Positions 1 through 64,000 of a stretch of 64,000 nucleotides of DNA are shown here, one piece after another (positions within the stretch are counted from its first letter, which is position 1; each line of letters starts with the position of its first letter). Under the pieces are notes generated by a model. It did no database searches, had not been told where the DNA came from, and saw only the letters and a list, made by a program, of their open reading frames with translations. The DNA is from Patescibacteria group bacterium. GTDB lineage: Bacteria > Patescibacteriota > JAQUNI01. The stretch lies in contig JAQUNI010000001.1 in NCBI GenBank assembly GCA_028717685.1, positions 271,451 through 335,450 of the forward strand. The letters are read 5' to 3'. The position numbers and the translations under genes are program-made.

Positions 1-18
1 GTTTTTAGAAGCCCTTTT

Positions 19-633
19 TTATTTATCTGGCACTTTGAACATTTTTCCATGTCCAGGAATAATATAATCTGCTATCCCTATGATTCTTTGCCGACTTTTT
101 CTCAATGCCCTTGCGTCCTTCATATAGGGATCCTTGTGGTTAATTAAGCTTACCTCGTCAGTTTCTTGCTTTTGCCCTGCCTGCCACCAAAAAAGATCAC
201 CGGCAATGACCACTTTGCCCCATTCCTTTGTCTTCACTAAAACCGAACAATGAAAGGGATCGTGCCCCGGCGTTCTGATGAGTTTAACATCCATACCCGG
301 AATTTTCCCTCTGTGTTCTCCTATCTTGCCATCCCAGGAATAAACATTACTGTCGTCCCAAACTTGCGCTTTCCGAAAAATAGCGGTTAAAAGAGCGTGG
401 TCTAAATGATAGTGGGTTAAAATAACATAATGGATCTTTTCTGGAGAAAGTTTTTCGCGCTTTAAAGCTTTTAGCAGGGATTTCCTGTCCATACCCGGAT
501 CCACGACAATATTAACGTTCTTCTCCTGAATTAAAGTGGCGGTTGAGGAGGCAAATTCCACTCCTTTTTTTTCTTTGGCATAACCTTGGACTAAAATTTT
601 AATTGCGGGCATAAGTTTTAAGAGGTTAATCAT
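19..633 (-). CDS. MBL-fold metallo-hydrolase
   Basis: VDPG, THYHLDH, TPGH, AGD and IIPGH motifs; the start may be the internal Met (MPAIK). Confidence 0.9.
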   Translation of the reverse strand: MINLLKLMPAIKILVQGYAKEKKGVEFASSTATLIQEKNVNIVVDPGMDRKSLLKALKREKLSPEKIHYVILTHYHLDHALLTAIFRKAQVWDDSNVYSWDGKIGEHRGKIPGMDVKLIRTPGHDPFHCSVLVKTKEWGKVVIAGDLFWWQAGQKQETDEVSLINHKDPYMKDARALRKSRQRIIGIADYIIPGHGKMFKVPDK

Positions 634-644
634 AAAAAAAATAA

Positions 645-1613
645 TCAGGCAAGTCTGCGCTTCTTTTGATGATAATATTCGCTGAAAAGGAAAATCAAAG
701 CCACCAGAACCAACAGACTAATTAAACTAAAAGCGAAACCGCCAAGCATTAAGATTACTGAATCATGAGCGCCGATGCTCTTCATTTCCAACGCATTCTG
801 ATGAAGCAAAACATTTCTTAAATCTTCGGATAGAAACCCTAAAATTAAAAGCGGCAGCAGGCTTAAGGCATTATGGATGAAGTGGTTCAAGACCGCCCAA
901 GAAAAACCATAGCGGATCCGCACAAAACCAAGCACTAATCCTAAGAAAAACTGGGGGGTAACCAGCAGCGGAATAAGAAACCAAATCTGGCTCAATTTTG
1001 TGTAGTTAAAAATATGTAATGAGGCGAAAATCAAGCTGGAGCCATAATATATCCATTGAAAATTTCTCGCGTAAAATTTTTCCGCGCGGCTTTGCTTCAC
1101 AAACTTTTTCAAAACGGAACTTAAAAGAAAACCAACTATTAAAATGAAGGAAAAATAGAAGACAAGACCACGCCAGGAAGTTAAATCAAAAACCCACGGC
1201 GGGAGCAATTTGAAAACCCGCGAAAATAAATAATCACAAACCAACATCAGAAGGAAAACAAGAGAAAAACCTAATTTGTAAGGAGAGTAGCGAAGCCCCA
1301 GCCGAAAAGTCATCTCTTCCGCCAAAGGCGCCCAAAATGCGGCAAATAAAAATAATAAAAAAATCTTCCTTTCTAAAATAAACTGCGTCAGTAAATGATT
1401 TTTTTCGTCATAACCGGCAAGGTTCAGCAAAACCGTAATCACAATGCCCAAAACCATAGCAATTAAGATGGCGAAAGACCAAAGCTTAAAAACGTCCCAA
1501 AATTTGGCTCGTGTTTTCTTTTGAATCAGGCGGATTTGATAACTGGGATGAATAATGAAATGCAAAAAGGACGCGAGAAGACTGGTATTTTCATCCTGAT
1601 TTTGAGTGTTCAT
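645..1613 (-). CDS. CPBP/CAAX-family intramembrane glutamic endopeptidase
   Basis: Multiple TM segments; EEMTFR, FASLH and HFIHN motifs. Confidence 0.85.
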   Translation of the reverse strand: MNTQNQDENTSLLASFLHFIIHPSYQIRLIQKKTRAKFWDVFKLWSFAILIAMVLGIVITVLLNLAGYDEKNHLLTQFILERKIFLLFLFAAFWAPLAEEMTFRLGLRYSPYKLGFSLVFLLMLVCDYLFSRVFKLLPPWVFDLTSWRGLVFYFSFILIVGFLLSSVLKKFVKQSRAEKFYARNFQWIYYGSSLIFASLHIFNYTKLSQIWFLIPLLVTPQFFLGLVLGFVRIRYGFSWAVLNHFIHNALSLLPLLILGFLSEDLRNVLLHQNALEMKSIGAHDSVILMLGGFAFSLISLLVLVALIFLFSEYYHQKKRRLA

Positions 1614-1748
1614 CTTAGAATAAGAGAGAATTTATATAAGTTCATTCTACCATTAAAGCACGGCATTGAAAACAAAAAAGCGCCAAAATTTTGGCGCGTG
1701 CAAAGCAAAGTTTTGTTTATCTCCGCTCCAAAATTTTGGCGCGGGGGT

Positions 1749-4700
1749 TTACCTCATAATGATCATCTTTTTAAAAGCGGCAAAACCTCCCGCCTGAAAA
1801 GTATAAAAATAAATGCCGCTTCCCACCCTTTCTCCTTTTTCATTTTGACCATCCCAATAAGCCGCCTTATCCGGACCTGTATAAAATCCGGCGCGTTTGC
1901 GCCCCAACGGGAGTGCGCGCACAAGCTCCCCTGCTGTCGTGTAAATCATAATTTCTACATTTGCTTCGTCCCTCAATTCATAAGGAATCCACGTTTCCCC
2001 ATTAAAAGGATTAGGGTAATTTTGACCCATACTGTTATCTTGAGCAATGGTGGAAGTAGAGGGAGAATCAGGAATAGATGAGTCTTGAACCGCTGAAGGT
2101 TCTGCTTTGAACACACTCCCTGTTAAAAAAGTCTGTTCAAATGTACCATCGCCATTCGTATCCATCTGGATAGTTACTCCTTTCTCACCCGCGGCTGAAG
2201 CCTCCCAATTAATGGAATACTGATGCACTGCACCCTCGGCAATGTGGATATCCAAGGTATTAAAAATGATCGGATTCAGTCCCTCCTCCTTAAGCAGGGT
2301 AACTTCTAATTGATAATCGCCCTCGCGCGCGCCTACCACCTGAAATTGATATTCCCCCTTTGGATCAGACAAAACCACAGTTTGAGCTGCTTCTGGACCG
2401 TAATAGCCAGTGTAATAAGAATGAGGAATGTCTGTCAGAATACTACCAGCGCCCGTATAATTCCCTTCCGCGTCAATAACTTTAAGCTTGACCACTCCCC
2501 GAGCAGTAAGAGCGATATGAGGAGATTTTGGAACAGAAAAGCATTGCCAAGAACTGACCTTGCCGCCCACGATTTCTATGACCCGAAAACCGAAATCACC
2601 TTTCGTAGCGCTCGCGGTCTGCAGAAAATAAGGATCAAAGGAACCTAGCTCTTCTATCTGGCTGCCCTCGGCGTCAAAATTTTGATTTTGATGCGTATGA
2701 CCACTTAAAACTAACTGCACATTATATAATTTGCAGTAAGTAAGGAAAGGATCACGGAAGTTTGCAATCGCGGCGTCTTCATATTCTCCGCCGGTTCTCT
2801 CTCCTTTATCTTTTCTTCCAGTGAAAACCGGATGGTGCATAAAGATAATTTTTTTACTCTCTTTCTTAAAACGAGTGAGCGCAGAAATTTGGGCGTCCGC
2901 TAAGCCATTTCCTTCAGGACCCAAATCCTTTAGGTTCACTTTTTGCCAGTCGCCTGCTTCCAAGTCTAGCGCGAAATCTTCTCCTGAATCTAAACCGATA
3001 AAAAGATAGTTTTGATATTCAAACGAGAAGTTATCATAGCGCGATTCAAAATTGGCAATAAGCGGTTTGACCCCTAGATTTTCCAGATAAGGATAAGTTC
3101 CTTGATGATAGCTTCGCAACATATCATCCCCAAAACCTAAAAATCCGGAAACTGGCGCGCCATACCAAGTGTAGCGGTCATGATTGCCAGGCACAAAGTA
3201 AACTGGAATGCCGCTACCCTTGGTAAAGGTATCGATAAAGGAGATAAAGGTCGCAAACCATTCGTTTTTACTATATTCCACATTATCGCCACTTATTAAA
3301 ACAAAGGCTGGCTTCGGGTCTAAAGTGTTGATCTTTTCCAAGGTCAGGGCAAAATTGCAGTAAGACTTTTCTTCCGACCAGTCAAAGTTATTGCCGCCAA
3401 TATGAACATCGGTGATATGGACAAAGGAAAATGGCGCAGATAATGGAGGAGTATTACCAAAACGGAAAATGAATAAACCATCATAACCCGCCAAATAAAT
3501 ATAACCCCCTGCGGCACAAACCTGTCTTGCCGCTTTGGACGCATTATGAAAACCTATCTCTTGAGGATTGGCTTTGTCTCTAAGATCAATAATCCGCAGT
3601 CCTCCCCTATAATCCGCGAGATAAGCAAAATAATCATCCACATCCACAGCGTAAGCTTCACCGGGAGTATCTAGAGACCCCACAAGGCGCGGCGCTACAG
3701 GGTTGGCAACATCCAAAATCTTAAAACCCGCTCTCCAATCCGCCACGTAAGCATAAGAACCCTCTACCCGCACATCATTTGCAGAAGAAGTGGAATAAAA
3801 TCCCACTTCTTTAGGACTAGAAGGATCAGAAACATCAATAATCCTTAAACCCAGGCGAGAATCCGCCAGATAAATATAATCACCGGAAAGGTATATTCCA
3901 CTGATGCTGCACGAAATTCTGCAAACACTGACAATCCACGGCTTCTTAGGATTCGCGATATCAATAATAAGGAGCGAACAGCCGCTAACCACATAGGCAT
4001 AACCGCCTTGAACATAGACTCTATTAATATCTTGAGAAGCCTGCACCAAAGCGAGAGACTGGGGATCTGCCGGTTGGCTAATATCCACTATTTCTAACCC
4101 TTTATACCGTTTAGCTAAAAACAGAAGCGAATCCATTCCCGCGATGGCTTCAATGTCGTCAAGAACACTGTGACGAGCAATCTCTCGCGGTTCACTAGGA
4201 TCAGAAATATCCAAAATCCGCAACCCGAAACCCTCGCTGGCAACATAGGCGTAACCCTCGTGGACATAAACATCGGTAAATCTGCCGGCTGTGTCATAAT
4301 GCCCAACCTCTTGGGGATTCTTCGGATCAGCAATATTGATAATCCTCAACCCAGCGTTTTCACTGCCCACGTAAGCGAAATTACCATCAACCCAGACGCC
4401 GCGCGCGAATCCTGGCGCGACAAAAAAACCCATCTCTTGGGGATTTTCGGGGCGCGTTACATCAATAATCCGCAAGCCTTGATCTTGGTCGGCAACATAG
4501 GCATATTGTCCTCTCACAAAGACAGCAGAAACATACGCCGCAGATAAGGAACAAGAAGCGAGTTTCCGAGGCGAAAAGGGGTTAGCAATATCTATAACCA
4601 TTAAACCGTAATCGTTATAAAGCACATAGGCGCAATTTCCTTCTATAACCACACTCCAAAAACGCGCTCCAAAATTACCACTGCCTACAAGACGAGGGTT

Positions 4701-5261
4701 CTTGGGATCAGAAATATCAACAACCTTTAGTCCCTCCTTGTCTGCCGCGACATAAGCATACTGACCCGCAACCTTTACATCAGAGGCAAAGGTACTAAAA
4801 AATCCAATCTCCAGAGGATTTCCAGGGTCGGAAACGTCAATAATTCTCAAACCCCCTTCGCTGTTAGCAAGATAAACATAATGGCCGGCAACATCAATCC
4901 CGTCCGCGTAACCCGACAGATGTAAAACAGCAATCTCCCGGGGGTTGTTATGTTCAGAAACATCAATAATCCTAAGCCCTGCTACCCAATCAGCTAAATA
5001 CACTAAGTTTCCCCGGACGCAAATGTCTTTCGGCATAGAACCAAGATACAGTCTGCCCACCTCCACCGGCTGCCGAGGTTCTATAATATCTAAGATCACC
5101 AAAGCCTCACCCGCGCTCAAATAGCAGTAATCGCCCGCCACGCACACATCATACGCTGTCCCTAAACCCCACCTTGCTACCAATTCCACATTTTCTCCCA
5201 CAACGCAATTCACAAAGCAAAACAGAATCAAAAATACTATTCCTAAAAGCATCCGTTTCAT
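1749..5261 (-). CDS. Secreted LVIVD-repeat protein + calcineurin-like metallophosphoesterase + C-terminal FlgD-Ig/T9SS-type-A-like sorting domain
   Basis: Signal peptide; about 13 YAYVAD..GLRIIDVSDP repeats; DVH, GDN, GNHD, HHP, GHTH motifs; terminal QNYPNPFNGETWIPY...AAYWDG...SGIYFY; AGGAGG SD. Confidence 0.88.
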   Translation of the reverse strand: MKRMLLGIVFLILFCFVNCVVGENVELVARWGLGTAYDVCVAGDYCYLSAGEALVILDIIEPRQPVEVGRLYLGSMPKDICVRGNLVYLADWVAGLRIIDVSEHNNPREIAVLHLSGYADGIDVAGHYVYLANSEGGLRIIDVSDPGNPLEIGFFSTFASDVKVAGQYAYVAADKEGLKVVDISDPKNPRLVGSGNFGARFWSVVIEGNCAYVLYNDYGLMVIDIANPFSPRKLASCSLSAAYVSAVFVRGQYAYVADQDQGLRIIDVTRPENPQEMGFFVAPGFARGVWVDGNFAYVGSENAGLRIINIADPKNPQEVGHYDTAGRFTDVYVHEGYAYVASEGFGLRILDISDPSEPREIARHSVLDDIEAIAGMDSLLFLAKRYKGLEIVDISQPADPQSLALVQASQDINRVYVQGGYAYVVSGCSLLIIDIANPKKPWIVSVCRISCSISGIYLSGDYIYLADSRLGLRIIDVSDPSSPKEVGFYSTSSANDVRVEGSYAYVADWRAGFKILDVANPVAPRLVGSLDTPGEAYAVDVDDYFAYLADYRGGLRIIDLRDKANPQEIGFHNASKAARQVCAAGGYIYLAGYDGLFIFRFGNTPPLSAPFSFVHITDVHIGGNNFDWSEEKSYCNFALTLEKINTLDPKPAFVLISGDNVEYSKNEWFATFISFIDTFTKGSGIPVYFVPGNHDRYTWYGAPVSGFLGFGDDMLRSYHQGTYPYLENLGVKPLIANFESRYDNFSFEYQNYLFIGLDSGEDFALDLEAGDWQKVNLKDLGPEGNGLADAQISALTRFKKESKKIIFMHHPVFTGRKDKGERTGGEYEDAAIANFRDPFLTYCKLYNVQLVLSGHTHQNQNFDAEGSQIEELGSFDPYFLQTASATKGDFGFRVIEIVGGKVSSWQCFSVPKSPHIALTARGVVKLKVIDAEGNYTGAGSILTDIPHSYYTGYYGPEAAQTVVLSDPKGEYQFQVVGAREGDYQLEVTLLKEEGLNPIIFNTLDIHIAEGAVHQYSINWEASAAGEKGVTIQMDTNGDGTFEQTFLTGSVFKAEPSAVQDSSIPDSPSTSTIAQDNSMGQNYPNPFNGETWIPYELRDEANVEIMIYTTAGELVRALPLGRKRAGFYTGPDKAAYWDGQNEKGERVGSGIYFYTFQAGGFAAFKKMIIMR

Positions 5262-5370
5262 AACGAACCCTCCTTAATAAAAATATACCAAGAATACTAG
5301 AATCCCTTTCTATATTTTCACAATAATTTGTCAAAGGACCTTTTCAAAAAATAAGATTCTGAAATTTTAC

Positions 5371-5847
5371 TTAAATATTCAGCCTCCAAATGGAAAAATT
5401 CAATATGGCTGCGAAACTTACCCAAAGTATATAGGGTAAAAGCAAAAGTCCGGCAACGCGGCTGATGCGGTAAAAAACAATAACCGTAGCTAAAATGGAA
5501 AGCCACAAAATAAGAATTTCCAGAAAGGCTATTTGGGGAGAATGCAAGCCAAAAAATAAACTTGACCACAAAACATTGAGCATAAGCTGCCCAAAAAAGA
5601 TGGAAAGCGCCCTCTCCCTTTCTCTACCCCCGCCCTTTTGCCAAACTAAATATAATGCAATCCCCATTAAGAGAAAAAGCGTGGTCCAAGCTGGCGCAAA
5701 AACCCAATTCGGCGGAGAAAAGCTGGGTTTGACCAGAGAAGCGTACCACCCCGGAATCGCCGGCATAGTAAAAAGCGAACCTAGAACTCCCACCCCTTGG
5801 CAAACCACGACAGAAACGATAAGTTGAACAATCTTTTTACTTCGCAT
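5371..5847 (-). CDS. tspO: TspO/MBR tryptophan-rich sensory protein
   Basis: WYASLVKPSFSPPNWVFAPAWT and LLPYILWVSFAAILN. Confidence 0.93.
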   Translation of the reverse strand: MRSKKIVQLIVSVVVCQGVGVLGSLFTMPAIPGWYASLVKPSFSPPNWVFAPAWTTLFLLMGIALYLVWQKGGGRERERALSIFFGQLMLNVLWSSLFFGLHSPQIAFLEILILWLSILATVIVFYRISRVAGLLLLPYILWVSFAAILNFSIWRLNI

Positions 5848-5993
5848 ATTTTTATTTCCCTTACGATTAATTTTTAAAAAATTAAACTAATGTTTCTTGC
5901 ACTATTGCTAATTATTATATTTTATGTTATGATAATATGTTCGTCTTAAACCACAGAGCTGGCATTATAACACAAAAAAGGAGAGATTTAGCT

Positions 5994-6347
5994 ATGGAAG
6001 AAAGATTGCAAAAAGTTCCGGCATTGAAAATTGTTCTTTCTATTTTTTTCGTCATTGTCTTGACAGGGCTACCCATCCTGCACATCTCACACGCGCCGAG
6101 AATAGAAATTAATCCAATAAAGAAGGTTGTAAATTCAATTGTTGTCGCTATCGCCTTCATCCTTACTTACGGCATAGGGTTTGTGGTGATTATTAAAGAC
6201 ATCATCAACAAATTCCGAAGGAAAAAAGTGAATAACGAAAGTTTCTTTGTTATTTGGATCCTCTTCTGTGTGGGCGTTCCTATTCTATATATGCTTTTGG
6301 GAACAATTTGGGGTAGGTTAGATCTAAGTGCGCTTTTTGACTGGTAG
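5994..6347 (+). CDS. Hypothetical small 3-TM membrane protein
   Basis: AGGAG SD before ATG 5994 (MEERL); three hydrophobic segments. Confidence 0.65.
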   Translation: MEERLQKVPALKIVLSIFFVIVLTGLPILHISHAPRIEINPIKKVVNSIVVAIAFILTYGIGFVVIIKDIINKFRRKKVNNESFFVIWILFCVGVPILYMLLGTIWGRLDLSALFDW

Positions 6348-6571
6348 CCCAATCCGTACATAAGTACGGATTTTTTTATTACCCTTCGAAGGATTTTTAA
6401 AATCTCGCGGGACGTAAATTTTTCGGAATCTATTACAAAGCTAATCAAATCTGGAGAAAAAAACAACTGGATGTAAATGATCAGCTATAAAAACAAAAAG
6501 GCACTAACTCAATCCACTAAAATTTGTTATAATCAAAGAAAGAAAAATAAAAATCCTAACCGCCCAAATCT

Positions 6572-7237
6572 ATGTCCAAGAAAAAAACCATTTTTCTAAG
6601 CCTCGGCATTCTCATTGTGATTGCGGTGGTGATTTTTCTGGTCTGGTTTATCCCCAACTATCGCCGCCATCTAAAAGTGCAAGAAAAATATGGTCCTCTA
6701 CCCACAGAGGTGGAAAGGATGGCAGAAAAATATGAGGCAATGGAAGAACATCCGCAAGTGACTCCCGAACAAAAAGAGGCAACAATCAAAGAGATTGAAG
6801 CGATCGCTCATAATCTTGTAAACGGCACCAATGATATTGGCGAACCGATTCTACCACCGAATGAAATCTTTGTCAATCCTGAAGTCTGGGATGAAACAAA
6901 ATATAGCGTCACCCTTGAGCTTTACGCCGATGGTCAAACCAGTGATGTGGCAATTAAGAAAAAGATGTGGCCTATGATTGGGAGAATTTTGAAAACCCTC
7001 TACACCAGCAAACAACCCATCGGCAGAGTCGTGATCAGCGTAACCCAGAAAGATACCTCGTCTTATGAAAAGATGGTGCGCACTGAATTATTGCTCCTCT
7101 TTTTAACAGCATCTGATGTAGAAAAAGCCAAGATTAACTGGAACCAGGACGAGCAAACCCTATACTTTAATGTCTTGCCCAATACATGGGAAACAGTGAA
7201 CATTGACCCTAATTTTGCCACGGCGCAAATTGACTAA
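6572..7237 (+). CDS. Hypothetical N-terminally membrane-anchored protein
   Basis: 221 aa ORF, basic N-terminus plus one TM helix. Confidence 0.75.
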   Translation: MSKKKTIFLSLGILIVIAVVIFLVWFIPNYRRHLKVQEKYGPLPTEVERMAEKYEAMEEHPQVTPEQKEATIKEIEAIAHNLVNGTNDIGEPILPPNEIFVNPEVWDETKYSVTLELYADGQTSDVAIKKKMWPMIGRILKTLYTSKQPIGRVVISVTQKDTSSYEKMVRTELLLLFLTASDVEKAKINWNQDEQTLYFNVLPNTWETVNIDPNFATAQID

Positions 7238-7332
7238 GCCAACGCACTTTTCTTTGGTGGTTTAATTCTTATGAATTAAACTCAATATTTCCGTAAATTG
7301 TTGGCAAGGGAGGGAACCTAAACTAAAAACTA

Positions 7333-7360
7333 TTGACAATATTGAAATATGTTGTATAAT
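7333..7360 (+). promoter_or_regulatory. Sigma70-type promoter
   Basis: TTGACA (7333-7338), 16 nt spacer, TATAAT (7355-7360), upstream of the 7430 gene. Confidence 0.7.
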
Positions 7361-7429
7361 TATTAAGCTCCATTTCGTGCTGTTCCTTTCACTTTTATAA
7401 CGTATATTTTTTATTCAGGAGGGATTGAA

Positions 7430-7906
7430 ATGAAAAAGAATCTGATTTCGGTTGTTTTATTGATGTTCTTGATAATAACAATGGTGCCTATTTTTGCCAA
7501 CAGCGAAGAAACGCATTGCGCCATTAATATAGAACCTGCAAAGACTGGTACTGAAGACAAAACCCAGCTGATGATTGTTGGGGGGTATATTGATGAAACA
7601 ATACAGGACCTTTTGCCCACGACAACAATAATCGTAGAGCTGAATGGCGTCAAGATCCCTGCCGAGATCCACGAAAATATGACATACACCGCGACATTTA
7701 TAACATTCGGAGGATATGTCGCAGGGGTTGGCGATGCTGTGACTATATCTATGGATAAGAATGGGGTAGAGTTGTTTTCAAAAAAGCATATTCTGACCCA
7801 AACGGAGATCAATGAAAAGAATTGTATAATTGATCTCGGGCTTTCATCCACAGCTACATCCCCCCTAAAAATTTGCCCCACAACTTGGGGAGCGCTAAAA
7901 AGATGA
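7430..7906 (+). CDS. Secreted protein ending in a TTWGALKR C-terminal motif
   Basis: AGGAGG SD, signal peptide MKKNLISVVLLMFLIITMVPIFA, terminal TWGxLK motif. Confidence 0.75.
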   Translation: MKKNLISVVLLMFLIITMVPIFANSEETHCAINIEPAKTGTEDKTQLMIVGGYIDETIQDLLPTTTIIVELNGVKIPAEIHENMTYTATFITFGGYVAGVGDAVTISMDKNGVELFSKKHILTQTEINEKNCIIDLGLSSTATSPLKICPTTWGALKR

Positions 7907-7984
7907 TTTCTGGATAAAAAATATTTTCCTAGGTTGTAACGATTTTTAATTCGGAGGTACAAAATAGTTCAAGACGCAAAGCTG

Positions 7985-8009
7985 AGGCAGTGACCATACT
8001 GCCTTTTTT
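7985..8009 (+). terminator. Rho-independent terminator
   Basis: AGGCAGT-loop-ACTGCCT followed by a T run. Confidence 0.65.
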
Positions 8010-8046
8010 ATTTTTCACGATTCTAAACTTTTTATTATATTTCCTC

Positions 8047-8076
8047 GTAGCTTTAGGTCTTAAGACCTAAAGCTAC
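8047..8076. repeat. Perfect 30-bp palindrome starting GTAG (REP-like)
   Basis: GTAGCTTTAGGTCTT|AAGACCTAAAGCTAC. Confidence 0.7.
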
Positions 8077-8109
8077 TCCGACGAGTTGTCTCAATCAGAA
8101 TGACTTTAC

Positions 8110-8640
8110 TTATTTAAACACAATCGGGATTTCGATCGCTGCGTCGTTTTCAGGCAGACCAGAAGGATTGTCTCGGCGCAAAATCAAAGTGCCCTTGTTA
8201 CTCACTTCAGTATTAGGTTTGGTAAATTTGATCGTGCCCTCAAAATCCACAAACTCCTCGGTCATCCATTCCCCTTTGGCTTCGGCATACCCATTGGTAA
8301 TAATTTTACCGTCCCAATCCATTAAGGACACGGGGAAGCTCCCTTCAAAATACCAAGTCCCCCGCGCTCGACCGCGCACAATTAACGGCGAGGCAATCGC
8401 CTCTCCGGGTTGCGGTGAAGTCACAACAATCATCTCATTGGTTTCCGCAGCAGGCGGGTTTGTCTCATCTCCTTCACTGTCTGATGTTGGCGGGATTGCC
8501 GTATCCTCTTCACCTTTGGGTGCAGGGGGGGTTACCTGTTGTTTTTCGCCCTGCTCACAACTTGCTCCCAAAAACAAAGAACCTGTAAGGAGCAAAAACG
8601 CCACTGTGCTAATCTTTAGGATGTTTTTTCTTTTGAGCAT
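8110..8640 (-). CDS. Lipoprotein with Gmad2 immunoglobulin-like domain
   Basis: Lipobox LGASC; SPLIVRGRARGTWYFEGSFPV...DNPSGLPEN pattern. Confidence 0.85.
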   Translation of the reverse strand: MLKRKNILKISTVAFLLLTGSLFLGASCEQGEKQQVTPPAPKGEEDTAIPPTSDSEGDETNPPAAETNEMIVVTSPQPGEAIASPLIVRGRARGTWYFEGSFPVSLMDWDGKIITNGYAEAKGEWMTEEFVDFEGTIKFTKPNTEVSNKGTLILRRDNPSGLPENDAAIEIPIVFK

Positions 8641-8768
8641 AGTTTTGTTTTGATTGGTTTGTTTAATTGCTTTTAAGTCTTTACATTAAAAATATAATGA
8701 TGGGCAAAGATATAGGCAAAAATTTATGGTTCAAATCAGGAGACCTGAATTAACAAGGATAAAAAAAC

Positions 8769-11700
8769 TTAGAGTTTTCTGTATTCGCAAATCTCCCGAA
8801 AATCACAATATTTACAGACATAGGGGTTAGGGCACGGAGCGAAGGAGGAAGATTTGATTTTTTGAATCGTTTCGGAAATGTCAGTTTTTAATTTGGTTAA
8901 CTCCTTATCGCTTCCTAAAAATGAAATCTCCTGATTATTTTTGAAAAAGTAAAAGGTTAGTTTTTGCGGCTTAAGGCGCAAAACTTCTTCCGCGGCTAAT
9001 TGGTAAAGCAGGAGCTGAGCGCGCTGGTCGCGGGTAAGACGCTCTCTTGCTTCCCCTGTTTTATAATCCACAATCGCCACCCCGCCATCTACTTCATCCA
9101 CGCGGTCAATGCGACCAATCACGACCGCGCCATCAATTTTTAAACGAAAAGCTTTTTCCACGCCCAGAACCTTGGGCCAATTGTTCTGACGCGCTTCATA
9201 AAATGTTTTCAGCTGTTTTAAGCCTTGTTGTTTATACTTTTTCTGCGTCGCTTCGTCTGGATACCAATCATCAATCCAAGCGTTCTCATAAATCTTTTTT
9301 AATGCCTCCCATGTAATTTTATTGCCCTTATTCCGCAGAGACATTACCTGCGACTTTTCTGTATTTCTAAATCCAAACAAATCGGTTTGCATGGCGTTTT
9401 CTTGGTTTTGCAAAAGATGAAACAAATCATACATTACCTTGTGCATTGCTTGACCAAAGCTATGCTGATAATGACCGCGCTTCGGGATGCGGATGCCAAA
9501 TTGAAACTTGTATTGCAAAGGGCATTTTTGGAAAGCCGCGAGCTGGGAAAAGCTAAAATGTTTAGGAAGCCTTAGGGCTTCTTGCGGAATTCTAATTGTT
9601 TTGGGAATCGCGATTTGCAAATCCTCCAAAACCCGCTTCTCTCGCGGAATAGATAGAGACGCGGAATCTTGCGTCTCTATATTTTTCGCGGCAATGTTGC
9701 ACTCAATCAAAAAGCGGGAGAGTTTTTTAGCTCTGGCGCCACCGTAATTTGCCGCCGAAGTGAAAAACACTCCTTCTTTGGCACGCGTTACGGCAACATA
9801 AAAAAGCCTCCGCTCTTCCTGAAGGTGAATATCACCTTCAGGCAAGATTTCTTTAACCAAGGAATCGGGAATCTCTATCGGGTCGCGGCGGTTGATACTC
9901 GGAAATCTTTTATCCACCATACCTACAATAAACACATAGCGGAATTCCAAGCCCTTCGCTTTATGAATCGTCATAATCTTAACCGCTTCAGGTCCGGCTT
10001 CCAGATCCATATCAAGCGCCCCCTCGTCCCCTGCTTCCTGCTCTAAGTTGATACGTTTAATAAAATCCTGGAGCCTCGCGCGGGTCGTAGTCTCGGTTTC
10101 AAAATTTTTAACTTTTTTGGCGAATTGATTTAAATAAAAAATATTGTCCCGCGTTTCCTGGTCGTCTTTGCCCCCTAAATATTTTAAATATCCAGAATCT
10201 TCCATAAAAGCGAAGAAGACGGCGTGAATTGTCGCGTCGCGGACAATTTGAGAATGTTTTTGAATCAAGGATAAAATTTTCCTGGTTTGATCCTTGCTCT
10301 CCGGGCTGATTCGCAAAAGGTCGGCTTGGAGAAGGGCGCGATACAGACTTGTGCCTTTGCGTCCCGCCCAATAATTCAATTCCACCAGATCTTCGGTTTT
10401 GATTTTGAAGATGGGAAGATTTAAAATGCGGTATAAGCTCGGGCTTTCGTGGTAATTATCCAGAAGATTAAAATAAGCGAGGACATCCATAATAATCGGC
10501 TTTTTGTATAAGCCTCGGCTCGCAGCCCAAACATAAGGCACGCCCGCTTCTTTCAAGCCGTGCGCGAAAATCTCGGAGATTTCATTGGTGCGCGACAGGA
10601 TGGCAAAATCGTTCCAAGTCAAATCTTTATTCCTTTGTATTAAATCCACCATCTTTTTGACCACTTTTTCCACTTCTCTCTTCTGATCCGAAAGATGCAA
10701 ATGTTCCACCATCCCTTTCTCGCCAGTTTGCGACTGCAACTTTTTGCTCACTTTGCCGCCGAGCTTAACCTCTAGGCGTTCCGGATTATTGAGTTTAATA
10801 AATTCATAAGATAAATCCAAAATATTCTGGCGCGAACGGTAATTATTGGTAATAAAGACTTCGGCAGAATCCGGATAGTCGCGTTTAAATTCCAAAATAT
10901 TGGAAACTGACGCCCCGCGGAATTTATAGATTGATTGGTCATCGTCGCCAGTCACGGTCAAATTGTTTTCAGGCCGGCTGAGAAGTTTCACTAATTCGTA
11001 TTGCGCGTAATTGGTGTCCTGAAATTCATCCACGAGAATATATTTAAAACGGTTTTGATAAAGGGCTAGAACCGAGGGGCGCGACTGCAAGAGTTTTAAA
11101 GCGTAATTAATAAGGTCGCCAAAGTCCAAAGCATTGTTCTGCAGTAATAAGTCTTGATATACTTTGTACGCTTTGGCGACTTCCAAAAGCCGCTCCCCTT
11201 CCCCACTCGCGCGGTCTCTTTCCTCCAGAGCCGCGCCCTGATCCAGTTTCATGTTCTCGGCATATTCCAAATATTCCGCGGGTGAGATTAATTCATCTTT
11301 TAAACGCGAGAAGTGCTGAACAAGGGCTTGGATAAATTTAGTCGGATTGCCCAAGGGTTTGTAATAATCTAGATCAAATTTGTCCAGATTTTCGCGAATT
11401 AAAATCCATTGGTCTGTGGCGTTTAATAATTTAAAATCATTGGGGAGACCGATGTCCAAGGCGTGCTCTTTTAAAATCCTTTGCCCCAGCCCGTGAAAGG
11501 TATCAATCCAAATATCCACATAGCCATAGGGCAAAAGCTCGTCCACGCGATTCTCCATTTCCTCGGCGGCTTTTTCCGTAAAGGTTACGGCTAAGATTTC
11601 TTCGGGCTTGGCTAAACCTTTGTAAATCAAATAGGCAATGCGGCGGGTAATGACCGTAGTTTTTCCAGTCCCCGCGCCAGCCACAATTAAAAGCGGACCC

Positions 11701-11822
11701 TGCCCGTGCGTTACCGCTTCCTTTTGCGCAGGGTTTAGGTTTTGCAAAAAATCTTTACTTTTTGACTCTTTTATTTTATTATCCATATCAGATTGATCAA
11801 ATAAGGGTGTTGTTGTTTTCAT
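8769..11822 (-). CDS. UvrD/PcrA-family helicase fused to a C-terminal PD-(D/E)XK nuclease (AdnAB/AddA-like)
   Basis: AGAGTGKT, DEFQD, TIHKAKGLEF, YVAVTRAK; C-terminal CP...GRIDRVD...VDYKTG...CKYCDFREIC; start trimmed to MKTTT (upstream part is a repeat element). Confidence 0.92.
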   Translation of the reverse strand: MKTTTPLFDQSDMDNKIKESKSKDFLQNLNPAQKEAVTHGQGPLLIVAGAGTGKTTVITRRIAYLIYKGLAKPEEILAVTFTEKAAEEMENRVDELLPYGYVDIWIDTFHGLGQRILKEHALDIGLPNDFKLLNATDQWILIRENLDKFDLDYYKPLGNPTKFIQALVQHFSRLKDELISPAEYLEYAENMKLDQGAALEERDRASGEGERLLEVAKAYKVYQDLLLQNNALDFGDLINYALKLLQSRPSVLALYQNRFKYILVDEFQDTNYAQYELVKLLSRPENNLTVTGDDDQSIYKFRGASVSNILEFKRDYPDSAEVFITNNYRSRQNILDLSYEFIKLNNPERLEVKLGGKVSKKLQSQTGEKGMVEHLHLSDQKREVEKVVKKMVDLIQRNKDLTWNDFAILSRTNEISEIFAHGLKEAGVPYVWAASRGLYKKPIIMDVLAYFNLLDNYHESPSLYRILNLPIFKIKTEDLVELNYWAGRKGTSLYRALLQADLLRISPESKDQTRKILSLIQKHSQIVRDATIHAVFFAFMEDSGYLKYLGGKDDQETRDNIFYLNQFAKKVKNFETETTTRARLQDFIKRINLEQEAGDEGALDMDLEAGPEAVKIMTIHKAKGLEFRYVFIVGMVDKRFPSINRRDPIEIPDSLVKEILPEGDIHLQEERRLFYVAVTRAKEGVFFTSAANYGGARAKKLSRFLIECNIAAKNIETQDSASLSIPREKRVLEDLQIAIPKTIRIPQEALRLPKHFSFSQLAAFQKCPLQYKFQFGIRIPKRGHYQHSFGQAMHKVMYDLFHLLQNQENAMQTDLFGFRNTEKSQVMSLRNKGNKITWEALKKIYENAWIDDWYPDEATQKKYKQQGLKQLKTFYEARQNNWPKVLGVEKAFRLKIDGAVVIGRIDRVDEVDGGVAIVDYKTGEARERLTRDQRAQLLLYQLAAEEVLRLKPQKLTFYFFKNNQEISFLGSDKELTKLKTDISETIQKIKSSSFAPCPNPYVCKYCDFREICEYRKL

Positions 11823-11827
11823 AAAGG

Positions 11828-11971
11828 ATCGTTGGCTCCATAGTCTAAAGCGATAGCGAGGACTGTGGAGCCAGAGCACAAAATAACGTTCAATACCAGG
11901 ATAAAGTATAGAAAAGAAGAAAGGTCTGCATTATGGTCCCATAGGGCTTGCGCCACTATGGAGCCAACGAT
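11828..11971. mobile_element. REPIN/MITE-like element with 17-bp perfect terminal inverted repeats
   Basis: ATCGTTGGCTCCATAGT (11828-11844) and ACTATGGAGCCAACGAT (11955-11971); related copies at 24173-24343 and about 27438-27481. Confidence 0.7.
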
Positions 11972-12036
11972 GATTGACCTTTTACCATAACTGTAATAGA
12001 TAGAAAAGGAATGACGCAAAAAGGAGGTGTGAGACG

Positions 12037-12306
12037 ATGAGAATGGAAATAAGAAAACGCGACTGGTTAGAACTTGCTCTTTTTTTGGCTATTAGCGCTA
12101 CCATTACAATTATTGGGTTTGTGCAAACGAAGAATATAGCTTGGCGCATTCTTTCCCTCCCCGTGGGAATCCTGTTCGGGGTTTGCATTGCCTATTGGGC
12201 GCCTAATTCAGTCATCAAAATTAAGAAGGCAAAGCCTAACAAGAGAATCCGGGGGAGAGTTGCTGAAGCAGTTGCTGAAATACGCCTGCGCCGGCGTCCA
12301 TTATAA
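12037..12306 (+). CDS. Small 2-TM hypothetical protein (stand-alone gene)
   Basis: AGGAGGTG SD, two TM helices, downstream terminator. Confidence 0.7.
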   Translation: MRMEIRKRDWLELALFLAISATITIIGFVQTKNIAWRILSLPVGILFGVCIAYWAPNSVIKIKKAKPNKRIRGRVAEAVAEIRLRRRPL

Positions 12307-12311
12307 TGCAC

Positions 12312-12340
12312 AGTTCAAGCCGCAAGCTTGAACTTTTTTT
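12312..12340 (+). terminator. Rho-independent terminator
   Basis: AGTTCAAGC-CGCAA-GCTTGAACT followed by a T run. Confidence 0.75.
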
Positions 12341-12344
12341 ATTT

Positions 12345-13448
12345 TCATAATTCCTGATTCCTAATTCCTAATTCCTGCTTCTGTTCTTTGGGCGTTTCCA
12401 GCATATCAATGCGATCAATTTTGGTGGAAAGCTTTATATATTCGTTATTGGTAGTGTCCATCATATTCTTGGCGTTATTCACATGGCGGGAAAGGATGGA
12501 AAGATTTTTACCAAATTTATCCGCATCCTGTCTAATGCCTTTTAGCGCGTTTAAAATTTCTTTGGCGGCGTCTTCGATTTTCGCTCCTTCCAAACCGACC
12601 ATCACAACTTTCAAAAAATAATAAAAACTATTCGGGGATACGAGAAACACGCGTTTACTTTGGGCATATTCATTTAAGTTATCGTCGTCCATCACAACAT
12701 CATACCAAAGACTTTCGCTCGGCACGTACATCACGGCAAAATCCACTGTCCCCTCTTGCGGCAGAATATATTTTTTGGCGATGTCATCAATATGTTTTTT
12801 AACATCGCGCAAGAATTCGCGGCGAAAAGAGGTTTTTGTGATTTCATCCGGCGCTTGGGAGGCTTTGCGAAAATTTTCCATCGGGAATTTGGAATCAATC
12901 GGAATAATATTATCTTTATTTTTGACAATCGCGTCCACAGTCTGACCTTCTTTAAATTTATACTGCAGGCTATAACAATTTTTGGGTAACATTTGATCCA
13001 ACAAGTCATGCAAAACCTGCTCGCCAAGATTGCCGCGCAGTTTGGGCGAACGCAAAAAGTCCTGGAAATCTTTCATCTGGTGACCAATCTCCTGCATTCC
13101 GCCAAGAGCCTTGGAAACTGTGCCAATAATTTTGGCGGCATTGTCTAGGCGTTCGTTGATGGATTTATTGGTTTGGGATAGTTGGGTTTGCAAATTGTTA
13201 TTCGTCTGGTTTAAATTTTGGTGCATTTCACGGCGCACTTCGTTAATCATTTCCAGAGTTTTTTGCGTGGATTCGCGCGTGTCGCGGAAAATTCTTTCAT
13301 TATCCGTTTTGGTGTTTTCCATTAAACGTTGCATCATTTCAAGGGCAGGGTCAGAATCTTTAGTTTTGTTTAAATTTTGGAGACGATAAATTAAGTACGC
13401 AATCGCGCCCAAAATAGCAAGACCGATGAGGATTAAAACTATTTCCAT
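12345..13448 (-). CDS. rmuC: DNA recombination protein RmuC
   Basis: N-terminal TM + coiled coil; RGNLGE, PIDSKFP, DFAVMYVPSE, LVSPNS; start trimmed to MEIVL. Confidence 0.92.
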   Translation of the reverse strand: MEIVLILIGLAILGAIAYLIYRLQNLNKTKDSDPALEMMQRLMENTKTDNERIFRDTRESTQKTLEMINEVRREMHQNLNQTNNNLQTQLSQTNKSINERLDNAAKIIGTVSKALGGMQEIGHQMKDFQDFLRSPKLRGNLGEQVLHDLLDQMLPKNCYSLQYKFKEGQTVDAIVKNKDNIIPIDSKFPMENFRKASQAPDEITKTSFRREFLRDVKKHIDDIAKKYILPQEGTVDFAVMYVPSESLWYDVVMDDDNLNEYAQSKRVFLVSPNSFYYFLKVVMVGLEGAKIEDAAKEILNALKGIRQDADKFGKNLSILSRHVNNAKNMMDTTNNEYIKLSTKIDRIDMLETPKEQKQELGIRNQEL

Positions 13449-13455
13449 TTTAACT

Positions 13456-13534
13456 GTCATTCCCGTCCGCCTTAGGCGGAGGAATCCAGGATTAGTGCTT
13501 GTAGACCTGGATCCCCGATCAAGTTGGGGATGAC
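13456..13534. repeat. GTCATTCCCG...GGAATCCAG / CTGGATCCCCG...GGGGATGAC palindromic repeat (dRS3/RPE-like)
   Basis: Paired inverted units; second copy at 50707-50775. Confidence 0.75.
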
Positions 13535-13804
13535 AAATTAAATTATTGAACTAAGTTTATTATATCAATAAAAGGAGGATAAAAAAAGGATTAAAAAAAA
13601 GACCAAAAATGGTCTTTAGATGCCGAGAATATTGTGAGCTATGAAATTGGCTACACGTTCGGCATTTTTTCCGTCAACGATTTTTGAATTGAAGCATGAA
13701 AAGTTAATTTGGTCAAATTTAAGGGGAAAAAATTTATAACCCCTCCAACCTCCCCTTGTCAGGGGGAAATTATTTTCAAAACCACTCTTTTAGAAAGGGA
13801 GGTT

Positions 13805-14473
13805 TTAGGGCACAATAATTACAAACTCCCCTTTCCCCTTCTTGCCTGTAAAATACTTTTTTGCTTCTTCTATATTGCCTTGAAAAATATCTTCAAACAT
13901 TTTTGTCAGCTCGCTCGCGACAATAACTTCTTTTTCCAGACTAAAAACTACAGCCAGATTCTCTAAAGCCTTTTGGAGACGGTATCGGGATTCATAAAAA
14001 ACAATGGGGCGGGTTTTTATTTCCGCCAGTTGCGCAAAAAAAGTTTGGCGACCTTTTTTGTGCGGCGGGTAGCCCAAAAAAGTAAATCTATTTGTCGGAA
14101 TGCCGGCTACAGATAAAGCCGCGATTAAGGCTGAAGGTCCGGGAATGGGAATGATTTTGGTTTCAGGTAAATTTTGACGAATAAATTGAATGAGTTTCCC
14201 CGCAGGATCCGCAATAGCAGGCGTGCCCGCATCCGTGACCAAAGCGATGTTTTGACCTTGTGCCAGCGCATTTTTAATCCCCAGATAAGTTTTTTCCCCT
14301 GAATGCTCGTGATAACTTTTTAAAGGTTTCTGAATCTCATAGCGGGCAAGCAATTTGCTCGTCACGCGCGTATCTTCGGCTAAAATTAAATCCGCGCTTT
14401 TTAAAATTTCTAAAGCGCGAAGAGTAATGTCTTTTAAGTTTCCGATGGGGGTGGCGACAATATACAAGGTCAT
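13805..14473 (-). CDS. rsmI: 16S rRNA (C1402-2'-O)-methyltransferase
   Basis: LYIVATPIGNLKDIT, AEDTR, DAGTPAIADP, ELTKMFE, KGEFVI. Confidence 0.96.
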   Translation of the reverse strand: MTLYIVATPIGNLKDITLRALEILKSADLILAEDTRVTSKLLARYEIQKPLKSYHEHSGEKTYLGIKNALAQGQNIALVTDAGTPAIADPAGKLIQFIRQNLPETKIIPIPGPSALIAALSVAGIPTNRFTFLGYPPHKKGRQTFFAQLAEIKTRPIVFYESRYRLQKALENLAVVFSLEKEVIVASELTKMFEDIFQGNIEEAKKYFTGKKGKGEFVIIVP

Positions 14474-14609
14474 AATTTTCAATTTTCAATTTCTAATTTC
14501 TATTAAATTTTCAATGGATTAATTTTTAATGAAAGAATAAGGTTGTTTTATCATTTGAAAATTGAGTCATTAAAATTCATTGAAAATTGAAAATTAGTAA
14601 ATTGTGAAT

Positions 14610-15701
14610 TTATTTTATTGTTTCCCTTAATAAATCAATCACCATACTATACATCCTCAAATTATGGATTGTGGCTAAGCGGTAAGCGGCGGTGTCTTCG
14701 ATTTTGAATAAATGATGCAAATAGGCGCGGGAATAATGCTGGCAGGTGTGGCAATCGCAAAACTCACTTATGGGACGTTTATCCCGCACGTATTTTTCTT
14801 CGCCAATGCGGAAATAATCGTAAATTTTTTCTTCTTTTTGAAAATCAATCTCTTTGGGGTCTTTTTTAAAAACATAAAGCCGCTTGTGCCTGCCGTCGCG
14901 AGTCGGCAAAACGCAGTCAAAAATGTGGTAGCCCATTTTGAAGCCTTCTACGATTTCCTGCGGTTTGCCAATCCCGAGAGCGAATTTAGGAAAATGTTCG
15001 GGAATTAAAGAGGCTGTATAGCGGACAATATCAAAATTAAATTTCCCATCTTCACCCATGGGCCAGCCACCAAAAGCATAAGCGGAAAAATCTAACGCTA
15101 ATAAGCCCTTCGCGCATTCCTCGCGCAAATCTTTGTGCTCCCCGCCTTGAACCACGGCAAAAAGCAAAGGGGCATTTTCTTGGCTGATTTTACGGCTCGC
15201 AAGTTGGCGTTCATATTCTGCCTTGCACCTCCCTGCCCAGGCAATCGTTCGTTGCACGCTTCCCGCGATTTCTTCTTTGGACGCGCTTCCTTTCGGGCAA
15301 TCATCCAAACAAATCATAATATCCGAGCCGATATTAAATTGGATGGCAATGGATTTTTCAGGAGTCAATTTATATTTTTTGTTCTGCCGCTTGAAAACTA
15401 CGCCCTCGTCCCGCACTTCGCCAAGGGACTTGTTCATATAAATCATAGACAAAATCTGGAAACCGCCGGAATCAGAAGCAAGTAATCCCTGCCAACCCAT
15501 AAAATTCTTTAAGCCGCCAAATTTCTTTAATACGCTCATCCCTGGATTGTGCATCAAATGATACGCGTTCACCATTACAGCTTCAATGCCCACGCGCTTC
15601 ACATCCTCCATATCCGTACTGCGCACTACTGCCCGCGTGGCATCAGGAAGATAAAGCGGCAATTTAAAGTCGCGCCCTTTAATTTTTAATTGATTTAACA
15701 T
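14610..15701 (-). CDS. tgt: tRNA-guanine transglycosylase
   Basis: NAYHL, DSGGFQ, VVQGG, DCVLPTR, zinc motif CDCHTC...H. Confidence 0.93.
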   Translation of the reverse strand: MLNQLKIKGRDFKLPLYLPDATRAVVRSTDMEDVKRVGIEAVMVNAYHLMHNPGMSVLKKFGGLKNFMGWQGLLASDSGGFQILSMIYMNKSLGEVRDEGVVFKRQNKKYKLTPEKSIAIQFNIGSDIMICLDDCPKGSASKEEIAGSVQRTIAWAGRCKAEYERQLASRKISQENAPLLFAVVQGGEHKDLREECAKGLLALDFSAYAFGGWPMGEDGKFNFDIVRYTASLIPEHFPKFALGIGKPQEIVEGFKMGYHIFDCVLPTRDGRHKRLYVFKKDPKEIDFQKEEKIYDYFRIGEEKYVRDKRPISEFCDCHTCQHYSRAYLHHLFKIEDTAAYRLATIHNLRMYSMVIDLLRETIK

Positions 15702-15847
15702 ATTTTTATCTTACCGTTTATTCCGCGCCAGGTCAAAAAGCCGACAAAAAACGGCTTACAAAAAGCCATTTTTTGAGTGGACTGTGTCACGCCGAAGGCG
15801 ATGTAATTATAGGTTATACCTGTCCGAATTCTCCAATCCATTATATC

Positions 15848-16732
15848 CTATTTCACAACATACGTCCCATCCAATAGGTCACCGATGCCTTTACGCTCAT
15901 TGACACGAGCCTTTTGCACCAGAGAGTCATACTTTATCAGTCTGGCATATTCTTGTTTCCCTTTCTTGCCGGATGCCGCCAATACATCCTCCACAATAAT
16001 CGGTTCCACCTCTACTGGAAGATCTTTAATATACTCCGCGTAAATTTTTCGTATTTTCTCTAAAGCTTGATGATCTCCATTGTCCTTATCTTCCAGAGTG
16101 TTATGGAGAATGTCTTTTATATTTTTCTTATCCTCTTCTGTTATGATATTAATGAGATTCGCGCCATCGTGTTCTATGCTGTATAAAGCATGCACGAACA
16201 TAATCCACGCGCGAGTCATATGAAACTCATTTGTGAGAATATGTATTTTTTCCAATTTACCAACTATTTCTCTATGCTCATTAACCCATGAAGCGAGGGC
16301 TTTTGCGTTTCCTTGCGTAGACCCACCCGATGGGAGCGCTGTTACGATGTTTTCCGAAAAATGATACTTTTTCAACAATTTCTCGCGAGCAGCATCCGCA
16401 CGAGATATTTCTTTTGCGGAACCATCCTCTCTTTTTATCTTTTCGGTTCCGCCTGTAGTGAAGATATGTATATTTGGATACTTCTCCTGATATTCCTGCA
16501 ACGCCCGCAAACGAGAGTCGCCGCCGCTAACTTCTTTCGGTTTTCCATCGCGTCCAATGGGCATATCCTTCTTGATTGTGTCAAGATGAAGCGGAAAATG
16601 CTCAAATTGCGCATTAGGGGTCTCACGGAGACTTGCTCCAAGCATAACCACTATCTCCATCTTCTGTTTTTCTTGCTCTCGCTTTTCAACCGCGTTTTGT
16701 GGTATCTCACTAGCTTCAGAAGAGTTTTTCAT
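15848..16732 (-). CDS. YdcF/DUF218-like protein
   Basis: VVMLGA, FTTGG, STQGNA, LTNEFHMTRA motifs. Confidence 0.7.
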   Translation of the reverse strand: MKNSSEASEIPQNAVEKREQEKQKMEIVVMLGASLRETPNAQFEHFPLHLDTIKKDMPIGRDGKPKEVSGGDSRLRALQEYQEKYPNIHIFTTGGTEKIKREDGSAKEISRADAAREKLLKKYHFSENIVTALPSGGSTQGNAKALASWVNEHREIVGKLEKIHILTNEFHMTRAWIMFVHALYSIEHDGANLINIITEEDKKNIKDILHNTLEDKDNGDHQALEKIRKIYAEYIKDLPVEVEPIIVEDVLAASGKKGKQEYARLIKYDSLVQKARVNERKGIGDLLDGTYVVK

Positions 16733-16763
16733 AAAATTCAGCTTGAATAAGAATCTGATATTT

Positions 16764-16779
16764 TGGCGGTCGCGACGGG
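16764..16779 (-). repeat. Direct repeat of the tRNA-Asp 3' end (att-like)
   Basis: TGGCGGTCGCGACGGG identical at 16764-16779 and 16869-16884. Confidence 0.8.
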
Positions 16780-16868
16780 TACCCTACGCCTGCGGCTTCG
16801 GAATACCTGCTTCACCCTCAAGACTACGTCTACTTGGTAAAGCCATTCCAAAGCTCGCGAGCGAAGGA

Positions 16869-16944
16869 TGGCGGTCGCGACGGGAGTCGAACCCGCGATT
16901 TCCTCCGTGACAGGGAGGCGTGTTAACCACTACACTACACGACC
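16869..16944 (-). tRNA. tRNA-Asp(GTC)
   Basis: GGTCGTG...CCTCC-CTGTCAC-GGAGG...GGTTCGACTCC...CGCGACC-G-CCA. Confidence 0.96.
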
Positions 16945-16998
16945 ATATCGCATTTTATTAAGATGAAAATATTGAAAAATATTGAGAGGGAATAAATT

Positions 16999-17068
16999 TG
17001 GGGCAGGGCGGGCATGTAATCTTCTGCGTGACAGGCAGACGTATTTCCAACCGAGCTTGGGCTACCGC
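16999..17068 (-). pseudogene. Degenerate tRNA-Asp-like sequence (intact anticodon arm, no T arm)
   Basis: Minus strand TCTGC-CTGTCAC-GCAGA anticodon arm, ends CCCCA, no TTC loop. Confidence 0.55.
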
Positions 17069-17093
17069 TTCAAAAATAGAATTTGAAAATTTG

Positions 17094-17166
17094 TAGCGGT
17101 GGAGGGATTTGAACCCCCGACACGTTGGTTATGATCCAACTGCTCTAACCACTGAGCTACACCGCC
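17094..17166 (-). tRNA. tRNA-Met(CAT) elongator (Ile2 not excluded)
   Basis: GGCGGTG acceptor, GTTGG-ATCATAA-CCAAC anticodon arm, GGTTCAAATCC T loop. Confidence 0.9.
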
Positions 17167-17318
17167 CCAATTTCATTGTTCTATTGTTTAATTGTTCTAT
17201 TGTTAATTAAGACAAATACAACAATAATGAAGCAACGAAATAATAATAACAAAAAATTTAGAAAAATCTTCCTAAATTACTCAAAGCAATTCTGTATTGC
17301 CAACTAACATTTACCTTG

Positions 17319-17390
17319 TTGCGGGAGGGGGATTCGAACCCCCGACCTCGAGGTTATGGGCCTCGCGAGCTACCACTGCTCTATCCCGCG
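17319..17390 (-). tRNA. Initiator tRNA-fMet(CAT)
   Basis: CGCGGGA 5' end with C1:A72 mismatch; CGAGG-CCCATAA-CCTCG anticodon arm. Confidence 0.92.
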
Positions 17391-17579
17391 ATAATTCAAC
17401 ATCTTATTTTAAACAAAGCATTACTTACAAATATAACATAGATTAACAAAAAAGAAAAGTCCCCATCGGAATTTTAAATTTTAATTTCTAAATTTTAAAT
17501 CAATTTTAAAATCCTAATTTTAAAATAAATAAAAAGAGAGGAAATTTTAAAATTAAAAAATTTAGAATTTAAAATTAGT

Positions 17580-19037
17580 TTAAATATTCGGTTTCTTTTT
17601 ATGCCAATCTGTCGCCTGCTCATACTGATAGGCTACCTGCAAAACCTGCTCCTCACCCCACCACGGACCGATAATCTGCAAACCCACGGGCAAATTATGA
17701 GAAAAGCCGCAAGGAATGGAAATCGCCGGCACGCCTGCGATATTCACAGGCACAGTGAACACATCAGACAAATACATAGAAAGCGGGTCTGACGCTTTTT
17801 CGCCAATCTTGAAAGCAGGGGTCGGAGAAACGGGAGTAACCAGCGCGTCCACTTTGCGAAACACCTGCTTAAAATCATTGATAACCAGCGTCCGCACCTG
17901 CTGCGCTTTTTTGTAATAAGCGTCATAATAGCCCGCGGACAAAACATAAGCGCCGAGCATAATCCGGCGGCGCACTTCAGATCCAAAACTCTCGGCACGC
18001 GAATTGAAATAATGCTCCTCCAGATTTTTCGCCTCTTTAGCGGCGTAGCCATAACGAATACCATCAAAACGCGCTAAATTCGCCGAAACCTCCGCAGGCA
18101 TTAAAATATAGTAAACCGCCAAGGCGTACTTAGTATGGGGCAAGCTTACTTTCCTCACTTTCGCCCCCAGCTCTTTGAGTTGTTCTACCGCGTTATTTAT
18201 TTGTTCCGCCACTCCCTCTTCCATACCTTCCCCCGCATATTCTTGCGGCACGCCGATTTTCAAATTATGAAGACCGCGAGTCAATGTTTCCGTGTAATCC
18301 GGCATAGCATTAGTGCCGCTTGTTGAATCGCGAGAATCATGGCCGGAAATTATATTTAAAACATAAGCGCAATCTTCCACGGTTTTCGCAAACGGTCCAA
18401 TCTGGTCTAAAGAAGAAGCCATAGCATGCAAACCATATCTGGAGACCCGACCATAAGTCGGTTTTAAGCCCACCACCCCGCACAAAGCCGCAGGCTGGCG
18501 GACAGAACCACCGGTATCCGAACCTAAAGCATAAATACATTCATCTGAAGCCACCGCGGCTGCAGAACCGCCGGAAGATCCACCCGGGACGCACCCCAAA
18601 TTCCACGGATTATGCGTTATCTGAAAAGCGGAATTTTCCGTGGAAGAACCCATCGCGAATTCATCCATATTGGTTTTGCCGAGCATGATTGCCCCTGCTT
18701 TTTTTAATTTTTGAACCACAGTGGCATCATAAGGCGGAACATAATTTTGGAGCGTCCGCGAAGCCGAACTCGTAATAACGCCTTTTGCACTAAGGTTATC
18801 TTTAAGAGCCACGGGAATCCCTTCCAAGGGACCAAGTTTCTTACCCCTTCTAATTTTCTCATCTACTTTTTCCGCGGCAGCGAGCGCTTGCTCTCCAGTC
18901 ACTCTTAAAAAAGCATTGATTTGCGGGTCTACTTGTTCAATGCGCCGCAAACAAACCTGGCTTAACTCTGTCGCAAAAATATCTCCGCTCTGGAGTTTGT
19001 CGTGCGCTTCTTGAATTGTGAGCTCGTTGAGATTCAT
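17580..19037 (-). CDS. gatA: Asp/Glu-tRNA amidotransferase subunit A
   Basis: GKTNMDEFAMGSS, PGGSSGGSAAAV, DTGGSVRQPA. Confidence 0.98.
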   Translation of the reverse strand: MNLNELTIQEAHDKLQSGDIFATELSQVCLRRIEQVDPQINAFLRVTGEQALAAAEKVDEKIRRGKKLGPLEGIPVALKDNLSAKGVITSSASRTLQNYVPPYDATVVQKLKKAGAIMLGKTNMDEFAMGSSTENSAFQITHNPWNLGCVPGGSSGGSAAAVASDECIYALGSDTGGSVRQPAALCGVVGLKPTYGRVSRYGLHAMASSLDQIGPFAKTVEDCAYVLNIISGHDSRDSTSGTNAMPDYTETLTRGLHNLKIGVPQEYAGEGMEEGVAEQINNAVEQLKELGAKVRKVSLPHTKYALAVYYILMPAEVSANLARFDGIRYGYAAKEAKNLEEHYFNSRAESFGSEVRRRIMLGAYVLSAGYYDAYYKKAQQVRTLVINDFKQVFRKVDALVTPVSPTPAFKIGEKASDPLSMYLSDVFTVPVNIAGVPAISIPCGFSHNLPVGLQIIGPWWGEEQVLQVAYQYEQATDWHKKKPNI

Positions 19038-19117
19038 TTATTTTAGTTCCTCCCCTGATAAGGGGAGGGTAGAAGGGATTATTAACCCCCTTTAATTCCC
19101 CCTTGTCAGGGGGAAAA

Positions 19118-19402
19118 TTAGAGGATTGGCTTTGTCTTCACACATCCCCCCTGATGCTCTGGTGCCATCTCTATAAGCTCTTTTTCCTGACCGAATTTCT
19201 CTACTTCGTCTTTGCGCATCACATTGGCAAAACCAGTCACTTGGCTTGTCGGTTCCACATTTTCCGTATCTACCTTATTGAGTTCATTTACATAATTAAG
19301 AATGGAAGATAATTCGCTCGCGAATTTTTCTTTCTCTTCAGGAGATATCCCAAGCCGCGCTAAATGGGCAATATGTTCTGTTTGTTGTTTAGTTAATTTC
19401 AT
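19118..19402 (-). CDS. gatC: Asp/Glu-tRNA amidotransferase subunit C
   Basis: HIAHLARL...LNKVDTENVEPT; adjacent to gatA. Confidence 0.96.
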   Translation of the reverse strand: MKLTKQQTEHIAHLARLGISPEEKEKFASELSSILNYVNELNKVDTENVEPTSQVTGFANVMRKDEVEKFGQEKELIEMAPEHQGGCVKTKPIL

Positions 19403-19478
19403 AAGTGTTTTAAAACTAAATTCATTCTAACATAATAAAATAACTATTGATAGAAATCTGTTTGTACCCATGGGTTTT

Positions 19479-21521
<2,043 letters not shown>

Positions 21522-21561
21522 TTAAAGTGAAAAATTTAAAATTGCAATTTAAAATTCAAAA

Positions 21562-21933
21562 TTACTTTCTACCTTTTAGCCTAAGCATAGAAGCACCTAA
21601 AATTTTGGAGAGTTCAATTGCCTCTCGCAATAAAGGGTCAACCAATTCTAGCTTGATCATCTTACTATCTCTAACTAAGCACAGCCAATACTTTGTTTCA
21701 TTAGCAGATTTTAAACTATGATTCATAAAATTTTTAAAATCGTTTTTAGAAGATGCCGCCTGGGCCTCAATAATATTGGCTCCTATAGAGGTTGCTGATC
21801 TTAGAAGCTGGTGATTAATAATTTTACAAACCCCGGAAGAAGATGTGCCATTAATTAGCTTTATAATATTGAGGGAGAATTTATAAGCTCTTAACTTCAG
21901 ATCATTTTTAAATTTTGAATTGCAATTTTGCAT
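21562..21933 (-). CDS. Four helix bundle protein (23S rRNA IVP / TIGR02436-like)
   Basis: QLLRSATSIGANIIEA...SANETKYWL signature; flanked by AT-rich heptamer repeats. Confidence 0.93.
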   Translation of the reverse strand: MQNCNSKFKNDLKLRAYKFSLNIIKLINGTSSSGVCKIINHQLLRSATSIGANIIEAQAASSKNDFKNFMNHSLKSANETKYWLCLVRDSKMIKLELVDPLLREAIELSKILGASMLRLKGRK

Positions 21934-22032
21934 TTGTAATTTTGAATTTTACATTATTATCATTATACAAAAAAACCCGCTCTTTTGAAAGGAGCGAGTT
22001 TTGGCTTTTTAAATTTTAAGTTTCAAAAAATA

Positions 22033-23583
22033 TTACGGCACTGGATCCAGAGTGGGTTGCCAGGGAGGCTGGTTAGCATTTAAAGTTTTAGCGGTGATAC
22101 GGGGAGAATAGGCGGAGCAACTGCAGAGATCGCACGCCGCCACTTCAAGCCAATAGCTGGTACTAGGAGTAAGACCAGATTGCAAACGGGTGGTCACATT
22201 GCCGACATTGACCGGCGTATTGTTATTGAGATGCGCTAAATAATAAGTGGCGCCAGAAACCGCATTCCAAGCCCAAGTGATAGAGGTAGTGGTTTGAGCC
22301 GTAGAACGCGCGTTTAGAGGAGCAGGGAGAGAGGGACAGGTGACAGTGATATTAGTTGTTGCGGTGGTGGTTAACCCGCCACGCGTTACAGTAATGCTGG
22401 CAGTTTTAGTCCCAGGCGTAGAATACCTGCATCTAAAAGAGCCACCACTAATATTGGAAATAGTGCCATCAGCGCCGCAACTCCGAGCCGAATAAGTGAT
22501 AGTGCCTGTGATTGTGCCGCCGACCGCGGTGGTAAGATCAGAAGCTTGGCCAGTGATAACACTAGCTGGACTAGCTGTCAAAGTGGCAGTTAGTGTGCCC
22601 GTGACTGTGATGCTAGATGACGCTGTTGTAGTTAACCCAGCTCGCGTTACCGTAATACTGGGATATTTATAGCCTGGTGTAGAATAGGTGCAGCTAAAAC
22701 TGCCATTGGTATAATTAATGTTGGAAATCGTGCCACCAGTACCGCAGCTCTGACCAGAATAAGTAATAGCGCCTGTGGCTGTGCCGCCGACCGTGGTAGT
22801 GAGATTAGATACTTGACCAGTAGTAATGCTAGCCGGACTGGCAGACAAAGCAGCAGTTAAGGTAAGGCAAGATTTTGTGCCCGCGCAGGTGCCGCCACAG
22901 CCATTAGAGCAAGTAGAACCAGTACAAGTATTAGCCGCGCAAGCACAGCTCGGAGCCTTGGTGCCCGCGCAGGTGCCGCCACAGCCATTAGAACAAGTAG
23001 AGCCAACGCAAGTATTGGCAGCACAAGAACAACTCGGCGACTTAGTACCTGCGCAAGTACCGCCACAACTATTATAACAAACAGAACCGACACAGGTGGA
23101 AGCAGCACAAGAACAATCTGTAATTTTGCAACCCACGTAATAGGTGGCACCACAACTATCAGAACAAGTAGAACCGGGACAAGTGTATAAGGCGCACTCA
23201 GAACTATGTATGCAACCATCACTACAACTCCCAGTATTAAATGTCTGGCCGTAAGTTTGGCAATACCCGCCACAAGAGGTGTCCTGCCCGTAACGGCTGA
23301 AATAATCAAGTCTTGCAGTTAGGACGCTGCCATTAGAGCAAGTCAAAGACGGCGTAGCGCAACCGACATAATTACCTGGGTTGCTTCCTGTGCACGTAGA
23401 ATCAATAAAAGTTGAGCTACATATTGACCAGCTCCCATCAGCACAATATATACAAATCCATCCTTGATAACAAGCAGTATGACATGTGTAGGAATAGGCG
23501 GCATTAGCTGTATGAGTGCCGAAAATAAGAATACCAAAAAAAATAGCAATCAAAATAACAACGTATTTACCTTGATGGATCAT
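22033..23583 (-). CDS. Secreted Cys-rich adhesin-like protein: Cys repeats, two PKD/Ig-like repeats, Fn3, C-terminal NQPPWQPTLDPVP
   Basis: Signal peptide; CAANTCxGSTCSNGCGGTCAGTK repeats; Fn3 ITWAWNAV...GLTPSTSYWLEVAA. Confidence 0.8.
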   Translation of the reverse strand: MIHQGKYVVILIAIFFGILIFGTHTANAAYSYTCHTACYQGWICIYCADGSWSICSSTFIDSTCTGSNPGNYVGCATPSLTCSNGSVLTARLDYFSRYGQDTSCGGYCQTYGQTFNTGSCSDGCIHSSECALYTCPGSTCSDSCGATYYVGCKITDCSCAASTCVGSVCYNSCGGTCAGTKSPSCSCAANTCVGSTCSNGCGGTCAGTKAPSCACAANTCTGSTCSNGCGGTCAGTKSCLTLTAALSASPASITTGQVSNLTTTVGGTATGAITYSGQSCGTGGTISNINYTNGSFSCTYSTPGYKYPSITVTRAGLTTTASSSITVTGTLTATLTASPASVITGQASDLTTAVGGTITGTITYSARSCGADGTISNISGGSFRCRYSTPGTKTASITVTRGGLTTTATTNITVTCPSLPAPLNARSTAQTTTSITWAWNAVSGATYYLAHLNNNTPVNVGNVTTRLQSGLTPSTSYWLEVAACDLCSCSAYSPRITAKTLNANQPPWQPTLDPVP

Positions 23584-23588
23584 AAAAA

Positions 23589-24128
23589 TTATTTTTTATA
23601 AACAGCTTTAGCCACGAAAGAATTCTGGTCAGAAATGCCCTGCTCGCTCAAAACAATAACCGTATCGCCAATTTCAAAATCAGTAAAAATTAAAACAGGC
23701 CAAGAATCTGCTTGACTTTGTGTGGAAGTACCCGAACCAAGACTAACTATTTCGGTTTGATCGTTTTTTTTAATAATTGAATAGGCACCACTCAACTGTT
23801 TCATTAGCGTTTTATCCGCAATTACCACCGCAAAGATCTTGCCTTTAAGAACTGGATTAAGCTCTTTATTATAAGATTTAATCATCAACGTCTGAGCTGA
23901 CGTATCAATACTTTCAACCGTGCCATTTAATACCGTGGCAGCGCCGGGCTCATATTCAAAGTGTTTGACATCGGCTTGTTCTTTGCCAGTCGTAGATAAT
24001 GGCGCTGGCTGATTAGTGTTACCGGGTGATATTTTAGAAGGAATGACAAAGAATATCCAATACACCAAAACAGCCCCTGCCAGAACCACTGCCGCGATAA
24101 TAATAATTATCAAAGTCTTTTTCCCCAT
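23589..24128 (-). CDS. Membrane-anchored DUF5666-like (OB-fold) protein
   Basis: N-terminal TM; GTVESID...T...DFEIGDTVIV...AKAV pattern. Confidence 0.65.
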   Translation of the reverse strand: MGKKTLIIIIIAAVVLAGAVLVYWIFFVIPSKISPGNTNQPAPLSTTGKEQADVKHFEYEPGAATVLNGTVESIDTSAQTLMIKSYNKELNPVLKGKIFAVVIADKTLMKQLSGAYSIIKKNDQTEIVSLGSGTSTQSQADSWPVLIFTDFEIGDTVIVLSEQGISDQNSFVAKAVYKK

Positions 24129-24172
24129 AAAATAAATACGTATCCTATATATAAAAAAGGTATTTTATTAGC

Positions 24173-24343
24173 TGGCTCCATAGTCTACGAGGCTAGTGAT
24201 AGTAGAGCCAGAATATACAAGATGGAGGCGTTAAAGTCGTTCAGACTTCTTCAGAACTAGAAGATCTGAAGAGATTAAAAATAACGGCCTGTATTTTGGC
24301 TCCACAGCCCCTCGCTTCGCTCGGGGACTATGGAGCCAACGAT
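24173..24343. mobile_element. REPIN/MITE-like element, second copy
   Basis: TGGCTCCATAGTC...GACTATGGAGCCAACGAT, two internal hairpins as at 11828-11971. Confidence 0.65.
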
Positions 24344-24349
24344 GGAATA

Positions 24350-26386
24350 TTATGGCACCGGTTCCAGAGTAGGTTGTCCGGGAGGCTGGTTACCACTTAG
24401 AGTATTAACCGTGACACGAGGAGAATAGGCGGAGCAACCGCAAAGATTGCACGCCGCCACTTCAAGCCAATAGCTGGTATTAGGAGTAAGACCGGATTGT
24501 AAACGAGTGGTCACATTGCCGACATTGACCGGCGTATTGTTATTGAGATGCGCTAAATAATAAGTGGCGCCAGAAACCGCATTCCAAGCCCAAGTGATAG
24601 AGATGGTGGTTTGAGCCGTAGAATGCACATTGGCAGGGCTGGGAAGAGAGAAAGCGGTATAGCACTGCCCATTCATTACATAGTCGTTGGCATTGCAACA
24701 AGCCGCCGTGCCGTCGCAAGCGCGAGCATTGGTGGGACTAATATACACTTCGCTGGCATCGTCGCTGCAACATTGAGCTTGGTTATTGGGCGGGGCAGAC
24801 TCTGGAAATTGAGAAGAGAGAAGCCAAACTCCGGTGGCTGTGGCTTTATTCGGGTTAGTTGCCGTGTTGTCCCATAGATTGGTTGCTCCTGTGCAGCAAG
24901 CCTGGCTCGTGTCAGGAGTGCAAGTGGCAGGGGCAACACAATTCACTGTGCATTCTTGTTTTTCATTAATATTACCACCTGAATATGTATTAGCGGGACA
25001 GGTAAAACTACCGGTGTCGGCAAAGCAACCGGCAGTAATCTTTAAATTTCCAGCAGTAACAGGACATTTCACGGTTCGCGATTCACTGCTCCAAGATCCC
25101 TGACCATTAATGTTAGAAGATTGACACCAGAGCACATCCCCCGAGCCAGATGTACATCCCGCGGCAGGTTGAATATTAGTAAGCCCCATCCTGACCTCAT
25201 AAGGAGAGCTAGGTCCGGTGTTGAAATATTCATAAGAAACATTAAAATTGGAACCGACATTAGCGCTAGTCGGACAGCTTAAATTGCGCAAGGAGCAGGT
25301 AGGATAATTAGTGCAATCTTTTGTGCCCGCGCAAGTGCCGCCGCAGCCATTAGAACAAGTGGAACCAGTGCATGTGTTCGCCGCGCAAGAACAATTAGGA
25401 GTTTTCGTGCCGGCAGGACATTTCTGACCACAACCATTATCTGGCTCCTGACCTAGACAATATGTGGAAGGGGCGGGACAAGAGGGCTGTTTGGTTCCCG
25501 GCGTGGAACAACTCCCGCCACAGCCATTACTCGGATGTTGGTTAGCGCAATAAGTGGAAGGATCAGGGCAGGAAGGGGCGCAAGGAGGACTTTGACAGAC
25601 TCCCCCGACACAATTGTGATTGCAACAATCTCCGGCAGAAATACAGCCTGAGACGCCATCCTCTAAACAAGGACCGCAGCAATCGCAGGTTCCGGAGGCG
25701 CAGGCGCTTTCAGGAATTCCGACGGCGGACAACAAATTTGGGCAAACATCATTCCCTACTCTGCAGGAAGCGCTTGTTGCTTGGCTGGTAGCACCCCTAT
25801 AAGAGCAAAAATCCACATTACAGGCGCGGCATTGCCTCCCTTCGCAAAAGGATCCACCGCAACACTCTGTGGCTGTACTACACGATTCACCAAGGGATTT
25901 GCAGGAGGGAGTTGAAGAACATTTACTTCCATATGAATCTTTATTGCATTGACATTTTTCCCCACTAGGACATCCGCTGCCCTCCCAACTATCCGTATGC
26001 CCTATAAAAGTATAAGAAGGTGTTCCATACCCCCCTATATCACACCTATGTGTCTCCTCTATATTACAATATACACATAAATCGGGTGTAATATCGTGGC
26101 AAGACCTTATCGAACCAGTCGTGCACCAACCACTTAGCTCTTGATAATTGAATCCATAAAACCAACCACTTGGACAACTATAATCTATCCACTTATTATT
26201 AGATCCCCACTTAAAATTATCATCCACAATACCACAGCTTTGTTCGCATGGTGTTACAGCTTTAGCTTCAGAATATAGGAAACTGAAAAAAATTATTGTA
26301 ATAAATAAAGGAGAAATAATTTGAAAAAATTTTACGGATAGCCATGAATTAGATAATTTTGCTATTTTTTGATTTTTATGTTTCAT
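24350..26386 (-). CDS. Secreted Cys-rich adhesin-like protein with Fn3 and C-terminal NQPPGQPTLEPVP
   Basis: Signal peptide; very Cys-rich; last about 95 aa nearly identical to the 22033-23583 product. Confidence 0.8.
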   Translation of the reverse strand: MKHKNQKIAKLSNSWLSVKFFQIISPLFITIIFFSFLYSEAKAVTPCEQSCGIVDDNFKWGSNNKWIDYSCPSGWFYGFNYQELSGWCTTGSIRSCHDITPDLCVYCNIEETHRCDIGGYGTPSYTFIGHTDSWEGSGCPSGEKCQCNKDSYGSKCSSTPSCKSLGESCSTATECCGGSFCEGRQCRACNVDFCSYRGATSQATSASCRVGNDVCPNLLSAVGIPESACASGTCDCCGPCLEDGVSGCISAGDCCNHNCVGGVCQSPPCAPSCPDPSTYCANQHPSNGCGGSCSTPGTKQPSCPAPSTYCLGQEPDNGCGQKCPAGTKTPNCSCAANTCTGSTCSNGCGGTCAGTKDCTNYPTCSLRNLSCPTSANVGSNFNVSYEYFNTGPSSPYEVRMGLTNIQPAAGCTSGSGDVLWCQSSNINGQGSWSSESRTVKCPVTAGNLKITAGCFADTGSFTCPANTYSGGNINEKQECTVNCVAPATCTPDTSQACCTGATNLWDNTATNPNKATATGVWLLSSQFPESAPPNNQAQCCSDDASEVYISPTNARACDGTAACCNANDYVMNGQCYTAFSLPSPANVHSTAQTTISITWAWNAVSGATYYLAHLNNNTPVNVGNVTTRLQSGLTPNTSYWLEVAACNLCGCSAYSPRVTVNTLSGNQPPGQPTLEPVP

Positions 26387-26392
26387 AAAAGC

Positions 26393-26421
26393 TTGACATA
26401 ATTAAAGAATTAATTTATACT
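26393..26421 (+). promoter_or_regulatory. Sigma70-type promoter
   Basis: TTGACA, 17 nt spacer, TATACT. Confidence 0.7.
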
Positions 26422-26519
26422 AAATTTAGTGATTGCTTCTAAAATCGTCTCTGAAATGTTTTGATTAAAGGATGATTAGCAAGAATTTTGTGACTCTTAG
26501 ATACCATGGAGGGTTTAAA

Positions 26520-27284
26520 ATGAAAAGAACTTTGATTGTTTTAGTTGTGTCCTTTATATTCGTATTAATGGTCAATGCTGATACCTCGGAAATATATATT
26601 CAGACGAAAAACCAGTCAGACATAGTGACATCAATTCCCGTTTTGTTTACTCAATCTAGATTTCTCATAATCTCCGTAGGGTTGCCGACATCAGAATTAA
26701 ACCCGAATATAACCACCGCAAAGGTTGCCCTAAACTGTAAGGTTATTGCTGTAGTAAGTAATTGCATCGCATCTATAAACGAAAACCAAGTTACCTTTAG
26801 CTGTATCCGTCCCGAGGGAGGATTTGGTAAAATTCTAGCTGAATGGCAAAGTGGACAAATTCCCACACTACCTAAATGTGATCCCCCTTCCTTGGCGATA
26901 GAAATGGAAAACCCTAAGATTTGGTCAGCCTCAGCACAACTACCGTTGGGCAGTATCTGTCAGATCAAAGCAATGGGTAGTACAATATGGGTCAAAGGAA
27001 GCAAGGTACGTTGGACCGATTGGAGTAATGTTGAACTCATTAATAGACCCGGCGACATAAATCTGGATGGTGTCGTGAATATTCTGGATTTAGTGGCAAT
27101 ATCAAAACAATTTGGTGTTCCAGTATCTCCAGAGGTCCCGGAGGATATGAACTGGGATGGAGTGATTAATAGAGAAGATCTAATGTTGGTGGGCGAAAAA
27201 TTCGGTACGAAATATAGTAGTGTCCCCCAACCCGCGCCTCCCAATCGGACCATTATAACCTGGTCTTCCATCAAATTAAGGTGA
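26520..27284 (+). CDS. Secreted dockerin-type-I domain protein with TWSSIK C-terminal motif
   Basis: GGAGG SD + MKRTL signal peptide; GDINLDGVVNILDLV...DMNWDGVINREDL duplicated EF-hand-like repeats. Confidence 0.8.
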   Translation: MKRTLIVLVVSFIFVLMVNADTSEIYIQTKNQSDIVTSIPVLFTQSRFLIISVGLPTSELNPNITTAKVALNCKVIAVVSNCIASINENQVTFSCIRPEGGFGKILAEWQSGQIPTLPKCDPPSLAIEMENPKIWSASAQLPLGSICQIKAMGSTIWVKGSKVRWTDWSNVELINRPGDINLDGVVNILDLVAISKQFGVPVSPEVPEDMNWDGVINREDLMLVGEKFGTKYSSVPQPAPPNRTIITWSSIKLR

Positions 27285-27500
27285 ATTCTGACCACAATCA
27301 AAGAGCCTTTCCGTTCTTTGCACTGTGGTCTTTTTTATTATTTCAAAAAGCTCGGATAACCCCCTCTACCCCTTTTGAGGAAAAACATTAGACCCCCTCT
27401 CACACTCCCCGCAGGTCAAGGAGAAGAAGTGCAACTGCTGGACTCCATAGTTTTCCGTTCAAGCCGGACTATGGAAACAACGCGCGAGCAAGGTTTGGAA

Positions 27501-27986
27501 TTATTTTATCTCCACCACCTGCACGGCGGCGGCGGTAATAGTGTTTTTGCCGTTGATATTTTCCCCTGCCACAATATTCACTTCATCCCCCACTTTAAGA
27601 TCGGACAAAGAGATATCCTCGGTTTTTAAAGGATCATCAGGATTAGAAGGAACAACGCGGCGGGAGTAATGTGTGTCTTCCTGCAATTCAGCTGTAAAAT
27701 CAGTGTCTTCTGCTAAAAAATAATTCTGCTCCTTTTTCGCCTGAACCTTTAACGCGCCATCTTGAATTTCCGTAATCTTACCCATTAAAGAATAAAATAC
27801 CTCTTCCGTGTTCACGGCGAAAGAGGGATTCTGGGGCGGGGAGAAAACTGCGGGAGTTTTTTCTCCTTTAGGCCAGAAAAAGGCAACAAAGATCAAACCC
27901 CCCACAATAACAACTCCAATTACAAAAAGAATAATCCAGGAAGCAAGACCGGATTTTTTATTTTGAGCGCGTAAGGTTGAAGACAT
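27501..27986 (-). CDS. Membrane-anchored DUF5666-like (OB-fold) protein
   Basis: TM; GKITEI...T...SDLKVGDEVNI...AAAVQV. Confidence 0.7.
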   Translation of the reverse strand: MSSTLRAQNKKSGLASWIILFVIGVVIVGGLIFVAFFWPKGEKTPAVFSPPQNPSFAVNTEEVFYSLMGKITEIQDGALKVQAKKEQNYFLAEDTDFTAELQEDTHYSRRVVPSNPDDPLKTEDISLSDLKVGDEVNIVAGENINGKNTITAAAVQVVEIK

Positions 27987-28100
27987 ATAATTTTAATAAA
28001 ATATTAGTTTTTATTTTAACGCTAACAACTCCCTTTCATTAGATTATGTTTAGCGGCTTGCTTCTATTATACTACGGACTAAGAATGCCGTAAAATCCAA

Positions 28101-29696
28101 TCAAGGTTTAATGCCAGACCAAGAAGGAAGAAGCGTGGCGGGGTCCAAAAATCCCGGCGGAGGATTCACCAGAACCCGGCCATCATATTTCACTAATTCT
28201 GAAGGCGTATTATCGGCGTCTGTATATCTTCTTTCCAAATTCAAAGCATTGCGGGCAACGAGGGATCCCTCAATAACCAATCCCGTGTCTTCGGTATCAG
28301 CCGTATAAACATCGCCCCAGACATAAAAATTACCCACGATATGCTTCACATTGGCTTGAATTATTAAATCCCCGCCTATGACAAAGCCCGCCGACGGTAT
28401 TTTCGCCCGTTCATCCACCGTCCCCATATTCGGATCATAATAAACATTATTGGCAATAGACAAATCGCCATCCACGACCACCGTCCCCCCTCTTGCTAAA
28501 AAGAGGGCGGGGGGCTCGCTATTCAAAATAGCGGGCGGCTTTGGAATAATGGGATTCGCCGCGATTGTTAAATTGCCATCGCAGTAACGAATATTGCGGT
28601 CGCGCTGGTCACCATTCCCCCATAAAGAAGTGGTTTGGGGTAAAATGGGAGAATCCGGAATATGCACTGCCTGCCAATAACTATCCGAACAATTCGGGCT
28701 TAACCCTTCCGTTAAAGATTGTTTATCCACTGCCGTAAAAACAAGATTCTTATGAGGAGGATAAGGAGTGAAAATTTGGTTAATGCCGCTTGTAACATTG
28801 CTATTAATGCCTTGTCGGGCGGTAATCACGGAATCGGCTGTATTGTTTCCCCGCGTCTCTCTATTGTTAATGCCGCCATTGCTGTGAATGTCGCCCCAGA
28901 TCGTCTGCCACCAAGCTTCGCCCACAATCACCCATTTGTCATCTTGACACCCTCCACTCCCACAGTCAGGATTCGCCGCGGTAATCTCAACATGATTTTG
29001 CACCGTACTATTAATTCTTAAACTTAACTGAATGCTGTAACTGCCTGGCGCCACAGTATTAAAATCCCAATAAAAAGTGTCTCCCACCCGTCGACTCCAA
29101 GTTGGATTAGCGCCTAAAACTACAGCTCCCCCGCCCACGGGTGTATACTTTATTTCTAAACCGTAAGCGTTGTCATTAGCCACGGTATAACTAATGGAAT
29201 AGGAAGCGGTAGTACCCGCGCTGACCCTTGAGGGACCGCTATCAAAATCAACGGTTAAAAGCGCGTTATTATGAATATCGCAAGAGATGTTAGATGAGGG
29301 ACTAGAAGTATTCCCATTAATATCAGTGGCTGTGCTGTAAACAGAGTACAGATTCTTAATGGAAAAGCTATGATTTGCCTGCTGCAACGTACCCGAAGGA
29401 ACAGTACCGGAGCTAGGCGCTCTGGTATTACTGCTGCCATCATTCCAAAAAAATGTGTAGTAAAGCTGATCACCTTCTGGATCGCTGGCTCTGGATTCAA
29501 AAGTGTAACCCTGATTTACAAAGCCTATGCAAATGGGCTGACTGAGGCGGCTGCATCTGCATTTGCCGTTAGCGTCAGGGTCACAGTTAAAAAAAGTGGC
29601 GGCTTGGGCGATCAAAAGATTAAAAAAGAACGTCGCGGAGACGAAAATAAAAACCGCGCCTAAGATTTTGATGTTTTTTATCGTTTTAGAACTCAT
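28101..29696 (-). CDS. Secreted pilus-locus protein: PKD-like domain, Ig/DUF11-like domain, CPR-type C-terminal beta-helix ending PPPG
   Basis: Signal peptide from MSSK; YTFESRASDPEGDQLYYTFFWNDG; WWQTIWGDIHSNG...VVDGDLSI...GSLVA...YDGRVLVNPPPG. Confidence 0.75.
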   Translation of the reverse strand: MSSKTIKNIKILGAVFIFVSATFFFNLLIAQAATFFNCDPDANGKCRCSRLSQPICIGFVNQGYTFESRASDPEGDQLYYTFFWNDGSSNTRAPSSGTVPSGTLQQANHSFSIKNLYSVYSTATDINGNTSSPSSNISCDIHNNALLTVDFDSGPSRVSAGTTASYSISYTVANDNAYGLEIKYTPVGGGAVVLGANPTWSRRVGDTFYWDFNTVAPGSYSIQLSLRINSTVQNHVEITAANPDCGSGGCQDDKWVIVGEAWWQTIWGDIHSNGGINNRETRGNNTADSVITARQGINSNVTSGINQIFTPYPPHKNLVFTAVDKQSLTEGLSPNCSDSYWQAVHIPDSPILPQTTSLWGNGDQRDRNIRYCDGNLTIAANPIIPKPPAILNSEPPALFLARGGTVVVDGDLSIANNVYYDPNMGTVDERAKIPSAGFVIGGDLIIQANVKHIVGNFYVWGDVYTADTEDTGLVIEGSLVARNALNLERRYTDADNTPSELVKYDGRVLVNPPPGFLDPATLLPSWSGIKP

Positions 29697-29703
29697 AAGA
29701 AAA

Positions 29704-30342
29704 TTAACGATAATCACTTTTATCTATTCGGATTGCCCGAAACACCGTATCACGAGCGCTCTTCACCATACCCAAAACAAGAATTTGATCGCCGATTTCA
29801 AGTTCACTGACTTTGATCTTGCTCACCTGAAATAATACCTTGCCATCTTCCGCTTCCACGGTGCGCGGCACAGTAACCAATCTTATTTCCGTATCCGCAG
29901 TGATTTGCGCTTTGAGCTTTTTCTGGCCTTGTTCCGCGGACGGCTCCTCAAAGGCAAGGAAATCCGACCCTATTTCTGTAATGGAGCCGCTGTGCATAAT
30001 AATGAATTCACTAGGCGCGCTCGGCACCTTTGGCTTCGCTTCAGCGGTGGAAGATCTAGACCCACTTGCTTCTTGCTCGAGTGTTTCACTGGTAGAAGAT
30101 GGCGAGGCGCCGCTCGGAGCGCTTTCCTGCTCGCTCCCCTTCGCAATACTACCCTCATAATCGGGAGGGGCTACTGGAATCTTTTGATGCTCCGGAAAAT
30201 TTGTCGCAACTGGACTGGTATCGCCCGAAGGAAAGGATGGAACAATCTCTTCTGGTTTTTGTACAAAATAAATCTGGTAAACGCAAAACCCAGCAATAAC
30301 CAATAAGAAAAATAAAAATAGGAAAAGTTTATGGGAAAGCAT
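29704..30342 (-). CDS. Membrane-anchored DUF5666-like (OB-fold) protein
   Basis: TM, Ser/Pro/Glu linker, GSITEI...T...SELEIGDQILV...AIRI. Confidence 0.7.
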   Translation of the reverse strand: MLSHKLFLFLFFLLVIAGFCVYQIYFVQKPEEIVPSFPSGDTSPVATNFPEHQKIPVAPPDYEGSIAKGSEQESAPSGASPSSTSETLEQEASGSRSSTAEAKPKVPSAPSEFIIMHSGSITEIGSDFLAFEEPSAEQGQKKLKAQITADTEIRLVTVPRTVEAEDGKVLFQVSKIKVSELEIGDQILVLGMVKSARDTVFRAIRIDKSDYR

Positions 30343-30469
30343 TAAATGTCCAAATTTTTAATTTTTATTTCTTAATTTTTAGCTAATTTTTATCGTGTTA
30401 TTGAATTATTGTTTCTATTTACAATGACAATAAAAATTAGTTAAAAATTAAAAATCAAGAATTTGAAAT

Positions 30470-31300
30470 TCACTTGCTTAGGCTCTGCTCGGAAAAAATT
30501 ACATAGTCAAAATAACCCGACACTCCGGCCTTAGTGCTGCTATAAGTGGACTCGATCGCTTTTTTATAAGACGAAAAAATGCCTACAGAATCAATTCTTA
30601 CTTTATCCGTAATATCAACTCCATTATCAAAACAAATCTGAAAATCGGAAACAAAATCCTTCAATGGTTTAACGCGCACTAGGTTATTCGGTTTATTCAC
30701 AAGTTGCCGCACAATTTCTCCTCCTTCACTCTGTAACTCCCCATAATCAAAGGTCTCTTTATAAACCGTCTGCGTTCCCTGCCCAAATTTATAATTAGCT
30801 AAACTTTCAGGACCAAAGTCGCTAAAATTGTCTTCCCAGCCCAACCACGTTACCTCCACCTCTTCATTGGCATTACCCAGCCTTTGCGACCAAGACAAAT
30901 GCATTCTCGTGGAATTGCCTAGATTATCAAAATCTAAGGTTTCATCCATATCTAAACTATCTTGGGTATAATAATTGCTACAATTAAAAGTATCATCCAC
31001 GGTGTAGCTATAATTGGCGCTCGTCAGTTCGCGAAGGGGGGTATTAGGCATATTACTGGTATTCCCATTAACCATAATCTCATAAAGAGCTCTTTCCATG
31101 CCGCTGTCCGCCGCGTAATAAGCAATAATACCGCTACCCACATCCCTGGCCATCTTGATATTTCTCAAGGTGAGGGTGGCAATTATTAAACTAACCAAAG
31201 AGACAGTGCCTAATACAAGAAGGGCATAAAGCAAGGCAACACCGGACCTAGATGTTTTCAAAAATACACGGTGATTTAATTTTAATCTTGCTGACCTCAT
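30470..31300 (-). CDS. PilX-like minor pilin
   Basis: SG|VALLYALLVL (no Glu5) and AYYAADSGMERAL. Confidence 0.8.
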   Translation of the reverse strand: MRSARLKLNHRVFLKTSRSGVALLYALLVLGTVSLVSLIIATLTLRNIKMARDVGSGIIAYYAADSGMERALYEIMVNGNTSNMPNTPLRELTSANYSYTVDDTFNCSNYYTQDSLDMDETLDFDNLGNSTRMHLSWSQRLGNANEEVEVTWLGWEDNFSDFGPESLANYKFGQGTQTVYKETFDYGELQSEGGEIVRQLVNKPNNLVRVKPLKDFVSDFQICFDNGVDITDKVRIDSVGIFSSYKKAIESTYSSTKAGVSGYFDYVIFSEQSLSK

Positions 31301-31999
31301 TTATCTTTTATAAATCCTCTGCGTGATTGTGGTCTGAACCCGAATAGAAGCCTGCTCTTCCGGCTTTGCTGTATTTTTGCTCTGGCTTAAACTCAAAACG
31401 ATTGTTACCCGCGGCTGTTCATTTGTTCCTCCGGAAACAAAAGGGTCAGTCACGGGCACAATCCAGAATTTCAAATCATCCACCTTCACCTGATTACTTA
31501 AAATATTCTCTGCCGCCGCCGTCCCTATCTGCATTTTTAATTTATTGTCGCCGCCTTTAAAAAAGGTAATACTCTCCTTGTCCTGACGCACTAAAACCAA
31601 GGAAGAGGCGGGGTTATTGATAGAACCACTGTAATCAATACCATACCGCCTTACCGTTTGGGCGATTGTTTCCAGGGCATGAGATGCCTCGAACTGCACC
31701 TTTTGATCAATGCTATTCTTGCGTTGAGCTTTTGTGATGGACAAAAAAATGCCGCAGATTGCCACTAGCGCCAAAGCAAATACCGCCATTGCCACCAACA
31801 TTTCAATGACTGTAAACCCCGTTAGCCCCGTTAAGAATTTATTTCTAACGGGATGAACTTTCTTTAACGGGATAAACCCCCTGCCGCGTTTTTTAAACCA
31901 AACCGCGCGCGACAAAAATCCGCATCTCTCTCTTGATGCCGCGAAAATTTCAACATTGCGTGTTTGCGTATTATTTGTTGATCCCATATATTGCTTCAT
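31301..31999 (-). CDS. PilW/PulJ-like minor pilin
   Basis: G|FTVIEMLVAM prepilin motif after an extended leader. Confidence 0.85.
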   Translation of the reverse strand: MKQYMGSTNNTQTRNVEIFAASRERCGFLSRAVWFKKRGRGFIPLKKVHPVRNKFLTGLTGFTVIEMLVAMAVFALALVAICGIFLSITKAQRKNSIDQKVQFEASHALETIAQTVRRYGIDYSGSINNPASSLVLVRQDKESITFFKGGDNKLKMQIGTAAAENILSNQVKVDDLKFWIVPVTDPFVSGGTNEQPRVTIVLSLSQSKNTAKPEEQASIRVQTTITQRIYKR

Positions 32000-32044
32000 C
32001 CACAGCGGGATACCCCATCATGTGGTTTCCCATTTGCTCTAAAA

Positions 32045-32677
32045 CTAAAAATCACGCCAATTATATAAATGCGCTTCTACTTTGACTATTTTGTTTTTCC
32101 AACCCACTTCGCTCACAATCACAACCGCATTGCCGCTTGTATATTTACGGATTGCACGGCTGTATTGTGTTGCTGTTCCTGCCGCGTGAGTATAAAACCC
32201 GTTTGCGTCTAGATAAAGCTGTTTGTTCGCCGAGGGAGAACATCCCCCTCCTCTGCACCCCAAATAACCAGTGTAATCCACTACGTAATAATCATTGGCG
32301 CTGTTGTTGCGGTTATTTTTCATAGGATTACTGCCGCTAAAAAGATTATCGCCTGCGAGCCAATAGGAATCGCGGGAAGCGCGCACTAATTCTATGCCCT
32401 CTTCGGCTAAATAGTAGGCAGTGGTTTTTTCCTTCATCTGACGCATCGCCGTAGTGGAATATATGACCAAAGAAAGACTGCCAATAAGTCCAACAACGAT
32501 GATAAAAATCGCGATCAGAGTCTCCAGAAGCGTCATCCCTTCTTCCCCATTCGCCACGGGCTTACGAGGCGCAACGCGGCAATATGCAGGGCGCTGGGCA
32601 GGCGGGAATATCCCGCTGCAGCATCTATAAATAAATGTTAACGGGATGAAAAAGAATCGTTTTAAATTAATTTTCAT
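32045..32677 (-). CDS. PilV-like minor pilin
   Basis: G|MTLLETLIAI and AYYLAEEGIELVR. Confidence 0.85.
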   Translation of the reverse strand: MKINLKRFFFIPLTFIYRCCSGIFPPAQRPAYCRVAPRKPVANGEEGMTLLETLIAIFIIVVGLIGSLSLVIYSTTAMRQMKEKTTAYYLAEEGIELVRASRDSYWLAGDNLFSGSNPMKNNRNNSANDYYVVDYTGYLGCRGGGCSPSANKQLYLDANGFYTHAAGTATQYSRAIRKYTSGNAVVIVSEVGWKNKIVKVEAHLYNWRDF

Positions 32678-32771
32678 AAAATTAATTCTTCAGCAAGCCC
32701 CGTTAGAAATTTATTTCTAACGGGGCTAACGGGGTAAAGTTCAGGATAATATTCTGAATAAATCCGAAGCA

Positions 32772-33290
32772 TTAAAAACTGCTCTCTATTAACCCTGAAC
32801 TAGCGTCTACAAAAACTGTGCCTATATGTCCTATGCTATTTGTAAAAGTAATCGTTAAAGATTCATGTCCATTAATCCACATCGCGCCGTGGGGGGACTT
32901 GAAAATAATAGTGTCATTTATAGGATTCATCGTGATTTTAGAAGGCAGAGTAATAACCTCCAAAGCCTCGCCTGAATCGCTCTGACCGTTATCGTTTTTG
33001 TCCGCGAAAAAAGTATAAACATTGTTTGAGGTCAAATAAACTCCGCACCCGCCAGGGACGCTGCCGTTGATTATCTTGCCGCCAGCAACCATTGTCTGCG
33101 CCTGCCTTAAAACATTGGCCATATTTTGCACCGCAAAGCGCAGGTTGGTCTCCTCATTGCCTTTGCGCATATTAGCCACCAAGATCGCGGCAATCAACCC
33201 AATAACAAAACTCACTATGAGCATTTCTACTATAGTGAAGCCCCTTTGAAAAAAAACGCTTTTTTTGCGACGCAGTATGTATGGAATAAT
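32772..33290 (-). CDS. FimU/GspH-like minor pilin (start codon uncertain)
   Basis: Frame extends upstream of the listed Met: IIPYILRRKKSVFFQRG|FTIVEMLIV; in-frame stop at 33300-33302. Confidence 0.8.
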   Translation of the reverse strand: MIPYILRRKKSVFFQRGFTIVEMLIVSFVIGLIAAILVANMRKGNEETNLRFAVQNMANVLRQAQTMVAGGKIINGSVPGGCGVYLTSNNVYTFFADKNDNGQSDSGEALEVITLPSKITMNPINDTIIFKSPHGAMWINGHESLTITFTNSIGHIGTVFVDASSGLIESSF

Positions 33291-33506
33291 TTTTAATTTC
33301 TAATTTTTCTGGCTTCGCTAGATCTCGCACAGCGAGACAATTTTTATTAAATTTATAATTAACTATTTTTTAAACTTGTATCAATCAGGGGGTGAAAAAG
33401 TTTGAAAATTAACTTATTGAAAATTTAATAAAAATTAGAAATTGAAAATTGTTCCAACCTTCTTGTCAACGGTTGGGTTCTTACTTTTGTGAAATGGTTT
33501 CATTCT

Positions 33507-33896
33507 TTACCCCGGGCCAGTCTCGCCACCGCTTTTGTATCCCTCATACGGAATAAAAGGGTTATCCCGCCCTACTGGCCCCACCTCTATAGGCACCTCG
33601 CCAAATATAACCAACTGGGAAAAACGCGGATCAGTAAGTAAATCGGTTTTGAGCTTAGAAGAGGGAATATTTTGCGAGGGAGTGGCAATACTGGGGGCAG
33701 CCACAATCGCCCCAGGCACTACCGGAGTAATATCAGGCACTGCTCCAAGTTCTGCTGGCACAGGCTCTGAAGATTTCTTGCCAAAAAAACTAGTATATAA
33801 TAGATAACCAGCTACTAAAATCGCTACCAGAAAAATACCTATAAGTATTGTTTGCTTGCGTTTAGCTTTGTCCATAATAGTAAATTTATTACTCAA
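33507..33896 (-). CDS. Pilus-locus membrane protein (PilP-position)
   Basis: TM, Pro-rich linker, GRDNPF motif; follows pilO. Confidence 0.7.
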   Translation of the reverse strand: MSNKFTIMDKAKRKQTILIGIFLVAILVAGYLLYTSFFGKKSSEPVPAELGAVPDITPVVPGAIVAAPSIATPSQNIPSSKLKTDLLTDPRFSQLVIFGEVPIEVGPVGRDNPFIPYEGYKSGGETGPG

Positions 33897-33968
33897 TTGT
33901 TCGATTGCTCAATTGTTGGAATTTAACCTTCATCTTCAACTTCAACAATAGAACAATCAAACAATAAT

Positions 33969-34688
33969 TTATTTTAAGTAGTACGTCCTTAACTCTATTT
34001 TAAAAGTTAAAACCCTGTCTTCAAATTTCACTCCACCCACCTCGCCTTCACCGCTCTTACTGGATTGAGAATCGCCTCCTTTGGTGTCAAAATCCACGGA
34101 AACTACATCTAAAAACCGTAAGTTTTTTTGCACATCTTCTAAATATCGCATAAAAACATCATACCGTCCGGTTAAAGAGAGAGAGACTTTTAAAGTCGCA
34201 TAACCTTCGCTTGGAGCTGGAGAGACTAGAGGAACCATCGCGGGAAGATTAGAGGCAGTATTATTATCTTGGGTTTTATTTTGCCCTAAATCCGCCGCGT
34301 CTGTCGCTGGAGGCTCTATAGGATTCTCACTCCCCTTCTTAATTTCTTCGCTATAACTCACTTCTTCCATGAGGATTCCATTTTTTATGGCGAGAGCTTC
34401 CAGTTGAACCAAAAGATTGGGTATATCCTTTTCCGAAGGCAAGGCTAAACTCAAAGTGCGCACCTGCTCTTTGACGCCCTCATAATCTTTGACTAACTTT
34501 TTTGTGTCTTCTAGAGCCTTCTTGCTGTTCGCGAGACTTGTTTCTTCTCCTTTGATCTGCGTCCCTATATTCCTCCAAGCATCATACTGCGGCTTTAAGA
34601 AATAAAAACCCGCCCCTATCGCCACCAAAATGACTACTATAATGATCAGATTTGAATTTTTGTAAATCGTCTTAATGTTAAATTGCAT
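33969..34688 (-). CDS. pilO: Type IV pilus assembly protein PilO
   Basis: TM + coiled coil; ALPSEKDIPNLL; GRYDVFMRYL...LR. Confidence 0.85.
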   Translation of the reverse strand: MQFNIKTIYKNSNLIIIVVILVAIGAGFYFLKPQYDAWRNIGTQIKGEETSLANSKKALEDTKKLVKDYEGVKEQVRTLSLALPSEKDIPNLLVQLEALAIKNGILMEEVSYSEEIKKGSENPIEPPATDAADLGQNKTQDNNTASNLPAMVPLVSPAPSEGYATLKVSLSLTGRYDVFMRYLEDVQKNLRFLDVVSVDFDTKGGDSQSSKSGEGEVGGVKFEDRVLTFKIELRTYYLK

Positions 34689-34927
34689 AATGTCAGAACT
34701 TTTTAATTTTTAATGCTTCGGCTTTGCTCAGCGCCTCTTCAAGCTCTTCGAGTCTGAAGACTCATCCCGTTCAGGATCTGAGACCCTTCAGGGTCGAACG
34801 ACAGAGTCTGAACGGCCTGAACTTTGCTGGAGGGTTAATTTTTTAGCCCAAGGCGCCCTAGAAGCGCGGAAATTTTGAATTTATCCCGCAACTTCGTGAG
34901 AGAATACCATGTAGGGAGGCGCGGGAT

Positions 34928-35482
34928 TTATTTTTGCCACGCCTCTTCCTTAAAGGTTAAATCAGCCTGGAAAGAAATCACGGCTTGATCTTCAGTAACA
35001 TCCAAGCTCGCAGATGCGACCTCCACTTTTTCTATAGATTGTTGCTGCTCCCAGGCTTTAAGTTGGCGGGCTAAAGATTGATAATTTCGCGTATAAGCGG
35101 GGAGGCTAACCTTACGGCTATCAATATCACCTTTGAAACTCGTATAAAAAACATCGGGAATAGTAACATCACCCAAGGTCTGAAAAAACGCGACCCAATA
35201 CATCCGACGGTTCAAAAGCCGATCCAAACTATCCAACTGTTTCTGGGCGATAAGCGCTTGAGCAAGCTGTGCTTTCGAATCTTGGATTTCTTTATTCACC
35301 CCTTCAGCCTGGCTCTTTAGACCACTTAGTTTGGCATCCTCTCTCTTCTGCAAGAAAGAAAAACCAAAATATACCCCTCCTCCTAAAAGTATAATCAAGG
35401 CCAATACAAAAATACTGATGTTGCGCAACTTCTTCTTGCGTTTTTCCCCTTCATCTTCAGGGATTAAATCAATTTTGAGCAT
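34928..35482 (-). CDS. pilN: Type IV pilus assembly protein PilN
   Basis: KIDLIP N-terminal motif, TM, coiled coil. Confidence 0.8.
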   Translation of the reverse strand: MLKIDLIPEDEGEKRKKKLRNISIFVLALIILLGGGVYFGFSFLQKREDAKLSGLKSQAEGVNKEIQDSKAQLAQALIAQKQLDSLDRLLNRRMYWVAFFQTLGDVTIPDVFYTSFKGDIDSRKVSLPAYTRNYQSLARQLKAWEQQQSIEKVEVASASLDVTEDQAVISFQADLTFKEEAWQK

Positions 35483-35696
35483 AAAATTTTAATATTTTAT
35501 TTTGATTTCGTTGAGAACTAATTATCTAACTGATGTGATATAATTATCCTCCTTAATTTGATAATTTTAAATTTTAATTCAATTTTAAAATCCTAATTTT
35601 AAATTTTAAAACCAAGGGAAAGAAGAAAGGGTTTTAAAATTAAAAAATTTAAAATTTGGATTTGATTTAAAATTTAGAATTTAAAATTCAAATTAT

Positions 35697-36329
35697 TTAC
35701 TCTACTTTCTTCCCGCATCTCAAGCACTTCAAAAATCCCGTAACCCATTTCCCTTCCCTGCCCGTGTCCTGCACCACATCTAAAACTAAAGAGCCGCCGC
35801 AACTTCCGCAAGAAAATTTGGGATCCACCCCTAAAGCTTTTGCCAACCGCACTGCATCGCCACGGTATTGATCTAACCTTAAATTAAAATGCCCTCCTAA
35901 TTTCTCACCCCCTGAAGATACTACAGACTTCGGTCTTCCTAGATGCCCTCTCACTTTTTCCACGACATCATCAGGCGAAAAGGTCGCTTGAATCAAAAAA
36001 TCATCCGCCCCCAAAGATAAGGCTTTGTCAATATCCTCCTGACGACCTAAATGTGAAAAAACCAAAACCGGAGTATCCTTCATCTGGGCGTCTTTTTTTA
36101 AAGTATTGATTACTTCAAAACCATCTACGCGCGGCATCATAATCCCCGTAATCACTAGATCCGGCTTTTTCTCAAAAGCGACGTTTAAACCATCTAATCC
36201 ATCTTTTGCTTCAAAAACATCAAAGCCTTCCTGCTTAAACTTTTTAGCATAAATTCCCCTTAAATCTACCGCGTCATCAATAAGTAAAACACTAGATCTT
36301 TTGCTTTGATTTTGATCTTTTTGATTCAT
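35697..36329 (-). CDS. Response regulator receiver with C-terminal zinc ribbon
   Basis: VLLIDD...KPDLVITGIMMPRVDG; CGSC and CLRC. Confidence 0.85.
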   Translation of the reverse strand: MNQKDQNQSKRSSVLLIDDAVDLRGIYAKKFKQEGFDVFEAKDGLDGLNVAFEKKPDLVITGIMMPRVDGFEVINTLKKDAQMKDTPVLVFSHLGRQEDIDKALSLGADDFLIQATFSPDDVVEKVRGHLGRPKSVVSSGGEKLGGHFNLRLDQYRGDAVRLAKALGVDPKFSCGSCGGSLVLDVVQDTGREGKWVTGFLKCLRCGKKVE

Positions 36330-36344
36330 AAAATAAGATTTAAA

Positions 36345-37112
36345 TTAAGTAATTAAATTCAAATACCATTTCAAAATTCTCTCCCCCTCCAGCATAGTAA
36401 TGATAGCCGCGATGGTTAGAAAAGTGCCAAAAGGCACCGCGCTCTTTAAAGTCTTCTTCTGGAGAGCTATCAATAACAAACCAACTATACTGCCCAAGAC
36501 AAAGGCAATAAACAATGCGACTAAAACTTGAGACCAGCCCAAAATGAAGCCTAAAAGAAATCCGAGTTTAACATCCCCTCCCCCCATCCACTTGCCTTTG
36601 GACACTAAAACAATTATAGCAAAAAATCCTCCTGATATCAAACTGCCTAAAAGCGCTGCCGGAAAACTAGGCTTCCCTAAGAAGATAGTTGCCAGAATTG
36701 CCAATGTCGCGCCCAACAAGATTATTTTATCAAGAATTAAATAATACTTCAAATCATACACAAAGATCACAACGAAAATACTAACAAAAAATAAATTAAA
36801 AAACAGCAAAGGATTTATACTTCCGACTTTTATATAGAAAAGAGCAAATAAAACGCCGCAAGTCAGCTCAACCAAAGGATACTGCCAGCTTACTCTTTTA
36901 TGACAGTAACGGCACTTGCCGCCTAGGATAATAAAACTTGCTACCGGAATCAAATCATACCAAGCTAAGCGGTGTTTACAGAAAGGGCAAAAGGAGGAGG
37001 GGTGAATAAGAGACTTTTTGATTTTGGAGCGATAAATGACGACATTAAGAAAACTGCCGACAGAGAGACCGAATAAAAATATAATTAATAAATTTAATGT
37101 AGGTATTAGCAA
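36345..37112 (-). CDS. pilD: Prepilin peptidase
   Basis: GSFLNVVIYR, CPFC/CRYC, YDLK, MGGGDVKL, PFGTFL. Confidence 0.96.
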   Translation of the reverse strand: MLIPTLNLLIIFLFGLSVGSFLNVVIYRSKIKKSLIHPSSFCPFCKHRLAWYDLIPVASFIILGGKCRYCHKRVSWQYPLVELTCGVLFALFYIKVGSINPLLFFNLFFVSIFVVIFVYDLKYYLILDKIILLGATLAILATIFLGKPSFPAALLGSLISGGFFAIIVLVSKGKWMGGGDVKLGFLLGFILGWSQVLVALFIAFVLGSIVGLLLIALQKKTLKSAVPFGTFLTIAAIITMLEGERILKWYLNLIT

Positions 37113-37403
37113 AATTTTTAATTTCTAATTTTCAATTTTCATTAAATTTCTATTTTTGAAATTTCTAAACTGAAAAAGTTAATCTCTCAACGTTTAAAAA
37201 TTAATTCATTAAAAATTTAATAGAAATTAAAAATTTAAAATTAGAAATTATTACACAATAAAGCAAATATATTAACGTTTTACTAAAGGCGTGTCTTCTA
37301 AAAGAAACTTAAAATCCACGCCCTTAGTGAGGTAGTGAAATCCTAGCCAGGATCCTGTTCTGCGCACATCCAGGATTTGCAATCTACCCCACTATAACCT
37401 AAT

Positions 37404-37802
37404 TTAAGGCTTGCACCAACCGCCGACAGGATTACTATTCTCCAAAGTCGTGCAAATCGTGTAAGAACTAGGCGGGGTGCCAGTAGGAGTGTAAGTATAT
37501 CCCGCTCCTTCCGCTGCGCAGGCATTTTGAGGATCGCAAGGCACTTTCGCGGTGGGGAAATATTTATCAAGCCCCGCATCTGTCAACGCTGCCGGGTATT
37601 GAGGGGTAGTCTGATCATCATAATACATCTCTAAAGCAAGACTGATATTAGTAACATCGCTCTTCCTTTGGGCATCGCGGGCTTTGCTACGCGCCGAGTT
37701 TAAAGAAACCATTACAACTGCCGCCAAAATACCGATAATCGCGATCACAACCAGCAACTCAATCAGGGTAAACCCTCCTTTTTTACGAAAAATTTTACGC
37801 AT
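37404..37802 (-). CDS. Type IV pilin (major-type)
   Basis: AGGAGGTG SD; G|FTLIELLVVIAIIGILA...ARSKARDAQRKSD. Confidence 0.93.
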   Translation of the reverse strand: MRKIFRKKGGFTLIELLVVIAIIGILAAVVMVSLNSARSKARDAQRKSDVTNISLALEMYYDDQTTPQYPAALTDAGLDKYFPTAKVPCDPQNACAAEGAGYTYTPTGTPPSSYTICTTLENSNPVGGWCKP

Positions 37803-38014
37803 TGAAGTCACCTCCTTTCTTTGATATTGATTTTTAAATAAATCGATGATTTATTTTTGTTTAAATTTACCTTCGCACCAGAAAGCCACGAGCTTAAAGC
37901 CCTGTAAACACGAAGACTGATTTTTTCCCAACACCTTTTTTTGTTCCTTAATCCGCTCTTTTGAAGAAGGATAATCTATCTCTCGCCGGTCCCTTCAAGA
38001 CAAATTGCGGTACC

Positions 38015-38443
38015 CTACGGTTTGCCAAAATAGTCTGTATCATTATCCAACTGAGCGGACAGGCAATAATTACTGCAGGGTTGAGCGGCGCAGGCAGTGC
38101 CGCAGGCACCACAGGAACCATTAGCGGCTTTAGGCACAACGGCATTACAACCTACATAAGTGTATGTATGACCACCGGGGTCGGTGGGAATTTTCGGCAT
38201 ATAAGTTGTCAAAACAGCTAAACCTTGCGCTGTGGTTGGATAGCTAGGGGTCGTTTGGGCATCATAATACATTTCTAATGCCAAACTAAAATTGGTAATA
38301 TCACTTTTTCTCTGGGCATCGCGGGCTTTAGCGCGCGCTGAATTGAGGGAAACCATCACAATCGCAGCTAGAAGTCCGATAATCGCGATCACAACCAGCA
38401 ATTCTATTAGGGTAAACCCTCTAGACCTGAAAATTTTGCGCAT
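38015..38443 (-). CDS. Type IV pilin (major-type, Cys-rich tip)
   Basis: GGAGGTG SD; G|FTLIELLVVIAIIGLLA. Confidence 0.93.
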   Translation of the reverse strand: MRKIFRSRGFTLIELLVVIAIIGLLAAIVMVSLNSARAKARDAQRKSDITNFSLALEMYYDAQTTPSYPTTAQGLAVLTTYMPKIPTDPGGHTYTYVGCNAVVPKAANGSCGACGTACAAQPCSNYCLSAQLDNDTDYFGKP

Positions 38444-38498
38444 TTATTTTATCCACCTCCCTTCTGATGAAATTTTAAATTCAGAATTAAAAATTAAT

Positions 38499-38978
38499 TT
38501 ACGGACCTGTGGTGTGCTGACCTTCGCTGCCAGCAGTAGAATTGGTCTCTAAAGTATACCGAAATTGATACTTCTTTGTGGTTGACGCGTAACAATATTC
38601 ATAAACCTGCGCCGGATACAAAGGATCATGCGGCGCGTCTCCGACTGAAAAAAGTTTTTGACCAATAAGAGCGGCAGATAAGGCATCGCTCGCGCCATTC
38701 ATAGTAATCCACGTATTATTATCGCAATCACCTGCCACGACATAAGTACCAATATTATTATTATAAAACTCTAATCCGGTTTTAATATTCTTCACATCAG
38801 CAATCCTTCGCGCGTCCCGCGACTTCGCCTTTGTATTAGTCAAGCTTACCACCACTATCGCCGCCAACAAGCCAATAATGGCGATTACAACGAGCAACTC
38901 AACTAAGGTAAAACCCCACGCCAAAGATTTTGGTATGGGAGTAATTCCATTCTTGTTTTGTAATTTCTTATTTTGCAT
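38499..38978 (-). CDS. Type IV pilin
   Basis: G|FTLVELLVVIAIIGLLA...KSRDARRIAD. Confidence 0.92.
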   Translation of the reverse strand: MQNKKLQNKNGITPIPKSLAWGFTLVELLVVIAIIGLLAAIVVVSLTNTKAKSRDARRIADVKNIKTGLEFYNNNIGTYVVAGDCDNNTWITMNGASDALSAALIGQKLFSVGDAPHDPLYPAQVYEYCYASTTKKYQFRYTLETNSTAGSEGQHTTGP

Positions 38979-39086
38979 TTTTATTTTACCTACTCGCCTT
39001 GCAGAGCGAGGCGGGCGGGCGTTTTGTGTTATACGCTTTCCGCTTTCAGCAGGACGAAATTAGCTTTCAGCGTGACAAAGTCCGTT

Positions 39087-40295
39087 TTATATCGCATTGG
39101 CCATACCATAAATCGGCATTAGAATCGCCGAGACCATCACCGCTACTCCGAGACCCAAGATGACCATAATCGCTGGCTCAATAAGTGAAACAAGACCCTT
39201 CACCGCCTCATTCACTTCCCGATCATAAAATTCTGAAAGCTTCTTTAAAACATCTACTAACCTTCCGGTGCGTTCCCCGACCCGCGCCATTTGGGAAACA
39301 ATGGGTGGGAAAACCGGTTCGCGTTTAAAGATGCGCGCCAAAGACTCCCCGCTCTCAATCCCCTGCCGCACGCGCAAACAAGCGTCAGAGTAAATCCAAT
39401 TATCCATCACTCCACTCACAATCTTCAAAGCCTCGCCAATGGGCACACCCCCCGCGAGAAGCGTGGACAAATTGCGGGTAAACCTCACTAAATAAATACG
39501 GCTAAAGAGCATGCTCACCACGGGAATTTTGATCTTTAAAAAGTCGACGATACGCTGACCGGAGGGATAGTGCAAGAAAATACGGCCGCCCACAACAAGC
39601 CCCAACAATCCCATTAAAAAAGCCCACCAGTAACCCTTCAACGCTTTACTTGTCCCAACCAAAATCCTCGTCGTGAACGGCAGTCCCTGTCCCCCTTCTT
39701 CTAACACGCTCGTTAGTTGAGGAATAACAAAAATCATCATTAAAATCCCCACTGCCACCATACCGACGACAATAAAGGCAGGATAAATCATCGCCCCTTT
39801 TATCTTGCTCATTAAATCATAATCTTTCTCAGTTTGATCAGCAAGATAAAGCAGTGTTTGGTCTAAATTGCCGCTCGTTTCTCCAGCACGAATCATTCCG
39901 ATGTAAAACTCAGAAAAAATACGCGGATATTGAGCAAGGGCCGCAGAAAGAGAAGACCCCCCTTCCACCTCTTGGATAATATGATCAATCATATCCTTCA
40001 ACTTAACCTTCTTAGTCTGGCCGCTTAAGATCTTTAAGGATTGAAGCACAGGCAAAGTCGCTTCAATCATAGTGGCGAACTGCCGGAAAAACATTAGTTT
40101 ATCCTTGGCAGTGATGCGGTTTAGAAAATTAAGGGAAATACCCAAGAGAGGAGGCTTCTCCCGAGCCTCTAAAGAAATAACGGTCAAACCTTGTTCATGC
40201 AAGGTGTTTTCAGCAAGGGTTTTGTTGGAGGCTTCCACAATCCCTTCTTGAATCTCTCCTTTGCTGTTACTCGCTTTGTAAGAAAATGTAGGCAC
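39087..40295 (-). CDS. pilC: Type IV pilus platform protein (T2SS F family)
   Basis: AGETSGNL, AMIYP, GERTGRL, LIEP. Confidence 0.95.
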   Translation of the reverse strand: MPTFSYKASNSKGEIQEGIVEASNKTLAENTLHEQGLTVISLEAREKPPLLGISLNFLNRITAKDKLMFFRQFATMIEATLPVLQSLKILSGQTKKVKLKDMIDHIIQEVEGGSSLSAALAQYPRIFSEFYIGMIRAGETSGNLDQTLLYLADQTEKDYDLMSKIKGAMIYPAFIVVGMVAVGILMMIFVIPQLTSVLEEGGQGLPFTTRILVGTSKALKGYWWAFLMGLLGLVVGGRIFLHYPSGQRIVDFLKIKIPVVSMLFSRIYLVRFTRNLSTLLAGGVPIGEALKIVSGVMDNWIYSDACLRVRQGIESGESLARIFKREPVFPPIVSQMARVGERTGRLVDVLKKLSEFYDREVNEAVKGLVSLIEPAIMVILGLGVAVMVSAILMPIYGMANAI

Positions 40296-40333
40296 GGAAA
40301 TAAAGTTAAAAGTGAAAAGTGGAGAATGAAATC

Positions 40334-41410
40334 TTATTTGAGCAGGGAACGAAAGTTTCTGGGATCTTGAGAATACATTAAAGCATGAGTTATATCAACC
40401 ACTCCCTCCTTAACCAAACGGGCAAGGGATTTATCCAAAGGAACCATCCCTTCCTCGGCTCCGGTCTGTAAAACACTTTCAATCTGGTGAGTTTTTTGTT
40501 CGCGAATAAGATTGCGGACCGCCGCGTTAACCATCATAATTTCACAAGCCACGGCCAAACCCCCGCCGATGCGGGGCAATAGTCTTTGAGAGACAATTCC
40601 GCCTAGGACATTAGCCAATTGAAAACGCACTTGATTTTGTTGATGCGAAGGGAAAACATCAATAACCCGATCAATCGTCTGGGGAGCATTATTGGTATGG
40701 ACCGTGGAAAAAACTAAATGTCCTGTCTCGGCTACGGTCACCGCTGTCGCAATCGTATCCAAGTCCCGCATTTCTCCCACCATCACCACATTCGGATCTT
40801 CTCGGAGCGCCGCGCGCAACGCTTCGGGAAAAGAATTGGTATCCTGGTATAACTCTCTTTGGTCAATGAGACACTTGTCTTGGGTAAAGAGATATTCGAT
40901 AGGATCTTCAACAGTGATAATATGTTCGGCGCGCTTATGATTAATTAAATCCAAAAGGGCAGCTAGGCTGGTTGATTTACCATGCCCGGAAGGACCGACG
41001 AGAAGAATGAGACCCTGGATTAAATCTGTCAACCCCTCTAAAATCGGAGGGAGACCCAATTCGCCAATCGTTCTAATCTTCATAGGAATAAGGCGAAAGG
41101 CAGCACTCAAAAAACCGCGTTGATAAAAAACATTAATCCGGAAACGCGCTTTCTCTTGAAATTCATAGGACAAATCTACCGATTTTTCATTCATTAAACG
41201 TTCTTTTTGTTTTTCATTCAGTAAACCTAAACAAATTTTTTCCGTATCACTCGGATCAAGCATCTTTTCTTCTTTCATGGTGATTAATTCACCATCAATC
41301 CTTAAGGTAGGATAGCGACCCACCGAAAGATGAAGATCCGAAGCATTCCTCTGGGCAGCGGCAAGAAGAAATCGCTTAATTGTTAATTGTACATTATCAT
41401 AAAAAGCCAT
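40334..41410 (-). CDS. pilT: Pilus retraction ATPase
   Basis: SDLHL, GPSGHGKSTS, ALREDPNV, ETGHLV, AVRNLIRE. Confidence 0.96.
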   Translation of the reverse strand: MAFYDNVQLTIKRFLLAAAQRNASDLHLSVGRYPTLRIDGELITMKEEKMLDPSDTEKICLGLLNEKQKERLMNEKSVDLSYEFQEKARFRINVFYQRGFLSAAFRLIPMKIRTIGELGLPPILEGLTDLIQGLILLVGPSGHGKSTSLAALLDLINHKRAEHIITVEDPIEYLFTQDKCLIDQRELYQDTNSFPEALRAALREDPNVVMVGEMRDLDTIATAVTVAETGHLVFSTVHTNNAPQTIDRVIDVFPSHQQNQVRFQLANVLGGIVSQRLLPRIGGGLAVACEIMMVNAAVRNLIREQKTHQIESVLQTGAEEGMVPLDKSLARLVKEGVVDITHALMYSQDPRNFRSLLK

Positions 41411-41481
41411 AAATTAAAAGTTAAATCTTAAGTTCATTTTATCCCTAGCCTTAACTTTTGCGATCTGACCTCTAACTTTTT

Positions 41482-43287
41482 CTAAATGTTCGTTGCCTTA
41501 AGCACTTCTTCTAAAGTAGTCTCACCACGCAGAACCTTCAGAATCCCATCCTGTCTCATATTAATAAGCCCTTTTTTAACCATAACTTCTTCAATTTGAT
41601 TTTCGGAAGGTTTGGAAAGAATTAATTCCTGCAAGTCAGGTGTTAAAGGAATGGTTTCAAAAATACCAATTCTCCCCTTGTAGCCTTCGTTATTACAGTG
41701 CTTACAACCCTTACCCTTGTAAATAATAACTTTGTCTTTGTTCGGATTAAGCCCTTCTTTTTCAAAATCCGGAATCATCTCCCACTCTTTAAGGATAATC
41801 TTGCGAATTTCCTCACTAGCTTCCACCTTCTCCATGCACTCCCTACAAAGCTTCCGCACAAGCCTTTGGGCGATCAAAACGTTTGTCGCCGCGCTGATTA
41901 AAAAGGGTTGGATGCCCATGTCAATCAGGCGAGGCACGGCGCCTACCGCGCTATTAGTGTGCAAAGTGGAAAGAACGACATGCCCTGTCAGTGAAGCATG
42001 AATAGCCATTTCCGCGGTCTCCTGATCGCGAATCTCGCCGACCATAATAATGTCCGGGTCCTGACGCAAAATAGAACGCAAGCCTGAGGCAAAAGTCAAT
42101 CCCACTTCCGGGTGAACCTGGGCTTGAGCAATACCAGGGATAAAGTACTCCACAGGATCCTCCAAGGTCACAATATTCACATCTTCTTGATTTAAAATCC
42201 CTAAAATTGAATAAAGCGTGGTAGACTTGCCGCTCCCCGTGGGACCCGTCACTAATAATAAACCATGCGCTTTGATTATTTCCGCTTTAATATGTTGCAA
42301 TCTTAAACCCGTCAAACCTAATTCCTCCAAAGAAAACATTCTTGCCCCAGTTTCCAGAATTCTCATTACGATCTTCTCTCCGCTCATTGTGGGCAGTGTG
42401 GAAATCCGAAAATCTACCGGATGACCGCCAAATTCCAGACGAATGCGACCATCTTGAGGAATCCGCGTTTCGTCAATCTTCATATTGGCAAGCACCTTCA
42501 CCCGGGAAACAATACCCTCGCGAATTTTAATAGGTAAGGAAAGGGTAGTCCGCATCACACCATCAATCCGATAACGCACCCTCACCATTTTATCTTCAGG
42601 TTCAATATGAATATCCGAAGCCCTCGCTTCCACCGCGTGCTTGATAATCCCTTGTAAAATTTTGGAAATGGGAGCCGCTTCCACTAATTTAACAATCTCT
42701 TTTTCTCTATCTTCTAAAACCTTCTTCTCTTCGTGCTTTTTCTCCACGACCTCTTCCAAGGCTTTCGTCACTTCCTCCTTAAGACTCTGCTCATACTGCC
42801 GAAGAACAAAATCCAAGCTCGCCTTATTGGTAATATAGATGGCTGTAGAAAAACCCTGTCTCCCCGTCGCAAACTCTAAAGCTTCCAGAGCTTTAAAATC
42901 CGCAGGATCAGCCATCGCTACTTTCACGACATTATCTTCCCCGCGCTCAAAAGCAACCATATGATAAGAGACAGCGACTTCTTGAGGAATCAATTTTAGG
43001 ATATGCGGCGGAATAGGACGCGTCTCTAAATCTACAAACTCCACGCCTAAAAATTCACCTACTACTTGGACTAAGGATTTCTCCGGCACGAGATCTAAAT
43101 CACGGATTAGCTGTTCTAAAGGAAGGTCGGTTTTCTGGGCTTCCTTTTCAATCAACTTCCGCTTTTCTTCATCAATCAGTTGCTTCTCTTCTAAAACATC
43201 TAATAAATTTTTTTTCTCCCACTTTCTGCCCCGCATTTTTTGCAAAACAGCTTTAGTGGAATTCTCTGATGATTTTACTTCCTTCAT
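41482..43287 (-). CDS. pilB: Pilus extension ATPase (GspE/PilB)
   Basis: ASDIHIEP, GPTGSGKSTTLY, LRQDPD, zinc-binding CxxC pairs. Confidence 0.96.
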   Translation of the reverse strand: MKEVKSSENSTKAVLQKMRGRKWEKKNLLDVLEEKQLIDEEKRKLIEKEAQKTDLPLEQLIRDLDLVPEKSLVQVVGEFLGVEFVDLETRPIPPHILKLIPQEVAVSYHMVAFERGEDNVVKVAMADPADFKALEALEFATGRQGFSTAIYITNKASLDFVLRQYEQSLKEEVTKALEEVVEKKHEEKKVLEDREKEIVKLVEAAPISKILQGIIKHAVEARASDIHIEPEDKMVRVRYRIDGVMRTTLSLPIKIREGIVSRVKVLANMKIDETRIPQDGRIRLEFGGHPVDFRISTLPTMSGEKIVMRILETGARMFSLEELGLTGLRLQHIKAEIIKAHGLLLVTGPTGSGKSTTLYSILGILNQEDVNIVTLEDPVEYFIPGIAQAQVHPEVGLTFASGLRSILRQDPDIIMVGEIRDQETAEMAIHASLTGHVVLSTLHTNSAVGAVPRLIDMGIQPFLISAATNVLIAQRLVRKLCRECMEKVEASEEIRKIILKEWEMIPDFEKEGLNPNKDKVIIYKGKGCKHCNNEGYKGRIGIFETIPLTPDLQELILSKPSENQIEEVMVKKGLINMRQDGILKVLRGETTLEEVLKATNI

Positions 43288-43333
43288 AAATTACTTCTTA
43301 CGCTTTAGGATGTCGCTCGCGAACGACATCCTT

Positions 43334-44410
43334 TTAGGGTAATAATTCCCGCAGAGCTAAGCCGACCGCCACATCAAATGTGGGGCCCAGTTCATCCAGA
43401 ACCTTTTTGAGCTCTTGGGGAATAATAATTTTACTCCAGGGATCAGCCACGACAATCTTATTGTCTAAAAAGAGAGATAAATAGCTCGTGAACTCGGGTA
43501 ATTTCGCGCTCCCGCCAGAAAGGATAATTTGCGACACTTGACTGCCGCCGCGGTTATAGAATAAATTCAAACAATGACGAATCTTTTCCACAATCACATC
43601 AATTACAGGCTTGATGGCGCGCGGAATCTCCCCTCCCATCTTCTCGCGGGATACACCGAAATCTTTTTTAAATTGCTCGGCGCGCTCAAAACTTACCTGA
43701 AGACTATGGGCAATGACGCGGGTGAGGGCGTTTCCGCCCATATCTACGCTCAAATTTAACTTAGGGAAACCATCTTCAATAATACAAATCTCCGTCGCCG
43801 TGGCTCCAATATCCACAATCATAGCCCCTTCTTTTTGCGTATCTACCAAGACGCGCGCCAAAGCCATTGCTTCAGGTTCCAGACCCACTAGCTCTAAATT
43901 AGCCTTCTTGAAAACATCACCATATCTTTTCACGATATTCTTGGGCACAGCGGTTAAAAAAACTTCTATTCCTTCTTGAGGTTTTAAGGCTTCAGCCTTC
44001 TGATTTTTCCGGGAGGATTTGGGCGTAATAACCTCCCAATCTAAAATAATTTCCTCAATAGGAAAAGGAATATAGCGCTTGGATTCCCACTTGACCGCGG
44101 AAGCCAATTCTTCTTCTTCCATCTTCGGCAGATTTAAAATCGTCGTAAAAACCGAGAACCCGGGCAAAGAAGCGATCGCGCGCGAACCCTTCGCTCCACT
44201 TTCTTTAACAATTCTTTGAAGGCTTTTGCAGATTTTTTCCCGTACCGCGGGTGAATCGCTTCTAATCACATCGTCGGCTAAATCAATCGCGCCATAGGTA
44301 GATAAATTCACTCCCCCTTTCCATCTATTCAGCTCCACAATTTTTAAATTAGAAGTGCCAATATCTACGCCCAAATAACGATTTTTGGATTTAATACCAA
44401 AAAATCCCAT
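43334..44410 (-). CDS. pilM: Type IV pilus assembly protein PilM
   Basis: GVDIGTSNLK, VDIGATAT, LSGGSA, VAVGLALR. Confidence 0.95.
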   Translation of the reverse strand: MGFFGIKSKNRYLGVDIGTSNLKIVELNRWKGGVNLSTYGAIDLADDVIRSDSPAVREKICKSLQRIVKESGAKGSRAIASLPGFSVFTTILNLPKMEEEELASAVKWESKRYIPFPIEEIILDWEVITPKSSRKNQKAEALKPQEGIEVFLTAVPKNIVKRYGDVFKKANLELVGLEPEAMALARVLVDTQKEGAMIVDIGATATEICIIEDGFPKLNLSVDMGGNALTRVIAHSLQVSFERAEQFKKDFGVSREKMGGEIPRAIKPVIDVIVEKIRHCLNLFYNRGGSQVSQIILSGGSAKLPEFTSYLSLFLDNKIVVADPWSKIIIPQELKKVLDELGPTFDVAVGLALRELLP

Positions 44411-44606
44411 TGTATTGATGTCAAAAAAAATTTAATATTTGATCTTTATTTTTTAAAACCCATAAAACTAACTCTTTTTTTATTCTAACACAAAAAAGGA
44501 TATCCGCCAAACAGATTGTGCATAAATTACTAAGGAGAGAAAAATTAAAAAGCGCAATCGCCGAACAGTTTCCAGTTTTAGAAAGTCACGAAAAAAATTA
44601 TGTCTT

Positions 44607-44667
44607 GACCTTCACCTTTGGCTAAGGTCTTCACCTTTATGAAAGGTGAAGACTAAAGGTGAAGGTC
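44607..44667. repeat. Nested inverted repeat in the divergent pilM/clpC intergenic region
   Basis: GACCTTCACCTTT..GTCTTCACCTTT-ATG-AAAGGTGAAGAC-T-AAAGGTGAAGGTC. Confidence 0.75.
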
Positions 44668-44720
44668 TTGCTGAAAGTCCTAATTTATTATACAATAAAC
44701 TCGCGAAAATTAAAATATGT

Positions 44721-47297
44721 ATGATTAATAATAAATTTACCGCCCAATTTAAACAAACATTAAAGACCGCTTCTTCTCTAGCGCGCCAGGAAAATAAAGA
44801 CTACATCACGACGGCCCACCTCTTATCCGCTTTAATCCACCAAAAAGGCAGTTTGGCTTGGAAAATTTTGCATTATAAAAAAACTCCAATTCAAACACCA
44901 AACAAAAAAGATGACGCGCTGAATATTCCCGGAGGAAAAGAGGGAAAAAATAGGGAGAAACAATTTAGGCTGGACCATTTCCGCTTCTCCCTAACCGCCA
45001 AAGAGGCTATTGCCAAAGCAGTCGCCCTCGCCTATGAAGGTCAACATTGTTTCGTGGGCACGGAACACCTCCTCTCCGCTCTCGTTAAAATGAAAAGGGG
45101 GCGCGCTTATCTTCTCTTACGAAAAAATAAGTTTGATCTGGATGATTTAGAAAAACACTTGGAACTGCTCCTTGAAAATGCCACGAAATTTTCTCAAATC
45201 ATCCAACCGTTCGCGAGGAACAAAGGGAAAAAATATAAAAAAGATTCAGATAACTTTCTTCGCTGCTTTGGCACGGACTTAAATCAAAAAGCTATTGCCG
45301 GCGGCATTGATCCGGTTATTGGCCGAGAAAAAGAACTTGAAAGAATCATTAATATCTTGGGCCGCCGCAAGAAGAATAATCCCGTTTTAATCGGCGAAGC
45401 GGGCGTCGGGAAAACCGCGATTGCAGAGGGTTTAGCCTCCAGAATCGTCCAGGATAGCGTGCCTCCTTTTTTAAAGAATAAAAGGATTCTGCTTTTAGAT
45501 CTGACGGCTCTTGTCGCAGGCACAATGTTTCGCGGAGAATTTGAATCGCGCCTCAAAAAGATTCTAAACCAAATTGAAGCAGATCCCAACATTATTCTCT
45601 TTATTGACGAATTACATACTGTGATTGGGGCGGGCGGAGCCTCGGGAGGCTTGGATACGGCTAATATTCTGAAACCAGCCCTTGCCCGCGGCTTACTGCG
45701 CTGCATCGGCGCGACCACGCTTGCTGAATACCAAAAACATATTGAAAAGGACCCCGCCCTTGAGCGCAGGTTTCAACCTGTAATAATCAAAGAATCATCT
45801 CCCGAAGAAACCATTGAAGTATTGGAAGGCGTAAGGGAAAACTATGAAAAATATCATCAAATCCACATCACTCCTCCAGCTATTCGCGCGGCGGCTTATT
45901 TAGCGCACCGCTACATTACAGACCGCGCTCTCCCTGACAAAGCGATTGATTTAATTGATGAGGCAGCCTCCCGAGAAAAAATGAAAGTGAAATTACCTCA
46001 AGTAATTTTGAACTTAGAAAAATATGAACGAGAACTCCAAAAAATTCAGGAAGCAAAGCAAGAAGCAGTCAGGGCGGAAAATTACCACGAAGCAAGCATC
46101 TTGAAAAAAGCAGAAGTCAAACTCCAGAAAGAAATTAAGAGAGTCAAGCAAAAAATTGAAAAGCTGCCGCAACTTTTTCGGGGTCAAATCACGGATCAGG
46201 AAATTAAATTGATTGTAAGCGAAATGACGGGAATTCCCTTGGAATCCCTCACCCTCTCTGAAAAAACAAAACTTCTCAATCTTGAGAAAGCATTAAACGC
46301 GAAGGTCGTCGGACAAGAAGAGGCTATAAAAAATATCTGCCAGTGTATCCGGAGAATGAAAGCGGGGCTGGCTAACCCGAACCGCCCTTTAGGTTCTTTT
46401 ATTTTCCTCGGACCTTCGGGGGTGGGCAAAACCTATCTGGCTCAAATTCTAGCACAGGAGATTTTCGGGGACATCCAAAATTTAGTCCGCATTGATATGT
46501 CCGAATTTCATGAATCATTTAATGTTTCACGCTTGGTGGGCGCCCCAGCAGGTTATATTGGCTACGAAGAAGGAGGACATCTCACGGAAAAAATCCGCCA
46601 TCAGCCTTATTCCGTGGTTCTATTTGACGAAATAGAGAAAGCCCATCCTGACGCTTTAAACCTTCTCCTCCAAATTCTGGAAGACGGACAATTAAGCGAC
46701 GCCCAAGGGCGCGCGATTAACTTTAAAAATACTATTGTGGTGATGACTTCCAATATTGGCGCGGCGAAATTGTCCCAAACGCAAAAATGGGGTTTTCAGA
46801 TGGCAACGCAAAATAAAAAAACCAAAAATTTAGAAGAAGAATGGGCGTTAAAATATGAATATCTTAAAAAAGAGATTTTAAAAGAGATTGAAGATAAATT
46901 TAAACCCGAGTTCTTAAACCGCATTGACAAAGTGATTGTTTTCAGATCTTTAGATCTTACCGAACTTGCCAAAATTGCCGCGCTCCAAATTCAAGAGCTG
47001 CAAAAAAGAGTGGAGGACCAAAAAATCTCCTTGAATTTACAGCCCCAAGCGGCTTACTTTTTAGCCGAAAAATCATTTAATCCGGCGCGCGGCGCGCGAC
47101 CTTTGCGCCGCTTAATTTCAGACCTCGTGGAAGATCCCCTCTCGGCATTGATCCTCGCTGAAAAAATTAAGGCGGGTCAAAAAGTATGTGTCAAATTGGA
47201 AAAAGGAGAAGTGGCTTTAAGGATTAATGGAAAGGAATCCCCGCACCAAAGCAAGCTTGGTCCGGGGCAAGCAGGAAGTATGAACGAAGAATTATGA
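44721..47297 (+). CDS. clpC: ATP-dependent Clp protease ATP-binding subunit
   Basis: Clp-N repeats, GEAGVGKT, UVR motif, GPSGVGKT; start trimmed to MINNK. Confidence 0.93.
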   Translation: MINNKFTAQFKQTLKTASSLARQENKDYITTAHLLSALIHQKGSLAWKILHYKKTPIQTPNKKDDALNIPGGKEGKNREKQFRLDHFRFSLTAKEAIAKAVALAYEGQHCFVGTEHLLSALVKMKRGRAYLLLRKNKFDLDDLEKHLELLLENATKFSQIIQPFARNKGKKYKKDSDNFLRCFGTDLNQKAIAGGIDPVIGREKELERIINILGRRKKNNPVLIGEAGVGKTAIAEGLASRIVQDSVPPFLKNKRILLLDLTALVAGTMFRGEFESRLKKILNQIEADPNIILFIDELHTVIGAGGASGGLDTANILKPALARGLLRCIGATTLAEYQKHIEKDPALERRFQPVIIKESSPEETIEVLEGVRENYEKYHQIHITPPAIRAAAYLAHRYITDRALPDKAIDLIDEAASREKMKVKLPQVILNLEKYERELQKIQEAKQEAVRAENYHEASILKKAEVKLQKEIKRVKQKIEKLPQLFRGQITDQEIKLIVSEMTGIPLESLTLSEKTKLLNLEKALNAKVVGQEEAIKNICQCIRRMKAGLANPNRPLGSFIFLGPSGVGKTYLAQILAQEIFGDIQNLVRIDMSEFHESFNVSRLVGAPAGYIGYEEGGHLTEKIRHQPYSVVLFDEIEKAHPDALNLLLQILEDGQLSDAQGRAINFKNTIVVMTSNIGAAKLSQTQKWGFQMATQNKKTKNLEEEWALKYEYLKKEILKEIEDKFKPEFLNRIDKVIVFRSLDLTELAKIAALQIQELQKRVEDQKISLNLQPQAAYFLAEKSFNPARGARPLRRLISDLVEDPLSALILAEKIKAGQKVCVKLEKGEVALRINGKESPHQSKLGPGQAGSMNEEL

Positions 47298-47983
47298 ACG
47301 AGGAATCAGAAGCTAAAAATTGGCTGACTAAAATCGGAAAATTTATAGCCGATTTGATTTTTCCCGTGCAATGTTTGGGCTGCCACCGCGCCGGAAAATG
47401 GCTTTGCGAACGTTGTTATTATCAAATTAAGTCTCACTGCTCCCCCTTTCCTCCTCATTTAAAAAAATCCCCGTTCAATAGATTGATTGCGCCATTTTCT
47501 TATCGCGACCCCCTCATCAAAAAACTGATCAAGGCTTATAAATATCATTTCGTGCAGGATATCAGCGAAATTTTAAGCCGGCTCTTAATTGAATACTTAA
47601 AACCGCTCTTCAGAAACATTGAACCGCAAAATTTTGTTTTAATCCCCGTCCCTTTGCACAAAAGGCGCTTGCGCTTCCGCGGTTTCAATCAAGCCGAACT
47701 CTTAGCCGAACATATAGCGCGGGAATTTAATCTGCCCTTTGCCAAAGATATTTTAATCCGCCGCAGAAACACTACCCCGCAAGCGCAGCTTAAAGAAAAA
47801 GAACGGCGGCAAAACATCCACGAGGCTTTTGCCGCTGTCCGCAATCCCTCTTTAAAAAACAAAATTATTATCCTGCTTGATGATGTGCTGACGAGCGGCG
47901 CGACTTTGGAAGAGTGCGCCCGCGTTTTGCGTCGGACCTGCCGCCCAAAGGCAATTTGGGGATTAGCGGTGGCGAGAGGATAA
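47294..47983 (+). CDS. comF: ComF-family competence protein (zinc ribbon + PRTase)
   Basis: CLGC/CERC, RGFNQAE, LLDDVLTSGATL. Confidence 0.93.
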   Translation: MNEESEAKNWLTKIGKFIADLIFPVQCLGCHRAGKWLCERCYYQIKSHCSPFPPHLKKSPFNRLIAPFSYRDPLIKKLIKAYKYHFVQDISEILSRLLIEYLKPLFRNIEPQNFVLIPVPLHKRRLRFRGFNQAELLAEHIAREFNLPFAKDILIRRRNTTPQAQLKEKERRQNIHEAFAAVRNPSLKNKIIILLDDVLTSGATLEECARVLRRTCRPKAIWGLAVARG

Positions 47984-48163
47984 GGCAGGAAGCAGGAATC
48001 AGGAATCATGAATTAGGAATAAGGAATGAGGAATCAGGAATGAGGAGGTGAGGAAAAATAAAATTCATTATTCATTATTCCCAATTCCCCGCCCGCCATC
48101 GCTACGCTTCAGGCGTTAGCGGGCGCGGTCGGCTTGCGTGGCGGGCGGGCTTATTCCAAGATT

Positions 48164-48371
48164 GGTGGGTTGGCAGAGTGGTTTAATGCACTGGTCCTGC
48201 CCCGCAACAGAACGGAGAGGTGCTAGAGCGGTTTAATAGGACGGTCCTGAAAACCGTTGTCCCTTCAACGGGACCGTGAGTTCGAATCTCACCCTCTCCG
48301 CCCTTGTGCGGGGTCGCGAAAAACCAGAACCCGCTTTTTGCGGGTCGTAGGTTCAAATCCTACACCCACCG
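48164..48371 (+). tRNA. Interrupted outer tRNA-Ser with an about 120-nt insertion in the anticodon loop
   Basis: GGTGGGT/ACCCACC acceptor + G73, Ser-type D loop, CTGGT/ACCAG anticodon stem, long variable arm ACCCGC/GCGGGT, GTAGG-TTCAAAT-CCTAC T arm. Confidence 0.85.
48214..48300 (+). tRNA. tRNA-Ser(TGA), nested inside the outer tRNA
   Basis: GGAGAGG/CCTCTCC + G73; ACGGT-CCTGAAA-ACCGT; long variable arm; GTGAG-TTCGAAT-CTCAC. Confidence 0.92.
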
Positions 48372-48446
48372 CATAACTTAATTTTAAATTTTTAATTCTT
48401 AATTTTTATTCCTCATTCATAATTCCTGATTCATAATTCCCAATAT

Positions 48447-48533
48447 GGAGAGGTGGCTGAGTGGCTGAAAGCAGCACACTGCTAATGTGCTGACCTCGTA
48501 AGGGGTCCGTGGGTTCGAATCCCACCCTCTCCG
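48447..48533 (+). tRNA. tRNA-Ser(GCT)
   Basis: GCACA-CTGCTAA-TGTGC anticodon arm, long variable arm, G73. Confidence 0.96.
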
Positions 48534-48646
48534 CCTTCGCCACGCTGAAGCGTGGCTACGGCGTGACGAAGTCCGCTTCCAGCAGGACGAAGTTAGCTTC
48601 CAGCGCGACGAAATCTGCCAGTAGACACGCGAAAGCGGGCCATCGT

Positions 48647-48880
48647 ATGTACTACGTTTACAGCTTAAAGTGTAAAGGTGGTTATTATATTGGTTGTACC
48701 GATAATCTTAAAGATAGAATTGATAGGCACCGAAAGGGCCAAGTGTCAGCTACAGTAAATAGGCTACCCATAAAATTGGATTTTTATTTTGCAATATCTG
48801 ATAAATATAAAGCATTTGAATTTGAAAAGTATCTGAAGTCTGGTTCTGGGAGGGCTTTTATAAATAGACATATATTGTAG
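48647..48880 (+). CDS. Small GIY-YIG nuclease family protein
   Basis: MYYVYSL...YYIGCTDNLKDRIDRH...EKYLKSGSGR. Confidence 0.9.
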   Translation: MYYVYSLKCKGGYYIGCTDNLKDRIDRHRKGQVSATVNRLPIKLDFYFAISDKYKAFEFEKYLKSGSGRAFINRHIL

Positions 48881-48956
48881 CCTAATCAGACAATTGAAAC
48901 TATGGCAAAAATCGCCAAAGGATTAAGTGTTTTAATTGATGATTTAATGAAATAAA
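48881..48956 (+). pseudogene. C-terminal remnant of an XRE-family HTH regulator
   Basis: Translates PNQTIETMAKIAKGLSVLIDDLMK*, matching the NPTIETLxKIAKALxVSIDDL HTH tail; N-terminal half absent. Confidence 0.6.
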
Positions 48957-48961
48957 AAAAT

Positions 48962-49957
48962 ATGCAATGGAATGATAAAGTAAAATTGATTATTTCTGAT
49001 GTGGACGAAACCATTGCTGATTTGTATATTGAGGCAAAGCCCGAAATGATAGCAGAATTGGAAAAATTACTTGCCGATAATAAGGTGTTATTTTTGATAT
49101 CCGGTCAGAGTGTAAAAAGTATCCAATGGCGCATTATTGACCATATTAGAAAAGATTTGAGACAAAGAATTATCGTAGGCCACTGTAGCGGCGCTGAGGT
49201 GTGGGGTTTTGACGAAGAAGGAAAATTAAGAGATACGCCGTTCTATAGTCTCTACGAAACCGCTTTGTCAAAAGAGCAAAAGAAAAGTTGGCGAGAAGTA
49301 ATTCGTGAACTTGTTGATGAATTTAAGCTGAAAACTTTACCAACAATGCCAATTGCGGAGTTTGAGAAGAAGTCCAATGGAGACCCGCTAACTATTATGC
49401 TCGAAGACCGTGGTCCACAAATAACCTTTGAAATAATAAATGGCTACGATCTATCTCCAGAACAAGAGCAAAAACTTGAAATTGAAGTGCCGGAAACTCA
49501 TGGCCATTACGATTTGCGAATTCCCATTTTAGAGTGTGCTGAGAAATTATTTGAAGAAAGAGGCTTGCCCGTTACACCCAGAGTAGCAGGTGTGTTTGCG
49601 ATTGATTTTGCCATTAAGAGAGTTTCCAAAACGACCGCGGTTAAATATGTCATCGAACACGATTCAATTTTAAACTCGCTAGGAATTCGAAAAACTGATA
49701 TTGAGAATCCGGAAAGTATGGAAGTTTGGGGAGATAAATTTTCCGTTGTTCGAGGTGGCACGGATAGACATATTAGCGAAGCTTTACCGAAAGAAGTTCG
49801 TTCCATAACTTTCCGAGAGGAAAGACCCGAAGAATTTTTGGGAGGATATAATATTGTTGTTTGGGACGGAAAAGAGCATTTGCACGATGGTCTTTTGGAA
49901 TTTTTAAAATCAAGGAATTTGAAAGAATTTGCCGCCAAAGAGGAAAATCAGTTATGA
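48962..49957 (+). CDS. HAD-superfamily (IIB-like) hydrolase
   Basis: ISDVDETIA, ISG, SKTTA, WGD...GGTD motifs. Confidence 0.75.
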   Translation: MQWNDKVKLIISDVDETIADLYIEAKPEMIAELEKLLADNKVLFLISGQSVKSIQWRIIDHIRKDLRQRIIVGHCSGAEVWGFDEEGKLRDTPFYSLYETALSKEQKKSWREVIRELVDEFKLKTLPTMPIAEFEKKSNGDPLTIMLEDRGPQITFEIINGYDLSPEQEQKLEIEVPETHGHYDLRIPILECAEKLFEERGLPVTPRVAGVFAIDFAIKRVSKTTAVKYVIEHDSILNSLGIRKTDIENPESMEVWGDKFSVVRGGTDRHISEALPKEVRSITFREERPEEFLGGYNIVVWDGKEHLHDGLLEFLKSRNLKEFAAKEENQL

Positions 49958-50033
49958 TTTCCCTTGCGGGCTACCGCCCGTGAAAAACTTGAAATCGTAA
50001 AAAACATTTTTAAAAAAATAAAAAACACATTCT

Positions 50034-50600
50034 ATGCCTCAAAATCAAATCATGGCTACGCCGGACTTCAGTCCTGAGGACTCCAGTCCGAAGGATCTTC
50101 AGACAAACAATCCCGCTGCGCCTCGAGAAAATTACGGCAAAATTTTAATATCCTGGCGCGCGCCAGAATATGAAAAACAACCCAAAAGCCGCAATTGGTA
50201 TATCGCCACTTTTTCCATCGGCGCCTTTTTGGTGGGTTCCAGCATTTGGATGAAAAATTATCTCCTCATTATTGTCGTCGCGATGTTCGGGATCGTGCTT
50301 TACATTCTGAATAAAAAAGAACCTCTGACGCTTGATTTTGCCCTGACGGAAAAAGGAGTGAAGATGGGAGAGAAATTTTACCCTTATAACACCCTCCAAG
50401 AATTTTGGATTATTTACGATCCGCCGGTAAAAACCCTCAATTTCAAGAACAACCGCACTTTTTTCCCGGAAATCTCCATGCAGATTACGGATCAAAACCC
50501 CGTAAAAATAAGGGAGATTTTACTCCCCTTCCTGGATGAAGACCTAGAAAAAACCGAGGAATCAACCACCGACCGTTTATCGCGGTTATTGAAAATATAA
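50034..50600 (+). CDS. Conserved CPR 2-TM membrane protein with PH-like C-terminal domain
   Basis: SWRAPEY...WY, two TMs, YPYNTLQEFWI. Confidence 0.7.
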   Translation: MPQNQIMATPDFSPEDSSPKDLQTNNPAAPRENYGKILISWRAPEYEKQPKSRNWYIATFSIGAFLVGSSIWMKNYLLIIVVAMFGIVLYILNKKEPLTLDFALTEKGVKMGEKFYPYNTLQEFWIIYDPPVKTLNFKNNRTFFPEISMQITDQNPVKIREILLPFLDEDLEKTEESTTDRLSRLLKI

Positions 50601-50706
50601 GAAGGGCGGAGTATAATAATTTTTAATTTTTATTGGCTTATCGTGTTATTAAGTTTCCAGCCTGTCCGCGGCAGGCATCAATGAAAATAGGACTTCGCGT
50701 TTGATG

Positions 50707-50775
50707 TCATCCCCGACCTGATCGGGGATCCAGATTAATAGCACTAATTCTGGATTCCCGCTTTCGCGGGAATGA
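50707..50775. repeat. GTCATCCCCG...GGATCCAG / CTGGATTCCCG...GGGAATGAC palindromic repeat
   Basis: Same family as 13456-13534. Confidence 0.8.
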
Positions 50776-50854
50776 CAATAAGCATATTTGATTGAATTGT
50801 TACCAAACGTGAAAGTCCTGGAAAACAAAAATTAAGAATGAAAAATTGGCTTTC

Positions 50855-50928
50855 GCCCTTGTAGCTCAATTGGATAGAGCGTGAGCTTGCGGAGCTCAAG
50901 GTTGCAGGTTCGATCCCTGCCAAGGGCA
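50855..50928 (+). tRNA. tRNA-Arg(GCG)
   Basis: GCCCTTG/CAAGGGC acceptor, A20 D loop, TGAGC-TTGCGGA-GCTCA anticodon arm. Confidence 0.93.
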
Positions 50929-51078
50929 CAATAATAATTTTTAATTTCTAATTTTTAATTTTTATTGAATTTTCAATTCTAAAATTTTCAAACAGAAATT
51001 TTAATATTTAATGCTATTGTTTAAAAATTAAGTCATTATAAATTTAATAAAAATTAGAAATTGAAAATTAGAAATTAT

Positions 51079-53091
51079 ATGCTATCCCCTTCCTCTCCCC
51101 TTTCCTCCCTCTATGGCGTGGGGGCGCAAAAACAAAAAGCTTTGAAAAAATTGGGTCTAGAAAAAATTCATGACCTAATTTTTTATTTCCCCTTTCGTTA
51201 TAATGATTTTAGTAAAATCGTTACCATCCGAGATTTGCAACCTGGAAAAATCATCACGGTCTTGGGAAAAATCCAAAAGATTCGGACGATCCGCACGCCG
51301 CGTAAAAGAATGTTTCTGACAGAGATAGAAGTGGCGGATGAAACCGGAGTCATTTCCTGCCTCTTTTTCAATCAGCCGTATCTCGCGGAGACTCTTAAAG
51401 AAGACATGCTTGTATATTTAAGCGGTCAAGCGGCATACGGGATTCCTTACTATACAATGCAGAATCCGGAATACGAAATCTACAAACCCCGCACTACGCA
51501 TACCGCTCGGATTGTTCCGATCTATAATGTGACCTACGGCATCTCGCCGAAATGGTTGCGCTATTTGGTAAGCCTGGTGATGCCCTCAATTCAAAAAATT
51601 CCTGATTATTTACCTTCTCAAATCCGGCAAAAATACCACTTCCTTCCTCTTGCCAAAGCCTTAACCGAGATTCATTTTCCTTCCACATTCCCCAAAATGG
51701 AGAAAGCAAAAAGGCGCCTTGCTTTTGATGAATTTTTTATCTTGCAAACCGCGGCTTTAGCATATAAAAAAAACTTAGCCAAACAAAAGGCGCCCTCCAT
51801 ACCTATGGATGTGAAACTCGCCCAGTCATTCGTTCGCTCTCTGCCTTTTCTTTTAACTTGCGACCAACGCAAATGCGCTTATGAGATTTTGAAAGATCTC
51901 GAAAAAACGCAGCCTATGAACCGTCTTTTAAACGGCGATGTGGGGAGCGGCAAGACCGTGGTCGCGGCAATGGCGCTACTGCAAACCGCGGCTGCCGGAT
52001 GGAATGCGGTTCTGATGGCGCCCACGGAAATTTTAGCCGAGCAGCATTTTCAAGAAATCTCCCGTTTGCTCCAAAAATTTAAAATAAAAATTGGCCTTTC
52101 AACCGGCGCAAAAAAAATAAAACTAGAAGCCCAAATCTTAATTGGCACCCACGCTTTGATTCAAAAAAAGGCGCGGCTTAAAAATTTGGGATTAGTGGTC
52201 GTGGATGAACAGCACCGCTTTGGCGTAAAGCAACGCGGGGAGCTTCAGCATAAAACGACCTCCCTTATTCCCCACTTTCTTTCTATGACCGCCACGCCGA
52301 TCCCCCGCTCGCTTGCCCTCACCCTCTATGGCGACTTGGATATCTCGCTTATTCGGGAAATGCCCCCGGGGCGCAAAAAAGTAATCACCAAAATCGTTCC
52401 TCCCGAAAAAAGAAATCTCGCTTATGAATTTATCCGCAAAAAGATCCAGGCTCACGAACAGGTCTTTGTGGTCTGCCCCCTCATTTTGGAATCTGACAAA
52501 CTCGGCGTGAAATCCGCGACTAAAGAGTACGAAAAACTGCGAAAAGAAATTTTTCCGGAATTTAAAATCGGCCTGCTCCACGGCAAACTGAAAACAGGAG
52601 AAAAAGAAAAGGTGATGATGGATTTCAAAGCGGGTCACACCAAAATTTTAGTCGCCACCGCAGTGGTGGAAGTAGGGATTGATGTGCGAAACGCCACGAT
52701 TATGATGATTGAAGGGGCGGAACGATTTGGTCTTGCTTCTCTGCACCAGTTTCGCGGCCGGGTGGGACGCGGCGAGAAACAAGCCTACACTTTTGTTTTC
52801 ACGGAATCAAACGAGCCAAGGACTTTAAAAAGATTGAAGGCGCTGGTTTCGGCGCGTGATGGTTTTGAGCTGGCAGAATATGATTTGCAATTTCGCGGTC
52901 CAGGCGAAATTTACGGCACGCGCCAAGCGGGTTATTTAGATTTAAAAATCGGCTCTCTTTGGGATTTAGATTTAATCAAAACCGCAAGGCAGGAGGCGAA
53001 AGAGCTTTTAGAAAAGAATCCAAACCTAAATAAATATCCCCTCCTCCAAGAAAAAATAACAAAAAAACTAAGCGAGATTAGCTTAGTATAA
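51079..53091 (+). CDS. recG: ATP-dependent DNA helicase RecG
   Basis: GDVGSGKT, DEQHRFGV, MTATPIPR, HQFRGRVGRG, DLQFRGPG; start trimmed to MLSPS. Confidence 0.97.
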   Translation: MLSPSSPLSSLYGVGAQKQKALKKLGLEKIHDLIFYFPFRYNDFSKIVTIRDLQPGKIITVLGKIQKIRTIRTPRKRMFLTEIEVADETGVISCLFFNQPYLAETLKEDMLVYLSGQAAYGIPYYTMQNPEYEIYKPRTTHTARIVPIYNVTYGISPKWLRYLVSLVMPSIQKIPDYLPSQIRQKYHFLPLAKALTEIHFPSTFPKMEKAKRRLAFDEFFILQTAALAYKKNLAKQKAPSIPMDVKLAQSFVRSLPFLLTCDQRKCAYEILKDLEKTQPMNRLLNGDVGSGKTVVAAMALLQTAAAGWNAVLMAPTEILAEQHFQEISRLLQKFKIKIGLSTGAKKIKLEAQILIGTHALIQKKARLKNLGLVVVDEQHRFGVKQRGELQHKTTSLIPHFLSMTATPIPRSLALTLYGDLDISLIREMPPGRKKVITKIVPPEKRNLAYEFIRKKIQAHEQVFVVCPLILESDKLGVKSATKEYEKLRKEIFPEFKIGLLHGKLKTGEKEKVMMDFKAGHTKILVATAVVEVGIDVRNATIMMIEGAERFGLASLHQFRGRVGRGEKQAYTFVFTESNEPRTLKRLKALVSARDGFELAEYDLQFRGPGEIYGTRQAGYLDLKIGSLWDLDLIKTARQEAKELLEKNPNLNKYPLLQEKITKKLSEISLV

Positions 53092-53282
53092 AAAAAGACC
53101 CCTTTTAGAAAACAATGGCAGAAAATCTTTTCATTCAACTATTTATATCGTCTCTAAATGGGGGCTGTAATGGGGAGGCGCAGGGAAAACCTCGGGTTGC
53201 GGCGGCATGGGGTATTACACCAAAGATTATTTCCCTTTGCCTTGACTCTATTATATTACATATCCTTAAAATTTGTCAAATC

Positions 53283-53310
53283 TTGACATTTACAATGATT
53301 CAGTTATAGT
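53283..53310 (+). promoter_or_regulatory. Sigma70-type promoter (back-to-back with a minus-strand one at 53252-53279)
   Basis: TTGACA, 16 nt spacer, TATAGT. Confidence 0.55.
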
Positions 53311-53500
53311 GAAAGTAATGGATCTTTATGTCTTTGGCGATTCTCTCGCTAAGAAGACACAACTGCAACCGGAGGCACGATATGAACGCTATTTGGATTC
53401 GTGATCACCACCCCCCCTGATTTTGCTCCTATCTTACTTATCTTTTTGGAAGGTATTATGAAATGCGGCAATGGCAAAAAGTGTAAGAAGGAGCGGAACA

Positions 53501-53968
53501 ATGTCGAAGAACTATGACCAAAGGATAGATGAATGCACTGGGAGTGCGTTCACTGCGGAAATTTTGCATTTAGGAAATGGTGTCCACGTCACTGCCCATC
53601 AAAAGGCAGAAGAAGACAGGAACCACAGGATGAGATTAAGGGAATTAGAAACGTATACTGTAGATTTAGAACTGCCTGAAGCAGTAAAAAACCGTGGATG
53701 GTTTCCTGTTGTACAAAGTGGATCTTTTAAGATCGTTAAAGATCCGCGGGGAATTATTCCCCTGAACGGAGAAATTCCTCAAATAACGTCGGAGCAGGCT
53801 CAAAATGTCCTTTTTTTGTCCCGCAACACAATTGTTCAAAGTGGAATAGATAAATATGGTGGCATGATGCTGACTAAGACTGAAGTGCCTTACAGTGAAA
53901 TTATAGATTATATGAATAAGGCTAGAGTCTTTAATATTTGCCATGAGGCAAATAAGCTTGGTCTATAA
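53501..53968 (+). CDS. Orphan hypothetical protein
   Basis: AAGGAG SD before MSKNY; no recognisable motif. Confidence 0.6.
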   Translation: MSKNYDQRIDECTGSAFTAEILHLGNGVHVTAHQKAEEDRNHRMRLRELETYTVDLELPEAVKNRGWFPVVQSGSFKIVKDPRGIIPLNGEIPQITSEQAQNVLFLSRNTIVQSGIDKYGGMMLTKTEVPYSEIIDYMNKARVFNICHEANKLGL

Positions 53969-54169
53969 CCTCCCTTGGATTCCCGCTGGAATTTAATTTT
54001 ATTGCGAGGGAATAGCAACAAAGACAACGCCATACCTAAACTGGATTGTGCAGGTATGGCTATTTTTTCTAAAAATAAAAACAAAAAATACGGGCTTTTG
54101 AGGCCCGATTTTTTATTTGGTGAAAAGGGTGCCTGTCCGCTATGCTCTTAGCGGCAGCATGGCAGGCGG

Positions 54170-54347
54170 GAGACCTCTTCTAACTCCCCACAGGTCAAGG
54201 GAAGGAAGATTTTCACTCCCCCTGCCCGAGGGGGAGATGGAGGGGGTGGGAGCTTCAGAACCCCTCCCATCCTCCCCCTTGGAAAGGGGAGGTGAAATGC
54301 ACTCCCCCTTCCACCCTAAGAGCGGACACAGTGGCAAGAGGGAGGGT
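54170..54347. repeat. Cluster of CTCCCC(T)-N-(A)GGGGAG hairpin repeats
   Basis: Related clusters at about 13741-13810, 19048-19115, 27360-27425 and 59683-59768. Confidence 0.7.
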
Positions 54348-54357
54348 ATTATTACAT

Positions 54358-55701
54358 TTATTTTACTTTCTCAATTGCTTCCTGAATTGTGTTGACCTTA
54401 ATAATTTCCATTCCTCCTGTGTTTTGAAGAGTAGAAAAAGAGGGTAAAATTATTTTCTTAAACCCTAAAATCGCCGCTTCTTTAATTCTTTTTTCTATAT
54501 TATTTACCCGACGCACCTCGCCCGATAAGCCCACTTCACCCAGGGCGATTAAGTCCGAAGGCAAGGGCTTATCCGTGAGGGAGGAAAAAATCGCCAAGGC
54601 AATCGCTAAATCAATGGCGGGTTCAGCCACGCGAAATCCGCCGGCGATATTAGCATAAATATCCTGATTAGCGAGCCGCAATTTAGCTCTCTTGCTTAAA
54701 ACCGCAATAATAAGTTCCAAACGCCGAGCATTAATGCCGGAAGCCGCTCTTTTCGGATAACCAAAAATAGTCGTGGTGCATAGCGCCTGCACCTCCACTA
54801 AAAAAACACGCACGCCCTCAATAGTGGCGGTAACGCAAGAGCCGGGCAAACCCTCCCGCCGTTCCTCTAAAAAAATTTGGGAAGGATTTTTGACCTCTGC
54901 CAAACCTTGCCCCGTCATTTCAAAAACGCCGGTTTCGTCCGTCGCACCAAAACGGTTTTTTACGCCACGCAAAATGCGAAAAGTATGGTAACGCTCCCCT
55001 TCTAAATACAAAACTACATCTACTAAATGCTCCAGGGTTTTAGGTCCCGCGACATTGCCTTCTTTGGTCACATGACCAATTAAAAAAATCGGGATATTAT
55101 TTGTTTTCGCCACTTGAGCGAGCTTTTGCGTCGCGAGGCGCACTTGGGTGATACCGCCGGCTTCGCCTGGAATGTCTTCAGAAGACATTGTTTGAATGGA
55201 ATCAATCACCGCCAAAGACGGCTTCAAACTTTCTATGGTGGCGCAAACCGCGTCAATATTCCGCTCTCCCAGAAAGATAAGTTCGCCCGCGGGAAAACCT
55301 AAGCGGTCGGCGCGCAATTTCACTTGAGCGCCTGATTCTTCGCCGGAGACATAGAGAACCTTCTTCAACTCGCTAACCCTGCTTGCGGCTTGCAAAATCA
55401 AAGTGGATTTGCCAATCCCGGGCTCTCCGCCTAACAAAATAAGGGATCCTGGAACAATCCCTCCGCCTAAAACCCGGTCAAATTCGGAAAAATAAGTAGT
55501 AAGCCGTGTAAAATCTGTGTTTTGGATATCGCCTAAAACTTCTGTGGCGGCTGGGAGAGCGGCGCTTTTCGCGTTCCGCACTTCCCCTCTTGCCTCCGCC
55601 ACTAAACTATTCCACTCCCCGCAAGTCGTGCATCTTCCCTGCCAAGTCAAAAACTCGGCTCCGCACTTAGAACAGATATAAATTGTCTTGACCTTGCTCA
55701 T
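54358..55701 (-). CDS. radA: DNA repair protein RadA/Sms
   Basis: CSKCG...CTTCGEWN, GEPGIGKST, KNRFG. Confidence 0.97.
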   Translation of the reverse strand: MSKVKTIYICSKCGAEFLTWQGRCTTCGEWNSLVAEARGEVRNAKSAALPAATEVLGDIQNTDFTRLTTYFSEFDRVLGGGIVPGSLILLGGEPGIGKSTLILQAASRVSELKKVLYVSGEESGAQVKLRADRLGFPAGELIFLGERNIDAVCATIESLKPSLAVIDSIQTMSSEDIPGEAGGITQVRLATQKLAQVAKTNNIPIFLIGHVTKEGNVAGPKTLEHLVDVVLYLEGERYHTFRILRGVKNRFGATDETGVFEMTGQGLAEVKNPSQIFLEERREGLPGSCVTATIEGVRVFLVEVQALCTTTIFGYPKRAASGINARRLELIIAVLSKRAKLRLANQDIYANIAGGFRVAEPAIDLAIALAIFSSLTDKPLPSDLIALGEVGLSGEVRRVNNIEKRIKEAAILGFKKIILPSFSTLQNTGGMEIIKVNTIQEAIEKVK

Positions 55702-55944
55702 TTTTCCAGAAATCAATACTATCTTATTATTCTAAACAGCTTAATTAAAAATGTAAAATGCAAAATTAAAAATTACAATTCAAAATTTAAAAATTAACTT
55801 TGTAAAACCCAAATCAAATTGTCGTCCCATTAATCTCTAAAAGATAACAAAAATCAATTTTAAACCTTAAACTGTAATTTTGCCACGCCCGCCATGCTAG
55901 CCTAAGCGGCTAGATTAGACGTTGCGGACGGGCATTTTAAACTT

Positions 55945-56835
55945 TTAATTTTGAACTTTATTTAGCTCTGCCTCTATGATTCCGCTCAACTCTTCAAACG
56001 ACACTGCTCCCTCCACTTTTTGATTATTCACAAACAATGTCGGGGTGGCGGAAATGCCGGCGGAAATGCCGGCATCTAAATCTTCCATTATTTTCAACTT
56101 CGATTCACCCTGATTCATGCAGGTATTGAATTTTGTCATTTCCAAACCCGCTTTTTCCGCTAAGGAGGCAAGAAGGCTTTCGGTAATACGGGCGCTGTTC
56201 GCGAAAATTAAATCGTGGAGCTCCCAAAACTTGCCCTGCTCCCACGCGCATTCCCCCATCTCGTGCGCCAGCGGGGAAAGAGGATGGATATTTTCAATCG
56301 GTAAATCCCGAAAAACAAATTTCACCCGCGTGCCATACTTACTTTTTAATTGAGGCAAGGCGGTCTTGGCAAACTCGGCGCAATAGGGGCATAAAAAATC
56401 AGAAAATTCCACAATGGTTACTTTGGCGCCCTCCGGCCCCCACGAAGGATTCCCTTCGCCGGCTAAATTATTATATCCCGCGCTTCCCGCCACCATTTGG
56501 GACGGATTATCAGCGCTTGGCGCGGAAGGAGCGGCTTCCGTCCCTTCTTCTATTGTTGTTTCGCCGGCGGTATTCTCACTTTTAGCGCGGGCTAAATAAC
56601 TGTTTTCCGGGGTCTGCAACGCGTGTATTCCCTCCTCATCATAGGCGAAAAGTTTGCCTTGGTCCACATTGTCCGTGTTTGGACTCACGACTTCAGCTAA
56701 ATTCCCCCCCATTTGCGTTCCTAACGCACTAAAAGAAATCTGCCGGCTCTTCATCCCTCGCCAAAAAAGAACTCCGCCGCCAACGGCGGTTAGAGTGATA
56801 ACTAGAAGGATAACTTTATCTAAACGATGAATCAT
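55945..56835 (-). CDS. DsbA-family thiol-disulfide oxidoreductase
   Basis: N-terminal TM; EFSDFLCPYC; ATPT cis-Pro loop. Confidence 0.92.
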   Translation of the reverse strand: MIHRLDKVILLVITLTAVGGGVLFWRGMKSRQISFSALGTQMGGNLAEVVSPNTDNVDQGKLFAYDEEGIHALQTPENSYLARAKSENTAGETTIEEGTEAAPSAPSADNPSQMVAGSAGYNNLAGEGNPSWGPEGAKVTIVEFSDFLCPYCAEFAKTALPQLKSKYGTRVKFVFRDLPIENIHPLSPLAHEMGECAWEQGKFWELHDLIFANSARITESLLASLAEKAGLEMTKFNTCMNQGESKLKIMEDLDAGISAGISATPTLFVNNQKVEGAVSFEELSGIIEAELNKVQN

Positions 56836-56996
56836 ATCTGAAGATTACTGAATAAAAAGTGTTAAGTTTAAATCTTGTAACTTGTAACTCATAACCTATA
56901 ACTCAAGCACTTTCCTTCTTGTGTTACAAGTTACAAGTTTCAAGTTACAAATCCTTTATCTAAATTTTACGTTTTTCGTTCTACATTGTGCGCTAT

Positions 56997-58139
56997 TTAA
57001 TCCAACCTTAATGCATACACCCCGTTACCCGCGTCGGTAAAATAAAGTTTGTCTTCGGTGGATGAAAGCCAAAGGTTAGTGGCGTCAAATCTCGCGTCCG
57101 ATTCGGATTCATCATAAAGTTTTCGCTTTTCCCCGGTTTTGGTATTGATTTCCCAAAAATTATCAATGCTTTCATCGTCCACGCTCGCTTGCGCGCCAAG
57201 GGGCTCTGAAGGCACGGCGCAATAAAGCTTCTCACTCGTTTTATTCCAGACGCATTTCTCAATAAAGCTCTTGATCCCTAAATTATAATTGTTCGTCCCG
57301 GTCAAGTCAACGACCCAGAGATATTGTTCATAATTCTCCGCCGATACCGCCTCGTAAAGCAAACGACTGCCGTCCCGGCTCCACTTTGCTTTTTCGCCAT
57401 AGCCTTCTAAGCGGATCGGGACGCCCGCCGCCCCATCCTTATAAACCAGATAGACGCTGCGTTCCGCCCCGTAAGCGTAATTCTGCAATATCGCCACGGG
57501 TCCGTTTAATTGCGGCGAACTTCCGGCAAGCAGCTTGGCATAACCTAAATCCTTAATCTTTTCCCAGTTATTGCCATCCGCGTCCGCGATAATGAGCTGC
57601 CTTTCCCCTTCGTTTTCCTGCCACTCGTATACAATCTTAGTACCGTCGGCAAACCAGGAAAACTGGGTCGCGGCGGGCATTAGTTTAGTGGACTGACCCG
57701 TCCCCACATTAAAATGATAATGATCGCCATTCCCGAAACCCAGAATCGCCTGCGTCTTGTCCGGAGACCAAATTACCTCGCTGACATTAGTAAAAACACT
57801 GTCGCTGTAAGGAACGGCTTCTCTGCCATCTTGCAAGACGCGAAAAAACTTGCCTTGATCAACATCATAATAAACAATTTCATTGCCTTTCAAAGCGAAA
57901 CTTAAAACGCGATTCTCCACAACCTGGGTTACTTTAGAAACCTCGGGCACAATGGTTTGACCATTCGCTTGCGCTGGCGCCGTCGCTTGCGGCTCCGCAA
58001 CGGGAGCGGACGCGGAAGGGGCAGGAGGTAATTTTTGCGGCGGACTGGAAAAAAATAAAAGATAAATAAGCGATCCTAAAATCACCAGAATTAAAACGCC
58101 AATAATGATAAGGAAAACTTTACGGGACATAGTAGACAA
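56997..58139 (-). CDS. Membrane-anchored TolB-like beta-propeller protein
   Basis: TM, Pro/Ala linker, WSPD/WFADG/WSRDG blades, LYCAVP. Confidence 0.75.
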   Translation of the reverse strand: MSTMSRKVFLIIIGVLILVILGSLIYLLFFSSPPQKLPPAPSASAPVAEPQATAPAQANGQTIVPEVSKVTQVVENRVLSFALKGNEIVYYDVDQGKFFRVLQDGREAVPYSDSVFTNVSEVIWSPDKTQAILGFGNGDHYHFNVGTGQSTKLMPAATQFSWFADGTKIVYEWQENEGERQLIIADADGNNWEKIKDLGYAKLLAGSSPQLNGPVAILQNYAYGAERSVYLVYKDGAAGVPIRLEGYGEKAKWSRDGSRLLYEAVSAENYEQYLWVVDLTGTNNYNLGIKSFIEKCVWNKTSEKLYCAVPSEPLGAQASVDDESIDNFWEINTKTGEKRKLYDESESDARFDATNLWLSSTEDKLYFTDAGNGVYALRLD

Positions 58140-58388
58140 ATTAAAATGTAAAAATCTCCACCCTAGACGGATCGGCCTCGGGCCGAAAAATTAAAATGAC
58201 AGTGTAAAATTTTAAAATGAGAATTCACCATTTAAGATTTCATTGGAGGTCGCGCGAAAGCGCGACACGAGTCAGTGTCAGACTTTCGTCTTTACAGGGC
58301 CTTCGGTCTGACCTCCAAAGCGCGACGCGGTAAATACCGTGGCATGGATTCCCCTAAAATCAAGTTTTTTACTTAGCACAATCCATAA

Positions 58389-59609
58389 TTATTGTGTTTG
58401 TAACAGAACTGTATTGCACTTATAGTTATTACCATCTTTTTGACAAAGTCCATACTGGCCGCCTATTGCTTGTTGGCAAGCTCTTTCCATTGCAACATCT
58501 TTATCCGTACACTGCCGTGTGGGTTCGGAGGGGGATATTAACAGATGCGAGCTGCCATTGAAGCAAACTGCTGTCGGCGGCTTACTCCAATCAGCTGGGT
58601 TAATAGGTTTTCCGTGGCATTTTTCCCTTAAATCCTCTGTCCCCTTGTTAGAATCTCCACTACAGGTAGGGGAACAAATCTCGGTTAAACTAGAACATAG
58701 ATTTTTTCCTCCCAGGCAAAAACCATCTTTACCGTCTTTTTTACAAGGATACATTCCCTTGCAATTCAGATCTGGCACATCCTTGAGACGGGTGAAGCCG
58801 CATTCTGTGTCGTTGGTGCAAAGACTCTGAATATCTAGACATGTCACCACACCAACTTCTTCCAAACAAGTTCCCTGCTTATTGGTATTGATGGCGGTGT
58901 AGCAGGCCTTATTTTTACAAATAGTTTTCGGATTGCCATTGCATTCTTCAGCGCAATTGGTTTTGTCGACATCACAAGCGCAAATGCCGCCAACATTGGA
59001 TTGTGGCGCGCAATAGCCCGGTATGGCACCCTTTTTACAAACATCTCCTACTCGCTTTTTCAAGGCAGGACTGCATTCTGGCACCGAATCCGTGGGGCAG
59101 AAGGCGGCGCCGGCTGAATTATCTTGCTCAATCTTAGTCACTGCCTCCCTCAAACTCTCGGACAGCTTTTCGTTGTCCCACGTCAAATTAATTAAATCAG
59201 GATTCACAAACCTCAACAGGACAAAAGACGTTAAACCCAAAGCCAAGCCGCCGATAGCGTAAAAAATACGGGTCTTCGCTTGTTTCGCCTGATCCCCGCC
59301 CAAAGAGGTTAGGTATTGATAACCGCCGACCATTATCATCACCACTCCCGCGATCGCCATTAAGACTAAACCCAAGTCATAAAGAATGAAAATTAAAACC
59401 ACGGGATTTTTAATACAGCGGCCGTTCTGTGTGTAGTCTTTCAACGATCCTAACCCTGTCAAATTTCTATCAAATACAACTGGAAGGGGAAATTTTAACC
59501 AAGTCCCTTCCGTCTTTTCGCATTCTGTTTGAGTTGCGCGGCTGACGCTAGGCATAGCCAAACCGCCAAGGAAAATCACCAAGAAAATAAGGAAAAAATA
59601 TTTTTTCAT
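58389..59609 (-). CDS. VirB2/TrbC-like pilin domain with Cys-rich C-terminal extension
   Basis: Start MKKYFF; IMVGGYQYLTSLGG...AKQAKTRIFYAIGGL...VNPDL; many Cys after it. Confidence 0.8.
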   Translation of the reverse strand: MKKYFFLIFLVIFLGGLAMPSVSRATQTECEKTEGTWLKFPLPVVFDRNLTGLGSLKDYTQNGRCIKNPVVLIFILYDLGLVLMAIAGVVMIMVGGYQYLTSLGGDQAKQAKTRIFYAIGGLALGLTSFVLLRFVNPDLINLTWDNEKLSESLREAVTKIEQDNSAGAAFCPTDSVPECSPALKKRVGDVCKKGAIPGYCAPQSNVGGICACDVDKTNCAEECNGNPKTICKNKACYTAINTNKQGTCLEEVGVVTCLDIQSLCTNDTECGFTRLKDVPDLNCKGMYPCKKDGKDGFCLGGKNLCSSLTEICSPTCSGDSNKGTEDLREKCHGKPINPADWSKPPTAVCFNGSSHLLISPSEPTRQCTDKDVAMERACQQAIGGQYGLCQKDGNNYKCNTVLLQTQ

Positions 59610-59830
59610 AAGAATTTGTGTTTTGAGATTTGAGTGCTGTGAATTATGGAACTTTCGTAAAATCATAAAATATTCATGAGGAGCCTCTCCCTCCCCCTCT
59701 TGTCTCCCCTCTTCGGGCAAGGGGAGTGAAAATCTTCCTCCCCTTGGAAAGCGGGAGGTGGGGTGGGGTTCTGGGTTTTTCCAAATAAAGTGAATTTCAT
59801 AATTCAAGATAAAAAATAGAATGCTGCAAA

Positions 59831-61339
59831 TTATGGCGGAGTCAAATTCTCCGCGCAATCACACTCCGCGTCCTTGATGCTCAAATGAATATGATTAGCA
59901 CTTGTGGTCTCGTTCAGAAAACCCGCGTCAAGATTCATCTGTGTGCCACACAAACTTGCTTCCGCCCTTAACCGGACATAGATTTGATCACCAATTTTAT
60001 TTCTTTTTGTGCTATCAACAGGTTGAACATCAAAAGCCACTGACTGGTTGCAATTATGCCCTCCATAATGGCAGGACCATTGACCATGGGCGCAGGCGGG
60101 ATCGGTCCAGTTATTTCCCTGACAGGTGGCAAGACCCGCGCCATCAGAAAGAGAGGTAACCTGCCAGGCATTAGTGTCAGCAGGAAAACCGCTATGAATA
60201 CAATTAATAAAATCAATGAGCTGCGGATCCGCTTCATTTAACTGACTACCCCCCGCGACCAAATTAGCTTGCCAGCCATTGGGCTCTCCCGTCTCGCCAG
60301 AAGATCCATAAGAAGAACCGCCCAGATTGCCATAGCCCATGCCCCCTGGCGTTTTAAAAACAGAGCAGAAAGCCTGACCCGAAGCAGTGCCGTCACAGTC
60401 TTTTTGCGCTTTGACATAAAAAACAATTACTACCACTAAGATAATGACTAATATAATAATTGCGATAATAAGAGCCACTAACCCGCCTCCTGCCACTATC
60501 GCGGCGCCCGCCCTTGCAAGAGCAGAACCTGCCGCCCTTCCTGCGCCTCCCGCAGCTCTTCCCGCGGCTCCCGCGGCCGGACCCGCTTTTGGCACGGCAG
60601 CTCGCGGCCGAAGTTTGGCAGGAACTTTGATTTTCGCAGGTTTTTTGGGCGCTATTTTCTCCGGCTGCCGCAACTCCTTCAAACGTCTCTGAAATTCTGC
60701 TTCTTTTCTTCTTTTTTTTATCTCTTTCTTACCCCTCTCTTCTGCCGCCTTCTTTATCCTGTCCATTATATCTTCGCCTTCCTCCTCTTCGCCTGCTCCC
60801 TCCCCCTCCACCTCCCCCTCGGGCAGGGGGAGAGCCTCTCCTTCCCCTTCTTCGCCCGCTCCCTCGCCCTCCCCTTCTTCCTCCGGAACTTCCCCGAATT
60901 CCGGGACTTCCTCTTTTTCCTCTTTCTCTTGGTCTGCCGCTGGCTTCTCCTCTTTCTCCTTGCCCACGCCCTGACCGGATAAAGCTTCTCTCCTTTTATA
61001 TTCTTCCTCCTGCCTTCTTGCTTCCTCTTCTCGTGCCGCTTGGCGGGCAAGATAGCTTTTCTTTTTTGCCTTTGCCGCTATTCCAGCCACCGCGGCTCCT
61101 ATTGCTACCTTTTTAATCCTGCGCCGCGCTGTGTCCCATTGCTTCTTATATTCCTCATCCAAAACGCCAGCAACCCCTTGATCTCCTTCCTCGGTAATGC
61201 GAGTATCTTTGCGCTTAATCGGGGTTCCGCGAGTCCCGCGTCCTACTGCCTTGAGCGACGCGGACTTTTGCACATCTATATCCATATTCTTACCGCTAAA
61301 ATCAATATTTTGTCCTTGAGAATTATCACGTTCTGCCAT
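59831..61339 (-). CDS. Membrane protein with acidic cytoplasmic region and C-terminal M15/LAS-type metallopeptidase-like domain
   Basis: Glu-rich region, Ala/Gly tract, long TM, then SCHYGG...AFD...NHIHLS. Confidence 0.6.
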   Translation of the reverse strand: MAERDNSQGQNIDFSGKNMDIDVQKSASLKAVGRGTRGTPIKRKDTRITEEGDQGVAGVLDEEYKKQWDTARRRIKKVAIGAAVAGIAAKAKKKSYLARQAAREEEARRQEEEYKRREALSGQGVGKEKEEKPAADQEKEEKEEVPEFGEVPEEEGEGEGAGEEGEGEALPLPEGEVEGEGAGEEEEGEDIMDRIKKAAEERGKKEIKKRRKEAEFQRRLKELRQPEKIAPKKPAKIKVPAKLRPRAAVPKAGPAAGAAGRAAGGAGRAAGSALARAGAAIVAGGGLVALIIAIIILVIILVVVIVFYVKAQKDCDGTASGQAFCSVFKTPGGMGYGNLGGSSYGSSGETGEPNGWQANLVAGGSQLNEADPQLIDFINCIHSGFPADTNAWQVTSLSDGAGLATCQGNNWTDPACAHGQWSCHYGGHNCNQSVAFDVQPVDSTKRNKIGDQIYVRLRAEASLCGTQMNLDAGFLNETTSANHIHLSIKDAECDCAENLTPP

Positions 61340-61357
61340 AATGTTTTTTAGAAAATT

Positions 61358-61954
61358 TTAATCCGCCCAAGAAGCGCGATCCACCCTCCATTCATCTTGA
61401 CCGGCGAGGTTCGTTTCCACGACCAAATTTAAAAGAAGATTGGCATAATGGCTCTCGCTTACTTCACCCCTTTGGATCGTGCGCTCGGTTACTGCTAAAA
61501 TCTTTGCTTGTTTCTTCTCTTGGCTCAAAACAACTGTTTCCAAGACCATGGTTTTCCATTCAAATGGTAAGCCGCTATATCGTTCAGCGCATTGTTCTTC
61601 AATGATGCCTTCAGACTCGGCGCGGAAACGGCCCGACATATAATCTAAAAGAGCTTTGATGTTTTGACAATTATCCGCGCTGGAAAAAGTGCCCCACACC
61701 TCCGTAAAATCGCGGGCTAAGGTTCTCAATTCTGATTCGGCATTTATCCCTTCATCAACAACATCCACGGCTTGCGGCGCTACGGGCAAAGACGGCGCGG
61801 AAGACGGGGTTGTCTCCGTCGCTATTCCCGAAGGAGTGATAGAAGGAGACGCGCTTCCATCCCCTGTTTTATTTTTGCAACCGAAACCCCCTGTCGTCAT
61901 CAGGATAAAACAGAGAGTCATAAAAATGGTGAATTTTTTATTTTTTAAAAGCAT
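61358..61954 (-). CDS. Lipoprotein with NTF2/VirB8-TcpC-like fold (T4SS-locus associated)
   Basis: Lipobox GFGC; ARDFTEVWGTFS...WRVD. Confidence 0.55.
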   Translation of the reverse strand: MLLKNKKFTIFMTLCFILMTTGGFGCKNKTGDGSASPSITPSGIATETTPSSAPSLPVAPQAVDVVDEGINAESELRTLARDFTEVWGTFSSADNCQNIKALLDYMSGRFRAESEGIIEEQCAERYSGLPFEWKTMVLETVVLSQEKKQAKILAVTERTIQRGEVSESHYANLLLNLVVETNLAGQDEWRVDRASWAD

Positions 61955-62124
61955 GCTTAAAGGATAATTTTCAATTTCTAATTTCTAATTTTTATTAAAT
62001 TTTCAATGAATCAATTTTTAATGCTTAAATAATTTAGAGGACTGAATAATTTCGAAAGACTGTTTAGAAATTTAAGAATTAAAAATTGATTAAAAATTAA
62101 AAAATAAAAATTAAAAATTTATCA

Positions 62125-64000
62125 TCACTCTGCGCTTTTTGTCTCATCTTCATTTAACTCCATACCTTCGTTTGCTGACATTTCCACACCATTTTGCCCT
62201 TGCGCTCGCGCGAAATCTTCCTTCGCGCGGGCAATCTCAATCAACTGCTTCGGGTCGGAAGTAATAATCTGGTCCTCGGAATAAGAAGCGACGATTTTAA
62301 TCGCCACATGCTTATTGCCGGCAAAGAAGATGCCCTCGCCCACATCCGAAGCTAAAAGCAAATATTTCTCTTCTTGGGTGAGATGGAAAACAGAGGCGAC
62401 CAAATCAATCGCGGCTGGGGATTGCCGCAGAAGGAGCTGAATTGAAGAATTAGTAACAATCGCCTGACCATGCCGCGTGGATAAGAAGTCATTAACGTCC
62501 TGGCTAATCGTAGTCAAACCGAGATAATATTTACGCGCTCTCTTGGCAATAGAAAAAAGAAACATCGCGGAATCTTCATGCTCCATCAGCCACCACGCCT
62601 CATCCACCATCAGAATCCTTTTTTTGAGTTCTGCCCGCACAATATTCCAGATATAATTCAAAACAATATACATCCCAATCGGACGCAGTTCGTCTTCCAA
62701 ATCGCGGATACTGAAAACGACGAACTGCTTGTCCAGACTGATATTAGTCGGCTCGTTAAATATGCCCGCGAAAGTCCCCTCGGTAAATTTAGAAAAAACC
62801 TGGGCAATGCTCTGCGCCCCTTCGGTGCTTTGCAAAATACGCTCAAAGTCCGTCATCGTCGGCATTTCTTTGCCCTCCCAAGAAGTATCAGGCGTAATGC
62901 CTTTGGAAGCATAAGTTTGAATCAATACTTCATCCAGCAGGGCGTCAGCTTCAGGGGTGATGCCGCCTAAGATTAATTTTGCCAACCCTTTAAGATTAAT
63001 AATCGCCTCCCGTAAAATATCAGTGGGATTAGTTTCGTGGGAGGCAATGGTTAAATCAAAGGGGTTAATGCGATAAGGAGAGGCTAAAGAAATTTCCAAA
63101 AAGCTCCCTCCCACCGCGTTCGCCAAATATTTATATTCATTTTCAGGGTCAATCACTAAAACATCCGCCCCCAGCATTAGGCTGCGCAAAATCTCTAGTT
63201 TAATCGCATAGCTTTTCCCCGCTCCGGATTTTCCGAAAACGACTGCGTTCGCGTTTTCCAAGGAAAAACGATCAAAAAGGACTAAACTATTATTGTGGCG
63301 GTTGATGCCGTAGAGAACTCCCTCGTTAGAAGAAAGTTCATAGGACACGAAGGGAAAACTCGTGGACAGAGGGGAGGTATTGAGATTATTGGTGATAAAA
63401 ATCTCATCATTGCCCAAGGGAAGGGTGGAAATAAAACCCTGTTCGGCTTGGAAAACCGCCTGTTTGGTGTAAATCAAACGCGAACCGAGGAGATTTTCCA
63501 CTCTCTTCGTATTTTTATTTAATTGTTTTAAGGAACTGCCATAGATTGTAATGTAGAGAGCGAACTTAAACAACCTCTCGGTCCCCTGCTGCAGAGAATC
63601 GCGCAAGGCTTCCACATTCTTGTAGGCATTTTCCAAAACCGGATTGCGCACCTTGCCATGCTCCTGCTCCACCGCGATACTAGAAGATATCTTAGCTAGA
63701 GTTTTGGTGAGATTCTTCAAAACCGTGTTTGAGCTTTGGGGATAAATGAACATCCCAACATCAAAAATGGCGTCCATATTGATCACCGGCGTAAACCAAT
63801 CCGTATGCAAATAACGCGGATAAGTATAAACAAAGAGGGTGCGGGAAAAATACTCGCCAATCTGGACATAGCGCGAAGTAACGCGCATTGCCGAAGGGGC
63901 TAAGAGATCTCGCAAGGTCGCTACCCCTTCCAAATATGCCTTTTGCGCCTCCAGAATATTAATCTTCTCCTCCTGGCTTAAACCTAAACGCGAAGGCGCG
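62125..64000 (-). CDS. VirB4-like ATPase (5' end truncated by the window)
   Basis: GKSGAGKS, IDPENEY, INPFD, VDEAW, RARKY, ISQ; frame is open to the window edge. Confidence 0.92.
   Translation of the reverse strand, partial: APSRLGLSQEEKINILEAQKAYLEGVATLRDLLAPSAMRVTSRYVQIGEYFSRTLFVYTYPRYLHTDWFTPVINMDAIFDVGMFIYPQSSNTVLKNLTKTLAKISSSIAVEQEHGKVRNPVLENAYKNVEALRDSLQQGTERLFKFALYITIYGSSLKQLNKNTKRVENLLGSRLIYTKQAVFQAEQGFISTLPLGNDEIFITNNLNTSPLSTSFPFVSYELSSNEGVLYGINRHNNSLVLFDRFSLENANAVVFGKSGAGKSYAIKLEILRSLMLGADVLVIDPENEYKYLANAVGGSFLEISLASPYRINPFDLTIASHETNPTDILREAIINLKGLAKLILGGITPEADALLDEVLIQTYASKGITPDTSWEGKEMPTMTDFERILQSTEGAQSIAQVFSKFTEGTFAGIFNEPTNISLDKQFVVFSIRDLEDELRPIGMYIVLNYIWNIVRAELKKRILMVDEAWWLMEHEDSAMFLFSIAKRARKYYLGLTTISQDVNDFLSTRHGQAIVTNSSIQLLLRQSPAAIDLVASVFHLTQEEKYLLLASDVGEGIFFAGNKHVAIKIVASYSEDQIITSDPKQLIEIARAKEDFARAQGQNGVEMSANEGMELNEDETKSAE

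Follow-up and report, generated by a model that had tools for sequence, protein, structure and literature searches.

The genome of a Patescibacteria group bacterium (CPR; source genome G000, 1.1 Mb, 100% complete, 0.14% contamination) was analysed in a window, a single stretch of 64,000 nucleotides, which contains three intact genes that we have designated A, B and C (Table 1). The original prediction had placed C-terminal sorting signals on these three open reading frames. Their positions and C-terminal ends were reproduced, and the N-termini fitted Sec signal peptides, as called by eye and with a hydropathy heuristic. Strong SD sites were present before all three, as had been claimed; SD matches of at least 6 nt were found for 90 of the 882 genes, compared with 14 of 672 internal controls, so strong SD sites mark a minority gene class that extends beyond genes A-C alone. 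The consensus promoters proposed for genes B and C were recovered as promoter-like sites, each the top-scoring site within its own scan, with total site counts near chance in both scans (20 versus 13.0 ± 3.5 and 7 versus 5.2 ± 2.0). Both genes had been described as lying opposite to their flanks; this was true of gene C, with both neighbouring genes on the opposite strand, but not of gene B, which is on the same strand as the preceding 6572-7237. In the genome collection a further upstream ATG at 26472 is called as the start of gene C.

Table 1. Positions in the window of genes A, B and C and their features
Feature	Position	Strand	Evidence
Gene A (P0001), 1170 aa: signal peptide, LVIVD repeats, calcineurin-like phosphoesterase, beta-rich spacer, Poribacteria-type T9SS type-A CTD	1749..5261	-	Pfam, TIGR04183
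SD site TAAGGAGG of gene A	5269..5276	-	among 22 strongest of 882 genes
12 LVIVD repeats of gene A (residues ~23-603)	3453..5195	-	PF08309 E 2.6e-115, 12 stretches
Metallophosphoesterase domain of gene A	2688..3428	-	PF00149 E 5.7e-18
Poribacteria-type C-terminal sorting domain (CTD) of gene A (residues 1078-1170)	1749..2030	-	64% to G402, CTD bit scores
Promoter-like TTGACA-N16-TATAAT of gene B	7333..7360	+	12/12 consensus; promoter-like by sequence alone
SD AGGAGG of gene B	7417..7422	+	sequence
Gene B (P0002), 158 aa: signal peptide, one Ig/CBM20-like beta-sandwich, TWG tail	7430..7906	+	
Beta-sandwich of gene B, homologous to repeat unit of Poribacteria giant proteins	7553..7849	+	matches in Poribacteria genomes
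TTWGALKR tail of gene B, core of Poribacteria TWG motif	7880..7906	+	rank 1 of 3790 ORF ends
Promoter-like TTGACA-N17-TATACT of gene C	26393..26421	+	11/12 consensus; promoter-like by sequence alone
SD GGAGG of gene C	26508..26512	+	sequence
Gene C (P0003), 254 aa: signal peptide, beta-sandwich region, dockerin pair, TWG-type tail	26520..27284	+	
Dockerin type I pair of gene C (residues 177-225)	27048..27194	+	PF00404 E 9.7e-8
ITWSSIKLR tail of gene C	27255..27284	+	rank 2 of 3790 ORF ends

The LVIVD repeats of gene A likely form a propeller adhesin or scaffold. Its phosphoesterase has all five metal-binding motifs (DVH, GD, GNHD, HHP and GHTH), which are kept in 4 orthologs. TIGR04183 scored 22.3 bits on the whole protein, below the cut-off of 23, and 25.6 bits, above the cut-off, in the genome search, where it was the sole match of the whole genome. 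The ortholog in the congener G001 is 92% identical, with the same downstream genes and a signal peptide region that is identical over 22 codons. The dN/dS of gene A was 0.18 overall, and 0.35 for the CTD (10 synonymous and 14 non-synonymous changes) versus 0.16-0.20 for the rest. Within the family the CTD is attached to differing cargo (the spacer is absent in G002), and the phosphoesterase module is found on many different C-termini in archaea, CPR and other bacteria, showing that the coupling of cargo and tag is loose.

The family of TWG genes to which gene B belongs was present in 4 of 4 genomes of this CPR family, at three different sites, versus 0 of 197 other CPR. The domain, with a dN/dS of 0.12-0.16, occurs in two copies in the congeners G001 and G002 and in one in the source genome. 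The tail has been retained after loss of one domain, and also in a homolog in G003 with 23% identity (ATWGKIKKG).

The dockerin pair of gene C (PF00404, 32.5 bits, cut-off 22.9) is the best-conserved part of its family, with both calcium loops conserved in 7 homologs and a dN/dS of 0.12 against L185 at a dS near saturation. The homolog at L185 is syntenic and 43% identical. In the tail, T and W are invariant in 7 of 7 homologs, and a distant full-length relative (P0112) carries the canonical tail VTPNGKLATKWGSLK. The N-terminal beta-sandwich has a weak likeness to cohesin and adhesin folds (Z only 4-5.4). Gene C resembles non-cellulosomal cohesin-dockerin proteins in its PF00404 pair and a beta-sandwich that is at best a putative cohesin (weak likeness, Z about 5), and its domain order is that of P0235, a cohesin-dockerin-CTD protein of Poribacteria type. 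By itself the dockerin does not point specifically to Poribacteria.

An assembly chimera or contamination of the bin is a negligible explanation of these genes. Some CTD matches in other CPR bins do sit on contigs that are small or of unusual GC (L154-L156, L158). The three genes, however, lie in a 722-kb contig and match the genome in GC and GC3, and orthologs in G001 and L185 are syntenic. The junctions of genes A and B were bridged with 0 differences by contigs from other samples (runs X2, X3 and X4; for gene A, X2 and X4). A chimera is refuted for genes A and B by these bridging contigs and for gene C by the synteny in L185. With dN/dS between 0.12 and 0.35 across the three genes and their parts, the tagged genes are real and long established in the family, where purifying selection acts on them; the closest relatives that could be identified belong to Poribacteria.

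The TWG tails of genes B and C

Tails of the form TW[GA]x[LI]K are abundant in a Poribacteria genome; we found no printed description of this C-terminal tail in the literature search. A matrix built from 38 Poribacteria tails only was scored on the 3790 ORF ends of the source genome. The ends of genes B and C ranked first and second, more than expected by chance and in agreement with the original prediction. A third loose match, at C3:127518 in an oxidoreductase-like ORF, was judged to be chance. For the T-x-W-[GAS]-x-[LI]-K core, genes B and C scored 22.8 and 15.8 (training minimum 13.8). The upstream V-x-P-x-x-K-L half has been lost in both, giving full-motif scores of 11.6 and 6.8 versus a training minimum of 21.9, and a Poribacteria tail HMM did not detect the two tails in G000. 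As in Poribacteria, the core T-[TW]-W-[GAS]-x-[LI]-K terminates signal-peptide proteins of unrelated folds; genes B and C differ in the degenerate upstream half and in residing in a CPR family. This half is complete in island genes of G001. The short core is also present in proteins of other lineages (L155). The CPR copies reveal which part of the motif survives (T-x-W-x-x-[LI]-K), which may help in finding its reader.

Donor phylum of the tagged genes

The CTD of gene A was of Poribacteria type, as predicted: it was 64% identical to that of G402, with no other named phylum above 46%, and scored 132 bits against the nearest Poribacteria CTD versus 85 against the next phylum. In the ranking of genome loci, a single CPR ortholog was followed by 16 loci of which 15 were titled Poribacteria (52-61%), and 59 lower-ranked loci not so titled were at 29-46%. 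Poribacteria was also the commonest phylum in the top three Atlas clusters of the CTD search. In a quick tree (94 columns), one group (SH-aLRT 81) united 5 of 6 family CTDs and 18 of the 20 from Poribacteria. By bit score, the CTD of G003 was too evenly placed for an assignment (65.5 versus 64.3 bits).

Several independent genes share this donor phylum. Matches to the domain of gene B, at 20-31% identity and with a best E of 2.4e-14, came from 18 of 176 Poribacteria genomes, in giant proteins mostly of 2500-3900 aa, and from 0 of 101 KSB1-phylum genomes. Two FGE-sulfatase lipoproteins also point to Poribacteria; one is 64% identical to a protein of G402 (71% nucleotide identity over 588 nt), with 300 bits to Poribacteria versus 244 bits to family paralogs and Poribacteria commonest in the top two Atlas clusters. 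G402 is the best match for both CTD and lipoprotein. In G001, a gene island adjoining a comM-like gene and an IS contains a gene with a canonical tail and 59% amino acid and 69% nucleotide identity to G408. Over two genera, at least 5 unrelated gene families lead to one phylum, and in part to the same genomes within it; repeated transfer from Poribacteria into this CPR family is well supported. All Poribacteria-like genes detected encode exported proteins or lipoproteins; the screen covered exported genes only, so this bias towards the envelope does not hold as a count for the whole genome.

The Poribacteria donor stands, but the genes are no recent acquisitions: they have long been resident in a single CPR family and are inherited vertically there. 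Vertical inheritance within CPR had been named as evidence against the original prediction and is partly borne out, yet this retention strengthens the case for a function. T9SS-type CTDs are not unique to the source genome (22 of 401 CPR were over the cut-off); new here is the convergence of several tags on a single donor phylum throughout a CPR family.

Machinery for reading the tags

A CPR genome had been expected to lack T9SS and outer-membrane genes, and with four family models SprA, PorV, PorU-type C25 and Omp85 were each found in 0 of 4 family genomes (98-100% complete). All four were matched in the Poribacteria genome G031 (SprA below the family cut-off). Omp85 (PF01103), absent from the 4 family genomes, gave 9 matches in G031 and was matched in 7 of 14 controls, and PorV was found in 5 of 5 further Poribacteria and in 0 of 5 other CTD-bearing CPR. 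No membrane anchor was apparent after the signal peptide of the tagged proteins.

Structure prediction of the gene A CTD with PorV of G402 gave an ipSAE of 0.87 (best of 3 controls 0.00), a mark also reached by 51 of 78 solved pairs and 2 of 108 mismatched pairs; because PorV-CTD complexes have already been solved, this is to be read as retained likeness and not as binding. At least 97% of contacts agreed between runs, and the partner pLDDT was 86-87. The predicted contact residues were no better conserved among close orthologs (7 of 39 versus 13 of 54 changed, p=0.33). In the available account, PorV recognition is structural and tolerant (PMC12618676).

Gene A resembles T9SS type A cargo of Bacteroidota/FCB, as outlined in PMC10202324 and PMC12618676, in its signal peptide, enzyme or adhesin cargo and terminal Ig-like CTD. 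Such cargo carries a TIGR04183/PF18962 CTD and depends on the PorV shuttle and PorU sortase, and the CTD of gene A is predicted to fit the PorV barrel. It differs in being a Poribacteria variant encoded in a genome without detected SprA, PorV, C25 or Omp85, so that processing would need to take place in trans. PorV and PorU are described as working at the cell surface, and substrates as reaching the T9SS from the periplasm (both PMC10202324); no report of loading from outside the cell was found in the literature.

Host of the CPR family and alternative explanations

To our knowledge, a host has been identified for very few CPR lineages. The presence of Poribacteria-type tags in a CPR genome without known reading machinery suggests Poribacteria as host, and on the basis of the gene donors we regard this as probable. 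That the sorting machinery of the host reads the CPR tags in trans, as the structural model would allow, falls slightly short of an even chance in our judgement. Our preferred account, held tentatively as a nearly balanced matter, is that the family is attached to Poribacteria and has repeatedly gained host envelope genes, with the tags kept for capture on the host surface. DNA would be taken up by competence (the window contains type IV pilus genes and a ComF-like gene), and the CPR Sec system would release the tagged proteins into the contact zone. There, the CTD of gene A may bind the surface-exposed PorV barrel of the host and could pass to a PorU-type C25 enzyme. The docked propeller-phosphoesterase would then lie beside the symbiont, probably scavenging nucleotides or phosphate esters, and the products of genes B and C could be small tagged adhesins or decoys for a TWG-tail reader. 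Counting against this account are a CTD that changes at least as fast as the rest of gene A, predicted PorV contacts that lack extra conservation, TWG tails whose upstream half is gone and whose short core other lineages share, the unassigned CTD of G003, the loose coupling of cargo and tag, and the periplasmic route of known T9SS substrates.

It is rather unlikely that Poribacteria are host or partner and donor, but that the tags serve inside the CPR, unread by host machinery, the CTD being a stable Ig-like cap or adhesin and the TWG core a peptide that binds the CPR surface or a CPR protein. Loss of the upstream half of the TWG motif and a predicted PorV face without extra conservation would fit such a role, as would selection on the CTD that is no more than that on its own cargo, and the spread of CTDs over many CPR families suggests a generic use. 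Against this, the tags remain terminal and donor-style, structure prediction still fits the CTD to PorV, and the donor varies by CPR lineage: for the CTD of another CPR, G208, the best 19 matches were all from two Cloacimonadota genomes (110 bits versus 94 for the next phylum, 5 genomes tested). We find it unlikely that Poribacteria were merely abundant neighbours whose environmental DNA supplied useful cargo, with passenger tags under weak constraint. Competence-type genes are present, the phosphoesterase module moves widely among phyla, and donor protein identities of only 59-66% indicate that no transfer was very recent; however, this reading has to accommodate the convergence of the unrelated gene families on one phylum, and a tail that persists where overall identity has dropped to 23% and where a domain has been lost. 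An unrecognised reader of the family's own, for example a very divergent surface-display module, is improbable. The searches relied on four family models only, but all four components were missing from near-complete genomes, PorV was missing from the other CTD-bearing CPR as well, and the clientele is very small, G000 having a single CTD substrate and two with TWG tails.

Attachment to Poribacteria would have parallels in cultured CPR episymbionts, which share with the source CPR a reduced genome, type IV pili and a VirB4-like ATPase (10.1101/2024.03.08.584096). As summarised there, hosts are lineage-specific (Actinomycetota for Saccharimonadia, Gammaproteobacteria for Absconditicoccaceae) and diderm hosts are already known; the proposed host of the source family differs in being deduced from gene donors rather than seen. 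No report of Poribacteria as CPR host was found in the parts of the literature searched. In Gracilibacteria, a region possibly from a Colwellia relative has been reported (PMC6851277). Foreign CPR genes were traced to a community member in that account too, whereas the source family has several separate genes, family-wide and exported, with sorting tags of the donor.

Several unrelated envelope genes thus single out one phylum as candidate host of the entire family, a direct target for FISH or co-sorting. Were the tags read in trans, one bacterium would be parasitising another in a new way, and CTD style would become a genome-only predictor of the host. In its wider form, which we put forward with some doubt, CPR epibionts may hijack host sorting in trans (PorV/PorU and a TWG reader), and the tag dialect would give the host phylum from the genome. 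Such a dialect would indicate Poribacteria for the source family and Cloacimonadota for G208, and would apply to the approximately 5% of CPR with such domains.

Positions and authenticity of the three genes

Genes A, B and C were found where the original prediction had placed them and with the C-terminal ends it had described (see table), and the SD and promoter-like sites claimed for them were present. Strong SDs occur in about 10% of the genes of the studied genome (90/882 vs 14/672 controls). Genes B and C were also said to lie opposite to their flanks. This holds on both sides of gene C; the upstream neighbour of gene B, however, is on the same strand, so that only gene C opposes both flanks.

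Coordinates of the features in the window, or on the contig where marked (G000, studied genome; C1, contig)
Feature	Position	Strand	Description
Gene A	1749-5261	minus	signal peptide, 12 LVIVD repeats, calcineurin-like phosphoesterase, T9SS type-A-like CTD
Gene B	7430-7906	plus	C-terminus TTWGALKR
Gene C	26520-27284	plus	dockerin pair; C-terminus ITWSSIKLR
Cys-rich paralog 1	22033-23583	minus	secreted; adjoins gene C locus
Cys-rich paralog 2	24350-26386	minus	secreted; adjoins gene C locus
Small gene	21562-21933	minus	presumably four-helix-bundle-like; beside ligA
Small gene	48509-48880	plus	presumably GIY-YIG-like
FGE lipoprotein 1	G000:C1:344479-345330		FGE-sulfatase domain; among very large membrane-protein genes (L358)
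FGE lipoprotein 2	G000:C1:353723-355264		FGE-sulfatase domain; among very large membrane-protein genes (L358)

The genome (1.10 Mb, 5 contigs) is 100% complete and 0.14% contaminated. Its family comprises four genomes in two genera in the collection, the next relatives belonging to the same phylum but to no closer rank; members of the gene A cluster carry the NCBI names Doudnabacteria and Parcubacteria. DNA of the window was present in landfill runs of one study, among which may be the source run itself; no RNA run was listed for it. In groundwater, one run from a second study contained a related strain (28 of 30 bins covered). Contigs of sequencing runs X2, X3 and X4 spanned the ends of gene A and of gene B with 0 differences. 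For gene C, synteny was found elsewhere: another assembly has a homolog (43% identical) that is divergently arranged with a counterpart of gene C's Cys-rich neighbour. The genes showed no compositional foreignness, with a GC of 0.41-0.45 and a GC3 of 0.39-0.44 (genome 0.42). An assembly chimera, which the original prediction had named as a refuting outcome, or contamination was ruled out by the bridging contigs, the synteny in relatives and the matching GC and GC3, and that an artefact explains the genes is scarcely credible. The three genes are genuine and old in the family.

In the window at 6376-7333, contigs of the groundwater run X5 join across gene 6572-7237 and resume at the promoter-like site of gene B; this gene therefore seems variable, with the promoter-like site kept. 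The two Cys-rich paralogs share Cys repeats and have nearly identical Fn3-like C-terminal ends. The minus strand carries a type IV pilus cluster at 30470-44410 and, at 55945-63933, a TraG/VirB4-like ATPase locus that includes large membrane proteins.

Poribacterial affinity of the tags

The T9SS type A C-terminal sorting domain (CTD, TIGR04183-type) of gene A is of the Poribacteria type, as predicted. Its match list of 77 genome loci was headed by a CPR ortholog; 15 of the 16 loci next after it were titled Poribacteria (52-61% identity), and the 59 lower-ranked loci without such a title had at most 46% identity. Atlas clusters agreed with this affinity. Within the phylum, 129 of 176 Poribacteria genomes matched the CTD at E<=1e-33, the best being G402 (64%). 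When 143 CTDs served as a panel, the closest sequence from Poribacteria reached 132 bits vs 85 bits for the next phylum. Leave-one-locus-out checking of this panel recovered 56 of 58 Poribacteria CTDs, while 4 of 85 non-Poribacteria CTDs had their best or a tied match in Poribacteria; outside Poribacteria the panel is unreliable (leave-one-out 14/27 for Bacteroidota, 20/28 for Ignavibacteria). In a quick tree (94 columns), 18 of 20 CTDs from Poribacteria formed a group with five of the six from the family (support 81), the CTD of family genome G003 being an unplaced long branch. In G003, a vWA protein (L141:1894-4419) carries a T9SS-like CTD of unassignable origin; its gene adjoins a lipoprotein and a sugar-isomerase-like gene.

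The donor of the gene A cargo is less clear than that of the CTD. The phosphoesterase module, in which all five metal motifs are present, had 93 other matches with archaeal, CPR and other names and varied C-termini; a Poribacteria-named protein (41%) was among the closest named ones.

Tails of the TWG type, ending T-W-[GA]-x-[LI]-K, proved frequent in a Poribacteria genome. A degenerate DNA pattern gave 185 matches vs 42 in the control in Poribacteria genome G031, counts that include repeated and out-of-frame matches. The same pattern was at chance in CPR genomes (8-18 vs 5-14) and missed gene C, and it is informative only for G031. Poribacteria loci picked around the matches yielded 56 proteins of different folds, most with a signal peptide (by eye), that end V-x-P-x-x-K-L-[AT]-T-T-W-[GA]-x-[LI]-K. 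Inspection of part of the Poribacteria loci revealed no TWG peptide directly before a CTD.

With a matrix trained on 38 of the 56 tails, gene B came first and gene C second among the 3790 ORF ends of the studied genome. They carry the core of the Poribacteria motif but not the whole of it: the 7-residue core lies inside the training range of the matrix and the full motif outside, and an HMM built from these tails missed both. Over 401 CPR genomes this HMM scored strongly only in the congener G001; 13 further genomes matched at E 5e-4 to 0.05, and the sole one inspected, G079, had an internal match and no tail. At E 1e-3 none of the 41 genomes from G580's phylum was recovered by it, despite many candidates.

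Gene B relatives occurred in 4/4 family genomes and 0/197 other CPR genomes, the latter count being the informative part since family members were built into the profile. The tail was kept in G003 at 23% identity, and in the studied genome after loss of one of two domains. Gene B has no Pfam family. Its domain was modelled, with a pLDDT of about 90, as a beta-sandwich of the CBM20/transthyretin-like kind, an arrangement that is common (best Z 8.1). Homologous repeats occur in giant proteins of 18 of 176 Poribacteria genomes; the search of 101 KSB1-phylum genomes found none. Giants with this repeat at L294 (G428) and L295 (G425) measure 3300-3650 aa; that of G428 has an atypical CTD at its end and lies directly upstream of a gene named PorV-like by eye.

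Gene C was present in one of the four family genomes. In homologs at 41-48% identity the tail still has its T and W, and one relative that aligns over the full length carries the canonical form. Dockerin matches were broad, with Poribacteria-type CTD motifs in 12 of 147 non-family profile hits. Foldseek gave no clear match for gene C, for which the structure prediction was poor: the pLDDT was 61, and near 33 in four of the five models. Three small proteins on short contigs (P0121, P0143 and P0196) combine a signal peptide, a double dockerin and a TWG tail; they could come from other small symbionts of Poribacteria, or from Poribacteria themselves.

In G001, exported genes resembling those of Poribacteria were seen at two loci, some of them carrying the complete TWG tail. 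Encoded on a 119-kb contig are LysM and LVIVD proteins and two proteins that have TWG tails, a subtilase and a 3-keto-disaccharide-hydrolase-like one; another contig (L137, G001:C8:1-5000) encodes a LamG protein with a canonical tail. One island gene showed 59% aa and 69% nt identity to a gene of Poribacteria genome G408. The island (L138, G001:C7:20000-34500) lies beside what we take to be an IS and a comM-like gene. The FGE-sulfatase-domain lipoproteins have homologs in G001 and G003 at a syntenic site. The first, the one tested, was 64% identical to G402 and resembled Poribacteria more closely than it did the paralogs within the family; of its nearest Atlas clusters, Poribacteria were commonest in the top two and Nitrospirota in the third. 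As the donor screen was confined to exported genes, with some 0.49 Mb of DNA from Poribacteria, this tally is not genome-wide. Clusters led by an SD, whose exported proteins and lipoproteins belong to no obvious family, lie at G000:C3:111758-114255 (L359), C1:413092-416303 (L360) and C1:448176-456576 (L361).

Sorting machinery and possible use of the tags

In line with the original prediction of a CPR cell without T9SS, none of the four family genomes (98-100% complete) gave a match to Omp85, PorV, SprA or peptidase C25. All four proteins were matched in G031, although the SprA match, in a frame of 2229 aa, fell short of the family cut-off; PorV was matched in 5/5 further Poribacteria. Gene A is like T9SS type A cargo in build; unlike such cargo, it sits in a genome where, by the tested families, neither the cognate machine nor an outer membrane was detected.

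Sec exports the known T9SS substrates; after recognition in the periplasm, PorV delivers them to the PorQUZ complex at the surface, in which PorU carries out cleavage and attachment (PMC10202324); PorV reads every type A CTD, reportedly by shape (PMC12618676). Cultured CPR are described as lineage-specific epibionts, some with diderm hosts (10.1101/2024.03.08.584096), and CPR gene gain from a community member has precedent (PMC6851277). The data show the origin and age of the genes, the selection on them and that the tested machinery was not found; beyond this, Poribacteria are probably the host of the family. As the best reading, to which we give slightly less than an even chance, we suggest that these CPR live on Poribacteria, with their secreted proteins being captured at the host surface via the host's own tags. 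Once expressed, the anchorless proteins would be released by Sec, and their tags would lead to binding on the Poribacteria surface, where gene A might serve nucleotide scavenging.

Reuse of the tags in cis by the CPR cell is rather unlikely. With the four protein families found in none of the four genomes, a CPR reader of unrecognised type serving the tags would be very surprising. That the genes are mere passengers derived from a neighbour appears improbable, if less so than such a reader. Between the studied genome and G001, dN/dS was 0.18 for gene A overall and 0.35 for its CTD (neighbours 0.20, 0.27 and 0.06), and 0.12-0.16 for the gene B domain, with the TWG core unchanged; the CTD is constrained, though no more than its cargo. 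For capture by the host, a complex model of the CTD with G402 PorV gave an ipSAE of 0.87 (best control 0.00), a mark reached by 51/78 solved and 2/108 mismatched pairs. Runs agreed in at least 97% of contacts and partner pLDDT was 86-87. Because PorV-CTD structures are already solved, the model shows likeness only; the predicted PorV-contact residues were not extra conserved (7/39 vs 13/54 changed, p=0.33).

CTDs in other CPR genomes

CTDs in CPR, the TWG tail and Poribacteria as CPR hosts were not described in the literature covered; subscription papers and supplementary annotation tables, which could list such genes, were outside its scope. TIGR04183 scored over the cut-off in 22 of 401 CPR genomes, the weakest matches being false and some others probable contaminants. 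Many of the matching genes encode a signal peptide and lie singly among core genes; one genome in a single contig has as many as four. PorV was not found in five CTD-bearing CPR genomes. One CTD of CPR genome G208 was nearest to Cloacimonadota (5 genomes of 4 lineages compared). Many CPR that are unrelated to one another have stand-alone genes combining a signal peptide and a T9SS CTD, with no more than four in any genome (L145-L153, L157, L298-L309). G208 and G143 belong to the same family, yet their CTD styles look different.

Follow-up and report, generated by a model that had tools for sequence, protein, structure and literature searches.

In the pilus locus analysed here, from an ultra-small symbiotic bacterium of the CPR, the PKD domain of a secreted core protein lacks its first strand, and two separately encoded Cys-rich proteins end in that strand; each is therefore predicted to plug into the core. 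The pairing recurs in a second, distant CPR lineage, so that the tail strand likely plugs swappable modules onto a predicted pilus-tip protein, as judged from sequence. The reading that we favour, with a probability of roughly two in three, is strand complementation in trans that mounts the adhesins as a second layer of modules on the tip of the type IV pilus. The window, the whole stretch of DNA analysed, spans 64,000 nucleotides, and all genes given coordinates below lie on its minus strand.

The core protein (28101–29696; 531 aa) comprises a signal peptide, a Cys-rich segment, the strand-less PKD, a second Ig-like domain, a predicted β-solenoid, and the C-terminal sequence LPSWSGIKP. Its start is an ATG at 29696, with an in-frame GTG at 29717, and the sequence reads ...CRCSRLSQPICIGFVNQGYTFESRASDPEGDQLYYTFFWNDG. 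The PKD body (29268–29537), the predicted acceptor, was delimited by structure match and by columns 24–101 of the intact-PKD profile. A profile of 13 cores matches the solved PKD structure 4XED with an E value of 1e-11, consistent with an Ig-like β-sandwich carrying DPxGD and WxDG motifs; Pfam PKD matched the window core below the cut-off (E 0.06) and the core of genome G678 above it. Residues 21–110 of the core model superimpose on 4XED residues 11–96 (Z 11.9, rmsd 2.0), and the alignment begins only at 4XED residue 11. The first-strand motif, NxPPxxPx[IV]xGP, is absent from the core chain and instead terminates other proteins. Over the whole genome (4593 stop-to-stop frames), a DPxGD-type motif occurs in two frames only, that of the core and that of an unrelated Asp-rich repeat. 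Foldseek with the whole core returned generic Ig matches only. P0020 is a further strand-less core, with no match in the 2 genomes searched.

The second Ig-like domain (28914–29267; model residues 109–228) matches CLIPPER, CARDB, and pilin Ig folds (best Z 11–12.5). It is followed by a predicted ComZ/DUF3494-like β-solenoid and a conserved C-terminal tail, W-x-x-[IV]-x-P (28101–28901). The solenoid model matches 6QVI (Z 11.0) and 7BWX (Z 13.0), with Z 12–13 against DUF3494 proteins, many stretches of this part lying under pLDDT 50. The solenoid family was matched in 49 of 401 genomes of the phylum and occurs in many CPR pilus loci. The N-terminal pilin helix and pilin fold are absent from the core, whose chain opens with a signal-peptide-like stretch and then the PKD. 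No Pfam match to the PilY1 C-terminal β-propeller was obtained in the core or the adhesins, and the core is modelled as Ig, Ig, solenoid. Core and adhesins are encoded alongside the minor pilins of a type IV pilus locus (31301–44410), which contains minor pilins, PilO, PilN, prepilin peptidase, pilins, PilC (T2SSF), two T2SSE-family ATPases, and PilM. The core is likely a secreted pilus-tip protein, and its solenoid part would dock on a PilX-like minor pilin (30470–31300; PilX_N E 0.0044, below cut-off), the presumed partner of the core C-terminus.

The two Cys-rich proteins, both presumed adhesins, differ in their domains. Protein A (24350–26386; 678 aa, 69 Cys) carries an FN3 domain and then the tail NQPPGQPTLEPVP (24350–24391). 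Protein B (22033–23583; 516 aa, 44 Cys) consists of Cys repeats, two Ig-like repeats, an FN3 domain, and the tail NQPPWQPTLDPVP (22033–22074). A stop codon follows each of these predicted donor strands directly, and both stops are also present in the independent assembly G001. The earlier note's observation of two secreted, motif-ending Cys-rich proteins beside a strand-less PKD core is confirmed. No other such tail occurs in the 4593 frames of the genome. The core, A, and B each have one N-terminal hydrophobic stretch and no other, with A-x-A cleavage sites read by eye, and no PKD acceptor was seen at the N-termini of A and B. The note's description of the locus is corrected here on two points. 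The first is a 300-nt copy of FN3 plus tail (22029–22328), 89% identical to 24346–24645; both window tails stem from this one duplication and alone therefore count as a single observation, the support coming from other genomes. The long repeats found were this duplication and internal adhesin repeats only. The second is a set of small membrane-anchored DUF5666-like genes, absent from the note, one preceding each of the three secreted genes: directly before the core (29704–30342; a possible assembly factor), directly before protein B (23589–24128), and before protein A with an opposite-strand gene intervening (27501–27986; Pfam DUF5666 E 0.068, below cut-off; Atlas lead 0.83). As to a PapD/FimC-like chaperone, sequence gave only DUF5666 leads for the small proteins. 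A sortase- or PEP-CTERM-type signal at the tail was rejected, as no hydrophobic helix follows it. A hidden join at the DNA level (frameshift, read-through, or inversion) was considered and not favoured: whole genes separate the genes, and the core has its own signal peptide. Promoter and terminator scans added no information.

The register of the tails is that of the missing strand. The N-terminus of 4XED is NDPPNIPNVTGP (ANDPPNIPNVTGP), the motif that closes both Cys-rich proteins, and among intact PKD repeats Nx[PA]P lies upstream in 256 of 362; in 206 of these 256 its distance from DP is exactly 29 residues. A first-strand profile built from 360 intact repeats ranked the window tails 1st and 5th among 890 genome C-termini, although both are poor scorers by the standard of the family, at the 6th and 2nd percentile of intact strands. 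In the intact-PKD profile, all 11 tails tested map to columns 5–17, with weak scores of −0.8 to 4.6 bits, and 12 cores begin at columns 21–27; an intact control spans columns 7–98. The tails thus correspond to the strand that the core lacks, as the note had proposed; its interpretation as a whole is partly supported. A second, 'short class' strand profile, which placed the tails 1st and 3rd of 890, mixed two registers and was left out of the argument.

Relatives of the window lineage show conservation of the tail itself. Genome G002, of the same genus (98% complete, 90 contigs), retains an intact strand-less core, but of the tail only a remnant of 37 residues is left, preceded by stop codons and located on another contig. 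The window and G002 tails show 7 synonymous and 0 replacement differences in 11 codons, whereas 9 of the 11 residues just before the tail differ. In G003 the tail gene is located upstream of the core, and a further 54 residues follow the motif. The domain preceding the tail varies, being FN3 in the window, Cys-rich in G003, and Ig-like in family f174. The 'interchangeable' modules of the earlier note find support in the two tail-bearing paralogues per genome, but these occur only in G000 and G001.

The second lineage, f174, belongs to another CPR class, and its cores do not group as sisters of window-type cores on a quick solenoid tree. A tail gene, a DUF5666-like gene, and a strand-less core follow one another in this order in 8 of 8 assessable f174 genomes, that is, those with a strand-less core and upstream DNA. 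The f174 adhesins have a divergent strand-less PKD-like N-terminus plus the tail at the other end. In the f174 genome G567, the adhesin N-terminus is fused to the core C-terminus, and tail, small gene, and core PKD have all been lost; the solenoid tree places this as a secondary fusion nested inside the f174 clade. All 11 f174 genomes with a PKD-less core show no tail at the ends of their long frames. These genomes (10 placed in the tree) form one clade, so that only two lineages and one loss provide independent contrasts. A third lineage, f167, carries strand-less PKD and DUF5666-like genes beside pilX in 2 of 3 genomes; no tail gene was found there among the motif matches examined (28 of 28 and 30 of 34; one cut-off remnant). 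The survey of tails and strand-less cores suggested in the earlier note thus yielded a second lineage with both, but G002 and f167 show that co-occurrence is not strict.

These exceptions bear on the best-surviving alternative, an unlikely one, in which the PKD is completed by the core's own disulfide-linked N-terminal segment or by the neighbouring DUF5666-like protein, and the tails are optional or transient. In each of the three lineages a DUF5666-like gene immediately precedes the gene for the strand-less PKD, f167 included, in which the search found no tail gene, and G002 keeps its core without an intact tail gene. Window-type cores also carry a Cys-rich N-terminal segment of 34–40 residues; the window core has 39 residues before DP with 5 Cys there, enough to cover the groove itself. 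This segment (ATFFNCDPDANGKCRCSRLSQ; 29538–29600), raised in the earlier note as a potential first strand, was however of low confidence (pLDDT 36 and 46 in two blocks) and not modelled as a strand, in a model resting on only 16 sequences. It lacks the motif and scores −11.5 against the first-strand profile, on which all 19 core N-terminal segments score ≤0.7, compared with a median of 21.8 for intact domains. In 6 of 8 f174 cores only 21–23 residues separate the signal peptide from DP, too few for a strand, and f167 cores likewise have no room for a substitute. Completion by another part would also leave the in-register tail match and the conservation of the tail unexplained.

The tail could alternatively be a docking signal for the PilX-like pilin or the DUF5666-like protein, its likeness to a PKD strand reflecting ancestry only. 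Peptides of ∼10 residues at the C-terminus dock PilC/PilY1 on PilK/PilX (PMC12918778, PMC13711793), and in the window each tail-bearing gene comes after a DUF5666-like gene, though no PKD acceptor is present in these proteins. We consider this improbable. The tail tracks the strand-less PKD rather than the pilus genes, which the PKD-less negative loci still carry; the core already has its own conserved C-terminal tail for docking on PilX; and G567 lost tail and core PKD together. The small gene was lost along with them, which leaves the small protein a possible partner of the tail.

A functionless scar, left when an adhesin-core fusion broke inside the PKD and persisting as halves that do not interact, would fit the order of adhesin then core in G003 and f174, the long fused N-terminal regions that this core usually has in CPR, and the tail remnants in G002 and G423, but it is very improbable given the core's own signal peptide, the insertion of a small gene at the junction in two lineages, a tail kept behind unrelated domains with synonymous change only, and a PKD body conserved over 13 aligned cores. 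The earlier argument against a simple broken gene stands as regards the separate signal-peptide-like stretches; its appeal to a core-first gene order is weak, because in G003 and f174 the core follows the tail gene, the arrangement expected after the splitting of an ancestral gene. No longer fused relative of the window core was found among 7993 candidates, which is weak evidence, and no core with an intact first strand before its N-terminal PKD occurred among the loci and proteins inspected.

For strand complementation in trans, we envisage the following course. The gene pair probably goes back to one fused adhesin-core gene that split inside the PKD domain. Core and adhesins would be exported separately by their own signal peptides, and the core solenoid with its W-x-x-[IV]-x-P tail would complete the PilX-like pilin, like a ComZ split in two and like the PilC/PilY1 tails. 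The donated strand would lie against strand B of the PKD, restoring an unbroken line of Ig domains that could withstand the load of retraction. The membrane-anchored DUF5666-like proteins may aid assembly, perhaps by keeping hold of the incomplete domain before the tail reaches it. The tail-bearing modules are probably host-binding. A tentative and rather doubtful extension is that the type IV pili of CPR bear a modular tip fibril of naturally split PKDs (PilX, core, adhesin, further modules), in which donated first strands make every joint and membrane-anchored DUF5666-like proteins act as dedicated assembly chaperones; f174 adhesins could then chain head to tail, and host range might shift by gain, loss, or swap of tail-bearing cassettes.

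Pili are the main suspects in host recognition by CPR episymbionts. The proposal offers a concrete, small, and testable joint between a 13-residue peptide and a 90-residue domain, through which variable modules could be attached to a conserved tip protein, and it points to a widespread unnamed CPR solenoid protein as the likely PilY1/ComZ counterpart. It also suggests a first role for DUF5666-like proteins, a motif rule for spotting tip adhesins in uncultured genomes, and a natural split Ig domain as a candidate peptide-tag pair.

The novelty that the earlier note had claimed for CPR pili is in part reduced: C-terminal strand addition at type IV pilus tips (PMC12918778, PMC13711793) and donor-strand exchange in CPR pili (PMC13278184) have already been described. 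A split-PKD connector, or a role for DUF5666 in pili, was not found in the open literature searched. When PilC/PilY1 docks on PilK/PilX, an adhesin secreted on its own completes the sheet of a type IV pilus tip component with a short C-terminal strand, as is predicted here, and in Kingella two alternative adhesins share one tail (PMC12918778, PMC13711793); CPR are not mentioned in the main text of PMC12918778. Here, by contrast, the predicted acceptor is the PKD, an Ig domain in a protein that is not a pilin and would sit one tier further out; no β-propeller was detected, and the donor would be the PKD's own lost first strand. Thermus ComZ (6QVI) has a β-solenoid to which the one predicted in the core was matched (rmsd 4.2 over 190 aligned residues). 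The ComZ solenoid sits between the penultimate and last strands of the pilin fold and is proposed to be at the tip (PMC6561018); ComZ has no PKD acceptor, whereas the core has no pilin helix and its pilin part would be the separate PilX-like gene. Saccharibacteria Pam pili (PMC13278184) are CPR filaments in which donor-strand exchange completes truncated Ig-like domains, as in chaperone-usher pili and as would happen here, and membrane-anchored chaperones are predicted for them. They differ in being a stand-alone filament rather than part of a type IV pilus locus, in using an internal linker strand as donor, and in having PapD-like chaperones with a C-terminal helix, whereas the small proteins here are N-terminally anchored and DUF5666-like. 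Myxococcus Kil Tad pili likewise place alternative variable tip modules on one pilus but exchange whole minor-pilin trimers rather than a plug on a shared core (PMC12075869). The closest domain relative is the archaeal/CPR PKD subtype (4XED; PF00801, PF18911), with the same fold and the GxxxxxYxFxxxAxDPxGD and WxDG motifs, which here is divided between two genes where its first strand ends.

The secreted 531-residue core protein (28101-29696, minus strand) and the secreted Cys-rich proteins A (24350-26386, minus strand) and B (22033-23583, minus strand), presumed adhesins, are encoded by a 1.1 Mb genome, where their genes lie on the minus strand and form the downstream end of a type IV pilus locus. 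A Pfam search of this locus identified PilM, two ATPases, PilC, pilins, a prepilin peptidase, PilN, PilO, minor pilins and a PilX-like gene (30470-31300, minus strand). PilX is followed by a small membrane-anchored gene, the core gene, a second small gene, a plus-strand dockerin gene unrelated to the cassette, protein A, a third small gene and protein B. The three small genes form one DUF5666-like family, every match falling under Pfam's cut-off. A short gene and two further genes, by sequence probably ligA and gatA, lie 3' of protein B. The short gene (21562-21933), presumably of the four-helix-bundle type, is flanked on both sides by 44-nt AT-rich inverted repeats (21511-21955) and resembles a small mobile element, and the pilus locus of genome G779 contains a gene like it (L146:2179-2571). 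In each of three genomes, the cassette is broken at a shared position by a secreted opposite-strand gene (window 26472-27284, plus strand; L001:13288-13875; L039:524-1255). It is a different gene in each, the dockerin-bearing one being that of the window, where it has its own promoter-like site (26393-26421), and all end in a [TV]Wxx[IL][KR] motif. The site looks like an insertion hot spot.

The earlier note read the C-terminal tails of proteins A and B as the first strand of a PKD domain, and the sequences of both tails and of the core are as it described. These are the sole such tails in the genome, and both have the same stops in G001, another genome of the order. They belong to one 300-nt duplication (89% identity) and therefore count as one observation. 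Proteins A and B also have 84-nt Cys repeats in common (CSCAANTCTGSTCSNGCGGTCAGTK; 22867-23205 and 25313-25414), and modules are shuffled among the Cys-rich paralogues of the two genomes.

Alignment to PKD profiles bears out the absence of the first strand from the core. A profile search across 1.84 billion proteins supplied 362 distinct intact PKD repeats, of which 256 have Nx[PA]P upstream; in 206 of those 256 it lies 29 residues before the DP motif. The solved domain 4XED starts with ANDPPNIPNVTGP. When aligned to a profile built from 363 intact domains, 11 tails cover columns 5-17 with weak scores and the first aligned column of 12 cores falls within 21-27; an intact CPR control covers columns 7-98. 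Scored with a weight matrix of the first strand, none of the 19 core N-terminal segments exceeds 0.7, whereas the median of intact domains is 21.8. For the window tails the scores are 7.0 and 2.5, which is low by the standard of the family; they rank 1st and 5th among the 890 C-termini of the genome. Intact CPR PKDs have first strands such as NQPPSAPVISG, near in sequence to the tails. The mature core was modelled with AlphaFold2 from an alignment of 16 sequences (mean pLDDT 68). In the model, residues 1-14 fall under pLDDT 50 and the first strand is at 22-26; residues 21-110 (block pLDDT 76-93) align to 4XED 11-96 with a Z score of 11.9 and an rmsd of 2.0. Counting against complementation by a separate tail, the window core could shield its own groove: its N-terminal residues suffice for this, and its nine cysteines are an odd number.

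The profile search also returned five long proteins that have the core's C-terminal domain, each opening with a signal peptide followed by a strand-less PKD; one cluster is assigned by its sources to Candidatus Veblenbacteria. The five belong to f174, a family of another class than the window's. Its 21 genomes comprise eight with a strand-less core and upstream DNA, the fused G567, 11 with PKD-free cores, and G785, which was left out. In all eight, the gene for a long secreted protein that ends in the strand is followed by a DUF5666-like gene and then by the core, and pilM comes after these on contigs that extend far enough. The tails, each ending at the stop codon, are NLAPNKPNLR, NLPPNKPAVN, NAAPAKPVVQ, NEAPAKPVTQ, NQPPSKPSIE, NKEPAKPNLR, NKAPAKPVTQ and NVKPQPPTLR (the last known from 22 residues at a contig start). 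They score 3.6-18.6 on the weight matrix and stop at about the point where the cores start, 21-23 residues before DP in six of the eight. In G567, a single 1330-aa protein joins the adhesin N-terminus to the core C-terminus; tail, small gene and core PKD are all absent, and the fusion nests among split cores in the solenoid tree. The 11 PKD-free genomes form one clade (10 placed on the tree) and so represent one contrast; the genome-wide motif pattern was matched in three and ends no long frame. Well-supported branches separate window-type from f174 cores in a quick, preliminary and unrooted tree of 90 solenoid domains; the module therefore either arose twice or was transferred between lineages.

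The co-occurrence of tails and strand-less cores expected in the earlier note holds throughout these eight genomes and in three of the four genomes of the window's order in the collection, which have an intact motif-bearing gene, and was not seen in the fourth, G002, or in two genomes of family f167. One relative's core is 94% identical to that of the window. Both tail proteins are present in G001, along with another Cys-rich gene that is truncated by the end of its contig. In G003, of another genus (core about 37% identical), a Cys-rich protein of 705 aa, encoded upstream of the core, bears NQPPDPPIIEPP (matrix score -0.1), without an FN3 domain directly before it, and then 54 more residues. 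In G002 the core is intact and the tail is a 37-residue remnant ending in TQPPGQPTLEPVQ, behind stop codons on a different contig. Compared with protein A, its 11 tail codons carry seven synonymous and no replacement differences, whereas 9 of the 11 preceding residues differ. In two of the three f167 genomes, pilX and two DUF5666-like genes are followed by the gene for a secreted protein with a strand-less PKD at its start; this protein lacks the solenoid in G423, where it shares the window's ligA-gatA neighbourhood, and is cut by the contig end in G480. No tail gene was found among the motif matches examined in these two genomes (28 of 28 and 30 of 34); in G423, a truncated CPANLPPSKPTITPP lies close to the end of a contig. 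These cases show that an acceptor may be detected where no intact donor is, whether through loss, incomplete assembly or use of the small protein as a constant partner. Cut-off tails, a few codons behind a stop, survive in both examined tail-gene-free genomes that gave a clear motif match (G002 contig C39, L047 about 1490-1600; G423 contig C23, L271:1486-1648), possibly after an insertion immediately before the tail disrupted the cassettes. Further strand-less cores are P0005, P0009, P0010, P0020, P0067, P0129 and P0132.

The core's C-terminal solenoid is matched in 49 of 401 genomes of the phylum (G153, flagged as unpublished, enters this count and no other claim). Most copies in the 20 neighbourhoods inspected carry a long fused N-terminal region, and no neighbourhood shows an N-terminal PKD or true tail; two flagged tail candidates were antisense frames and were discarded. 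The solenoid model, of mixed confidence in this part, matches DUF3494 solenoids (Z 12-13) and Thermus ComZ (Z 11.0). In ComZ, the last strand of the pilin fold comes after the inserted solenoid (PMC6561018), and PilC/PilY1 proteins give this strand in trans to PilK/PilX (PMC12918778; PMC13711793). By analogy, we infer that the PilX-like pilin and the core may represent a split ComZ, in which the conserved C-terminal end of the core would supply the last pilin strand. The window PilX-like pilin ends in FDYVIFSEQSLSK, kept in close relatives (L001, L003), and f167 PilX in KPNWVIY.

The f174 adhesins open with a divergent PKD-like domain whose sequence again begins beyond the first strand. Encoded before them is a membrane-anchored protein with a single PKD and, on a long loop, a motif resembling the first strand (L138:345-800; L145:2119-2562; L146:18742-19176; L142:4417-4881; L143:13027-13491); the profile scores here are weak (3-25 bits). 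The anchored protein, kept in the fused G567, is a possible chaperone, cap or anchor. Acceptor and donor in one chain would permit head-to-tail chains, resembling the donor-strand exchange that, with membrane-anchored chaperones, is described or predicted for CPR Pam pili (PMC13278184). No such N-terminal domain was seen in proteins A and B of the window, which would be terminal modules. Large secreted proteins of G437 (L259:4061-10999) carry NRPNRPTL and NRAPNKPTL motifs, one of them close to the C-terminus, and adjoin a protein that has PKD domains; the strand may have a further use there.

We consider complementation of the strand-less core PKD by the adhesin tails likely, with a probability of about 0.65, as predicted from sequence and the core model. 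Literature searches of open-access text listed no split PKD connector. The predicted system works like PilC/PilY1 tail docking and like the strand complementation of chaperone-usher pathways, and is a member of neither family.

Follow-up and report, generated by a model that had tools for sequence, protein, structure and literature searches.

A complete tRNA-Ser(UGA) gene nested in the anticodon loop of another serine tRNA gene in a Patescibacteria group bacterium

Islander genomic islands are said to split a tRNA gene, to restore it with a partial copy and to use an integrase. The locus described here lies in a window of 64,000 nt (the whole stretch of DNA analysed) from a Patescibacteria group bacterium and differs from such islands in that a complete, different serine tRNA gene (the cargo) is found inside an older one (the shell), both old halves remain and no tRNA end is duplicated. 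In the tRNA-dependent lysogeny described for actinobacteriophages, which works alike, the target tRNA is not rebuilt and an isotype-matched tRNA is carried by the incoming DNA, as here (Guerrero-Bustamante & Hatfull 2024, PMC10865867). As set out in that account, a whole prophage, a tyrosine integrase and attP/attB sites are involved (PMC10865867), whereas the present insert is of 120 nt, is mostly tRNA, has inverted arms and possesses neither coding sequence nor a duplicated core. Integrase and prophage genes were absent from the insert and the single PF00589 tyrosine recombinase gene of the genome lies approximately 149 kb from the locus; assignment to this class was therefore rejected.

In Lak megaphages a tRNA may be encoded within an intron of tRNA-Thr(TGT) (Devoto et al. 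2019, PMC6784885). In both cases a tRNA gene surrounds a tRNA-like sequence, and relatives have that gene unbroken. As that report presents it, the Lak sequence belongs to a phage, is termed an intron and is nearly invariant between cohorts, and arms, a same-isotype rule and decay do not feature (PMC6784885); the cassette here, in contrast, is chromosomal, with changing cargo and decaying shells. Group I introns interrupt the same loop of bacterial tRNA genes and, according to the account cited, need a ribozyme core together with U(-1) and G(omega) (Williams 2020, bioRxiv 10.1101/2020.01.27.920355), whereas the join that would give Ser(UGA) at the present locus has G and A. Intron gain in archaea has also been described (PMC3293823).

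Rickettsia palindromic elements are likewise short palindromes that insert into genes, including that for tmRNA, with no tRNA cargo or replacement in the description cited (PMC1458961). The SegB protein of phage T4 is a free-standing GIY-YIG homing endonuclease for which a T-loop motif of tRNA genes serves as recognition site in DNA and by which such genes are spread; what moves, through homing between phages, is a multi-gene region, and a hairpin-armed cassette inside a tRNA gene forms no part of that account (PMC2330249). The Ssn enzymes are GIY-YIG nucleases of single-stranded DNA that read a hairpin stem, the loop of which may be extended, and that have an effect on transformation (Chenal et al. 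2025, PMC11893778). Small single-domain GIY-YIG genes beside hairpin repeats are common to both systems, the local nucleases here being candidates only; in the main text of that report the words 'tRNA' and 'Patescibacteria' are absent, and it describes no insertion into tRNA genes and no tRNA cargo (PMC11893778). By analogy, Ssn nucleases may offer a model for placement of the cassette. An element of the REP/RAYT or IS200/IS605 type was rejected, since the Y1 HUH transposase family (PF01797) had no matches in the genome. A literature search, mostly of sources beyond subscription journals, found no description of this cassette; each of its ingredients has a precedent and the combination is without one.

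Anatomy and genomic setting of the nested locus

Both genes are on the forward strand. The 5' half of the outer gene (48164..48199, tRNA positions 1-35) and its 3' half (48320..48371, positions 36-73, with a long variable arm and G73) were called as a separate tRNA from 48164 by ARAGORN with introns allowed, and all stems were intact on inspection (7/7 pairs in the acceptor, 5/5 in the anticodon and 5/5 in the T stem, with the GG of the D loop retained). The complete inner tRNA-Ser(UGA) occupies 48214..48300, has no encoded CCA, scored 51.9 bits against Rfam RF00005 and was recovered in the ARAGORN inventory. These coordinates, the intact outer stems and the complete inner gene had all been reported in a first-pass annotation made from the sequence alone, and each was confirmed. 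No outer tRNA was obtained from 2000 shuffles of the flanks. The nesting of the two tRNA genes is real.

The insert of 120 nt (48200-48319) splits the outer gene at position 35/36 without duplication of the target. It opens with a left arm (48200..48213), made up of a 7-nt arm at 48200-48206 and a spacer that extends the stalk, and after the inner gene it continues with a right arm (48301..48313), in which the matching 7 nt lie at 48307-48313 and complete a perfect 7-bp pair. The six-nucleotide palindrome TCGCGA follows at 48314..48319 and may be the collapsed second hairpin of a double-hairpin element. An inverted repeat clamping the insert had been proposed at 48199-48206 and 48307-48314; the repeat itself stood and its limits did not, as G48199 is an exon base (G35). 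The arm pair places the inner gene on a stalk in the predicted fold, and folding of a 211-nt region gave z = -6.0. Eight joins would produce a 7-nt loop, each by removal of 120 nt, and only that of 48199 to 48320 yields Ser(UGA); joining 48198 to 48319 gives the anticodon UAA, so that both joins of the earlier annotation were reproduced, and a C/G join gives GAA.

Cargo and rejoined outer gene are identical at 59 of 89 positions (66%) and have no long repeat in common, although a core of 13 nt around the anticodon, including C33, is the same in both. A uridine at position 33 is near-universal in tRNAs. Of 86 distinct Ser(UGA) genes two had C33, this cargo being one of them, and apart from the nested pair the only gene of the genome lacking U33 is one tRNA-Met(CAT).

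Error-free contigs from three sequencing runs (X1, X2 and X3) spanned the 5' junction, and run X1 also did so for the 3' junction; the runs belong to one study, X1 may be the source sample, and none of the contigs listed covers the whole insert.

Upstream of the nested gene lies a phosphoribosyltransferase gene (47294..47983, forward strand, PF00156), which we take to be comF-like and which served as the marker of the orthologous locus, its product being 96%, 74% and 50% identical to those of genomes G001, G002 and G003, respectively. A comF-like gene likewise precedes serine tRNAs at loci of named Patescibacteria. Downstream, an intact tRNA-Ser(GCU) identified with Rfam (48447..48533, forward strand) is followed by a hairpin array and a gene for a single-domain GIY-YIG nuclease of 77 aa (48647..48880, forward strand, PF01541 46 bits), a member of the candidate mobiliser family. 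Scans for promoters and terminators gave nothing above shuffled sequence. Tracts of imperfect 7-base repeats flank the nested gene in opposite orientation (47984-48085 and 48375-48445), as they do many tRNAs of this genome, and a GC-rich compound hairpin (48086-48150) directly precedes the outer tRNA.

The host genome is of 1.10 Mb and 100% complete, in a phylum where genomes are mostly of 0.5-1.5 Mb. According to the ARAGORN inventory no tRNA would be missing if the outer gene were left out of account; the set includes a normal gene for Leu(UAA), and as the sole uninterrupted Ser(UGA) gene the inner one was found. By the wobble rules, UCA codons need a serine tRNA with the anticodon UGA. The inner gene is therefore probably essential. 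As the only such gene it bears C33 in place of U33. A full-length RtcB without stops is encoded (G000:C4:6808-8136, PF01139 501 bits), as is a 2'-5' ligase-family protein; RtcB was also present in 10 of 14 control genomes. No match to the tRNA splicing endonuclease PF01974 was found in the complete genome, the same search giving control matches in four archaea.

The locus in relatives and comparable nesting across the phylum

An unbroken allele of the outer gene was found in G003, of the same family, where it directly follows comF and is identical to the rejoined shell at 74 of 89 positions. In G002, of the same genus, the same shell contains a different Ser(UGA) gene. The 5' half of that shell is mutated; its 3' half has a junction similar to that of the host (CGCGA), a double hairpin interrupts its T loop and the acceptor strand is missing. 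An assembly gap and a repeated 5' part make the fine order at this locus less sure. The 3' halves of the host and G002 differ by one compensatory pair in the variable arm and by little else. G001 has the G002-type gene only, without a shell, and the host cargo is 66-71% identical to the outer gene and to the Ser(UGA) genes of the relatives. As judged by comparison of the sequences, the ancestral gene is the outer one and there has been at least one change of cargo, since the gene is unbroken in G003 and the cargoes of G002 and the host differ. In G001 a DNA methyltransferase-like island, recognised by eye, follows tRNA-Ser(UGA) (L035:1430-2974); the site therefore also accepts larger inserts.

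No strain of the same species with an unbroken allele was found among the run contigs or in a ComF scan of metagenomes. The scan yielded one close locus, the DNA of which is that of G001 and so not independent, and five others of approximately 34% identity which were not used. A pattern search for Ser(UGA) 5' halves broken after G35 returned 4 of 401 genomes. Among them is G093, where the 35/36 site is occupied by a double hairpin that has the same first arm and is empty; behind it come a live Ser(UGA) gene and, by eye, a GIY-YIG-like frame. The fourth match, G179, has a different insert ahead of a live gene. Both G002 and G093 possess a full second hairpin ending in GA where the host has TCGCGA. 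In a named Saccharibacteria genome (L083), a right arm and a 3' half of Ser(UGA) type occur after tRNA-Ser(CGA), with no 5' half or left arm evident by eye within 900 nt upstream.

Comparable nesting was surveyed with a detector of two T loops too close for tandem genes, applied to 401 genomes of the phylum that included the host and its three kin. It gave 160 matches in 94 genomes, of which 150 were listed and all of these fetched. Among the matches listed, 116 were a full tRNA with an orphan 3' half, 13 were tandem genes and 21 had no inner tRNA. A 5' half was also present in 57 of the 116 (47 at the default and 10 at a relaxed score) and wholly missing from the remaining 59. The 57 nested cases listed came from 41 of the 401 genomes and covered 14 amino-acid types. 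In the control phylum, that of a Pseudomonas record, 121 genomes gave 21 matches with four orphans and no nested case at the default score, and one implausible nested call at the relaxed score. No comparable shell was detected around 862 tRNAs of loci L045-L260, for which a positive control was run, and a loose nested-serine pattern in named genomes and viral contigs returned, among the matches listed, mostly tandem tRNAs or chance hits.

Shell and cargo were of the same amino-acid type in 50 of the 57 nested cases listed, against a mean of 6 and a maximum of 17 with shuffled labels; the shell type was judged without the anticodon by a classifier that was right on 248 of 304 intact genes, and in two cases from the host genome the cargo stayed in its reference set. 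Rejoining to the loop of the cargo (at least 4 of 5 stem pairs) was possible for 13 of the 57 shells listed. Nine of the 13 keep all other stems, two of these nine being spurious-looking by eye. The other 44 of the shells listed could not be rejoined, and the insertion sites vary. Ranking of joins by ARAGORN score was dropped because the stalk was accepted as an anticodon stem, and the detector itself favours shells with an acceptor and a T arm. At one D-loop site of Arg-CCT a 19-nt arm occurs in four genomes of three families and is identical in three of the four loci, while shells and cargo differ among them, a distribution that points to mobility. Repeated insertion of DNA, not splicing, fits the varied sites, the decay and the shared arms with changing cargo. 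In loci L310 and L332, two types of Ala(CGC) gene exchange roles, each being shell in one genome and cargo in the other, which suggests cyclic replacement.

Within the host genome the earlier annotation had linked the clamp to a family of CCCCGCAC-type palindromes. The family was borne out, the genome having 17 such pairs where shuffled versions had 0, 1 and 3; five of the 17 enclose a tRNA. Of the three members named, that at 47239 agreed with one mismatch, and those at 1721 and 38914 are only degenerate. The first of these (47239-47267) lies in frame at the 3' end of a Clp ATPase gene. The flanks of 46 tRNAs were read by eye, flanks being displayed only where pairing fell below -9 kcal/mol. 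Six further tRNAs stand in arms inside broken shells, with the insert in the anticodon loop for Pro-CGG, in the D loop for Arg-CCT, Arg-TCG and Val-GAC and after position 10 for Val-CAC; the Val-TAC case is messier and its site less clear. Dead copies of Ser-CGA, Ala-TGC and Cys are split by empty double hairpins beside live genes, and fragments of Gly, Pro and Arg genes are split by such hairpins in their T loops. Of the shells of the host genome, that of serine alone has every stem intact. A weak group I intron match (39.7 bits, G000:C1:490490-490626), which contains a hairpin of the arm family, was observed beside a large-subunit-rRNA-like sequence.

Explanations for the nesting

The anatomy of the insert, the ancestral allele, the changing cargo, the recurrence, the agreement in amino acid and the decay of most shells would be accounted for by a hairpin-armed cassette that disrupts an essential tRNA gene while supplying the replacement, that is, by insertion and not splicing (probability about 0.65). 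A mini mobile element that disrupts a tRNA while replacing it was one of two possibilities raised in the first-pass annotation. It gains support from the unbroken allele of G003, the other cargo and decayed shell of G002, the empty double hairpin at the same site in G093 and the many decayed shells across genomes. Under this explanation the resident Ser(UGA) gene is the outer tRNA, between positions 35 and 36 of which an enzyme-free cassette of 120 nt would have entered without target duplication. The cassette would consist of a GC-rich arm, a complete foreign Ser(UGA) gene, the matching arm and the stub of a second hairpin. The resident gene would be destroyed and the cell would survive because the cargo reads the same codon. 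Transcription of the cargo from the resident promoter, with release by RNase P and 3' trimming, would accord with established tRNA biology and would leave the halves of the shell unligated. The unit of arm, tRNA and arm may move as one, either only insertions into a matching gene surviving or only such genes being targeted. Short identity between cargo and target could assist or accompany insertion, as the 13-nt core with C33 might have done in this one case; against guidance by C33 stand its single example and later gene conversion, which could explain the shared base. The shell would still be intact because the insertion was recent.

Several observations tell against a dead shell. It has no damaging change other than C33, the G002 junction (CGCGA) is similar, and genes for RtcB (501 bits) and the 2'-5' ligase-family protein are present. 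The intact shell and the similar junction would allow for one old insertion common to both genomes, the shell having been retained by selection. The compensatory pair that separates the host and G002 halves fits either independent later insertions into a selected gene or a functional shell. SerRS reads the variable arm and acceptor and not the anticodon, and a shell retained because its RNA functions while unspliced or nicked, perhaps as a serine-chargeable decoy, could draw on the intact acceptor, G73 and variable arm, on the compensatory pair and on shells elsewhere that keep acceptor and T arm with a stalk in place of the anticodon arm. We consider such a function distinctly unlikely, as the compensatory change may be older than insertions that occurred independently, the detector has a bias towards shells with acceptor and T arm, and any 5' half is missing from 59 of the 116 cases listed. 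An unlikely course is one of two steps, in which an empty palindrome entered a redundant tRNA gene and a tRNA gene entered its loop later by local recombination. Empty double hairpins at 35/36 with a live gene beside the shell, both in G093 and in the host genome, are what it would predict, but at 66% identity to the shell the cargo is no local copy, one arm accompanies different cargo at one site in three families, and no other Ser(UGA) gene was found in the genome to cover the gap.

The other possibility raised in the first-pass annotation, an intron carrying a tRNA and yielding two tRNAs from one precursor, found no positive support, and it is the intact shell and the encoded RtcB that leave it a slender chance. 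Its halves would be cut precisely at 35/36 by protein and joined by RtcB to give two Ser(UGA) tRNAs. The clean junction is compatible with this, several of the cleanest cases elsewhere likewise fit 35/36, and the Lak phage offers a precedent in the account available (PMC6784885); against it, PF01974 is missing, 44 of the 57 shells listed cannot be rejoined and their sites vary, and the shell is decayed in G002 and lost in G001. The annotation's statement that no bulge-helix-bulge is present also held for the predicted fold, in which, as read by eye, a 4-bp helix between two bulges of 3 nt was not seen at 48199 and 48320. Cuts of RNase P and RNase Z type leave 3'-OH and 5'-phosphate ends with the stalk attached, which RtcB does not join, a further point against splicing. 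Equally slight is the prospect of a mobile cassette that is in addition excised with precision from the RNA, by a protein route not known in bacteria, with cuts at 35/36 and at the right arm and joining by RtcB. Two Ser(UGA) tRNAs would then come from one precursor, and the element would represent a new class of bacterial intron, one that carries a tRNA and is also guided by that cargo to a matching gene. Fusion of two serine tRNAs by the assembler is very improbable: tRNAs do break assembly graphs, the insert is crossed whole by none of the contigs listed and the 3' junction is seen in one run, possibly the source, but the exact 5' junction recurs in three runs, the same layout is found at the G002 locus and in 41 genomes, and inner and outer genes have no long repeat by which to be fused. 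A remnant or active group I intron, with a UAA anticodon on a serine body, is scarcely credible. One report is said to place group I introns at 35/36 in tRNA-Asn and tRNA-Asp genes of Patescibacteria. The U/G join at 48198/48319 does exist, and the only tRNA-Phe gene of the host carries a true group I intron of 249 nt at 33/34 (RF00028, 88.4 bits, G000:C1:363291-363613, minus strand, L001), so that the search was able to see a ribozyme. The nested locus nevertheless gave no RF00028 match even at E values up to 1, in agreement with the annotation, which had judged the insert far too short for such a core. Of the 120 nt, 87 belong to the tRNA; Leu codons would be read as serine by the product, and the genome already has a normal gene for Leu(UAA).

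If insertion of a hairpin-armed cassette is the correct explanation, approximately one in ten of the sampled genomes of the phylum would have exchanged an essential single-copy tRNA gene by means of a minimal selfish cassette that makes good its insertion with a replacement. In bacteria with almost no genes to spare, tRNA genes would thereby be turned over and transferred horizontally by a route that has not been described. Odd tRNA annotations would also be explained, since callers that allow introns give the dead shell and conceal the live gene, and it would give small GIY-YIG genes beside tRNAs a role in hairpin-guided, site-specific insertion free of duplication.

GIY-YIG nucleases and the route of mobilisation

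The genome has nine GIY-YIG matches, one of them in a frame of 580 aa, and five of the eight others lie within approximately 120 nt of a tRNA. Two of these small genes are directly behind a hairpin-split dead tRNA copy. At the Cys and Ser-GGA loci, and likewise in G002, a hairpin-split dead 5' piece is followed by a nuclease gene and a live tRNA, an arrangement that looks like an autonomous form of the element. At nested loci elsewhere, GIY-YIG genes were found in 5 of 57, compared with 7 of 29 among longer loci taken as controls and 0 of 11 where the genes are tandem; the nuclease is not enriched there and would therefore act in trans. A small GIY-YIG or Ssn-like nuclease is accordingly no more than a tentative candidate for the mobilising enzyme, which might place the cassette by acting on its hairpin arms. 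Arrival of the cassette as single-stranded DNA may likewise be suggested, with less confidence, by the position of the locus after a comF-like gene.

No NCBIfam family exceeded its cut-off for three of the GIY-YIG proteins, and a UPF0213 protein was the only clear relative in the PDB (E 4.6e-5). In a search for a free copy of the cassette, none of 48 viral loci matching the arm and the tRNA start held a tRNA, and a viral search with the C33 anticodon arm gave two loci, both without arms. A GIY-YIG gene was also observed after the intron-split tRNA-Phe. Elsewhere in the window, a decayed tRNA-Asp-like copy with a GUC anticodon (16945-17060, minus strand) lies between tRNA-Met and a live tRNA-Asp.
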